DNA of 64,000 bases from Trichoplax adhaerens. Lineage: Eukaryota; Animalia; Placozoa. A program made the position numbers and the translations under genes. Shown here one piece after another: positions 1-64,000 of the stretch. The stretch is taken from positions 5,724,008 through 5,788,007 of the forward strand of contig NW_002060943.1 in NCBI RefSeq assembly GCF_000150275.1, written 5' to 3'. Below the pieces are notes generated by a model. That model was given only the letters and a program-made list of their open reading frames with translations, was not told the origin of the DNA and did not search any database. Each line of letters starts with the position of its first letter. Position 1 is the first letter of the stretch.

Positions 1-3000
1 TTACTATCTACGCGATCTACAAGTCAGTGATTATTATAGATTTATTTCGCTGATAATTAAGATCAAAACTTTTACCAAATATATTGCAGGCAATGAGCGC
101 CCTGCTAACAAAATGAAACTGAACGGCTGGACGATGAGAATGCACTGCTATGGTTACGAATCGAGACTACAACTTTGCCAGGTGTCCAAGTCGAACTTAT
201 TTATGAACAGTATCCCATGTCCAGATAATTCCTATGTGTTTGTGCAATGTCAAAAGCCTTGTGCTACATCAGGTATAGAGATGAAAGCAATAAAATATTG
301 AAATACTGAATGTTCGAGGCTATTCTTTTAATATAATACGAAAGCGAATGCTAATAATCAACACATACATGCATATAGCGTAAAATTAGGCTTATTTAAT
401 CATAAGACATCGACTACTGACAAACTTACAATTACACAGTTACTTTTCTCCAATGTGAGCGTAAAACATTTAGATAAAAGTTATCAATGATTTAGTTTTG
501 CGTAACATTCAATGCATAATGACCCCAATATATTTAGGAATTATTAACTTGTGATATAGATTTTTTGATTGTAATCGGAGATTAGCATTTAAGTAGGGCC
601 AGCGACTCATTTTATGTCGTACACGTAGATTAATTATTATTCATACGAGCAGTCCATTTGAGAAATACTACCGTATATCTATCCTTTCGGAAGAGTATAA
701 AAATATTCTAATCATAGCAATTTAACATTACAGAATTATTAGTGATCATAAATTACTTGCTAACATTGCTAATAAATCATCAATTAGACCCTTATGGTAG
801 TCCTACAATTTGTTCAACATTCGAATGCGGCTTATGCAATTGGAAAAGTACCATCCTTCATGGAAATATTGGTTGGAATTGGTTTCCAAAACAAGAATCT
901 CATCAATATAGATATAGTCCATTATCGGCTAATTCATTAGGTTAGCCATGACAGAGCCATTCTGTTAAAAGTATATTCGCACTATAGCTATCGAATAATA
1001 ATTATTTTACTCACGTTTATTCAAACCAAACAAAGTATCAGTGTTTATTGGTATAAGTATTAGCGCTGAAATTCAACAAATCCTGTTTTAAAGTTAAATT
1101 GAAAAGTTTTTTCATATTTTTTCATTACATTAATGAATTAAACACCTAACTTTCCTATATATTATTCCCTTATTTTACTTTCTATTCACTCCTATATAGT
1201 GGCTCCCCCTTTTGCTTATGTCGTTAGGCCTCCAGAATATGACCAGCAAATGATTGCAAAATTGGAAAGCCCCTTACTTAATTTAATATCGAAGCCATTG
1301 CAGGTAAGATCAGAATTTTTATTTATATTCAATGAAAATGAATTATCTTTGAAAAGAAGAATATCAGTGGGAGTTTAAATTTATAGGTGCAACTGATTGA
1401 TAAAATTTAATACAGCATATATTTCGAGGAGAAAATAATAATTAATATCTGACGAGTAGTCAAATACTGAGCGTTAGATATCCAGAACCTGGCTATAGTT
1501 GTATATTCTAACTCTAATTAGAGAGCAAGTTAGATTAAAGATTTATAAAGATAATTTTAGATGATATAAATCGATTACCACATATGCAAATAGCACATTT
1601 GTTATTCCTATGAATTTAGTAAACCCCAATCCAATCAAGTCACTATTGTACGTGACAAAAAACTAATAATATCCACTTCTGCTTAGCCCAACATTGCTTT
1701 TTAAACAAATACTACGGCAAAGTACGATAACTGAATAATTTTGCTAAAATTAACTACATATAGCAATCGACAGTAGGCTTTATAGCCGAGATTTCATTAA
1801 TAGTTCACGCAATAACAGCATATTATTTGTTTTCAGTATAATTCTGGAAGATTTGTTTTCATCTCATAGTGAACTTCATGCGCGGAAAGTATACTGTTGT
1901 TATATATTTTATCGATCAATATTACTTCATATTGCCACCTTATAACGTTGCATGCATTTTTCAATTGTACTATTGTATTTAAATATTATAACAGTATCCT
2001 AGCTTAGCTCAGTTTGTCTGATCGAAGTTGAGAAAATGCTGCAGATATATCAAATTCTATTCTAAAATTCTTGAAGAGTTATCATAATACTGTACCTTAA
2101 GATAGAAAATCTAATCACATTTTATCATGAAACAGAATGCAAATTGCTAGTCCATAATTTTCGTAGAATTATAAAAATTATATCTAGGATATCGATTGAA
2201 GACTGATAATAGAATTTAATTTATTAAATTTATCATTTCTACATCGCATACGATGATATGACTAGAGTTAATGACCGGCTAAATACATTCTCTGTACGCT
2301 TGATTTTAGATTATGATACACTATGAAGTGGAAGGAAATGACCTTAGTCACTACCAAATTCATGCTGTGGATGAACATGAACATCTTATCAATTTTACCA
2401 CGGTTAACTTGCATGCCGTTTCGAAAAATCAGCTCACTAAGAAAAGCGTAATTTATCCTCATCATTCAGGAAAAGTAAAGGTGTGGCTAATTATAATTAT
2501 AATAAAATTAGTAAAAGCGAAAGAAATGCAATTGAATATTTTTATGCTCTTTATTTGCTGCAGATCGCTTTTATTGTAATTTCACTTGCAGTACATAAAA
2601 GTCATCAATCTAGTGCCTTCATATTGCACGACTTCATCGTCAGCGGAGCAGAATTAAGTATATATATATATATACTAAGAAATTAGCTAAAAGTGATTTA
2701 TAGCCATATAATTGTAAGTCGATCAAATAGTAATGTACTGAGGGAGTAAAAATTCGGAATTAGGGTTAGATACATATTTTAAAGCATTTTAGGTGTTTAA
2801 ACATTCAGATCCATACAAATCTCTACTGTGCAAAGTATGGTAGTATTTACAAGAATAATATGACTAATTCTAAAACAAAATAATAGAAAAATTTGTTTAT
2901 TTGTTTGCAAGTAAATGTTTCTTTGTAAAATTAGTAAAGCATTGCCTTTATGCTTGACATTATAAGAGGTAAATTATGAGCAAATCTGTAATTACTTACT

Positions 3001-3311
3001 CTATCATTGCAGATAGAAACCGCTCTTTTATGATCGGCATTGGATTTGTTGGTTTCGCTATTATATTTGGAATAATTGGAGGAGTTTTCTACTGCATTGT
3101 ATCAGCCAGGCGTGAAGCTGCTAAAGCAGCCTCAGAAGATCAGGAAAAATCCAAAGAAAGTTCAAGCGGAAAATCCCCAGGTTAAATTAAAATTGAATAA
3201 CAGATATTTTATTGGCTAAATTAAAGAATTATAATTGCTATATATGTAATTTTAGATGTGGAACTAATGGAAATGATATCGTCGAGAAGCAGAGACGTAT
3301 CAACTGTGTAA
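1..3311 (+). CDS. Paralogue A (5'-truncated by window): SRCR2 - MAM2 - TM - short tail ending SRDVSTV*
   Basis: Hand-spliced GT-AG exons that keep frame: 1-22, 90-272 (MHCYGYESRLQLC...C...C, second half of SRCR), 788-940 (CSTFECGLCNW, MAM start), 1200-1303 (AKLESP), 2310-2480, 2564-2657, 3013-3180 (TM FMIGIGFVGFAIIFGIIGGVFYCIV), 3256-3311 (TAA). Exon order and phases match paralogues B, C, D and F. Confidence 0.85.
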
Positions 3312-3368
3312 TACTGTTCAATAGGAGTGCTATCGACTGAAGCTTACTATGATAATAGATATATAATC

Positions 3369-3374
3369 AATAAA
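3369..3374 (+). other. Candidate polyadenylation signal (AATAAA) of paralogue A
   Basis: AATAAA about 60 nt after the stop codon; hexamer only, in AT-rich DNA. Confidence 0.35.
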
Positions 3375-5831
3375 AATAAGGCAGCAAATAATTTAAATAC
3401 AATGCTTGATATCAAGATAAGCCTAAAATGGTTATTAATTTGAAATACAATATAAATCCTGAACTATAATGGAACTTCAATACAATATATATAACTATAG
3501 ATCTTTAGTAAGTTTGCAAAATTTCCGATTTTGACATGGACAGTAACACCTATTGCCTTTGTTAATTAAAGAAATTGTGAATGTAATGTATATTAAATTT
3601 CATTATTATTAATACATAGTGCTTCAAGTATAATCAAATGCAATGCCGTTACAAACTAAAACTTCTTTGTGCAAATTTAGGATTTATTAGCATTTTCGAT
3701 TATGCTTAATATGCTAGTATTAGCTACGGCCTACTTAAATCTCTATTAAAGAAGTATTAGTCAATTTCACGAGTAGCAGTAAAGTACAGGAGGCAATTAA
3801 GAATGCCTGATGAGGACCAAACTATCTACTAGTTGGAATGAAGTAAATAAATGGCTCCAAATTTATGTCTTATTAATTAAAAAATATGGAGTTAATAAAG
3901 TGTGGAAATATTAGCAGACATTAATGAAGGTAGTTTAATGTTTGTAAAATTAAGAGACCTGCTGCCATACGAACAATTTCATATAACTAAATACATAAGA
4001 AAAGCGTTACACATGTATAAGGAAGGAAATCTCATGAATTTAGTAATTCTAACTAGAGCTGATACGATAGTGACTATGAAGTAGCCTTTTTAAATGAAGT
4101 ACTGAAGCTGTTTTAAATTAATTCAAAGCTCAAAAATCTTTCTATATGCAACGTATAAGGCATGCATGTATGAATATATTAGAATTATCACTGGCACAAT
4201 CTTATCAGATTGGAGCATAGCAATTCAGTAAATTCTCGTAAATGGCATACGAAACATACTTTAATACATCCTTTGTTATAATTATTTATTGGTTTTTCGT
4301 CAGAAATATCATAACTTTAATTAATTTTTTTTGAGTATGATAGCGTTTAAAGCTGCTTTATGTAACACTATGAGATGAATATCCGGCACAATCTCCAATA
4401 TAAGAATATAAATATTAATAAATATCAGTGAGAAATTTATCTTTATAGAGAAATGGGTTCATATATACAATAAAAATTATCGCTTATAAATCAGTCAAAA
4501 AGGCTGCGTTTAAAATCAAATTGCAATCTTTGCATACTCCAAGAATAAGGATCTGCTGTTCGTACCTATATATTTTATAAAACATGTCATGCCTATTGTT
4601 ATATCAGTGAAAGTAAATTTAGTTAGCTAGGTTCTACGAAACTTTTACAATTTATCTACTATCACCACTGCACGAGTTATAATTATTGCCGGTGATTAGT
4701 CAAATAGTTTAAACTAGCTTTTGAACATGGCTGTATATGATACCGGTATCATCTATTTTTAAATTTACAGCAATTATCCATAATTAACTCATTATCTGTA
4801 ATCTAAAATATCGAAGCAGTACGAGTACTTTGAATTTTTTTCATTACTCTAACATGAATGATATTTTTAATATCGATCGTAGAAACTATTTACATCGGAT
4901 TAGTAATATGCATCATGAACAATATAGCAGTTTGCAAGGAGCATAATTTTTAAGTACTACAACCTTTAAATAATGGAATATTTAATTCTGTATAGGAGTA
5001 TAGATTCTGTATTAAGACTCCAATAATCGTAAGTGAGTGGATTAGTGGTATCAAGGGTATTACATTTAAGGGTTATTTAGCCGAATGCTATTAGTGGATA
5101 GTTTAGAGGTGTCAGCTATAGCTTTAAGTGAGAATACCAGGCGCCCTAGTAAGCTGTAGCGGAGCATTTTCATAAGCTAAAGTTTGGTGTTTGTAAAATC
5201 TATACTTCATATGATTTAATGATAATAATCTGTTATCCAGGATTGACCTAGCTACATTAAGGCTTAAATTCTAAATTGTAGCTCTAAGTAAGATACTGTA
5301 ACGTGTAGTATGTAGCTTTGAATGCTTAGAAACAAGTACTGTCAAATATCTGTTAACCTATAGTCAAATGTAGGGTGTGGAAGTGCAGTAGCTAACAAAA
5401 TTGAAAAAAATTTATGAAATAGGAAGTAAAACCATAATGGCTTATAATTAATTAATTATAACTATCATCTACGTTATGTAACAATTTAGGGCAAGGTTAA
5501 CACCGTCACGTGTAGTAGCTCATGAATTTATTATTATACTGATGAACCTAGATCAAAACACCAAGACCGTTGCGATAGCTATTAGATCGCTCAAATAATT
5601 ATTCTGTAATAACATAATACAAAGATATCTGTCAGCTGTTATGGTTTGAATAATTATTAAGTTAACAAGCTAATTTCCATAATAATATCAACAATAGCAA
5701 TGGAACTCCTGGAATTGAAAAACTCCTCAACAACTGCATATCATTAACTCACTGTTTAATTTAATTAGATTTTATCTGACAGCATCATTTTCGTGACCGG
5801 ATTTGCTATATTCTTAATAAGTTACGTCTCA

Positions 5832-5837
5832 TATAAA
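5832..5837 (+). promoter_or_regulatory. Candidate TATA box of paralogue B
   Basis: TATAAA(GG) lies 40 nt upstream of ATG 5872 and 13 nt upstream of ATG 5845. If it is used, spacing favours ATG 5872 (MKIVPLRSFLLAYVLIFFSFTTG, signal-peptide-like). Confidence 0.35.
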
Positions 5838-5871
5838 GGCTGCCATGCAGATCCTATCGAGCTTTATTAAG

Positions 5872-8800
5872 ATGAAAATCGTTCCTTTACGTTCGTTTCT
5901 ATTGGCGTATGTCCTGATATTCTTTAGCTTTACTACTGGAACTGGATCGGAATTTTGTCCTAACAATTGCAAATGTAGCGATACAGAAATTAAATGCTCT
6001 AACTTGATAGCACCTTCATTTTCTATCCCAACGGGAATAAAATCCTTGTAAGACTATCTTTACCATACTCATACACAAATTTCGTGAATTGCTTTAAATT
6101 TAGATTGATTTTTCATTTAATTCAGGTAGTATACGTTATGCTTTCTGATATCGCAATCTAAAGCAGCTATTTAAAATGTCAGTAATTACCAAAGCTAATT
6201 ACACTTTTGAATTCTTGATTGCGGGTTTTCCGTGACCTTTACTTTCTTCAACGTACTTAGTTACCGCTCGTTATTATCTCTAATTTAATTTTCAGAGATT
6301 TACTATAATCAAGTTTTTGCGATAGTGAAATATCAGTAAACTTGTAGATATTATCAAAGGACATGTATTACAGTATGTTTTACATTTACTAATTTAAATT
6401 CATAAGCTTTAATAGGAGTATCCGTTTAAGGATAATTATTTTATTTATGATTTTACAAGTAAGGCATATCTAAGTCATACGAACTTAACAATACAATTCT
6501 GAAGTACTGTAGATGGTAACTATTCACGATCTGACTAATAATTAAAGTTCTTACATGTAATTAATCTTATGAAACAAACTCTAAATCTAATTTAAATTTT
6601 ACTACGCTTATTTGGTACTTTGCATTCAATTAACTGAATTTCTGAATTTTTGACTGTTGTATAAATTCCAAAGTACTACGATGGAATAAATTGCTAGCTT
6701 ATTAGTGATTTAGCTGATATGAAAAGCATAAAATTAAGATATAAATGAACTCGTGCATATTTCAAAAATTATAGGTTATTTGAACAAAGGATACCTTGTG
6801 ACTGTAAGTATTTATTTCCTCTTCTGTGGGCTGCCAGACTAAAAAATGTAACGGTAGATGGCTACTGTAGTACGCCTTCACGCTTTAGAAACTATCACCT
6901 GGATCGTATGTTCGATTATTTATTATGTGATAACAACTTAAAAGCAGGTAAGACGCTATGTTTTGTAAATTTCAATAACTTTATTCAAATCAAAGACTTT
7001 CGACAACACAACGTGTCTAATACTGTACTCTTTAAGATAATATTGAGCTGATAAAAAGCTTTGTGTACTAATTTTCACTTACTACTTTATTACAATACAG
7101 GTTTCAAGCTATCTTCAGTCTATGAATTTCACCGTAAGTTATGAAATGCAATAAATTCTATCAGGATTCATTAATAACTAGAATCTGCACAACCTTACAA
7201 TACTATCAAATTAATATAAATGTTATCGCAGTCAATGAAGCATCTTTAAGGATAAAATAGTAAAGTACACGATCCAATATAATGAATAATAACAGTCGCT
7301 CACGAAAAGTGCCGATTTGACATTAGCTGGTATACAGTGTTTTTAGTCCTAACTATGTTCCATTATTTCTAAAAAATTTCGTAAATATCTTTAAAGTATT
7401 GGTGATATATTAATAATGTTCTATAGTAAGAAATAATAGTATTTCTATCATTCTTCATGGATTACTGTCCTGCTAATGACACAGAACACAGCACCAATCT
7501 TATAAATGTACTTTATTTACATTTCATATCTTAGTTAAACCGAAGCATTCTGCAGTTTGTTCTTTCGATAATGGCTTGTGCGGCTGGCAACAACTGGCTA
7601 ATATCGATTTCTTCGACTGGAAATATCATCATAGTGTTGGCTCTCAATCAGTGAATGCATACCAAGAAGGAATTGGTAAAAAATCGTAAAATTTAGAATA
7701 ACTGTCAGGATTGTTTCAACCTGTTACAGTTAGGTAGCGGATATCAAAATAACGTCAACTTCAATCTTTTGAGATACTTTGATTTGACGGTTTACAATAC
7801 ATAGCTATGATTAAGACTAAGTTTGATTATATACTTATTACAAATCGAAATTTGCAACATGGAAAAAATGAAAAATATTTAAAGAAAACCAAAAATTACG
7901 AGTCTACTGTCACGTTTATCCTCTCTTGATACCTGCTCACAGTACGACTTTAAGAACTGATGACAACCATCGTCTGAAGAAACTGTAACCACTAGTATCT
8001 TAATTACACGAAAAATTAACGCAAATATTATTGAAAAATCCATCAATTTATACTTTAATCTACATAAGCAGTGAAAAAATTCATATTACTTAGATAATGT
8101 TAGGAAACTATGTGTATTTATCTATAAAAATATATTAGATGTCATTGATAAATTGTTGCCAATGCATTCCTGGATAAGCTATCTTATGAAAACTATGCTA
8201 TAGCAGCTATAAAAAAGCTACTCCGTAATACTATCACCTATTATTTATCGCACTTTCCTTAATTTAGAGGATAGTTAAGATAAGGTTGCATTAATGCTTC
8301 AGAAATATAAGTTCCTCGACAATGATAGTTCTTCTGAATATGTACGAAATATAGCAATTAGCTGTAGTAACTTGGAATAAGATATTAGCTGTATCTGCGC
8401 GTGATCAGAGTTGACTATGTGAACATAAGTTAACTGTAAATGAACCTTGGAATGAATTTATTAAGCTAATCAACTATCGTGTGTATCTGTCATTGGTATA
8501 CCCTAGGAATGTCTAACGCATGCTTAATTTTTTTAATTATTTGTGATTGTAGGAAAAGAGAGTAATAATTATATATATATTGAAGCATTTAACAAAAAGC
8601 CCGGGGAATATGCCGACATCATCAGTATACCATTGTTGTTAGCTCACGGAGTTTCTACTGTTATGGTAAGTAAAATAAATAATTTTCTAACACCGGTACC
8701 TGTTTCTGAACCTTTTGAAACTTTGAGCACGCTTAAATAACTATTAGTAATTCTGTTCAATTATACTTTTATAACAAGAATAAAAAATTATTTCAATTCT

Positions 8801-11800
8801 TAACTTTAGCCGTAATGAAAGGTATAAAATATGCTTTCAAGTTTATTAAAATCTCTTACATGCACAGGTCACCTTTTCCTACCGCATCTTTGGCACAGAT
8901 AATTTGCAAAGGATATATGTATACGCAATTTATCCGAGATTTAGCTCGGATATGACTCTTATTGGTACAGTACAGTCGCCAAATGAACGAAGCTGGATGG
9001 AATATTCAGTTAGCTTTCATCCGGAATTTAATAATTATCAGGTATGATATTGGAATGGTTATGTTTCGGAAGAGGTACTAACTTAAAAAAATTACTTTTC
9101 TGAGTTACTACCATTATACGATACTATTAGAGTAGTTTGTGTAAGAGATATTGTAATTGTCTTATGCGAAAATAATATAGTAAAATTAACAGCTTTCTTA
9201 ATTGCTATAATCTCTGCTTTAGAATCTTATCGCATAATATATTTTACTCTAAAACAAAAACTAATATAATCTTTACACAGATATTAATTCGAGGTGCCGT
9301 GAAAACAAATAACGCTAGTACTATCCAAATTAATAGCATTGCAATTATTCCACAAGGTAATTAAGATCTTGCTTTAAATTTTTAAATTGCTTATTTAAAT
9401 TGACAAGCTGATGAATGGTTACCTTGTGTTTAAATTTCGAATCATCAACGTTTACACTAGATTATTACAGTAAAGTTTTCTAGGCTTTCATTTTATACAT
9501 TTGACCTATTGATTGCTTTTATAATCGAAAAAATCAAGAAATCAATTGTTATACTGAAAATGGTCAGTATTATCGAGGCCAAAATCACCAAACTATAGAC
9601 GGCTATGAGTGCAAGGATTGGCAATCTCAACGGTCAATTCCCCATGTTTCTGCCATGAAACGTAGCAAAGATGATCTCACCTCAAATTACTGTCGAAATC
9701 CTGGCAGTTATAGGTCGAGACCATGGTGCTATACAACTAACCCGAATGCACAGTGGCATTATTGCAATATTCCAAAATGCGTTGAAAGTGTAAATAACTC
9801 TTACACTTATGCATTAGGAAGTATGTTCGATTAAGAGTCATGCTAACGTTATTAATGTAATCACGTGTACTAACATTTGGTTTGATATTATCGCATTAGA
9901 TAAATATCCGGTTCAGATAGTAAATAAAGACGAGAATTCTGCTAATTCCGGTCTTCTAACGCTGTTTGCTAACGGGCAGTGGGGAACTGTTTGTGGTGAT
10001 AGGTTGTCGGTACATGCTGCATCTGCTATATGCAAACAAACTAATAAGGGCAACTATGGATATATAACAAGTAATTTCAGTAACAGAACATGCAATATGG
10101 AAATATTGATTGATTCTTATTAATTGAAATTCTATTTATCGAAATTTAAGTTGCTACTCTTTCAAATTATTAAATTCTAATAGGAGGCAGCTTTACAGGC
10201 AAGGACAAAGTACTAGTGCGCGGATCCGATATTAAATGTAATCCAAACGCTGCAGGATTGCAAGATTGCACAGTGTATGCAAATCCTTCTACTCAACAGT
10301 GCAGCCATAACAAAGATATATGGATAACTTGTTCTAGGGATCAAAACTCTAGAACTGGTGGTTTTGGGGGTTAGTAAATATATTTGTAAATACATTTCCC
10401 TCTGAATGTTTACGCTCATATAATTGTAAAGTCCTTCTCGGTCTGAAGTTCAAAACTTGTCGGCGTATTTGCTTTATAGTTGAATTAGTTGACTCATCGA
10501 GTCCTAGTCAAGGCGAAATAAGAGTGATCAGAAACAACGTTGCAATCCCAGTTTGTTACTCAAATTTAAGCATAGTAGAAGCCGATGTAATTTGTCGTCA
10601 ATTAGGATACACTACTGCTGGTGGCATACAAAGTAAGTTAATAATTTAAATTTTACCACCTGTGACCATATTTAATCAAACTTTCTAAGAGTTTCTAGAC
10701 ATATAAACAATCTATTTCGAGTACTAATATCAGCTAGAAGATTATATTAAGAAATCTGATACATCATCATTCCTATTTAATTTAGCATATCATCCTATTT
10801 TGGATGCAACGGTCTGGGTTACTTATTTTAAGTGCAAGGGCTACGAATCATCCATTAACGACTGTGTAATAGAGGTGACAGACTTAAATCGGCCTTGTTC
10901 GTTAAGTAGTAGAAGGACTTTCGCACGGTGCTATGGAGGCCAGCCATCCAACGGTTTGTAGAACGTTGAATGATTTCATTCTAATACTATTGATTACTGT
11001 GAAAGTTTTTGTGCCGCAGTTGATATGACCCTTCTATATATTGCTGCTATAGATGTTAATCCAACTATATGTAATTTCCGATTTGATTTCTGCGGTTGGA
11101 AAAACACAGCTCAAATAAAATGGCTTTATGCCACAGAATACTCGTACAAATCAGGTCGTTTTGAACCTCTTCCAAATCTTAGCGGTAAATTATTAATCAC
11201 TTCTGTAGTAATTCTTCTCCATTCGCTCTTAATCGCTGATGAGAAATGGTATTATTTTGATTTCATGGACGCTTATCTCGTCACTTATCTTTGTACTTAG
11301 AATTTTTTTTCCAAGCATACATTTACGCCTATTTTCCATCCTTAACCACCGGAAGAGCAATACTTTCAAGTCCTGCATTCAAAGCATATGGCCGTTATGC
11401 AGCCTCTGTAAGAGAGTAACCAGACCAAAGTTACAGTGATAAACTCATAGCTAATAATTTAATTTCCTAGGAGTTACTTGTACGATCAAATTAGGGTGTT
11501 ATAAATCAATCGCACACTCTTTCATAGGTATATTTTAGATATTTAACACATAATTTCAAAGGACGATTTTACGTGCGCTATCGAACGCAAGATACAACTG
11601 AAACATTATTTCTATTCAACGGACAAAATTTCCCAACTAATACTATAGCACCAACTGCACGGAATACCTCAAATTCTAGTGCTGATCCGACGACTGTAAG
11701 TATTCTGTCATCGCATAATAAAATTTGCTAGGTAACGAATATCGTAAGGGATTTATGATTACTGAGAGTAAAGTTAATTAAATCCCTGTTACAATGTTTC

Positions 11801-13094
11801 TCAAAATTTTTTGATACACATTCCTAAACGTAACATGGATTTAGTCATCTTAAAATTGAAATTCTAAATTCGCATAGCAAACCAAGGAAAAAAATTTAGC
11901 AGCTTTCTAGACTATTTAACCCGTATTACTTTAGGCACATATATTTGATTTATCTGTAAAAGAAATGTTATGAAATTATATTTGCTTCGGTTCTTTTCAA
12001 CAATGATGTCATCGGACTGTAGTCCCTGTTTACATTTTCTACAGTATGTAAGATAATCGCTTCAAACAAAGACTTTTAAATACTAGCATATAACCAACAA
12101 TATGCGAGTACGATGCCATCAGCGATATTGTTAAATTTTAAAGTCGCTATTAATAGTATATGATAAAATGTATGAGTTTATTTATATCAAACATCGACAA
12201 AATTGCCTTTACTCCACAGCTAAGTCGATGACTGTAAATTTTATAAATTTTATACGATAAAATACGTACGAGTATATTGGTAGACCTGTAGCTTGCTATC
12301 GTTGATCTATACTATTTCATGATACATGTTTAGCCTCCACAAGCCCTTTATAAATGGATTAACATAACAACGATCTCAATTCCCGTTATAAATTTTAAGG
12401 TAAGTACCTAGCAGCTGTTATATTAACAAATCATAATGGCATATCAATTGTAAATCAAACAGTTTACTGTAAACTATGTTGGTAAGTATAAATTTTAATT
12501 TGTAAATTTTACTAATTAAGTGGAAATTTAAAATAACTTAAATGCCAGTCAACATATGAAACTTAGCTCGTCTTAGTATATTTATTTGACTCATTTAGAT
12601 AATTATGGTTACATATCTCTAACTCTAGAATTTTTTTTAAATGAAATCCTAGATTGAATTTGAGGCGCAGTTGAACTCTCCTGATATTCACGTCAGTGAA
12701 GTAGTTGCAATTTCCACCTTTGAAGTTCAGGGCGTTGCTGCTTATGTCAGTAAGTGTGATCTGCAAAAACTTTGTCTAAAACAAAATTTATACTAGCTAA
12801 TCTTTTCGTTCTTCATGTTGAATTTTCCTGCTATTTACTAAAGACGATTACTGTTCTAAATCTATTATATCTTTCAAATTCTCACGTGCAGAGCCTGGTC
12901 TGATAAGTCTAGTTGGTGTTGGTTTTGCTGGCGGAGCAATCATGTTATCTCTTATTAGTATTGTGACATACTTAATCTGCAAAGCAAAGCATAATCGATT
13001 AAACAGATATGTCGTTTATGCGCGTTTTCCAATAAAGACAGTGACTAAAGATGGCCATACACAAGAAGCAGCAAATGCCTTCAGAGATGAATAA
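5872..13094 (+). CDS. Paralogue B, complete: SP - LRRNT - LRRCT - MAM - kringle - SRCR - SRCR - MAM - TM - short tail
   Basis: Open spliced frame: 5872(or 5845)-6047 (signal + CPNNCKC...C...IP), 6775-6947 (IPCDC...YCSTP...LLC), 7101-7133; MAM1 7535-7675, 8553-8665, 8868-9041, 9281-9356; kringle 9539-9820 (YRG...NYCRNP...RPWCYT...YCNIPKC); SRCR1 9900-10070, 10184-10369 (GQWGTVC); SRCR2 10480-10632, 10786-10953 (ADVICRQLGY, CKGYESSINDC); MAM2 11053-11184, 11301-11407, 11528-11695, 12334-12399, 12653-12749; TM and tail 12892-13094 (TAA). Confidence 0.88.
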
Positions 13095-14539
13095 ATTGTG
13101 TAAACTAATTAGTTGGAAAAAATTTCAAAACATATAGATGATTTTGTAATTTTTGCAGTTAAGTATAACTAGCTGTGTAAATGTCAGCTAAAGTATTCAT
13201 CAATGCGATTTATTTGTTGCAGTAAGAAACCTGTAAAATAAGTTGTACAATATGTAGACATTTTGTCAATTAAAACTTCTGCTTACTCGTATGAAAGAGT
13301 ACAGCCTTAGCAGACGTTTATTTTCTTCATTAGTCATAATTAATAGTATTAGTCATTTCTAAATTTTAGAAAATAGAGAGTCGTTTAGCTCTCATTACTT
13401 AATCTAGAGATTATACAGTTATATTGCTATAATACAGCTCTTATTTTGATCGATAACAATTCACACGGATGCTTCCAATAGTTCTTTCGTACAAAGCAAC
13501 AATAAATTGAGGTTTCGAAATAGTACGAATACAACGAACTTAATCCTGGTTCTAGATAACATATTATTCGAACATTATATTCTTAATCGTAAATATGTAA
13601 TCTACATACATGAACAGACAAACGAAGAGTAGGTTAAGTAACAATATCTCAAAGATTTTATGGAATCATTTAAACCCTTAAAGTGTCATTTACTGAATTC
13701 GGGGTCGCTATTCATTCGTGCAGGATCGAAATTAAAAAGTTTCGGTACTAATAGTAATCAAGGTACCGGATAAGCAATAAATTTCCTTAGGCTTAGTAAT
13801 TATGATCTGTCAATATATGATACATGTATATTTTATTAAAGATTTGAAGATATGCCGTGCTTATTTCCCATTTCAACTCTTGGATATAAGATTCTTCTGA
13901 TATTATCGCAGCTCTACTGTAAGCAACGCAAATACTCAAAATTTTCATTCTTACAAAAAATACGAATACTTACTATTCGCAGTGCAGGATGTGATAATTT
14001 TATTATACCGGTATTACGTAAAACTAATATAGTTGCTAATCATGCAGTCACTGTAACAATGTACTACTGAGTAGCTGGTTAGTTGTGCCATAAGAGCAAC
14101 AAACTATAAATGATTTATGAAAGGTTGGAGCGTATAAGATTAAAAATACTTAACAAACCTGAAGCAAGTGATGTTTGATTTATCTGAAATTTGCAATCAA
14201 AGAAAGCTGACAGGGAAATTTAAACCAAATTGATGCATAAAAGCTCTAATTTACTATCTGGAATATTCTTATTTCAAGAACAGTCAAGCACATTTGGAAC
14301 GTAAAAGATATTAACATGGCTACTGTTATTTCTTATGGATTTCTCAGACAATTGATAATCGTATCGTATCAGAATTGTATGATCCAGGCTTTGACTACTA
14401 TTGCTGACTATATTACATAATTATTTATAAAATTTAACCAAGTATACGCTTTTTAAGTAATATTTTGAATTAAAATCGGTTTTCACCTTAATAAAAATGG
14501 GTTAAAAATTAAGATAATTAATTAGATATCATGAATGTC

Positions 14540-14983
14540 TAGTAATCCATTATACAAGTATATTGAGAAAGTAAATTGACGAACAAATATGACTAGTGCA
14601 TAACATGCAATTATAGTTTTTCATTCTTCAATTGTATACTTACTAGGTATGAAAACTTTCTAACAGTTTTGGACCACAAAATACACTGTACATAAATATC
14701 TTGTTGTCCATTTTTACGAGTGTACTGAGAAAGTAAATTGACTAACGTGCATGACTAGTGCATAATACGCGAGAATAGTTTTTTAGTCTTCAATTTTATT
14801 AGGTATGAAAACTTTCTAACAGTTTTAAACTACAAGATACACTATCCACGAATATCTAGTCCATCATACGAATACATTTAGAAATAAAATTATTTGACGA
14901 ACTGGACTAATGCATGATAAACGACTATAGTTTTCATTCTATAATTGTACGCTTAGTAAGTATCAAGCTTTTCTGACAGTTTT
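14540..14983. repeat. Degenerate tandem repeat, three copies of a roughly 155-165 bp unit
   Basis: Blocks GAGAAAGTAAATTGAC, GACTAGTGCATAA and AGGTATGAAAACTTTCTAACAGTTTT recur with units starting near 14540, 14705 and 14858; the third copy is more diverged. Confidence 0.85.
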
Positions 14984-17900
14984 CCAAGAAATTTTTTAAT
15001 ATTAAAGTAACGATAATAGGTATACCTATTACATGGCATATTTATTATGTTTCGTGATTAATCAACTTTGAGGAATTATTACGGTAGGTTATATGCACCA
15101 CGGAACGAGGAAATATTGAATATACTCGTAATGTAACTTATTATTGAATTGTAGACTGCTAGGCATGTTTATTATGATATAAAGTATACTGGCTTTCTAT
15201 ATTTATCATAAACCTTATTTAATAGTTTTAACGCTAGAGTTATAAGTAGATATGTAAGCCATAAATTAGAATATGGTCAGTTGACCGTGCGTTGACTGGC
15301 AGAAATAATGCCTTATTCGAATACTGTAGCAGTTACCCATATTGAATTATAGATGGTCCGCTGTAATATGTTGTTACTAATATAATCTAAATTATTGTAA
15401 AATAAGGTAGAATATTGCTATGCAGATTGTAGCGGAACACAAAACTGTTTTAGCAGGCAACTTTAGATTATATAGTACCTCTGTCTACAAGTTTTTTTGG
15501 CTGTTGCATTCGGCTAGAGTTGGGCTATGCGTATATCATCTTTGTATAAGATCTCAAGTAGTTCTAATTTTCTACGAATTTTGGAAATGCGAGATCGGTT
15601 ATATCACAGTGCTCTATTATATCATACTTGCCGTCACGGAATTACTTTATTAATTGCATTACTAGCAAAACGTACTTATTCCCCAACTCGTCACACTATC
15701 AAGTGTATATTGCTTATATATCCACAATGTCTAGACTTGACTCAAGAATCAAAAATTGTGATGTTGCTTCTTATACATTTAGTTGATAGTAGATTATTCT
15801 ACTTCCCAGTATGTGACTTATGTTACTGCTGCAATTAACTGCAATTTCTACGCGAATATGGTACATATAATTTACTGCCTTGCCTACAGTAACAAAATCT
15901 AATAATTCGGTAGCAAAACAAACGCGAGATTACCGTACTGACATGATGTCGCAAACCAGCTTCGTGACAAAGATAACGTAAATCATATCTCTAAATTACT
16001 ATAGCCTCCGGAATTCAGTATCCCTTAACTATTTCACAAGAATTTAGACGCTTTTGCTTCTACGTTAAACAACTATAGAACTATTCTTTTATTCAACTAT
16101 CTGCCGAGCTTAAATACTTCGGCAGCTGCTATCATGTATGAGTTATAACAGTTCATGAAATTTAGTTCATATTGGATAGCTAAATTTATACAGAAACTAT
16201 TCATAATCTTATACATATACTGAACAATTCTAGATAATTAGATTACAGTATATCCATACACAGAATTATTTACAATATCATCTGTAATTGAATATCTTTA
16301 GGATATGCATAAAAAGCGTTACAAGACATAACACTATAATCAATTAACATTAGTTATCGTATAAGAACTCTTACTACAGTACTGCATAATTTACTATAAC
16401 AAAATAATAACTTTCGCAGTTCTTACTGTAACTTATTATTAGTTATCTATATATATAAACGTTAACCACTAAATTTAGTCATTTAGACCTCATGGTGGTT
16501 CGAACCGTTACATCTGAATACTAACTTTTCTAACTTACCATTAATTAAACATGATAGCTCTAATTCAATCCTATGGTATGATTGTATTATATATCTAACT
16601 AGAAACTCTTAAATACTTTCTAAAATATCGCAAGTACGATCGCATAGGATGCAAAGCACAATGTAGAGCCATGGCTTGTTATCAGTATCAATCAAAAATT
16701 GGCCAGAATAAAGCCTACCGTTCTGCTTACTTAGCGTGAACTTAAAGTAAACATTGTTTTAAGAAGAAGATATAGATTATTAATCAAATATAACAAATTA
16801 TATTATTTTGTTCGATAATACTCTTATCGCATGTAATAATAACGATATAATAAAATAAATGTTAATAGATAATTGAATAGAACCCTGAAATGTAAACCCT
16901 TATAACTTATCAATAAATTTTAAAAAACCTTAACCTTTAAATCCACATTTTAATTTTCAGATTTTCCCAATGTGATGGATTGCATCATTGTTAATAAGCC
17001 AACAAACTTACTTGGATAATGAATTCAAAACAGCAATATTCAATTCTTACCTTTTTAGATTCTGTACAATCGAGCCAATCTTGAAATTAATTAGTGGAAT
17101 AAAACCTATGTTTTTAAAAGGTATTTGATTCTCTATTGTAGTATTGATCGAGAATATAGACTTCCTACTTGAAATTGGAGTCAATCATTAAATATTTTGA
17201 GTTTCGTAAATATGCTTCGAAATGGCTTTAACCCTAGGTACGCTTAGTTGCATTCTCCATGATGCAAATAAAGTTTTATTTCTGTTTAACTATATGAAAC
17301 TTTCTATGATAAGCCAGATACTTCTTAATAAATGAGTCTGAAGCGATAGACTACTTTGATTATTTATGGCGCTGTATTTAAATGTACTTATAACTTTTCG
17401 AGTTACAAACTCAATCTTTAACAATAACGTGGATTCAACTGATCTGTTTCTGTTATACTTTGTTTTTTGACTAACATTGATGAAACGATTAAATCAATTT
17501 CGTCTTTTGATCCAAGTATTGAATTATCAATTCGAGGGCTCAAAGATATGAAAAAATATGGGATAGAGTGCAGCAAAACCTTGAAAGCTGCGATATCCAA
17601 TTTAGTTTCTGTCATAATCAGAGTCGAATATACTTTACAGACTCAAATTAGTGATAATTTCTTTAGCCTTGAAATACCGTGCTTCAATAAAAAGTTTCAT
17701 CGATATCATGCCTTCGAGTGCCTCTTTGCATACTAAATTCATATTCATAGATACCATTCTTCTTGATTGTAACTTTATTTATTGCAAATACTAAACATAA
17801 ATTCAATAAAAGTCAGTGAATTTGCTGCATTCGTTAGTTTGCAATGGTAGCAGTTACATGGGCTAATAAAATCGGAATCATTATTCTATTACCAAAGCGC

Positions 17901-20900
17901 TCTGACGTAAGAATACTTAAATCGCGTCAATAACCTATCGATTGAGGTATTTTAAAGTTTAATAGCTTTAAAAGCTTCTGTAATGACTAAAGTGGCACAA
18001 CTAATAGAAATTAGTCCATTTTGTGTTAAGCTATAATGCTACATGATTGTGTTGAAGACATTAAGACATTTCTAAACATTGCAATTACGACTTGATATGA
18101 ATGATATGATGCTAATTTTTATATTGACTTCAGATAACTGAAACAATTAAGGTACAACTATCACTAGGCTAGAAATCTCTTAGTTTTTGAAGCTCAATTA
18201 TTGAAAGAAGAATGATAATTAGGTTGGAAAGGTCTTTCTGCACCGGACTGTTTAAGGCTGATTGCAGAACTGCAAATTCATATTTCGAGTGTTAGAAATA
18301 GATTTTACTTTCCCTTTTATTTCAATAAATCAAGCATGAGCTCAAAATTTGCTCATCTATCCTAGATCTTTCTATTCCAACTAATGCAGTACATATTATC
18401 ACAATTATCAAGATTTATTCTTAAACTTAATATCCAATTAAGAGTTTCGCATCCTGTTGGCCTCAGTACGACAAAGTATCTATTTTACTTGCATTGGTGC
18501 AACTACTGCTTATATTCGAGATCACCGTGGATCATTTATTATCATCATTTTACAATGGAATCAAAAGACAACGATAAAAATTGATCAGCTTTTCGAGACA
18601 TAAGTGTGTCTTACTAAGCATGTACTATTATATTGTGAATCGGTTTCGAAAGTTATTATTGCGTTTATCTAATATGAAGACAAATTGATTAGAATTGATT
18701 TTGAGCAAGCTAGCCAAAATACTTTCATATTTACTGGAGTGCAGACAATCGCATTTTACGATATTTTTAGATGAACCAATCATACATTAATTAAAATCTA
18801 ATTTTCGGAGGATAATAGGGATACAGATTTTTCTAAGCCATCTTATAGCCGAATTCATAATACAGAAACTTGGTTAATTAATTATAAAAATTACATTTAC
18901 TTAAATTAGTCATCATAAACAAGGCATATATGCCCCTATTTCAAAAATTTATCCCTACTTTATTAATGCAAAGGTACTGATATAACTATGACTAAACGAT
19001 AAGAATGTACTTTTCATTATTGCTGGATCCGATTGCTTGTTTTTTATATTGAAAGTAACGTACGTCATTTCATGTGTCACTTGTACTTCCAAATGAAATA
19101 TAGAATAAATAAAATATTCTTTTATATTTACTAGGATCAAAAAGTCATCAAGTTGTTCCTGTAATGACCCTACTATATCCTGCTATCATCTTAATTGATG
19201 CCATTCGATTTTTTCGCCATTATGGTATCATTAAGAAGCATCCATTTTAGTATGGTATTTACTCATCCTTGAAAAATTTTATCGATAATATCATAATTAT
19301 TCTGATTTAATCAATGGCTTCAATTTGCTTGCATGTAGTCCGTCACAGATATTATTTAAGTGAGATAAACAACTGCATTAAAACTTAAATTAAGGAAAAA
19401 TTAGTTGTAACCTAATTTATATGAAATTATCATCACCACGACTCTACAAGGCTAATAATTTTTAAACTTAAAACTCAATTTTTTCTTTACATCATTTATC
19501 AGAGCCATTATCTTTATTGATAGAACTCAATGATCATATGAAAAGTTCTACCTATCTTTCATTATAAATAATAATCAAAAATCTTTAACTACAACTGGTG
19601 CCTTTTCAAAATCATTCAATAAAAAAACAACATATAGCAAAATTATAATACAATCTGGACGGGTGTAAATTGATTACTGGAAATACTATTGATGATTCCG
19701 ATAAGACTATTTACTTTATATTGATTGTTATGTCAATAAGATCAATTAAATTATAACTATTAAAATCAGAACAATACTCTTTCTAATGCAACATATTTAA
19801 CAATATTCAATCACTGGCTTGAGTCGACTCTTTCTAGTGTTACGTCACCAGCTTAGCTAAACTATTTTACATCATTTATTTGCTTTTGCATGGTGATTTA
19901 GTTTAATTCCATGATAAGATCATCAATTACAGTGTGCGGTACCTAGTCCAGTAATTGGTTACTTAGAGGAACATTTACACTATTGTAGAATTCAACGGAC
20001 CACTTGTTCCTAATCATTGGACGATCCAGTTTAAATAACGATATATAATATTGACAGTTCTAGGGTTATTCTGTCACGTTTTTAGTTTGAGATTTTCAGC
20101 CAGACCATGCCTAAAAGATAAAAATGTCCAGCAATCGATTGAATATCTACCTAGCAATTTTAATTACTACTTTTCTAATTTATTCAACTGGTTATGGTAA
20201 GCAAGGCAATAATTTACGACAATTCTATTAGTAGTCTATCATGTCCGAATAGACAACGATTAGCTCTACATCGATGCAAATGCTAGTTGGCACGTACGAA
20301 AAGGATCATCATAAATTACTCAAATGGAAGAATCACTTTAGAATAATATCAATGTAAGTAGACTAATCTTACAACAATTTTTTCATTTTCTGGCTATTTA
20401 GTGCTTAGTTAGAACTATAAGGGGACAGCTCAATATCATTACAGGACGTTCTCATGTACAGTCCTGCCCTTTTGTAGTACCAAACCTGGTAATAATGTTT
20501 ATCCTAGTTATGGACCGATTTTGGCTAGTTTGGTCTACTCTTGGAATAAATCAGTACTTTTATTTTTCAATTTATACGATACAACATTTAGTCCATAATG
20601 CTGCTTTCTTATCATCACATAATCATAACTACTAGCTTTAAGTGCGGATAGGGTATAAGCAACTGCTCTTAGTCGAAAATTTTTTACGAATGATATTTTA
20701 CTTATTAAGTACTATGCAAAGTAATTTCATTCTAGTAAGCAGAAATTTCAGTTAATCACTGGATGGCGTCTGCTTACCAATAATTAATTAATCCGTATTT
20801 GTACTTAAACTAACGAACAAGACAGACGGTATATTTGTATAACTGTAGATAATGTACGCAAGCCAAAGCGGAACTCGACAATGACTTAATCATGTCATAC

Positions 20901-23900
20901 CATCATAAATAAAATAAATTAAAGCAATAGTAGCTGCGTCATCACTTCTAGAAAATAGCTCCAATAGGGCAATATGGTGTAGACAATTAGTTTCAATAAC
21001 ATGATTATTGTCGATAAAACTTTTAAATTGTCCTCAATATGAGTCATTAAGACCGGTTAAGATAATTTCGTCGTTGCTGGTCAGTCTAGGTTAGCAAAAA
21101 TGAAAATAATTTACTGCAAAGTTCTTTCGCTTCAGGACTTGAATCCAAGATTCTTTATCAAGTAATCGGAATGAACTTTTCAAAAACAATCAGTAATATT
21201 TTGCCTTACTGGCTGAATTTTCAGCAATTTACTGTAAAAAGGAGTGAACAGGAACGACTTGACTTGACTCAAGATTTATTATCTCACGAAAATAGTACAA
21301 TCTGTGTTAGATTAAAAATCTAGAACAATTATCAATTGGAACAGCCAATAGCGGGCGTTATTTAGTGTTGTAAAAGAAGCCCTCGCTTTATTTCTCCTTC
21401 AACTTGCTTTGATCCATGGAAATAATCATAAAAGATAAATTGTTCTATTTTTACTGACCTGAAAGAAACTATGGTTATGTTTATAACCATGATTGCTGAT
21501 ACATCCGATATACAGTATTAAAACTCAATTATATCCGTTAGTTTTGTAATATTTTTCGCCTAAAAAATGATATCCTTAAGATCATCATTCGATTAGCAGC
21601 TTAATAAATTGTAGCAAGTGCTATTATCTTAGCATGTAATTTGATACCATGGCTTCTTAACTAGTTGTTTAACTTAAATTATGTACAATTTCATTTTCTT
21701 TGTCGAGGCCTTTCTCAAGTTGCTATCCGTATAATAGAATAAGATCGCATAATTTTTAGCCCCAGAGTGATACAGATATAACTGTATACTATAATGACGA
21801 GATGATTAGATACCATAGCTTTTGATTTGATGTGCTTGCTAATTCAACAGTCTCTCAAGTATCGACGTTTTTAATGTTACGTAGCGTTCCTTATCGCAAT
21901 ATAATAATTAGGTACTGTAGCTCTTCCATATACATCAAGATGGTTTAAAAATTTATGGTAGCGACTTATTGATTAAGGAGATCGTATAGCTTTTATTAGT
22001 CACGGGTAGTAAATGTTTTGAGATTAATCCCTCCAGTAACGCCATCAATGATTCATTTGAACAATTTATCGTTTATTATTCGTATTTTAGAAACTGAGAA
22101 TATAGAACTAATGTATCTCTTTTAGCTTTGAAACAATTTGAAATATCGAATTCAAATTAAATGTCAGTTACTAATTTTAAGGGTTGATAGGCCGCAATCT
22201 ATTACGCGTAGATACCAGAAACAAATCTTCAACTACGATGGTCATACAGATATTTCATTATGAAATGTCACTTCAAAATATAAATTGATCATATTATTAC
22301 GCATCCCTAGTATCCTTTTTACAGTAGTACATCTTTTTTCTACATTACGTTAGAAGAAAACCTATTTTTGTAAGCTCAAAGCTATCTTCCATTGACTTTA
22401 GTTCAAGTTTATTGATCGCTGTTAGTTTGCAGTGATCCTATAATTTTCTAAGATTATCATCGTACTTTCCCTAGTGGGTAAGCGATTACATCCTTCATCA
22501 ATTCCAACATTTTATTGCTAGTAAACTATTTACAGAATACATTTGTATATCAAAAATTTCGGATAGATCCTAATCTGAGAAGGCTGAATTCCAAAACAAC
22601 TTAACATTAAGAACAAGCAGAATATTTATTTAAACGATATAAATTGGAAGATTTCGAAAGCCGCATGATTATCTACGAATTTACTAATACCTACACGTTC
22701 TTAATATGTATAAATGCAAGAATTAAAACGATAGATAATACACTCCATTTAGTGGTTTTGTACTATTAAAGTAACAATTATAATTAAATGAATGCTAATT
22801 CTGAATGTACACTGTATACTTTATCGTACTTAGTTAAACCTTGAACAGACGCATTTTCTGATTGAAATAAACCAAACTTAACGTAACCATGCACTTTCTT
22901 TTGATCTATTATAATAATTGGTTACTTTCAGATGAATTTAAATCCTAGTCTTGTCGAATAGCATTAAGAAACCATGTAACGGATGGTTTATCGGCATATC
23001 ACGTTAGTAAGTAGTCATCCATATCTGGAAGGAAATAGAAATGCCTCTATAACTACCTAAAAACATAAAATATAACAATTTCATATTTGTAAATATTTCA
23101 TATTTGAACATTTAGCTGTAAAATTATGGGCAACTTCATTGCTATTAATTGCTGTATTAAACTTTTATCTAGGCGTTAGCGGAGCCATGTTATAGAAAAT
23201 GAATAATCCTATTTTTAAGTCCGGCTAGCATTTGTATCGCTAAAATTTTCAATGATTAGCCTCAAAGTATTTCTAAAATTACGATTACGCTAGTAATTCT
23301 CGCATTATAATATCTCTAATGGCAATGTTCCAACTCATTTATGCACGCAAAATAGTTTGCCGCAGTTATTCATAAAATTTTATCATTAGCCCACGGATAT
23401 ACGTATTCTGCGTATGATATGATAAAAGTGGTTAATTGGTGATGTTATATCGAAATTAGAATACATTCCCTCTATTCTTATATATGAAATAAACATTAAT
23501 TTACCATCCTTAACTATATACATTACGGCTTAGAATAAGATAAGTAATACAAATTACAGATGACATGAATAGGCATTTGCTTATGCGTAAACGTCAGCTA
23601 CATTAATCCTCCCAGCTTCTCGTATACAGTATTCTTACTGTACATGAACAATGATTTATCTTACGTCAATTTAGTTCGATAATATAATTTTACCTAGAAG
23701 TAGGTAAGTTCTGATGATTTCTGCTGCCATTTATCATATAATTAATCACAGCTAGGATAGTCTAACCGCTTTTATCCATTTTCTTACGATATTTATCATT
23801 AAATATTACAGCAAGTTTGATTTCTTTCTCATTATTTCCGCTATTATCAATATTTATGAATAATGGCGTCGGTAACCATCTATTCTGTTACCAATTATAA

Positions 23901-24210
23901 CTGTAAATTTGATAATTTTAATTATTTCCTTACGCTACTTTGCTGTTAAATGTTGTTTTCGTTAATTTCCATCTAAGCTCAAAAGCGTCCAATTTTACAA
24001 ATTGCTTACTTCTATATATGAATTTTTACTTCTACTAGGGAAAGAAATTAAGCCCGAAAATCACCCAATTAAAAAAGATAGCTTTAATATATCCTCTATT
24101 TACGATTTTTTAGGTTATTTTTAATACAAATTATTTATTTTATGCAATTCTGAAGCAATTACTATTGGTTTTTATATCTGCTATATATTAAATTAATGTT
24201 ATACTCTTAG

Positions 24211-27200
24211 TTTCTCCAGCGACTGTACTTAATTGTAATTTTGACGAAGACCTGTGTGGTTGGCGCCAACCTCAAAACATCGATTATTTCGATTGGAAAA
24301 GAAGAAGCGGCCCAACACCTAGCCATAGTACTGGGCCAGAAACTGATCACACATCTAAAAATGGTCAGTATCGATAGCAGAGATCAAATCGTATCTTAGA
24401 GTTATGGGACATAAAATTTAAGGAAGATAAGACTAGTATAGTATTTATTAAAGTACATTAAGCGCCATTCATAATGTCTTTTAATACGCTCCATGAGATA
24501 AAGAAAAGATTTTCACGAAACATTAATGAATTATCTAACTGTCGTTTCTGCCTCGGAATAATAGTATACGTTTCTGTAGTTCATATCGATCTATTCATGT
24601 TACAGATAGTGGTTACTATCTTTATATTGAAGCTTCAAGCCCTAGAAATAAAGATGAATACGCTGATCTCATCAGCCCACCGTTAACTTTATCTGCCATT
24701 GATAGCAGCGTCAAGGTAATAGCATTTTATTTAGATTTTATTTAGAAAATTACCTTCGTAGTAAACCATCAAACTATATATTTTCATAATATTAGTATTT
24801 ACAAGCTCTCAAATTAGAATTAATTTAATTAAGCATCTCTTATATTGATTCATGACAAAAAAGCTTAATTTACACTTAATAGAAAAACCGTACCCTCAGC
24901 TTATTTTACCATATAATTATCATTAAAATAAAAAGTTAAATTTTTGAATATTTTGCTGTATTAAATCCATAGATGTCGTTTTATTATCATGCCCTTGGAA
25001 CTGGACTAGGAGATTTCTATGTCTATCTCATGTATCCCAGAATTAATAGTACATTTGAAGAAATTTGGCATACGAAGCCACAGTCGTTGAAAGTTTGGAG
25101 GCTTGCTTCTTTTATTTTTAATCCGAAATATGCTGATTTTCGTGTAAATAATGTTAGATAACTAGATAAAATCGGCAGACTTGTTTTTTTATTAAAATCT
25201 TCACTCCGCAAAAATATATAATTATTGATCATTGTCTCATCATGTGACTAGTGAGTTTTCATATCTGTTTATGTTTTCATGTCCATCATTGCTAAAGTCC
25301 CATTCCGGTTTACCATATCACTAATAATATTATTCTCAATAAATTAATCTATTGGTATATTTTAAGCGTTATCTTTATCTATAAATTATAGCTTATACAT
25401 TAAAATAAATTATTATTTATTGTAAATTAAACTTAGTATTAGTTTGATACGAGTAAATAAATCTCTATAAGAGAAGATAGTGAAACTTAAATTTATATCA
25501 TTACTCGTAATTTAATATTACTTATAATGATTGCTTTTTTATTTATCTTTCAGGTCATCCTTCGAGGCTTCATTGGTTCTACATTCCTTGGCGATTTCGC
25601 AATTGATGACATAAATGTCCATCCGATTGGTAAGCATCGCTTATTAGCTTTTTTAGTTTACCTTATGTTTCTATAAAGTTCTATATTTTTGTATGTAATA
25701 TAACACGATAAAAATATATTTAAATAATTAATTGAAAGAGAAAGTTGAAAAAGGCTAATAAATGTTTTATTATACTTTATTTACCACCATCAGAAAATAG
25801 CTGCTTTTCTGATGTGGGAAATTATTATCGTGGAACTCTAAATACAGCAAATGGATTTCAATGCCAAACATGGAGCTTGGTTAGCTCCACTCCAAATACA
25901 TATACGCCATCGAAATATCCTGACGCTGACCTAACTTTAAATTATTGTCGCAATCCTACTGAATCTCGAGCAAGACCCTGGTGCTACACTAGTAATTCTG
26001 GGCAGTGGCAGTTTTGTAATATTCCTAAATGTCAAGTTCCTGTACTTGCAACTCCATCATTTCCTTTAGGAAGTAATTTTTTCTTTATTTCGTCAATAAT
26101 TCATGTCTTAGCTTCCTTTAGATAAAATAGCATCATATGCTCTAAAGCTTCGATGCGCTAATATGTGATAATACTAATATCGTCATAATCTCATTTTCCA
26201 AGGTGTACTGTGTATGTGAATAAGCACTTTAATACTAGAAGGGCAAGAATTATTTGCCCTACTTTTACTCTGCTGCTACTTCACGTTTAACTAATCATTT
26301 CTATTCTAGATAAATATCCTATAGTTATGGTGGATAAAGGTGTATATTTTACCACTACCGGACGAGTTACATTATACTATAATGGACTCTGGGGTACAAT
26401 TTGCAATTCTGGCATAACGCAAGATACAATCAACGTTATTTGTCGACAGACAGGATCTGGAAACACAGGAACATTTATCAGTAATAACAGCTAGAGTAGC
26501 ATTAAAATATATATAGCATATCTATGTTTAACATTTATAAATTCAGCTTCGTGTAAACACTAGCAGTTACCCATAAAGTAATAACCTCAACATCGCTGGA
26601 TGGCTAATCAGATATCCAATAAAGTCCGAGTAACATGAAAATATTTATTCTTTTAGGAGGTAATGTGGAAGGTCAAGGGCCTATCTGGCTGCAAGGACAT
26701 GATATAAAATGTCCTCCTACTGCAATTGACTTAGCACAATGCACCTTAGGTCCATGGGATGTTAATAACACCTGTACACATGCATACGATTTATACGTAA
26801 GCTGTAATCCAAGCCCAATTGTAACATATCAAACTACAGGTAATAGCACCATCTACTCCTTTGGAAAACTATGTTAAAAGTATACAGTAAAGTCGTTACG
26901 TTGCTCATTCTAGTGTGATATAATGAATAGAATATGTACGAAACTGTTTTGTAATATGAGCTCCTTAATTTTATTTATTTAGCCAGCACAACTTTAATAG
27001 AGACCGTGGCACCACCACTACCAAGAAACAAGTACAAGCTAGCTATCAAAGATGGATTTGACATTACTAGCGGATTCGTCAATGTATTATATAATAAACG
27101 TAATGGAGTTATTTGTAGCAAAAATTGGAACATGAATGATGCTGATGTTGTTTGTCGTCAGCTTGGCTTTCTTAACGCACTATCTGCTAACGGTATTTAT

Positions 27201-29430
27201 GTATATCTTGCATTCATATGTAATCAGATATTGTTCACATAGCATGAATGTTTTAGGATCCCAGATTTTAGAGCTAACAGTATAAATTTCTTAATACATA
27301 GAAAATTCATCTTCAAGCTATCAATATAAATATATTAAGAAAATTACTTTTCGTTAAATTTCAGCTAGTATAACGCAATATGCAATACGCCACGAATGGA
27401 TTACCGAATTAAATTGTAAAGGTTACGAATCAACCATCGATGCCTGCCCTATTCAAGATAGCTCCGTTATCAGAAACTGCTCAACTACTGACATAGCAAC
27501 TATTTCCTGTAATCAGGAGAAACAGCAATTCAGTAAGCTTATTTTCTGTCGGTTTCCTTATAACAACTAATTATAATCACGTATGATTCTGAATAAACTA
27601 ATGAAATAAAAATTTTATAGCAAGCAGAAATAGACCAACTTACTGCATATATGATGATGGCTTTTGTGGATGGAAAATTAGCGGTAATATGAGTTGGATC
27701 TGGCATTCAGCCACCGGAAATCACTATCATCCTATAGCTGGTGGTGAGTATCTGCCAGATAAAGATAATTGCAGTCTATCAATTTTTACATAATGTTGAA
27801 TAATTTACACCATATTTTAAGATATTAAAACAATCCTTTTATCGTCCATAATTATTTTTGCTAGCTATTTCATATGCATATGTCATCCGTCCATATCATC
27901 AAACATCAATGGGGAAAGCTGTTATGACTAGTCCAGTACTAACAGCAAGATCTGGTCAAGTCGTTGAGGTTTATAAATTTATGACTCCCCTGAAATTATA
28001 AAAATCAAAAATCAAGAGCAGATTTTTTCCCCGTTTTAGATCTCATTCCGCTATTACATTGTCAATTTGGCTGTTAGCAATCTTGAAATTCGATATAATG
28101 AAGATGGAAATACTGGTATTACTATCTTTGATAATCAAATTAATACTTCAAATAAGTGGACACAAATGAAAACTACAGGATTTACACCTAAAGGCAATCA
28201 TTTTCGGGTATATGTTTATCTAATCTAATAAAACGCAAATTTGCTTTGTTGCACGTTAGCTTATGATACGAACATTCCTACATAGTAGAAAGAAATTAAT
28301 GTATTAAACTTCTTCTAGTTAAAAATCATTTATAGTGCAAGCAGAACATTTGGGCCATCGTTTGTTAGTATATTAGCCATCGATGATACAGTCATCACAG
28401 GCGTCGAAAACGACGGCTGTAAGTCTCTTTAAAATTAATAATTAAAATATTTATATATTTTCTTGAAATACTTATGCATAATGCATGGTATGCATTTAAA
28501 GCCTTCTAACTAATGATTATATTTACAAACGATAATCTTAATATATGTTCGTAGATCAATCTAATGATATTTCCATCATTGGAGCAGCTGTGGCAGGTGG
28601 ATTAGCATGCATAATCTTTCTAATGGTAGCCATTTGCTACTACAAAAAGTCTAAAACAAAAATAATCAGGGACGTTTCAGTCCCAAATGAATATGTCGCA
28701 TCTACTAGCCGACAAATAAGAAATTTTCAACGAGCAAATTCTGAATTACTTATCAATAATCAACTACCTCGTACGCCTGTAAATTCGAACATATCCGATA
28801 GCAATACTGCTATTTCCCCGGTGGTAGTACGGACACCTTCAGTAACGCTATCAGGTATTTTCAATATATTTTTGATCACATTTATAGTTAAACGTGCTCG
28901 AGCAACAGATACTGCCTTATTGTTCGCTTTTATCATGTTGAGAAAGATTTACATATAATAGCTAACATTTACAATTGTAGTTACATCTCCGATGTCAGAT
29001 CATCAATCGAGAAGTGAAGATCGCTTTTCAGGTATAAATTAAATTAGTGAAAAAATTATTATTAATGGTAAAGCTAACTTTTACGTACGATCTAGAGACA
29101 GTTTGCAATGATTAATTCAAATTTAGATGTTACAGTTACATCTTCCATTGAAGATGGACAACAAAGTCGAATTGGCATTGCTCTAAGCCCTAAACGCAGA
29201 GATATAATCTGTAAGTTAAATATCGGACATGTAAATTGAAATAATTTTCGTATTAGCTATTTTCTGTTATACGTAAATAGTAGTATTTGCTTTATTACTC
29301 TTTTTCTTTGCTATGCAATATAATTACAATTACTAAAACGGTAGTAATAGTGATGACTATATCGAAATAACTTTGAAGTACAGATTATTTAAATATCAAA
29401 ATTTGTTTTGTTTTAGCCTCCGTGGTATAA
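24211..29430 (+). CDS. Paralogue C (5' end unresolved): MAM - kringle - SRCR - SRCR - MAM - TM - Ser/Pro-rich tail ending RRDIISSVV*
   Basis: Open spliced frame: MAM1 24211-24363 ([10 protein letters not shown]...[13 protein letters not shown]), 24606-24715, 24973-25143, 25554-25629; kringle 25794-26072; SRCR1 26310-26480, 26657-26839; SRCR2 26983-27192, 27365-27532; MAM2 27621-27743, 27865-27968, 28040-28207, 28319-28418; TM 28555-28854; tail 28981-29031, 29127-29210, 29417-29430 (TAA). No signal/LRR exons recognised upstream. Confidence 0.85.
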
Positions 29431-32400
29431 AGCGTTAGGAACCTTCATTTTACACAATGCAACAATTTTCCGGAATTAAAGTAGACATCGCCTAATCATA
29501 TTGACAATTCCAATAAACGGAGAGAAACTTTATAGAAATAGAAGAAAGCTCTTAACAGAAACGTAAAAAGATATCAATAACGGAAGTAAACTAGTTAATA
29601 AAGAAATATCTTGTAGTATATTTATTTTTTATAAAGAAATATTATTTATAAGATAATACACGTTTGTGGTATTTAAAAACTTTAAATACTAGCACCTTGG
29701 AGAGATTCATTAGAATTAATCGATTATATTTAATATGAATTAATTAAACATAGATATCGATAATTTATCCGTAATTTTTATACACCATTTAAAGCTTATA
29801 AGAAAAGATATACAAGTGCACATGACTTTATAGTGTACCAGTTTAGAAAAAAAATTCGACTTATTTATGTAAATAACAGTTGATGCGTACTGGAGGTTGC
29901 TATTCTGCGTATCGACTTTTTCTGGGTTTATATCTATTGTCTATACATACTACTATCGAGAATTTATTTGTTGTTAAGCTAATGAAATAACCACTTTAAC
30001 TCGTACGACTTTATCAGTGGTTTTATCTTACATGTTTTGTTAAATAATTACAAGCTATACTTTTTTATGTAAAAATTACTTCGATTTCTAAATTTAAGGT
30101 TACTCATTAAGTGCAAAATATCAACATTTTACAAGTGAATAAATAATGGCAGATGTATATTCTCTCATATTTCAATCCTTTAGTATAATACAAACTTGTT
30201 TAAGTTGTCATTTCGATAATTTACTAAAATTTTACGAATATTGAAATGAAATTCTAGATGTCTGCATAGTAAGCAATGAAAGTAAAAAAATAGGTGAAGA
30301 TTATCTGTTTTATATTTAATGTCGTGATATACTGAAACTTGAGCAATCCTTTTGTTGAAGCAACAGAATGCATGGAAGTCGTATGATTTTATTAACATAC
30401 AAACACATACTCTGGTAATCAAAATTAATAAATTTAGGGAGGATACAGTTTTAGATAACTTAAGATTGCTAAATTTGCTAAAGGAATACTTTTAGTTTTG
30501 GTGATGGCGAAAATAATGTAGCATTTTAAAATGAATGAAATATCGAAGGTTCTACCTCCAAAAAAGATGCTGTACATGGTTATATACTGGTATTCTATAG
30601 AGAATTAACAAAGTTACCTAACTAATAAACTAACTTATTACCCCATTAATAAGCAATTCTTATATTACTATAATGACTAACACAATTTACTTTATGCTCT
30701 GATTTTTCGTATGATCATCCCAAATTTGTGAGATTGACTTAGATCTTGTTTACTAACACAAATAGTTTATAGTTATCTTGGCATTTGTACTCTAGAATAT
30801 AAAATCTTCATTTACAGTTATGGTTATAGGCTATTAAATATACCTTATAATAAACTTGGTAAACTACTCTAATACCGTGCCTAATTATGTTGCAAGGATA
30901 GAATATATTATCGTAATATTCAATATACATTACTAAACGCTTTATAATGCTAAACTTTCCGGCAACAGCCATACCCAATTTGATTCCGATTTTCTAGGCC
31001 CTAATACAGTTTATGATATCTTACAGCAGATTCCATATAAAATATATATGGTCATGCTACCCAACAGTTTCTGAATAAACTAGTACAAACTCGCGTCGCT
31101 TTGCTGACGGTTTACGATAATGTACTTATTTGTTAATAATTAACAGATATTGTATTACCATTCGACATTATTTATATCCCGGTAATAGCCAGGCACTGCT
31201 ATATTCACAGCTATGCTTGTAGAATACTACTTTTCAATAATGCATTCACGGATGAAATGCTATATTAAGATTAGTTAATGGTCCAAAGCACATTATGATA
31301 ACTAATGTACGGTGATGGATATACCAAGTTAAGATTAGCAGGTACTGTAAGATATCTACAGTGCGGTACAATCTCCTTCGTACTGTGGTCAATTCTATAC
31401 CAATCATTATAATGTGTCTAAGGATTGCTTGAGTATCCAAGCAAAGCTTGCTCTGTCAATAGCAACCGTTATAAGAAAATATAATAATCAAAATGGCTGT
31501 GTAGAAAATTCTATTAAGATTCTATATTTATTCAATTTTCGTCAGAATATTACATGAAATCAAACTTGAAAGGCCCAGTGGCCACCCTTAGCGATATAAC
31601 CAATACTATTTTAAAAATCAGTACTCTGCAGAAATTACTACCTTAGAGCTATTCGTTTTACATGAAGAAATTTTGAGATAAAAAGTACTATCATCTATAT
31701 AGAAGATATATAATGTTCGAAATGTCATCAGATAAGAAACCAAATAGAAATCTCGAGTAAGAACAGCTCTTATTTTAAATTATCTTGCCAGACAGTGCTT
31801 ACTAGTTTAGCAATCGATCGCTTAGATTCCTTCATAAACTAAGTTGTCTTGACTTATACATCTATGATTCTATTCTAAATGTAATGCACTATATCAGTAT
31901 GATTACACACATACTGCCTTACCAAAGGATCTGTTAAAGAAATAACGCCCTAGATGCTTATACCAATATCCAATGAGCTAATAGCTAACCATTCGTTAAT
32001 TTTTTGACTGCTTCTTCATATTTAATTGCATCATCTAATTTACTATCATTACTAGATTGGTGATGAAATTAGATCTACAATGGCAAAATATTGATAAGAT
32101 TTAACTAAATTTCTATAATTAACTCCCTTTCTATCGTTTCTATTCAAAGATTTTCTCTTAGTAAAATTAGTTAATTGGAGTAAGTTGGACAATTTATAGC
32201 TTTGTAATATTTTCGAGTAATTGTGTAAATAGCTACCTAGCAAACACTCTTGATGGGAATTTTTTTCAACACCACCTACTTTATGATAGGTATCAATAAT
32301 TATAGTGAGACTATCTATTACGGTACCTTAATTCTATTTAATTAATTATCATGACAAAAAAATTGTTATAGTTTCCATAGTACTGTGAACGCCCGCTATT

Positions 32401-32596
32401 CAAGTCTAAATACAATAATTGGATAGAAATCCAAATATAGGACCAGTAACTATGAAAACGCCTTTCAATATGAAAACAAAATTATTTTAGACGGTATATT
32501 TCTTTGTAACGTGGCACGGCTAAGTTTTATTCTCTAGTCCGTCGAGCTAAACCCACTCAGTTTTCTCTTAATTCTTCCTAGCTAAACTTGATCAAT

Positions 32597-35500
32597 ATGA
32601 CAAGTAAAATATGCACATTAGGAATTTTCACACTAGTTCTTGTCGAAATTCTATGTTCGTCGACTTATGCAAACCAAGATAGTATTGAAATTCAAGAATC
32701 TACTTCCTCATGTCTAGAAAACTGTCAATGTCGAGATTCCGAAATTCGTTGTGAAGGCTTTCCCTCTGATATTCATCGGATACCTGAAGGAGTGAAACGA
32801 ATGTACGTAAATTAATATTAATTATATTATTGAAACAGATTTAACGTTGATTATATTTTAACTTGTATCAATATCTATAAGTTATGAATTCACTCTTTAG
32901 ATGCATGTAAGTTTTGAGAATTTACTTTAAATTCTATATAGCTGTTTTCTTCTTAACGCCTAGCGTGTAAAACGCCTCCTTCTGAAAGGCTTCAACAGTA
33001 AAATATCTGGCATAAGTCATTAATCATAATTTCAGTTGGTTGTATTAAAAATTCAATTTTTCATCATCTCAAATCAGTAGCTTTGCTATAGTTTGTGTTC
33101 AGCTTTGCTATATGATGCATAAAATAAAGATTTATCAGTCAGTATTCTGTGCGTGAGAGGCTGATCACTATCGACGATTCACCTTAGACAAACTGAAGCT
33201 TTCCTGAGTAGTGAACTCTAAATAATATAATTAAAAATCGTGACTTTACAAAACAAACTTATTATTAATTTTTGAGCTAGCCTAAAGAGTTTTCGTAATT
33301 TCGACAGTTTGATAGTTTTTTTAGGTAAAGTAGAGCCCAAATATATCCAAGACTAAGATTGTTAGATTGTATATAGGTAACATAATATATTTAGATGAAC
33401 TGTTTGGTTTGTAAAATTCATTATATAAACCTTGTTAAAAAATTTGGGGATAATATTAATAGAGTTTTTCAAAAAGCTATTTCTTGCGAAGAAGAAAATC
33501 TACAACGGTTGCACAAGTTAATCGTGTTAACAAATATAGAATTAATCGGCCAATGCAATTGCCCTGAACATCTCGCCGGACATGACTTGAAAGATGTTAA
33601 TGAGCTAAGATCGAACTCTTTGGAGCTTCATCGTCACGAAAGATCAGGTAATAAATAAGAAGATATACACTTCTAAAGATTGTTATTACGCCAGTGAAGT
33701 ACCCGAACTGTAGTTTTGTTTCATTTTAATTTTAATGGGAGTAATCCAATGTTGATTACAGATAAATGTGGTAAATATGTAAAATTTTAGCATAAGAAGT
33801 TATCTTACTCATTCTACTTTAACAAAAACATACAAATTACTATTGTAGTTAATAGAAGAAGCATCATTAATAGTCAATACGCTTTGTCACTCGATAAAAC
33901 ATGGAATTCGACTTCGGGCTACGTATCTGTTCAATATAAGGGAAGAACTGGCGTTATATGTGAAAGTCTTTGGTATTTAGAAAATGCAGACGTAATTTGC
34001 CGCCAAATAGGATACATTGGCGCCTTCTCGGGAGCATGTAAGTCAAACTATTTTAGTATTAAATTAAAAATCGTAATCTTGATTGGTAATGTTTAAGCCT
34101 AACTAGGAAATGTTTAGAATTGCCTTAATTGATTTGCACACATTTAATCTGCACTCTCATCTTATATAGACGGACCTGGATCACCTCGATCGCAAGCAAC
34201 TTTAATTCACGATCTTAGCTGCAATGGTTATGAAACGGTAGTCGACCAGTGCAGGATATCCCGATCTTCATATACCTGTAGGGAAATTTATGTTCGAGGT
34301 GTATCATGTAATCCTGGTCAAACAGCTGCCGATTACGGTATGTAAGCTAAAAAATAAAAGCAGGCTCCGTGATATTTCATTAACATTTTAGGATTATTTT
34401 CCATTATCTAATTTGTATCAATAACGTAACATAAAAACTGATATAGCCGCACTATATAATACTTCTATTAAACCAACACATTCTTAGATAGCAGAAATCG
34501 TCCCGATTACTGTACCTTTGAAAAAGGATTCTGTGGGTGGTCAAATCAGGCTACACCTGGTTTTATACATCATCCCGGTGATGGTAGACATTATAATCCA
34601 TCGTACTCATGTATGTATGATATTTAATGACAATAAATTGGATTAACAAGTAGCACAGTATAACCAGAGATAACATTTAAGTCAAATGGCCATCCGATAT
34701 AATTTCTGAAGATTCAAATCATTAAGATCATGAAATATTTATTCTTATTCTAGATAGAAACTATATTTACGCCATAAGACCACGTAACAGCTTAATCAAA
34801 GTTAATGCTGAGCTAATTAGTCCACCTTTTGAACGACACAGTACTTCATCATCATACGTAGGTTTTGATAAAATTTTTTAAAGAACTTATTTCATTTTAT
34901 TAACTAAAATACAAGACGAATGTCCAAAGATTTAGTGTGAAATATTGATGGTTTTTAGGTCACTTATGTATATGATGTAAATGGGTCAAGAATGAATAAG
35001 CTTCTCATTAGCTACAGAGCAAGTTACGGGAGCGATACAACGATAGAATCCAAATCGTTTTCTTCTTCTACTGCAGGTTGGAGTAGTGGACTATCTTCAT
35101 CTTTCAGACCCAATGGAGTATTTACTGTAAGTACATGTCAACAATAATGTTTAATTTGCTATAAAGCTTTACTGTCGTTTCTACCGTTTGTGCAAATTGA
35201 ACGCATTGACATAAGGTACTATAATTCTTATGGCCTACATATGAATTACATAGCTGGTTGATTATTTGTTACGTTAATGAAACCGAGCACTAATTTTACT
35301 CATTTCACAAAATAGCAAAATCGATTAAAGATAAGTTAAAATTGTAAGCTTTGCTACATAATGAACATTATAATAGTTAGTGCAGCGTCTATTTCACTTA
35401 GTGATCTACTTACTACACTCAATGCAGTGCCGTACTTATTTAAGAATATCTTAACATCCGTAGACAATATCTTCTTTAGAAATATAAGAAGATCTAAAAG

Positions 35501-37636
35501 CAGAGCTAACTTAACGTCATTTGACACTTTCTAAGGAGTTCCCTAACCAAATTTTAGTATCTAATGTTAAATAGTTATATTATAAGTCGTGCCGTACTGA
35601 AGGCAATAATTTTTTACTTCATACAATAGCATCTGAGTCGCTCGCCAATGATTTAGCTTATAATTTCTTAAAAGCCCAATCAAATAGGACAATCTATCCT
35701 AACAAAGTCCTTTTAAGCCAGTAGAAATATCATATATTAAATCAACAGTCCATTGAATTGCTATCGTATATCCGATGGTGAAAATTGATTTTTCAGCTAC
35801 AGAATCAAACCCTAATCTTATCATTCTAAGAATTCCTCGATATACGCATAAATCCTTAATTGAAGGCTTATTTTTGTTCACGGATTCATACACCTAAGAG
35901 CTCATCATCTAATTTATATATCAAGAGCAAGTTATGTCATTACTAATGTTATTTTTATACTGCTTTCGCGGAAATATCTCTATTAATTCGATACTATCGC
36001 TAGTATGCTACAAGATCAAAATTTAAAGTATTATCATATATTACTACATATCTCAGCATCTCAATTAATTATTAATAATTATTTTTCATCTTTATCAGCT
36101 GTCACAAGTTAGCTCTTTGACAGGATAATAACAAAAGTAAATCTACAAATTTTTCCCAGAACTACAGTCAGGGCGCTAAAATCTGTCTTAGAAATACTTA
36201 GAAAGACTCGACTATAATTCTGTAGATTCTCAGTAATTTGGACGCGTTGAACTTTACGTTAGGCACTAGACTTAAGAACTAACTTCATCATATAGATGCA
36301 GGGCTTCTATACCTTTCGAGAGATATAAGTTATAATAAGTATCATTAGCGCTTATAAATTAGGTAATTAATTTACATCTAAATGCGTAGTTAATATGGGA
36401 ATATTGTATCTGATGACTAACCATAAGACAGATAGATTATAATACATCCATTCATAGAACCATTAAATCATAATATGCAACCTATTCTTAACTATTCATA
36501 ATCACTTATTACTGCTAAGGACGTCAGCAGTCTGAACTATTTCGTAATCTAAATAAAACTATGGTACTAAGTATCGCTATTTACGATAAGATAACACCAT
36601 AACATCAGCGTTACTACTTACTGCTATTAAAATTATGCATTATCTTTTTCTTATTTTCTAAAGGTCAAACTTACTTGCAGATCAGATTACAGTTCTAGCT
36701 ATATCTACAGTGCTTCCATTTCAATCAGATCAATTATTGTCCATAACGTCAAAGTTACTAATGGTGAGCTCCTTGCATTACTCGCCTTACAATCGTACTA
36801 TCATAGAGATACATATATTAACTCATGGCTATTAAATGATAAATCTACTTAGACTGACATACTATTAACTATTCTGTAATTATCATTTTGTGCATAGTTC
36901 ATCTTTATTCCGTTAATATTCCTGGAGTCGTCATTGGCTCCCTCGTTGGCATCGCTGCCGTTATTATACTCACTATCTATATCTATAAAAGATCTCATCG
37001 AAGACAAGTTATTCAGTCTACAGTTCCCCAGAGAGGAGGGCTTCCACAATATACACAGACTAACGTAAATTTTATTTCTCAAGCAGCAGCTAACAAGGTT
37101 GCAGGTAAGGTTCCCGCTTTTCACTAATAATTGAAAGTACCTGAAAATTTTTAAAACTATGGCATTATTGGACCCGTTATCGTATGAATTTAACAATATC
37201 ACGGGTAGTCTTTTGTAATAATTATTTATTCTAGCCTTTGATTTACGAACTAAATTAACATAATCCTTACACCGTAACTTATTAATCAGACCCTCCAAGT
37301 TACGCAAATGTAACGGCGCAAAGGGCAGGTATGTCCAGTATTTCTAACAATAATTGACGTCCTTATGGACTGTATTAAAAGTTGCAGTAGAAATATGTTG
37401 TAATTAGTTAGGAATTGCGAAATATTAAATATAGTATTGCCATTACAGGTGATCAGCCCATTTATTATACCACTAATCCTGCAGCAACACAACCTGTCGT
37501 TATAAATCCACAACAGCAAGTATATCCCCCTATGACACAAATAAACCTGGCTAACCAGCAACAAGTAACCCTGGCTACCCAACAAGTACCGCCAATTACT
37601 CAACAACAATTAACTCCGACTACTCGACAACATTAA
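32597..37636 (+). CDS. Paralogue D, short intact form: SP - LRRNT - LRRCT - RHER - SRCR - MAM - TM - PPSY/Gln-rich tail
   Basis: Exons 32597-32802 (signal + CLENCQC...C...IP), 33463-33647, optional micro-exon 33762-33770; SRCR 33849-34037, 34170-34337; MAM 34488-34610, 34754-34857, 34959-35126, 36664-36763; TM 36898-37104; 37290-37328 (DPPSYANV); 37449-37636 (TAA). Frame is open throughout. Confidence 0.85.
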
Positions 37637-40147
37637 AGTTGTAGTAAATATTGAAGTGTGAGGTAAACATCAGATATATGAATACTGTATACTAATCCTA
37701 CTTTTAAATTTAAAACATTATATTACGTATGTCAGAACCCATTGATAGCTCGATACTAGAACAATATAGTAGTCAAAATCTCTTTTGTCTTGTATTTTAC
37801 GGAGAAGCATAATTTTCAATATGACTACAGCACTACAAATAATATCTGCTTGTTTTTTTAAGGTGTTCCTTGGAAATCGTAGAAAAAAGACCAGTACTGA
37901 TGCCATAGAACTATTAAAAAAAATTTAACTCGAAGAGATTGTGGCAATAAGACATAATTATGGCATTTTCAGAAGCAGCTTTTATTTTACCTTAACAGTC
38001 CCATAAAATATACTTTCTTCTTGTGATTTAAATACATAAATGTCAAAAAAATGAAATTAATCAGATGCATATAGCGACTAAAATTAATTTTGCTATTATA
38101 GAATATGTTCTATATTACTACTACAATTTGCAGGTTTGCAACATCGAATATTTCATTCTTTGTATTTTATTTCATCCCTACAAATTTGAACAGTAAATTA
38201 TATGAGACAAAGGATATAATAAACTTTAGCGTTAGCATAAAAGTATTTATCTTGTTCGAGTCTTTTAAACGATATCATAATTATTATCAATTTCGAAATC
38301 CCATGAAAAAATCATTTCTACGAGTAGCAATATTACTACATATTTATTATAATTTTATTTATAGTTGCCTTCTGTTAAATTAAATGAGCACTTTTAGACC
38401 TTAAGTTCTAACAAATCTTCAAAAAAATAGCGTTTCCATTTTATATTAATACACTTACTTTATGTCATGAAAAGATAATCACATACTTAAATTGAAACCC
38501 CATTCACGGAAATTTTGACAATGTCATTGTGAAACATTAAGGCCATAAATATGATAAATATCTTATTAAATTATAACATAGTAATATACAAAGATAGACG
38601 ATTAGTAGCTTCATGAGATACCGCAACCTAAATTATGTAATATTTAGTATACAGAATATCTGATTGTTAACTATGCTTGCACGTATATTATTACTATGTA
38701 ATCGTTTTGTAGCATTACACTTTTACACCCATTTATACGCGCAATGCAAACTTCACGAAGTTTCAACGAGTACCCTAAAAGTTACAGGAGCAGAAATACT
38801 TGCAATACGTAGTAAAGCCTAATTTTCCTACAGCTATGAAAACATAAGTGCTAATTATAATAACTAGCTCTATTCTGTTAAATACTTCGATATCATCTAG
38901 AATACTGAATATGGACAAGCAATGTAATATTTGCTAAGAATTTTTCAGCTGCTCTTGCGAAATGAGATTTTGCTCAGCAACTACTTAATCTTAGCGTCTA
39001 CCATAAAAGCTTAGTACAACGTCAGCCCATTCCGTTCTTAACCATGAAAATATAATAATTTATAATAACTTTAATGTTATGAGTAATGTATTTGAATTAG
39101 GATCGGGAAGGTTAGTCGGAACTCCAACCAATGTCCTGTATAGTCTACACGGTTTGATATACATGTGGTAAATTATCATTACTCTTCAAAAAGTTCGTGC
39201 TACCTAAATTATTGCCGTTATATCACATTTAATCACTCTGAGCTAGTAAAGCCAACATTTAAATTACGAATTTAAAAAATAGTATACTACATTCAACTTG
39301 CTTCAATTAATTTGGATGACAAACTGTAATACAGAGTGCCATGACTCATTTTTATTTTAATAAGACACTCCGAATAAAAGCTACAATATCTGCTGTAACT
39401 ATTTAACTTAAATACGAGTTCAGCACAGCCTTAAGATTTCAGTTAATTGACAATCTCGCACATATAGTATAGTCTTACACTTTTGCATATCACTTAGCAA
39501 TTTCCTACAATCTATTAAGCTATTTTAGGGCTGCACTAAAGGAACGGATTAAACTGTCTTAACCTATCAAAGTAAAAAAATACTGTAAGGAATTATTTAC
39601 ATTGGAAGCTTCCTGTTTCAGCTTATATTCTCGAATTTCTTAACAACTTGACTAGCAAAATCGAATTACACTACTTTTTATGTGCTGCACAAAGCAGATG
39701 ATAATTTAAACTAAAAAATTATATTATTATTCTAAAATACTCTAAATTAAGCTCGTAATTAGTCTTACAGGTCAAGAAAGAATTATCTTTGACTTTCAAT
39801 TATTATTAAAATCTTTCATATATTGTAGCAAAATCTAAGGCAGACTAGCAACATAAATTGAAACCTTGATAAAAGATCGAGTTCACATATACTCCATGAT
39901 AAAGTAGCAATACCGCTAGATAACCACAAACTTTATTTACATGTGTTTATTTATTTAATGTACACCTGACCCTGTAACCGTGTCGCCTTGTTAGGAGATC
40001 TGGAATTTCAATTTATAGCCATTTAAGAAATAATTTTTGTAATTAGATAAAAAAATAATAGAAGCAGTATTCTGATAGATAAAAATTAGCATACAGACCT
40101 GAAATTATCGATAAATAATAAGCATCATAAAAATGTTCGATTAATAG

Positions 40148-41353
40148 ATACGCCAAATCCTGCAAGCTTTTATATGCTGCCCCTTATCAGTGGGAAGAAC
40201 TATACTAGCGGTTTGGTGCGTGTCAAGTATGGAAGTAGGTATGGTTAGATATGTTCCAGCGATTGGAATCTCCATGCTGCAGATGTGGTTTGTTGTCAAA
40301 TTGGACGCATCACTGCTTATACTACTAATCGTAAGTTTTTCATGCTTGATAGCGCCCGTATTAAATTAGTTTCTAATTTTCAACAATTAATATATAGTTA
40401 CAGTGAATATGTATCCTACAAATCCGGAAGCAATTATTTTTGACATCAGCTGTTATGGACACGAAGCGATTATCGATAGTTGTAATATATCAAGATCTTA
40501 CTCTAATTGTGCCTCATTCCCTGTTAGCGCTGTTTCTTGTATTCCTAGGCAAAGGAAATACAGTAAGAGATTATTAAACAAAGTCGTTCAATAGCTACAC
40601 AGATATTGTTTTATTATAACAGATTGATTTAATCACTTTAGAATTTAAGAGCAAAAAAAAGCTATTTCATATCGAAGCAGTATCTTTTAGATATTTAATA
40701 ACAGTCTGATTCTTACGTTTCAGTTATTTACAACAGGCCTACTTATTGCTCATTTCAATATGGCATGTGCAGCTGGAGTTCTAGTGGACGTTCAACTTGG
40801 AATGGGCATCCACAAGACAACAAACACTTTAAGCCTTTTACATACTCAAATTGTAAGCTATCAGACTAGCATGAGCAATGCTGGTACTTCATGTAGCTAC
40901 CTGTTACAACATTGAGCAACATCCATAATTAATAAACTTTATTGGATTTCATATTTTATAGACTTAGGATTTGTATATGTATGCATATCGAGCACAGGGT
41001 AGTACTAGCCCTGTTAAAGCAACTTTAACTAGCCCTCTCATATGCCAAGAATCATATCGAACTCTATATGTATGATGAGAGTAACAAGTATAATATGATG
41101 CTAAAATCTTGCTGTTATTCAATCATAAAATGATCACTTAATTTAGCTGTATCTGTCACAATATTTTTGAATGAAATTTGCACAGATTTCCTTGCTATAC
41201 AGCACCATCGGAAATTCTTATGATTACTTGAAAGTTTTTTATGAGCGCGAACGAGGATCAACGTATACTTTATATAGAAACTTTGGCTTAAGCTCTGGTT
41301 CAACTTGGGTGCAAGCATATACTAAAAGCTTTTATTCATATTCTTCGTTCTAC
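40148..41353 (+). pseudogene. Paralogue E: SRCR2-MAM2 fragment, pseudogene
   Basis: Exons 40148-40330 (in-frame TAG at 40246-40248 in 'YG*ICSSDW'), 40398-40562, 40724-40852, 40962-41069 (4-nt TATG duplication at about 40976-40983 shifts frame), 41186-41353. No signal or TM exon found nearby. Confidence 0.82.
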
Positions 41354-43723
41354 GTAAGTTTTATTACTTGGCGTAATCTTACTTCCTATTTAAGAACTAT
41401 CACGAAAAATATAGCGCTGGTATCTATTATTTTACTAATGGTTGTGTCGCTCACATCCCACTACCTACTCTCCTCTAATGTGAGTGATCAACTAACTTAC
41501 TAGCTACTTAGTCGCTCCAACTAACTACAGAGAGATACTGTAAGTAAGACTAACAACTTTCTCACAAGTATAATAAGCGGCTTGTTGTAAGATTAGTTTT
41601 ATGAGTTTTTAATTCTATTCGTACAACGAAAGTATAGTACCTTGTCGTACACTAGAGAAGTGTCAACTGAGCGATATGTTTTCTGCTCGGGCTTATATAC
41701 AGTCGCCATACTACGCAACAGGATAATACACGAAATAGGAATGGATAGAAACGATATCGAAGGAAAACTTTTGAAGATGTTAGCTTTAAATTTCCTATTT
41801 ATGATCTATTACTCTAGACTGCTTTTTATACTCCAATATAATTCTACGAACCAAATTAAGTTGTACCCGTTAAGAATTTAAGGCTTAGCCTACATTGAAA
41901 TGAAATAAAATGTATGTTAAAGTTGTATTTGAATATGGTTTATACAGATAATGGTATTTTAAACTGCAGATTTGTCACCTCTTCATAGCTAAGACTATGG
42001 TCATTTCTAAGAATAGATTAAGCAAATCAAATTGGCTATTTGAAATAAAGAGAGCCTATCTTAAAATAACTGTATGTATTTACACTTTATGTCATTAATT
42101 TGAAACTAGAGGTCAGGTCCTACTCCAAATTAATCAATAATGTTCACAACATCTTCATGGCAATCTCACCTATTATCCTATCCAGTCCGTATCAGCTATA
42201 ATAACAACTTTAGTATTTTAGTACTTAACCAGTAGCACCCACGCTAGTTCTGCTTGGCCTACTTACATTTTTTTACTTTGCACTAGTCCCGTGCACGTTC
42301 AAATGAACGTGAATGTATTCTATAAGAACCATTACACTGCCAGAAAATTCTCAGCTAGGTTGTCATGGCATATATGAATCCCTTCCTCGTCTTACATCGC
42401 ACTAACAGTAGACTATGTCAATAAATTTAATTTTCAATGTTTTGCTTTCGTCCTTAATAACACACAGTATACTTCTGTATTCTCTTTTTTTCTGTTCATT
42501 AATTAATTATAGGATTTTCTTCTGTAATGATACTGTAGTAGTGTAGTATGCATGGCAGAAATTAGCACATAATGCGTGCTATTCTCTCTCTATTAGTAGT
42601 TGCCGAGGACTACTCAATCAATTGCGAATTATTGGCTCCTTCTATGGTCAGGGGCTACTAAAGAGAGAAAAGTAGTCGCAGTCCAATGTCCATATAACTT
42701 CCATATCAGGTGCATCTTGAATAATTTGACTATATGCCGTGTAGTGCAATAGTTTCCCTTTCTTTTAACTTTTCTGTACTTTACGTTATATTGTACCTAA
42801 CATCGGCATTATGACAGTCTGTGAATTACGCTGGGTCAGACGATGGCCTATTAGAAGGAAACTCAGCTTTTCTTCTGCTAGTCTATGACCATGGACCAGA
42901 CCATATAGGTTGCCGTTACCTCAAAAGACGAGAAGATAGAGAATCTTTCTATCACTGTCGTCATGTGCTGGGACGCTTTGGGACAAAAAGCTATCAGTCC
43001 AGCATACGATAGTGTGGAAAAAAGGCGGCTAAAACGGCGCATTCTACAAGTACTTGTCCAAGCAAAATTGCCAAGTTTTACAATCTTGATCGATTTTACT
43101 ACGATATGATTAGGACAAATCTACTGAGGATACTGTATAGCCGTTTTTGCGACATTTCTAGATACGTCATGGGAAATGACTACGTCTGCACTACAGTACA
43201 GTATAGTCAATTATAAATTACTTCATTGCCAGCTTCACTAAGATATAACCAAATCATTCAAAATATTCTTTCTTTACTACTGTAGTCTGTGTCGAAGACA
43301 AGATTAGAAGACAAGTCCAGTATCAAGTTAGTTTGTCTTGTCTTTATTATTCATGATTAGCAGGAAGTAACTTTCGAGTGTACTGCGCAAATCAATCTGC
43401 TGTTTTAATTGGATATCAAGAACGATATTAATATGCAGTCTGAACTATACCATTGTAAGTCATTAGTCATTAGTCTATAAATAAATCGGAATAAATTAAA
43501 TTAAAATGGAAATGCCTTTTAGTCTGTAGACGTACGGAATGGTATAGAATTAATTGATTTCATTGCAAAGGAGAAAGGTGGGGACATCTGCCGGATCCAA
43601 CAAATACGGTATAGGTGTAGAAGACAGTATCAGCGAGCCATATGAAGAAGACAAGATAGATCAGTCTTGGCTACTGTACTACTAGTGAAGAGAAGTCGCT
43701 GTTGATAAAGTAAGGTACAGTAA

Positions 43724-46700
43724 ATGGCTTCCAAAGCCATTGCAATTTTATATGTTACCCTAGTTTATCTTTCCTTCACGATTATCGCTACGTATGGAGA
43801 TCAAGTAGCAGTGAAGGAAAGTAAAGACGATTGTCCAAGCAATTGTAAATGTGAAAATGATCAAGTTCGGTGTAGCCATTTCATACTCAATCAAGACCTT
43901 CAATTACCCGAAAAAACAAAACTCTTGTAAGTGATATTAATTAATCAATAGTTTTCATGTCTTGAAGGTGGTATCAGTATTTTACCAAGCGTTTTATATC
44001 GATTCAAAGTTGTCATTAGGTATATGCCCTTGCCATGCTAACTACTGGGTAAATTTGATGTTTAAATGACTGTAACCTACGGTTAACTTTATTACCGCTT
44101 ATCATTCAGTTTCGATTATAATGATGCAATTTAAAATGGATCAAGTCGTATACTATCTTTTAGCTACCAACCACCATTATAAATTAATTTGGACAGTAAT
44201 GGATAGTTTTTATGCCGAAATGATGACCGATAGAATCATAACACCGACGCACTCTTGATCGTGATTGTTGCAGTTAATCTTTCTGCTAGAAAGATATTGT
44301 TCCAAACGTACGTAATATCTTTCCGTTTATAGTGTACAGTAAGTCAGTAAGGTTGTTCACTCCAATCAGTATAATTAAAATTATTAAAATTAACGCCCTT
44401 TTCTACTCGTACTAAATCGACACGAAGTTTATGACAAGTGAGAAAAGCATTTTATTGCAGACATTTCATTGGATTTGCTAGGTACTTTACGCGTTTCTCA
44501 ATGGCATTAATGCAGTATTTTGCCATACAGTGCGACAAACCAGTTGAAGGAGTCCAACAGCAGTACTGTATTCAGCCTCCAGTTTTCATCCACTTGACAG
44601 GCATATTTTAAGCTTCGCTTGTATCGTCTCTAGATTTAAACAGGTTTAGGGCAAAAATTCAATTAATACTGTGTAATAACTCCGTTAGAATTTCGATCTA
44701 ATCTTCTTATTATTGCGCTAGTGATTGCTGCACTGGCCGGTAGAGACTGTGCATACTCATTGTAGGCCTTTTACTGTTTTGCCATGTCTCCTCTCTTTCT
44801 TCTCCACATAACTACGCATAAACAGAGAACAGACGGTAAAATTGAACTGTTACCGCACAGTAAAGAATGTTGATAAAATAGTAGTCTAGCCGCGATTGTT
44901 CAAGTCTGCAATCCTAAGAATCGGCAGCTTCTGTGTAACTAATGAATAATATTACTGTATAAACGTCAGCAGAGCAATGGTAAGATACTGGTATCTACTA
45001 ATTCACGATCCACTGCCGCCACCGCGATGTAAACTTCCTATTAGAGATTAATGACCTCCAATTTATTCTATCTAAATAAAATAATATTATTAATGAAAAT
45101 CGGAAGCAATTAAACCTTGACCCTGTAAGTGTTGGAATGTCAGCAGATACATTGGATCTACACCCAACATTTCTGTAGAGTAGGACAGAAAGGTCTCGGA
45201 ACTGAATTTGATTCGAAATTCGAATAGAGCCCAAGATAATAACGATAATCTAGTCTAAAATGCCTGAATCTCATCCTCGCTGAACGGTCATATATTTTAC
45301 AGTATGATTTTAGATCATTTAACAACTAGCATTCCATTACGTCATTTGCCGTTATAACGGTAATCCTACTACAACATAGATGCTTACACTTTCGGTAAGG
45401 TGCCTTATATTGATAAACTGCTAGCTGATATGGATTACCATCGACGTATTGACGTCTTCGTTGATACATCATGTTCCTAGTTCACGACAATGTCATGGCA
45501 AAGTTATTATTAGAGAAAACAAGATCAATATTGATCATTCAATGAACCAACTTCTTACGGTAATAGGAAATCTTCATCCCTACAGCAGTATCACTGCAGT
45601 TAAACTATCATTTTTGGCCGATACTGTAAAGTAACAACATTCCTGCAAATTCTACATCGTATTTCAAAAAATCGGAAAATCGAAACTTTTACGAAATGAT
45701 TAATGTCTCTTGCTTTGCCATAGTTAAACACCTTTCATCTCTAACCAGTTTTAAAATCAAGATACTCTAGTATGAGGTTTCTATCGCTTAAATGGTTGAT
45801 ACTGAACAAGAATACATTCTACTAGATAATTATTTAACGCCCTTTCAAACTGCAGTACAGCATTTTCTCGGTTGGAAATGTAAATTGTTTTTGATATTTA
45901 TCTGGTGAACAAGCAAAAATGACAAGCTACGTCTATCATTAATCTGTAACTACTCTTAGCTATTGCCTACGTTATACACTTTAACTATAAAATGAAGTAA
46001 TAATTGACTATTTTTATCATGTAATTGTCATTAGAATCTTTGAGAACGCAGTTTCATGCGAAGACGAACATTTACATAATCTGCTACCATTAGCCCTTTC
46101 TAAGCAGATAAAAATAAGTGGCCAGTGTAGCAAGCCCAAACGTCTCATTGGCAGCAGCTTAGCAGAATTAATCGCGGAAAAGCTTAGCTCCACTAATCAT
46201 CTTCGTGATAAAAGATCTAATTTTGCTACTCCTTCAATATACAACTTTACAGGTAACGGTACTAATCCTGCCGGTGTAGCTAAATAATATTCTTCTAATG
46301 TAATTTAATAACATTATTAACTTTACCACCTAAGGTAATAATTCTTATTAAATACATGAAAGAAATAATTATAATAAAACAGAATTACAGTTAGTATTTG
46401 CATATTAAATGGTACATTATTTACAGTGAGCTTTGTTATAATTTTAGAAACACCACAAGCTACAGCAGGTTGTACCTTTGACGAGGGTATGTGTGGATGG
46501 GTCCAGTTAAGTAATGTCGACTTTTTCGATTGGACTCGTCACAGTGGCAGTACTCCTAGCAGCTATACAGGGCCAAGATATGACCATACGTCAAATAGTA
46601 GTAAGTATAGCAAGTATTCTTATAATCTTTAATGTCTAACATGGTACCGCTGTAATATTTAGATAGTATCATTGGTATAGTTTATATGATTTTCTTCAGG

Positions 46701-49700
46701 ATAGCTAAAAGTATCCTGTGGCATAATTTAAATCATTTTAATAGCGCATTGCCGCCTAATTTATGCGTTTATCATTCATTTTATCTCTTGATAGCTGAGG
46801 GCTTTTACATTTACACCGAGACATCAAGGCCAAGAGTGCTTGGAGAATATGCGGATTTAATGAGCCCTCCGATGCTTGCAGCCACTAGCAGTTCCACGGT
46901 TGAGGTAAGGTACACATGGATTTGCTTTACCAGCAAGTTAGGACAATGATCATATAAATGAGTGATATCTAGATTATTGCAAAATCGTTAAATCTTTACA
47001 ACAACACCAATATTATGGCCTATCTGACCAACTTTGCAATATATCTCTAACCAATTGATTATAGAATAAACTATAGCTATTAAAGACTAGCCCTACCTGA
47101 TGCTGTTGCACAGTCATTCATCTTTGTAATGGCTGCATCATCTATCATACTCGATCACATAGCTAATAAATATAACTATAAATAACAAGAAATACATGTA
47201 CTACGGAAGACTATGAGCAGGTAGTTTTTAAAAGCATCATTGCGAAATTGAGAAGTATGGTAATATAGAAACAGGAGTAAGAAGTTGAATTTAAATTATC
47301 AACTACTCATTCTGTAGTCCAAACTTAGACTGGATATAAATGCAATTCAAACGATAACCTAAAAGTAGGATATAGCAGTCAAGCTTTGTTAACTGTACGT
47401 AGTGAAAATGATAAATAGATATTTAATGACCGAGACCGAATTAAGTAAATAATATATATACTTTCATTTATTTACTTAGAGCAAATCGATACCTTTTAAA
47501 ATATTATTAAGCCTGCTGCCCATTAACGCGCAAAATTATATCTTTTACTGAGCTGCTATTATTAACAAAACGATTCTGCATTGCTTTATACGGTTAAGTT
47601 CTATTTAATATTTTGCACAAGAACTACTACTTAGTATTTAAGTGAATAAATCTATAACGCTCTGCACATGTGTGGTATCGGAAATTCAGAATTATTTCCC
47701 TAAATCTCTAACATTTAGAAATACCTTATCGACCGTATTCAATGACATGAGATGTTTTGCTAATTCCAATTTTAGGTCAAATTTTACTATCATGCATATG
47801 GAAGCTCGCTAGGAAAACTACAACTCTATGCGATGTACCCATCCGTTAGCCAGGCTTTTTACTCCATCACCAATGTTAGCCTTTATTCTGTGAATCAATG
47901 GAGACCATTTTCTACGACTTTTCAGCCTCTTTACAATCCATATCGTGTTAGTAATCATAGCCTGATTAAATTTTTCCTTTGCTTATAAGTGGAACATGCT
48001 ATAAAAATTCAGATAATACGTTAATGTAATTATTTCAGTTATCTTGTATATTTAATTTCAACTTGGTATATTACTGGAATATTTTCCTGCATGATCTCTG
48101 TGTTCATCTTGAAAGTAAAATAAAAAGCAAAGTTATACGAAGTCTAATTTATTAATAGTTATTGTATTTTTCATTTTTCGAGTAGATTATAATTCGTGGA
48201 ACAGTTGGACAGTCTTACACTGGTGATAACGCAATTGACGATATTTTTATCTCATCTGTCGGTACGAACAGTTACATATTCTAGCTATCTGTTATCTAAT
48301 ATTTTAAATTTATACTATGTACTAAATCTCTTTCAAAAATTATTTTTTATCTTTAATACGGCTTTACATAGAGAACAATTGTTATGTGCCCTTTTCGGAA
48401 GTTTACAGAGGAATAAATTCTCAAACTACTTCCGGTAGTTATTGCCGGAGTTGGGCCTCTTCCACTGCTCAATATTACAATCATACACCATCAAATTATC
48501 CTTACAGTGATTTAGGGTTCAGTTATTGCCGAAATCCTGGAGGGGAGCGAAGCAGACCTTGGTGCTACGTTTCTACAGGTTCAACTTGGGATTATTGCAA
48601 CATACCACGTTGTATTGCTCCTACAACCACTCGTGCTCAATATCCGTTAGGAAGTAGGTTAAGATAGAAGATATTAAAAATATCTAAACATCCATTGTAT
48701 TACTGCAATGAATAATTTATCTGTAAATTTTATGCTAAGAACTTCTGTAGCGTATTGTAGAGTTACGGTATATCGCTGCACATTTACTTTATTGTGAATA
48801 ACAATAATGAAACAAAACATTTAATACGTTATATATGACAGTATAATTAGTTAAAGTGTTGCAGTAACAAATAAATGTTTTATTAAAATTTGACATTAAT
48901 AATTAATTAAGGATGCTGTATATCAGCATCATGTTACTATATCGTTGTAATAGTAGAAGTCATATGAAAGATCGATTAAAGTAGCTACAAACAAGAAGAT
49001 TATTTAAAATTTAGCAACTTTTACGGTATTTATGGAATTGCTTGAGTAATTTACTAAAGAACATGTATTCTTGAAACTCATATCTTGAATCGTCACCACT
49101 TTTATTGGCGTAAGTACAAGCAAAGTATGAAAATATAAAAGCTGTCCGTAAATGCAGACTTACTAAAATTACAGTATTAACAGAACTTACCACCAAGAAT
49201 TCTCGATATCACCACGATATTCCTAAAAGCATTTTCATTCACATTCATTGTAAATCTTACTAAATCAATGTATATTGGAAGTTGATAGCTGGAATGACAA
49301 TATCCTATCATAAATACAGTATGTTATAGTTCGTCCTAATGAAACGTGTAAATGTTATTTGGTAACCTACCGATTGCAAAATATGCTATATAATTTAATT
49401 AATAATTACTTATATTCTTTACTTTATTTAAGTCAATATTTTGATTCTAATCAATATAATTTAAATCTTTATTTATTTCATTCAGGGCGATATCCGGTAG
49501 CCTTGATTAATTTCGATCATGGCCAGCACTACATCGGTCGTGTTGCTATTTACCACGATGGGGAATGGGGCACTATTTACGGGAGAAGTCTTTCACATTC
49601 ATTCATAGGTCTTCTATGTAAACAGGCCGGTCTAGGAAATTACGGATTACGTTATTACGGAGCTGGTAAATTTGATATGGCATGTTAGATTTGCTAACAA

Positions 49701-52700
49701 ATTAGTTCTTAATAATATACATACGTTAAAGTCTTAGCAGATCTCACTAAATTATCAAGCCGCCCAAGCATGCTTGGGTTATATTACTATGTATTTAATC
49801 TAAACATTGTGTATGATTTAATTTTCTGAATGATTGCGGTATCCATAGGATATGGTATCGCTGGCGTTGGAAAAGTCTGGTTGGATTATACTCGTATTGC
49901 TTGTCCGGCATCAAGCAATTCGATTAACAACTGTACTTTAGGATCATGGGGTAGCACTTACGGACATAGCTCTGATCTTTGGCTAACATGCTCTTGGCAT
50001 TCTACAAACACAACTGCAAACCCAGCTGTATCTACATGTTGGTCTCTTTTAGTTATCCTAATCTTGTAGCATGCAATTGCTCTTCTTGTATTTAGCATTT
50101 ATTTTTCTACAATTAGCACCTTAATATATTTTTCAGTTGTATTTTAAAAATTATATATCTTTTTTAAACTTTCAATAATATACCATCAAGCAGTCTCTAC
50201 TGCAAATTTTTTAAGCTTATACAAGTTAAGTCTTCAAGACGGAAGAAATTCAACAACTGGTTGGGTTCAAGTTGATTACAATACTCGATCTGGTGCAATA
50301 TGTTCATCCAGCTGGAATTTAAATAGCGCTGATGTAGTTTGCCGTTAACTAGGTTATATTGGTGCATATTCTTTTAATTGTAAGTAAGCTATGCTATTAT
50401 TGCCACTTCTTCCTGATTGACTAATTTTATTCCTGCAGTTAATGTACATAATACTACTATGTAAGACACTTCATTCTCTCTATAAACAGCTTTATCTGGC
50501 TCAGACCCGCCGTCAGCAGTTACTACTGTAATTAGTTATATATATTGCCGCGGATACGAACCAAGTATAGATGCATGCACCTTAAGAACTACTCCCTCTA
50601 TTTGCTATTCATCATCGATTCGTCAAGTATCTTGCAATCCAGGGCGATCGATTTATTGTAAGATAATTATATTTAATAAATATATAGGTCAACCACATTT
50701 ATATTGCTTGGTTTATTAGAGCAAAATAGGATTTCACCTGCAGCATTAATTGTATAAAGCAATGAGTTATTGGTTACGCTGATATTGCATTTAATAACCA
50801 TTATACCATCGTATCCTCATATTAGTCAGTTATAACAAGCCAGAATACTGCACATTTCAGTATGGTCTCTGTGGCTGGAAAGCAACCGGAAAAAAAACAT
50901 GGATTTGGTACCCCCGTAATAGCGGGCACTTTTCTCCTTTTGGAGGACAAAGTTGTGAGTAGCACTCATACTTAATGATAATTTGATTTTAGCAATACTA
51001 GCTAGGGGAGATATATATTCAATACTGCATACACTCTCGATAAGGTTATTTAATCGTAAAATTAATTTTTCAAAATATTTCATCAATATCTTATAGATTC
51101 GTCCTTTATATATGCCTATCAAGCTGCCAGGTCTACCGCAGTTGTAGCAACACTAGTTAGCCCTCGAATATATAGAGCATTTCGAACACAATATGTACGG
51201 TACTTATGGCAATAACATTCCTTTAATGAAATATAATAGCTGTACCTATTTATTTGATTGGATTCTGTAGGTTCGATTTCAATATTACGTTATGGGCTAC
51301 AATTTTGATTCTTTGGTACTTTCGTACAGTCCAAGTGCTTCAGTTAGTTACACCATCTACAGTACATACAGATTAAGTTCTGGAGTGAAAGGAGTTTGGA
51401 TCGGGAAATCCAGCAATAGCTTCTATCCGAATGGAAATTACATAGTAAGTTCATACTTTATAGTTTATAAATATGTCAACACCAACATTCAGACAAACCA
51501 TTCTCTGGATGTAAGAAGTCACTGAAAGCAATTGCCTTTAAGTTTACATTACCATAATCACATCACGTATGTCCAAACAGATCTTTACATTTAGAATGCA
51601 ATTGATGTAGATATTAAAGCGACTGTATCTCAATGCAATACAAGTTGGCGAAACCAGTTAACACTTCAAATCATATTTTAAACTTTCTAGCTAAGATTGG
51701 TCTGTAAAACATACTCCGGATCTCCATCTTCAAGTTCTGGTGTTGGATTTAGAAATATAATTTTATTTTATGGATATAGTTCATTTGTTTCAACCTATAC
51801 ACCTACCAATGGTATGTACTCATATAAATACTTCAAGAACTAAACTATTTGCATTTAACATAGAAATATGATAAATTTTAATACTCCTAAAGAAAGTTTC
51901 GTAGGTTCAAATCTGTCTTTCGTCAATGTAGGCTACAATCCTCATGTCAACGTTACTAGCATAATAATTGGCGTTACGGTAACAATTATACTTATAATAT
52001 TCGCAATTATAATATTTACGTACCGACATCGCTATATAAACTCCCGTGGAAGACCTTTTAATAGTCCTAGCTCTGGAATGCCTGTACCCGGAACAAGAAT
52101 AACTAATCCTCCACCAAATACTTCAAGCAACACCTCTACTGCACCACCACCAGGTATAGTAAAATGATTCTTTTAATGGTTTTGCCCCAGCTATTCATAT
52201 TATAGTCAGCTTTCTGAGTATCGTAGTCGCTGCATTTCTTCTAAGAATTCATATTTTAAGATCCATACAATTAATACCGGGGTCTTTAGTAAGTCACCGT
52301 ATTAGTCTATTAATAGTCGCAGAACAATAAGCTACTTTTGAAAACAATCATGATTACTTGGCAAATTTTAAAATGGTATTTATTTGATTAAGTTGATCAG
52401 CATTCTTTAAGCTTTTAAATATAAAATGAAATGCTGTATTGTATCATTATTATTCAAAACAATGGAACTTAGTTACAGCCTTTATAACTAATGATGCATA
52501 TTAATTCCATTTATTGCTTTTATGACTATTTGGCGTTGTACCGTAGCATATGGTGTCGCAGTGACCTCACAAACTCCAGGTATTTTACAATAACTAGTAT
52601 AAATGAACACTGTACTTATCAAACCGCTACGTTTCTATTAAAATCGTAGCGGCCAATACTATGTATTCTCTCATCTCAATGATTATCTCAATTCGGAAGC

Positions 52701-53136
52701 TTTTTCGTCAGTCCATTTTGTTTCTGATCAAAGGTATTAGCTATCCTGCAGTATATGGAGCTCCACCACCCGGCCATGGAGTTGCTCAACCTGGTTATGG
52801 ATTCGGACAAACTCCATACGTAGTTAGCTATAATGTAAATGCAGGTATGCATCCTATAGGACTCAATCCAAGTAATAAGTTTATATTTCTTCTCATTATT
52901 CTTAAATTTGAAAGTTGCAGAATACATCAATTTTTGCATTTTTCATCGAATTTTAGATACTAATCCATAATAATATAAGCATAAACAGTATAGCGAAATA
53001 ATAGTAATTGCATTATCTTACATCTACAGGGACTCCTCAAACTTCACCTCCATTATATGAAACGGTATCCCAATCGCAGAATACAACTCATGCAGCCGAA
53101 ATGCAGAATAATGAATTAAGCAAAATTAATACATAG
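43724..53136 (+). CDS. Paralogue F, full architecture with RDKR site and PPxY/Pro-Tyr-rich tail; one internal nonsense codon (TAA 50346-50348)
   Basis: Exons 43724-43926, 46035-46252; MAM1 46448-46600, 46795-46904, 47776-47946, 48186-48261; kringle 48372-48653; SRCR1 49486-49665, 49849-50037; SRCR2 50191-50379 (VVCR*LGY), 50490-50657; MAM2 50826-50954, 51097-51194, 51271-51444, 51691-51811; TM 51932-52153; tail 52547-52579, 52734-52844, 53030-53136 (TAG). All other exons read open. Confidence 0.85.
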
Positions 53137-54470
53137 AAACTGCTGTTAAAATAATACATTGTTATTACATTGATACTACTTCAAGTAATCTTTACCACCA
53201 CTGGCATGTCACAATAGACTTTTTATACACTGTAATGTTGCTGTTATACACTCGAATACGTAGTATACTCATACTGCCATAGCTATAATACCTACTATAC
53301 TTGTTAACGTCCATTTTACGTTCGTATCGCCTTTGATTCGATCACAATCTATGATCTTATTTTATTTTACAATACAAAATTGAATAAGTCATCCCTGTTG
53401 TGTAGCATACCGAAACTAGTATGTACGTAATTGTAACTGATAGTAGCTGCAATGATTAAAACGAACCAATGCGAGGTTATATTTGTATTTCGGAGTAAAT
53501 TGACCTCGATTTAATGCTTCTATATTCGTAAAATTTGCTAATAAAAAACTAAATTTAAGGATCCACCGATAAATAATGTTTCTGATGTTTTATTATATTT
53601 ATTCGTCTTTTACAGCACCTCTTCAATTCTACATTAGCTTTAACATACGATTTGCAACGTAAACTGTATTCATCAAATACTACATATATGCAATACTAGA
53701 TTGCAATGAACTTGATTAGGCATTGTTATAAGTTTATTGAGGTGTGTATAGTGGTGCCTACTACGGCCTATTAAATAAAGCGGGTACAAGTGCAGCTACT
53801 GCCGTTGCTATAAATTGCGTAGTTGAAGAATAAGAAAAATATAATATAATCTGTGTACAATTTAAATTCGTATCTGCCACCCTTACATAATGCACAACAT
53901 GTTAGAACACACTCACTTTATCTACATGGAGTGGCTAGTGCAATTTCATAATGTTCCACAATCACATCATCATATCCGACTTAGTATAACCATGAGAGAC
54001 TGCAATAATTTTAGAGGAAGTGCAATAAAGACAGCATACTAATATATGCATAAGACAAATTATTTTATATGACGGCATTTTGTCCCAATACTTATGGGAT
54101 AAACCTATTAATACAACATTAAGAACGCGTGATGAAGTACCCCAATCATACACCGTGCTTTAATCCACTTAAATAATGACTAGGATAGAAATGAAATGTG
54201 ACTGCTATTGTACTGCTATCTAATCTCATGGGCCATATATAAGCTAATATAAGCCTCTGGAAAGCTGTCAGAAGCACTCATAATGCTCCCAAAATATTCA
54301 TACGCAATGTGGTCATTTTAACCAGAAATCAAGCAGTGTCATTAGTTGTAATTACTTTAGAAAACTAATTTATACGTATTCTTTATCAGAAAAGAAAGTT
54401 TTTAGCCAGCAGTCTTTACAAGTCTAACAGTAAGTGCCTCATAAAGCAATTTGGAATATTCTTAAAAAAT

Positions 54471-57400
54471 ATGGTATTGAAAACTTTTTCAATTTTCTAC
54501 TTTGGTCTAATTTAAAATTTCTTCATCATCGTTATCTGTGGAAATTGGGTAATAATTTATGATGGTAAGAGCGATTGCCCAAGCCATTGTAAGTGTAGTG
54601 TATTACCACTAGTCTTTCTTAAATAAAACCGAAGCCAAATTTTATTTAAAAAATCGGCCACTTTACAGTCAATCTGCACAAAACTAAATTTCTAGTGCAG
54701 AGATAATATCATAAAGCTATTTTGCCTTGCCTTTGGAAAATTATCATCTACAAGATAAGGGGAATACACTGACTTGATGAGCTCTCCGTTACATAGAGCA
54801 ACAAAATAGCTCTATGGTTGAGGTAATTTATCAATTTTATTATTCGAAAGAACATAACAGCTAATTGATTATTTCAATGATCCGTTTCTAATTTCAATTA
54901 TATCATGAAGTTATAAACTATAATGACAGTCTTGATCTAGATTTTATTACATATTTCTAAAAGTTTTTATACTAAAGTAAGGTAACCGAATCAATTGATT
55001 GTTGGAATAATATTAATTAAAAGGGCTTAATTCCTTTTTATAGCTCGATTAGCCTTGCTACCACTACGGAAAAGGACGATAATAAGTTCTGTTAACTGTT
55101 ATGGATTTGAGCCAAGTGTTGACTACCGCACTGCAAGCAATACTCTGTCTAATTATTCATTATCGTTGATTTGCCAAATATCTTGTCATCCTGGGCAATC
55201 GTGTAACAGTATATCAATAAATATTCAGTTCAGTTATTTAATTTTCCTTTATATCTCGGAAAGAATTGAAACTCTACACCCTGCACTTATAAAATAAATC
55301 TATTTTAGGGGTAGTAGGTATACATTAACTAAATATCGATTGATTTTACAGGTTTACAATAGCCAGTAACAACGAGCCTCAGCACTGCTCACTTCAATAG
55401 GGTCTCTGACCCTGGATAGCTACAAGTAACAAAACCTTGGATTTGGCATCCCATCGATGATACCAGTAGCAGACACTTTCAGTCTTTTTCCGAACAAAAT
55501 CGTTAGTACATACTGTATCAATAACTTCACGGCTACTACTGTAATAGCTGTAATATTTTCATGATACGTCTCCCATTAATGCGATCTTTGACCATTTGTA
55601 TTTCATGGCTAAATTTTGCATAACCCCCTGTTTTTGGTACTGTAGTTCTTCAATCACGATTCACATACGCTAAGTTATACTGTTTCAAAACTGATATCTC
55701 AAATTAGTATTTCAATCCATTCGAGATTTTTCCTATGCTTACGCATATCGATCTACCGGTAGCTTTGCTCAAATTGAAGCAACGCTAACTAACCCTCAAA
55801 TAGATGGAAGATCATTAAGCCGGCAAAATGTAAGTACAATGGCATTATCGTCTATAGTAATGGAAGTTGGCGAAGTCAAATATTACTGAATACAATTACA
55901 ATTACTGTATTATTTATGGATTTAAGTGTCAGGTTACATTCAAATATTTTGTAATGGGTGACAACTTTAGATCTCTATCGCATATATATTATATATCTTT
56001 AATTTTATCGTATACTAAATTACTGTTATCCTTTCATCAGAACGCACGCTAATGGCAAGAATCGAAGATATATTATTCGATACAATTTATGATTTATTCA
56101 TTTGAAACTGGGGTTTCATTTGAAAACTGCTTTTAATTGTTAATAAGGGCTTTTCTGAAAGCATTCGTACATTACCACCGTAACATTAAAATAAGCTTAC
56201 GCGGAATTAGTGCTGGTGGTTGAATAATAATATTTCAAAACTTTTTTAGCTTAAAATTTCTTATAGTTAAAACATAAAATCCTCATCTTCAGCTTCAAGT
56301 GTTGGAATCAGAAATATAATTTTGCTCTATTCACCTTGATTAACTATACCTACTCCAGGTACGTTTAGAAGCGTTAATACATAGAGCTGTTGCCGGCTAA
56401 ACTGAAAATTGAGCAAAACTATAATTATTCTTTAAATGCGGTAGGCTATACCACACCTGTCAATATTACTGACATAGTTGCTGGATACATCGCTTCTATC
56501 GTGTTAATTATCATAGCCGCAACTACAGCAATTAATTATTGGTCATGACGATACTATTAGACAAATTCGAACGGAAGAACTGCTACTGGTGTTGAAAATT
56601 CTGAAGTTTCTGATACAAAAATGAATAGTACTCCACTATTTACTACGTAATGAATACTGACAGCACACAACAACCTGGAGTAATAACATTTGGAATCAAT
56701 TCTTTTATTAACTATTTGCATCATTAGCTTATCTACATGTTCTCAATGCTTTCTATGGAAATAGAATAACATTTCTTTCACAGCTGCTCACAAATTCTTT
56801 TAGTAAATATTACTTATGACCACATCTAATGGCGTTTTTATAATTACAGTAAAAATTATGTAATATGCTCGAATCAATTATTTAATATACTCGCAAATCA
56901 AGGTATTTGGCAGAACTCGAATCGCGGTTGTTTATTTGCAATTGACCAGCTTAACTGTGCTTAAAACTAGCTTTTTTGCCATAAATTTTATCAATTTTAC
57001 AATAAGTTACTGAGTTAATGTAATTAAGCTAGTAGCCGAATTATCAATCGATCTTTTGCAATTCTGTATCACTCATGTTGCACTACAGCTCATCCCACAG
57101 AGACAATATCTAAAACATATAGTAATTGGCAAATTTATCGCAGCTAAGCTCATCGAATCGTTATGTTTCAACATCAATATAGGAATGTCTTATTATTAAT
57201 CTATATAATTTCTACCAAAGTATTACCGATTAGGGAGTATACGTAGCTTCATCTCCCTTTACGTTGGCTCAGCCAGTTTATGACCGTGAACAGTGGATAG
57301 CCTCCTTTTACAGTCAGCTACAATTTGTATACTGATATTCAACTTGCAATAAATCCAAATAGTAAGATTTTATTTCTTTGCGTTATTTTCAATGTTTAAA

Positions 57401-57620
57401 TGCTTTAGGAACCGCAGTTGTAGTTATACAGTAGTTTATACCAGGTAATCTTGATGCTAAATCAAATAATGTAAATTGCACTAATTTAGACATATGCATT
57501 ATACACGTTATTGTAAAAGTAATCTATTTTCCATGTTTTTCGTTCATAGTAGCCTCTAAGAATGTGCCATCAATTATCTATGAGAAATAACAGTATAATG
57601 AGCAAACTCAAATTGATATT
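54471..57620 (+). pseudogene. Paralogue G: internally deleted, decayed F-like copy
   Basis: ATG 54471 reads MVLKTFSIFYFGLI*NFFIIVICG...KSDCPSHCKC, aligning with exon 1 of F (TAA at 54513). MAM1 relic GEYTDLMSSPL at about 54760-54822; SRCR2 relic about 55044-55205; MAM2 relics about 55352-55502, 55724-55828 and 56250-56358; TM relic about 56444-56680 with TGA; tail relic about 57230-57335 (GVY...LAQPVY...VSYN, cf. F AVYG...VAQPGY...VSYN). The 3' limit is approximate. Confidence 0.8.
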
Positions 57621-58610
57621 TAAATTATTATGCTGTTATTTATCGCCTATAATATTTTTGCTACCAGTAATATTAACTGTTGCTGGTACAAGATATTGAC
57701 CATTATCTTGAGGTGATGTCAAAATTTAAATGATAGATTAGTAAGGTGGATATCTTGAATTTAAATACGTTGACGTAAAATTATCTTCGATTTGACCCCT
57801 AAAAATTTATTGTTGACTAAGTTCACGGACGGATATCTTCTTTGTGATTGGGTCAAGTGTTGTATGCAAAATTGAGCGGTACTGTTATAGTATTATCGGC
57901 CGATGTTGTGATTCTGATAGTATACTCTATACACTATGCTAAGCACTAGCTCGTGTAGAATTCTATATTTATAAATAAGATTAAAAATAAAATCTAACTA
58001 AAATCCCATAGTGCGGTGTCAGTTATTTACTGTGTTCACAATCAACGAAGTAATAACAGTCTTGGTTCTTAAGATTCATATATTAAACTTATAGCGAATA
58101 ATATATCCTGACTAACATGCTAGCATAATAAATGATTACAAATTGAGCATATCCACATAAATAGATATGTATCATTCGTACAGAAGCTTTATTAACCATA
58201 TTTATGCGAATACTCAAAATTTAACTATCTCTTCCTTAATCATGAGACAGAACCGTAAAGTAACATGTAAAAGCAACGTAATATTTCTGCAATAATGCAA
58301 AATAACAAAGTCTGCACTATATTGTGTAATGAATAGTAATCGGCATAATGATATTAGAATTATAATGTGGTCGACATGGCACGTGATTGTCACAATTGTA
58401 AAGATCAAATTTAGCACCTTGTGAATATATTGTGTACATATGACGTCAAAGATGTAATCTTTGCACCAATATATAATAGTTATCAACGTTTTTATTCTAA
58501 TTGATCAATCAAATTTTACCGATATATATAGAAGTAGTAATACGTGAATTAGGAAGAGATAGTAAATCGATAGACTGAAGGAAATAGCCATATCGTAAAC
58601 GATAACAAAA

Positions 58611-61600
58611 ATGGCATCGAATGTAGAAATGATTGTTCGCGTTTATTTAGGCATGATTATAATTCCTTTACTAGCTACTGGTAGTAAAATAATGTTTAAG
58701 GATGTAAGAGATGATTGTCCAAGCGCCTGTAAATGTAGAGATCAGGAAATTTCATGTAATTATTTGCCTACTGAGAGAGACTTTTTTGTGCCAAAATGGA
58801 CGAAACTTCTGTAAGCAGTTTTATTTCATTTAATTTTTATATCTTGTTTATCAATTACACATTAATTTAGTACAGCAATAGATTAATCGATTGAAAATAT
58901 TAATTTAATACAAACATGTATAAAGTATTATTTTGACTAATAGTACATGCTAATCCTTACTGATACACCATACTTTTGTGGCATTACTGTGCCATCATTA
59001 GAAATTAGAAATTAGCCACCAATCTGCTAATTCATATTTACACAAAGTTTAAAAATCTTACATATCCCTAAAAATAATAGCAAAAATAATCACTAATCAT
59101 AATTTATTGCTTAATCTGTAGTCAAATAATATATTATTCCTATTGATGATTAAAAAATTTTTAAGGAGTATAGTACATAATCAGATCCAGTGCGGCAATT
59201 TAAAATTTTTCATTCATATTGTAAGAAATTACTGAAATTAAAAGTACCAAGTAATTATTATCATTTATTATTGATAAAGCAAATTGACGCTAATAATTAA
59301 TCTACTCAATCTCTGATACAACTTTGTTTATTGGGAAACAAAACTTGCTCACATCAAGAGCAGACTACCATTCACTTATTTTATAGCAATCTTACTAGTG
59401 TTTATTAGCAAGTGATTGTTTAAAGTTTTAGGTATATATGTAGTATATTCTCCACTTCAGCGTTCCTTTACTTTTGGTCATATAGTATTAGAGTAGGCGT
59501 TCTACTTCTAAGGGCATTAACTTCTAATTACGTAAAATTATTATTACTAGTTTCATCATCTCAGAGCCTTATACTCGGCCAGAATTTAAAGAAATCAACT
59601 TTTCCACTTTTCACTTTCCTCCTTAAATGTCTCTTTCTAATAATAACTACTAGATAAATCTTAATAACTGTAATGTCAAATACCACCAATTACCGTGACA
59701 TTCTATATAAACTTGTTTATTACTGCCGACGGTATGCCATGATTCTACTTCTTTAATTTCAGAAGATTGATCATTTTAATATTTAAGATAAAGCTAAAAA
59801 ACATGTAACGGTCTCTTATATATCTAAAATGAAATTGTAGATCTTACATTTTTTTTGGAGCTGTTCTATAAGATGCTGAAATTTATAGAATCAATAGGTT
59901 CAAAGCGTTATATAATGTAGATTGCATGAGTTATAAAGAAATCTCTTATTTATATCCATCCTTATATGTACAATACTCTTACGTAGAGTAAAAGTATAAA
60001 CGTTACCTTGTAAGTGTATTTCAATCTAAAAATCAAAGTGCTAGTATAATCGTAAGGCAGTAGAGCAACTTCGTTGCAATCATTTATCAATATTTGTATT
60101 AAGTCTCCTCAATGACTTAAAGTTAGAGTTAGAAATGATCGCTAGCACTCATTCATCTTTACATTTTATGCGTAAGTAATTATTAAAATTTACAAGTTAT
60201 CTGAGTTTCAATGGAAAGCAATTAGCAATTGTAATTTCTTCGATAAATTTGGTTACAACTGGATCTGTATTGCGACGAAATCATATTAAAAGTATTTTAA
60301 GATCCCTAAATGGCTAAATTAGACCTTTATCTCTTTGCCAATTAACAATCCAACGCCTATCACTGTTTCTATCTAAGCGATATCACGATGATAAAGTAAT
60401 AGATTAACGATATAATAGCGATAAGATTACGATCACCTTTAGCATAGAACTGAAACAATGTAGTAATAACTCAAAGTATATGTGTATTATACTAAATAGT
60501 ACTACAATAATCATTTATCTCTGTTGCGTGTTTTTTTTTATTTCCAATCTTAGAATTACCTATAAAATGATACCCTTTATAAGCAACATGTTTCACTCTA
60601 TTTTTGTATTATTTTAATTGCGTAAATGATTCGAGGTTGAAATATTAACAATACAGGATGCACCTACGAGTATAGTGCAAGATTATACCAAACGGATGAT
60701 ATTATTGGATCGCATACGATCTGTACACGGTATAAAATGAAACTTTTATTTCAATACTGCAAAGGTTAAAAGGAATTAATATGTAAACAACATTTTTATT
60801 TAACTTGTATAATAACTTCAGATTAGAAATAAATTGTCTTAATTCCAAGAAGGCAATAAAATCGAGTAGATCTATTGCCGTATCGAACGCTAACTACTCC
60901 ACATATTAGTACGAGTATATCGCAAGCGGTGTAGGTTTTTGAAAACGTTCTAAACACATAAACTTTTTCTGATGTCGCTATGCTCAGGATCATTAAAAAC
61001 GCCATTTCCTGCGAAGACAAATATCTAGATAGATTGAAGAATTTGATCATCCCCAATCAAATCAAAATAATTGGCAAATGTAGCAAACCCTCAAGTTTGG
61101 CAGGGCGAAGACTATCAAAACTGATCGAAAACAGTCATTCTCTAAGCAAATATTCCCGTAAGGAAAGATCGGACCATACGAGTTATTACTCCTCAATATA
61201 CAATTTCACAGGTTCATAATTTTATTTTACTTATATTTAAGGATACCTGTAAATTACAAATTACAATGCCGACTAGAAATAACATTAATGACTAAGTTAA
61301 AGGCTACTCTCGTATGCTAATAAATTTACCTGCTAAGTCTTTAATATGAATACAAATTTTCTCAGATCCAGCCTACACTACCAGTTGTAACTTTGACATT
61401 GATCTGTGCGGATGGACACAGTTAACTTTAGTCGATTTTTTTAATTGGACTCGCATTAGTGGTTCTACCACAAGCTCAAGTACAGGACCAACCAACGACC
61501 ATACTCTTAAAAATTGTATGGATTACTAACTATAAATGAATAACATGTTGAGGATATTATTAGGCAGGAGTTTGAACTTCAGATCTATTAAAAGCATTTA

Positions 61601-64000
61601 ACTGAATTTAATAGTAATAAACAATGCTTAACTGTTGCTTGGATCTAACTATAGCTTTAGGTTACTACCTTTATACCGAATCATCATGGCCGAGAAAGCC
61701 TGGTGAATATGCTGATTTAATGAGCCCTCCACTAGCTACGGCTTCTAACAGTTCAGTAGTCGAGGTAATATGGAAATAGAGTTAAAAGTATATTGCCAAT
61801 TAGTAAGAATTCAGGTAATATTAGAATTGATATTGTTCTTCATATTAAACGGTACCTATATTTTTGTTTAATTCGTGCTATACCAATAGAAACAATGATG
61901 AGCAAGATACCTATAAATCTTATGCTATAGCATATATACTTTAAAGATCCTAAATTTTGATTAATTTAGTATAATACCTTAGCATGTTGACTAATTTTAT
62001 AAACCAAGTAAGAATACTACCCGTACTAACTCAAATTAATACTACTTAAATTTGAAAAGAGAAAGTGATTAATTATTGAGATTTATAGAATATATAACAT
62101 AAGTTGGTGTCGCCAGATAATAGCAAAATAGGTACCGCATTAGTCGCAACGAATGTTGTAATTCAAATAGTGTAATTAACTTATAGCATACTTTACCTAA
62201 CCGTAAATATTTACTATCACTGTCTCCTTTACAGTCCGTTTTGTGAAATGCTTGCATCAATATTTAAATATCATCATTTTACATTTGATCAACAATTATA
62301 CCTCTTTATAATGCTCGACTTTAGATTAAATTTTACTATCATGCATATGGTTCAAGTTTGGGTAAACTTCAGATATATGCAATGTATCCAAGAATTAAGC
62401 AATCAATATATCCTATCAAGAATGTTAGCTTCTATTCTCTTAATTCATGGCGCTCATTTTCTACAACATTTCGCCCACTTCATAATCCATATCGTGTAAG
62501 TAATGTAACTTACCAGCATTTATCTTTGAACATAATCATTAAATAAATAATATGAGTAAATAAATAATGCTTGACTATGGCATGATATTAATAACTTGAA
62601 TAAAATTGTCTAACTTCAAATATGCTAGATAAAATAAAATCATATTTCGATACGAAATCTACAGGAATTCATATGAGATCATTTATTTTCCATGCTGTAT
62701 AACTAGGTTATTATTCGTGGAGTCGTCGGATCATCATTTAAAAGCGATATTGCCATCGATGATATCTTCGTCTCTGCAAATGGTAAATTATAAAAACAAT
62801 ATTATCTAACATTCGTTGTTCGACAAGATTATTTAGCAATCAAGTCATACAACTATATTTTGACATACTTTTTGGGTACCTCATAAATAGAGAAGCAGTG
62901 CTATACTCGGAATAATGATGTCTATCGAGGGTCAACTTCTACCACCCAGTCTGGTTTAACATGCCAATCATGGAGTTCACAGTATCCTCATTCTCATCCT
63001 TTTACTCCATCAAATTATTCTAACAGCGATCTTATATCTAATTATTGTCGAAATCCCGGTGGAGTGCGCAATGGTCCATGGTGCTATACGATCTCTTCCC
63101 ATCATTCTTGGGAATATTGCAATATACAACTTTGCGCTTCTCCACCTAGCAGCACAGCAGAGTACCCTTTAGGGGGTATGTTATGATATACTGGTAGATA
63201 ATTGAAATAAAGCTAATAATTGCAGTTAAGGACGCTGCATCTCTAATAATATAGATATTAAAATACATTACGCACTATGAGAAAATTTAAATTGAGTTTC
63301 ACTAGTAGTTAAAATGAAGAAAATTATCCTCGAGATCTATGTTAACCAAACATACAGCATAGCTTACAAATATAACTCTTTCGAATCATTGTATATAGCT
63401 TACTTTACTTTATTATTATCGACGACTTAACGATAAATATATTAATTGTTATTGATCACACGTGAGTATAAACACATGGTAAAATATTTTAAATTGAAAT
63501 TTATCATATTTCATTAACTTGCATACTTATATTTCTTACATCTTCATCTCTACGTAGTTCGCTATCCAGTTGCATTAGTTAATTTGGACGATGGTAATCT
63601 TAACGTGGGTCGCGTAGTTATTTATCATAACGGCAGATGGGGTACTATCTGTAAAACGGGACTATCAAATCAAATTATGGGTCTATTTTGTCAGCAAGCT
63701 GGTCTTGGAAACTCAGGCTCTCCACAGAATGGTAGGTTGTATCGCATCGTGGCATTTTATCCTTAATTATTAGTAATTTAACCGATAGATTGCAGTATTT
63801 CACTGTGATATTCGCATCCACATTCGCGTATTATATTTTTCACTAAGACCTACTAAATATATTGATTAGTAAGATTGTTAAAATAAAATCCTATTTTTAC
63901 TCGCTTGCTTTCTTTAGGAATCGTTAATAATAACCATGGGTTTATGTGGCTAGATAGTAACAGCATTTCGTGTTCATCAAACGCAACTTCCCTCATTCAT
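58611..64000 (+). CDS. Paralogue H (3'-truncated by window): SP - LRRNT - LRRCT - RKER - MAM - kringle - SRCR...
   Basis: Exons 58611-58810 (signal + DDCPSACKC), 60988-61211; MAM1 61366-61515, 61655-61764, 62325-62495, 62707-62782; kringle 62891-63175; SRCR1 63558-63731 (GRVVIYHNGRWGTIC), 63918-end. Open frame; most similar to F by eye. Confidence 0.87.

Follow-up and report, generated by a model that had tools for sequence, protein, structure and literature searches.

The window analysed here, a stretch of 64,000 nucleotides, is Trichoplax adhaerens scaffold C1414:5,724,008-5,788,007. Eight plus-strand paralogues, c0 to c7, lie in it. A preliminary description, made from the sequence alone, had noted eight co-oriented copies running off both edges; an ORF scan and an exon-profile map agree. 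It had also proposed counting copies beyond the window. The whole cluster has about 19 loci spanning about 195 kb, and the window is its centre. The architecture that the same description gave for all eight copies is complete in c1, c5 and c7 (signal peptide, LRRNT/LRRCT cap, MAM, kringle, SRCR, SRCR, MAM, TM); the other five are incomplete. The short forms c0 and c3 have the order cap, SRCR, MAM, TM, and c4 and c6 are dead. Thus, intact, shortened and dead copies are indeed mixed. The features are as follows (SP, signal peptide).

1..3182, plus strand: c0, 3' portion of a short-form copy (exon-profile hits, ORF translations, local alignment with exons of c7 and c3); in the window, SRCR second half 128-253, MAM 787-939 and 1208-1276, TM with basic stop-transfer sequence 2973-3182; upstream of the window, signal peptide/LRRNT about -4650 to -4399 and SRCR first half -278 to -138

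5845..13094, plus strand: c1, full architecture, apparently intact, about 17 exons (exon Pfam matches, tblastn of P0021, same-phase splice model); SP+LRRNT 5845-6047, LRRCT 6775-6926, MAM1 7535-9356 (4 exons), kringle 9539-9820, SRCR1 9900-10360, SRCR2 10489-10953, MAM2 11053-12773, TM and short tail 12913-13091, stop 13092-13094

15228..16146, no strand assigned: interspersed repeat copies (self-blastn of the 204 kb region)

24044..28958, plus strand: c2, intact body (tblastn, exon profiles, same-phase splice model, MAM first exon above the Pfam cut-off); linker 24044-24113, with homology to the LRRCT exon's tail, MAM1 24211-25629, kringle 25794-26072, SRCR1 26310-26839, SRCR2 27001-27532, MAM2 27621-28367, TM/tail 28555-28955, stop 28956-28958

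32597..about 37633, plus strand: c3, intact short form (exon profiles, alignments, same-phase splice model); SP+LRRNT 32597-32802, LRRCT 33463-33632, single SRCR 33849-34337 (2 exons), MAM 34488-36763 (4 exons), TM 36898-37124, possible Q/P/Y-rich tail exon 37412-37633

40153..41365, plus strand: c4, dead fragment with SRCR (2 exons) and MAM exons only (exon profiles, translation, alignments)

40246..40248, plus strand: in-frame TAG in the first SRCR exon of c4 (direct translation)

43724..about 52164, plus strand: c5, full architecture (exon profiles, alignments, same-phase splice model); SP+LRRNT 43724-43926, LRRCT and dibasic linker 46035-46273, MAM1 46460-48261, kringle 48372-48653, SRCR1 49486-50037, SRCR2 50194-50657, MAM2 50826-51778, TM 51905-52164

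50346..50348, plus strand: in-frame TAA in the first exon of c5 SRCR2 (H1/H2 alignment, L015 position about 1735)

54471..56548, plus strand: c6, old pseudogene (local alignments, H1/H2 reading); TAA within the signal peptide 54513-54515, LRRNT truncated after its C-x-C, isolated relic of MAM1 exon 4 at 54759-54803, SRCR second half with cysteines lost 55082-55195, first MAM2 exon 55371-55491 with two in-frame stops and a frameshift, TM exon 56378-56545, terminating directly after the helix

58587..64000 (window part), plus strand: c7, intact, transcribed, full architecture, 18 exons, 975 aa (spliced RNA contigs and full model); E1 SP+LRRNT 58611 (ATG)-58810, E2 LRRCT and R-K-E-R/S linker 60988-61211, MAM1 exons E3-E6 61366-61515, 61655-61764, 62325-62495 and 62707-62782, kringle E7 62891-63175, SRCR1 E8 63558-63731 and E9 63918-64085

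The last gene extends past the window edge at 64000 and ends at window +3131. The 3' exon borders of c1, and its LRRCT/MAM1 junction, are approximate because this copy was modelled without RNA. Exons for MAM1, kringle and SRCR1 are absent from the LRRNT-SRCR interval of c0 (profiles and local alignments) and from c3 (exon profiles, alignments and splice model). In c2, the search turned up neither a signal-peptide nor an LRR-cap exon, and no ATG lies in the open frame that surrounds the linker. For c4, exon profiles and alignments revealed neither 5' exons nor a TM exon. A gene-poor 11 kb interval separates c1 from c2, and its ORFs have no Pfam match. The repeats at 15228-16146 sit here; other copies, at window -20.6k, -13.4k and -3.5k, match them at 70-80% identity.

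RNA support in this analysis is confined to c7. Spliced contigs from runs X15 (3363 nt), X10 (3075 nt) and X4, representing three studies, have GT..AG at all introns. The junctions 58810>60988, 61211>61366 and onward place E1, E2, MAM1, kringle and SRCR1 in a single mRNA. These contigs bear on whether the LRR-cap exons form small genes of their own, located upstream of the MAM-kringle-SRCR genes, an outcome that the preliminary description said would overturn its reading. The JGI models, which begin downstream of the cap, and the lack of a cap in c2 and the downstream copy c8 could be read that way (in c8, signal peptide and linker share one exon). Conversely, the three runs link both sets of exons in contigs of 3.1-3.4 kb, the frame is open across the RNA-derived junctions, and the two sets are likewise joined in the H2 annotation. 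For c7 such a gene-model artefact is thus refuted, and for the family we consider it barely credible.

The c7 intron phases are 2,1,1,0,0,1,1,1,1,1,1,1,0,0,1,1,1, and all domain boundaries are phase 1. Each SRCR domain consists of two exons interrupted by a phase-1 intron. When the c7 phases were imposed on c1, c2, c3 and c5, same-phase GT-AG junctions with open frames were obtained at every intron, as expected from the conserved exon phases first described. Because each domain boundary is a phase-1 intron, modules can be lost in frame to give short forms. Hence, c0 and c3 pass in frame from the cap straight to SRCR2; in c3, the jump from LRRCT to SRCR2 unites two phase-1 introns and the frame is therefore kept.

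Domain assignments were made with Pfam. The H2 orthologue of c7 (RDD37230.1, P0268) scores 119.6 bits for two MAM domains, 83.6 for kringle and 104.8 for two SRCR domains. P0021 has two SRCR stretches (PF00530, 97.9 bits). At the level of single exons, the c1 kringle reaches 77.4 bits (PF00051) and SRCR half-domains 18-31 bits. Two MAM first exons exceed the PF00629 cut-off (c2, 24234-24371, 35 bits; c5, 46471-46602, 32.8 bits); the remaining single MAM exons are too short for scoring. Just two cysteines are kept in MAM1. Each of the four kringle exons in the window (c1, c2, c5 and c7) encodes six cysteines. Cysteine counts for SRCR1/SRCR2 are 6/6 in c1 and c2, 6/7 in c7 and 4/6 in c5. By convention, group A SRCR domains have six cysteines and more than one exon. 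The domains here are of this type: they score above the PF00530 threshold, each occupies more than one exon, and those of c1 and c2 have six cysteines.

The putative LRR unit is minimal, with an N-cap fused directly to a C-cap; its resemblance to known caps is weak. LRRNT scores 18.9 bits (E=1.2e-3), below the curated Pfam cut-off of 25.8, and the LRRCT exon has no Pfam match. The cap carries the motif C-P-x2-C-x-C-x6-C. The Atlas structural neighbours are all LRR proteins (structural TM values 0.53-0.62 over residues 29-116). In a profile search of the PDB, the best hits were mostly LRR C-caps (E=0.09-1.7), with the Nogo receptor first (E=0.09). No LRR-repeat ORF was found in intron 1 of c1, c3 or c7, and intron 1 of c5 has one consensus match. 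Platelet GPIb-beta and GPIX are built similarly; their LRRNT cysteine knot nearly abuts the LRRCT, separated from it by no more than a single repeat. Their ectodomain consists of the capped LRR and nothing else, whereas the Trichoplax cap is an N-terminal add-on, missing in some paralogues.

The products are type I single-pass membrane glycoproteins whose ectodomain strings shuffled modules together. The TM helix is followed by a short, non-catalytic, poorly conserved tail, and the tail exons contain no Pfam domain. Between the LRR cap and MAM1, several copies have a dibasic R-x-K/R-R site, which suggests cleavage by a proprotein convertase.

The copies are ancient and in differing states: full length, altered by in-frame module loss, or decayed. 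Amino-acid identity between paralogues is 23-65% per domain and, in self-blastn of the 204 kb region, almost no similarity is detectable at the DNA level. The copies are thus as strongly diverged as initially reported. At the c6 locus, the H2 annotation has no gene call. The signal-peptide stop at 54513 is present in H2 also, and the remaining c6 lesion intervals are free of H1/H2 differences. At the c5 locus, the H2 annotation has a 984-aa product. The TAA of c5 is restricted to the H1 reference; in the H1/H2 alignment, Trichoplax sp. H2 has CAA. It takes the place of the Gln in a conserved C-R-Q-L-G-Y motif, and downstream the ancestral GTAAGT donor has been retained. In H1, either a null allele or a mistake in the assembly could account for it. 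The SRCR1 domain of c5 has lost two of its six cysteines. Taken together, the pseudogenes c4 and c6, the short forms c0 and c3, the H1 nonsense codon in c5 and the size of the cluster bear out the proposed lineage-specific, birth-and-death family of surface proteins. We are highly confident of this genetic and evolutionary account, comprising a tandem cluster, a modular architecture, and birth and death.

A clustered, diverged family of surface proteins under birth and death, with a nonsense allele that differs between H1 and H2, could also be an allorecognition or otherwise hypervariable recognition locus, whose alleles are under diversifying selection. Conversely, H1 and H2 are 99.25% identical over 28.4 kb. 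In c7, they differ at 6 of 2925 exonic sites (0.2%) and 64 of 5596 intronic sites (1.1%). Divergence at non-synonymous sites of c7 and c8 is 4.4-fold below that of c7 introns (p=2e-7). The pooled non-synonymous/synonymous ratio is about 0.5 rather than above 1, although, with only 17 changes, it does not differ significantly from 1 (p=0.24). Among the 40 c7 variant sites listed, from four runs with two organism labels, 5 fall in exons (~1.5 kb) and 35 in introns (~4 kb). Self/non-self recognition, which the preliminary description had entertained, is disfavoured because H1/H2 divergence is low, and we judge a hypervariable locus very unlikely.

No named family had been recognised from the domain order. 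Members are, however, already in databases. In GenBank, TRIADDRAFT_51904 (541 aa, a JGI model) spans just part of c1 and TRIADDRAFT_51905 (305 aa) models a fragment of c2. The H2 orthologues of c7, c8 and c9 are RDD37230, RDD37228 and RDD37229, respectively. GenBank models are fragmentary and automatically named 'Neurotrypsin' or 'MAM and LDL-receptor class A...'. Furthermore, the class has been tabulated: Dataset S3A of Kamm et al. (2019; BMC Genomics 20:5) contains 21 H2 'SRCR + MAM or Kringle' TM putative scavenger receptors, several with consecutive locus tags. The organism group is the same, as are the criteria (TM and SRCR with MAM and/or kringle). These criteria also describe RDD37230, RDD37228 and RDD37229, the match being by criteria and not by locus tag. 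The class appears there as a table column and figure, in which gene structure, LRR cap, cluster, pseudogenes and expression are undescribed. In the literature, we found no functional, cell-type or induction study of any family member.

Neither automatic name is apt. Neurotrypsin (PRSS12) shares the order of kringle then SRCR, and its name is applied automatically to family members. It is a secreted serine protease, with no counterpart of the MAM, LRR cap or TM of the Trichoplax copies. As already noted from the sequence, the protease domain is absent: P0021 and P0268 have no PF00089 (trypsin) match, and the TM exon comes after MAM2 instead. We therefore reject identity with neurotrypsin. MALRD1 and other 'MAM and LDL-receptor class A domain-containing' proteins, the source of the H2 orthologues' name, have MAM in common but lack kringle and SRCR. 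Since PF00057 (LDL-receptor class A) matches none of seven family proteins, this identity is rejected also. Class A scavenger receptors (SR-A, MARCO, SCARA5) are type II proteins with a collagenous stalk and an SRCR domain at the C terminus. The Trichoplax proteins have an N-terminal signal peptide, a C-terminal TM and no collagen Pfam match, which excludes them from this class.

Comparable mosaics are three uncharacterised amphioxus proteins (P0276-P0278, ~1460 aa, automatically named M130-like or DMBT1-like), which combine kringle, SRCR and MAM and include the sub-string SRCR-SRCR-MAM. Their order is kringle, SRCR x3, MAM, SRCR x2, MAM, with CUB and without an LRR cap. Identity to the Trichoplax proteins is ~25-38%, over single domains, and these are most likely independent shuffles. 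Tandem expansion of the SRCR superfamily with exon loss is already a known pattern in invertebrates. In sponge and sea urchin, such genes form tandem arrays with exon loss among sibling paralogues, and kringle and MAM are frequent partner domains (Int J Mol Sci 2024;25:1515, an analysis that does not include Trichoplax). Each SRCR domain has three exons in sponge, one in urchin and two in the Trichoplax copies.

The classical ligand sites of the SRCR and kringle domains are not conserved. In SRCR domains, the acidic pair of the W-G-T-[VI]-C-D-D-x-W motif binds a cation and serves cation-dependent ligand binding, as in structures of SALSA/DMBT1 and MARCO. On alignment to CD163 domains, C-S-T-S occupies this position in c7 SRCR2. 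Other copies have C-K-T-G, C-N-S-G, C-S-K-N, C-E-S-L or C-S-S-S. The acidic pair of the CD163/SALSA/MARCO type is therefore missing. The c7 kringle aligns best with plasminogen kringle 4, whose lysine site we take to comprise an anionic centre (D55/D57) and a cationic centre (R71). In c7, G-G-V replaces D-A-D and S replaces Arg71, which rules out a lysine-binding kringle of the plasminogen K1/K4 type.

These losses, the two MAM domains in each full copy, the lack of a signalling domain in the tail and the conservation of sequence between H1 and H2 would all suit cell-cell or cell-matrix adhesion molecules. The MAM pair would then form contacts that are homophilic or oligomeric, like those of RPTP-mu and meprin; matrix binding would fall to the other modules, and paralogues would mark distinct epithelial or fibre-cell contacts. 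However, a big, decaying tandem family whose neighbours are 23-65% identical is more typical of environment-facing receptors, and MAM1 retains two cysteines only. We regard adhesion as unlikely, though deserving of more weight than the alternatives above.

On balance, we slightly favour a diverged tandem family of non-enzymatic surface receptors that are scavenger-like or endocytic. The proteins would be binding receptors and, since a known signalling domain is absent, their output would be uptake or adhesion, not a kinase or TIR cascade. A scavenger or uptake function specifically, as judged from sequence, is a tentative proposal held with somewhat less than even confidence. Their targets would be particles from outside the cell, for instance bacteria, food or debris. 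Oligomerisation may be the role of the MAM domains, and the diverged paralogues may present differing binding surfaces.

Stop-to-stop reading frames on the plus strand of the window (C1414:5,724,008-5,788,007; 30–35% G+C) contain a recurring set of exon types. These encode a signal peptide followed by an LRRNT motif (C-P-x2-C-x-C-x6-C), an LRRCT-like segment, kringles, SRCR halves, MAM starts (C-x-F-[DE]-x-x-x-C-G-W) and transmembrane helices followed by basic residues. Exon profiles built on the best copy were run over a 204-kb region that includes the window, in an assembly of 105.6 Mb and 1414 contigs, to obtain an ordered exon map. The tandem receptor array proposed in the preliminary description was borne out, and could be refined: eight plus-strand copies (c0 to c7) lie within the window. 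About 11 further copies were mapped outside it (four upstream, four downstream on the plus strand and three on the minus strand). In a search with PF00051, four kringle exons fell in the window and 13 at 5.68–5.87 Mb of the scaffold. By Pfam, neither another gene nor a transposase was found in the longest ORFs of the minus strand and of intergenic DNA.

The LRR and MAM–kringle–SRCR exons had been assigned to one gene from sequence, and transcripts of c7 now join them. Four RNA runs, each from a different study, supplied contigs that were aligned to window positions 58500–64000. Runs X15 and X10 gave spliced single contigs of 3363 and 3075 nt; run X4 gave pieces. The junctions are 58810>60988, 61211>61366, 61515>61655, 61764>62325, 62495>62707, 62782>62891, 63175>63558 and 63731>63918, all of which are GT..AG after the shifts stated by the alignments. 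The joined frame stays open from the signal peptide through LRRNT, LRRCT and a linker (which has R-K-E-R/S and an N-F-T sequon) to MAM, kringle and SRCR. Thus, the LRR cap (the LRRNT and LRRCT exons) belongs to the receptor mRNA. The transcript-based protein has 975 aa and 18 exons, and ends 3131 bases past the window.

The orthologue of c7 in Trichoplax sp. H2 is RDD37230.1 (957 aa), and most exons are 100% identical. Pfam assigns it two MAM domains, a kringle and two SRCR domains. Its model has the same cap-to-MAM join as the c7 transcript, but the donor is placed 54 nt too early: exon 2 ends at 61157, whereas transcripts are spliced from the donor at 61211 in three runs. The 18 residues encoded by 61158–61211 are therefore missing from RDD37230.1, including the dibasic R-K-E-R/S site and the N-F-T sequon. 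An alternative GT..AG junction, 58810>59551, was found in X4 only and joins the donor of exon 1 to a cryptic acceptor within intron 1. We rejected it as a productive isoform because a stop follows after 24 codons; its product is non-productive, or partly processed pre-mRNA.

Pfam searches with single exons of c1 identified the kringle (77.4 bits) and four SRCR half-domains (18–31 bits). The LRRNT exon (E=1.2e-3) was under the cut-off and one MAM exon scored E=0.087. In this exon-by-exon search, the LRRCT and tail exons gave no match, nor did most MAM exons; in a six-frame genome search with PF00629, two window copies exceeded the cut-off at their first MAM exon. Since the MAM, LRRCT and tail regions are split over short exons, domain calls were taken from the full-length H2 orthologue. 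For the cap, structural neighbours of the Atlas model are all LRR proteins (TM 0.53–0.62 over residues 29–116). Most matches to a profile of four LRRCT exons were C-caps (Nogo receptor, SLITRK, LRRC4 and Slit), at E=0.09 or weaker. Taken together, the cysteine pattern, the weak Pfam match, the structural neighbours and the C-cap matches suggest an LRR identity, as a lead rather than proof. LRR repeats hidden between the cap exons were considered and dropped: intron 1 of c1, c3 and c7 contained no LRR-repeat exon, and a single consensus match in intron 1 of c5 carries no weight. Hence, the putative LRR unit is a cap joined to a cap.

Between cap and MAM1, the linker has a dibasic R-x-K/R-R site and, after it, an N-glycosylation sequon. 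Copies c5 and c7 have both, as do the H2 orthologues of c8 and c9 (the next copies downstream) and possibly c3; c1 lacks them. The tails contain no Pfam domain. They share a basic juxtamembrane stretch only and are otherwise P/Q/Y-rich, with a P-P-P-N-Y motif in c7.

The intron phases of c7 are 2,1,1,0,0,1,1,1,1,1,1,1,0,0,1,1,1. Phase 1 occurs at every module boundary (cap/MAM1, MAM1/kringle, kringle/SRCR1, SRCR1/SRCR2, SRCR2/MAM2 and MAM2/TM) and at the intron within each SRCR. For c1, c2, c3 and c5, splice models were built by a phase-constrained junction search from ungapped anchors with the phases of c7 imposed; GT-AG junctions and open frames were available at all introns. Phase-1 module boundaries are the classical signature of exon shuffling. 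They also permit in-frame loss of modules, which accounts for the short forms. Thus, c3 passes from the cap directly to SRCR2-MAM2-TM in frame, as does c0, judged by exon content. Copy c8 (window +71,225 to +76,933; its H2 orthologue is RDD37228.1) lacks the LRR cap: in place of the two cap exons is a single exon encoding a signal peptide and an R-R-F-K-R/S linker. Within the family, therefore, the cap is optional.

The states of the copies are as follows.

States of copies in the window (all plus strand; window positions)
c1, c3 and c7: intact
c2: frame open between linker exon and stop codon; exons for a signal peptide or LRR not found, and no in-frame ATG around the linker
c4: SRCR and MAM exons only; in-frame TAG at 40246-40248
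c5: complete except for a TAA at 50346-50348 that interrupts the SRCR2 motif C-R-Q-L-G-Y; two of the six cysteines of SRCR1 are gone
c6: stop in the signal peptide; a MAM exon with two stops and a frameshift; most exons absent

The c5 stop codon of the reference genome (H1) is CAA in the H2 assembly, where a 984-aa product is annotated. Hence, the TAA either arose recently as an allele of H1 or is an error in the assembly. Bypass of the stop by an upstream donor at 50343 was rejected because the core of the SRCR domain would be deleted; the TAA is therefore taken as a lesion or assembly error. For c6, the signal-peptide stop is present in H2 too, the other lesion sites are identical and H2 has no gene call. 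Across the c6 region (54500-56600), H1 and H2 differ at 8 of 2101 positions, compared with 14–16 per 2 kb in flanking intergenic DNA and 1.1% in c7 introns. This low divergence may reflect chance or residual constraint.

The gap between c1 and c2 contains an LRRNT-like C-x-C-x6-C at 19148-19192, directly followed by a stop, and SRCR-like snippets at 19655-19699 and 19918-19956, with scores near noise. These weak relics may represent a ninth, wholly decayed copy. Beyond the window but within the cluster, two tandem-repeat arrays (window +113,409 to +115,128 and +124,527 to +125,255) separate plus- from minus-strand copies. Their periods are ~298 nt and ~70 nt, and unit identity is 80–96%. Elsewhere, the minus strand of C1404:650,000-777,000 encodes complete MAM domains by the dozen, without introns, in very long open frames of 3548, 1597 and 1078 aa; the 3548-aa frame also has a kringle, and a length of 17,421 aa is listed for one frame, at C1404:717726-718013.

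Domain by domain, paralogues are 23–65% identical in amino-acid sequence; MAM2 has diverged most, and no two copies are closer than c5 and c7. Exon pairs alignable as DNA number only two within the window, plus one c8/c9 pair just outside. With DNA similarity between copies nearly gone, the duplications must be old. Over 28.4 kb, H1 and H2 align with 99.25% identity, and c7 differs at 6 of 2925 exonic and 64 of 5596 intronic sites. For c7 and c8 pooled, dN is 0.0026 and dS is 0.0049. Divergence at non-synonymous sites is 4.4-fold below that of c7 introns (p=2e-7); dN/dS is ~0.5 on 17 changes, indistinguishable from 1 (p=0.24). Over the four RNA runs, variants make up ~0.3% of exonic and ~0.9% of intronic sequence of c7. 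The pattern is one of ordinary constraint rather than of the hypervariability expected at an allorecognition locus. The earlier reading of a birth-and-death surface receptor cluster holds, given the short forms and dead copies.

Public models of the window genes are fragmentary (541 and 305 aa). A protein search with the c1 kringle exon was dominated by multi-kringle proteins and surfaced TRIADDRAFT_51904, the fragment model at c1. Automatic annotation gives relatives the name Neurotrypsin or 'MAM and LDL-receptor class A domain-containing protein 2', but the Trichoplax family has neither the protease domain of the former nor an LDLa repeat. The preliminary description recognised no named family; this fails, as the class is already tabulated. 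Kamm et al. (2019; BMC Genomics 20:5) counted 45 SRCR-containing transmembrane proteins in H2, 21 of them listed as 'SRCR + MAM or Kringle', and found most domain combinations to be phylum-restricted. With two family members searched against 5.8 billion proteins, the full combination was found in Trichoplax only. Amphioxus mosaics of kringle, SRCR, MAM and CUB share SRCR-SRCR-MAM with the family, but the order differs and the cap is absent. Tandem SRCR arrays with exon loss, as in the Trichoplax cluster, are known in sponge and sea urchin (Int J Mol Sci 2024;25:1515). Gene identifiers of the family appeared in no paper text found, and papers on fibre cells and secretory cells make no mention of it.

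The category is unchanged: tandem SRCR mosaics are common among invertebrates and this family is catalogued. What is new is a transcript-backed gene structure, where published models are fragmentary or, once, 18 residues short; an LRR cap in the same protein as MAM, kringle and SRCR modules; a clean case of phase-1 exon shuffling with in-frame module loss; and an inventory of living and dead copies.

The c7 kringle aligns best with plasminogen kringle 4, and the aligned lysine-site D-x-D and Arg residues are absent. Unlike CD163-type domains, the SRCR domains of the family have no acidic pair after the conserved cysteine; the functional role of these residues is known from the literature. We tentatively favour a scavenger-like receptor for binding or uptake, and the main rival is that the proteins are adhesion molecules. 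Placozoans dwell in biofilms and host intracellular bacteria and, to our knowledge, lack true Toll-like and NOD-like receptors. Hence, their means of particle recognition are of interest. A far more speculative proposal, which we consider improbable, is a placozoan-specific recognition system. Paralogues with differing MAM2 and SRCR surfaces would tell microbes apart, for example food bacteria and intracellular symbionts. The N-terminal cap-only LRR unit would be a regulatory pro-piece, and its release at the conserved dibasic site would switch the receptor on. If true, such a switch would be a receptor logic not known from SRCR proteins. The family is among the larger lineage-specific surface-protein expansions of placozoans.
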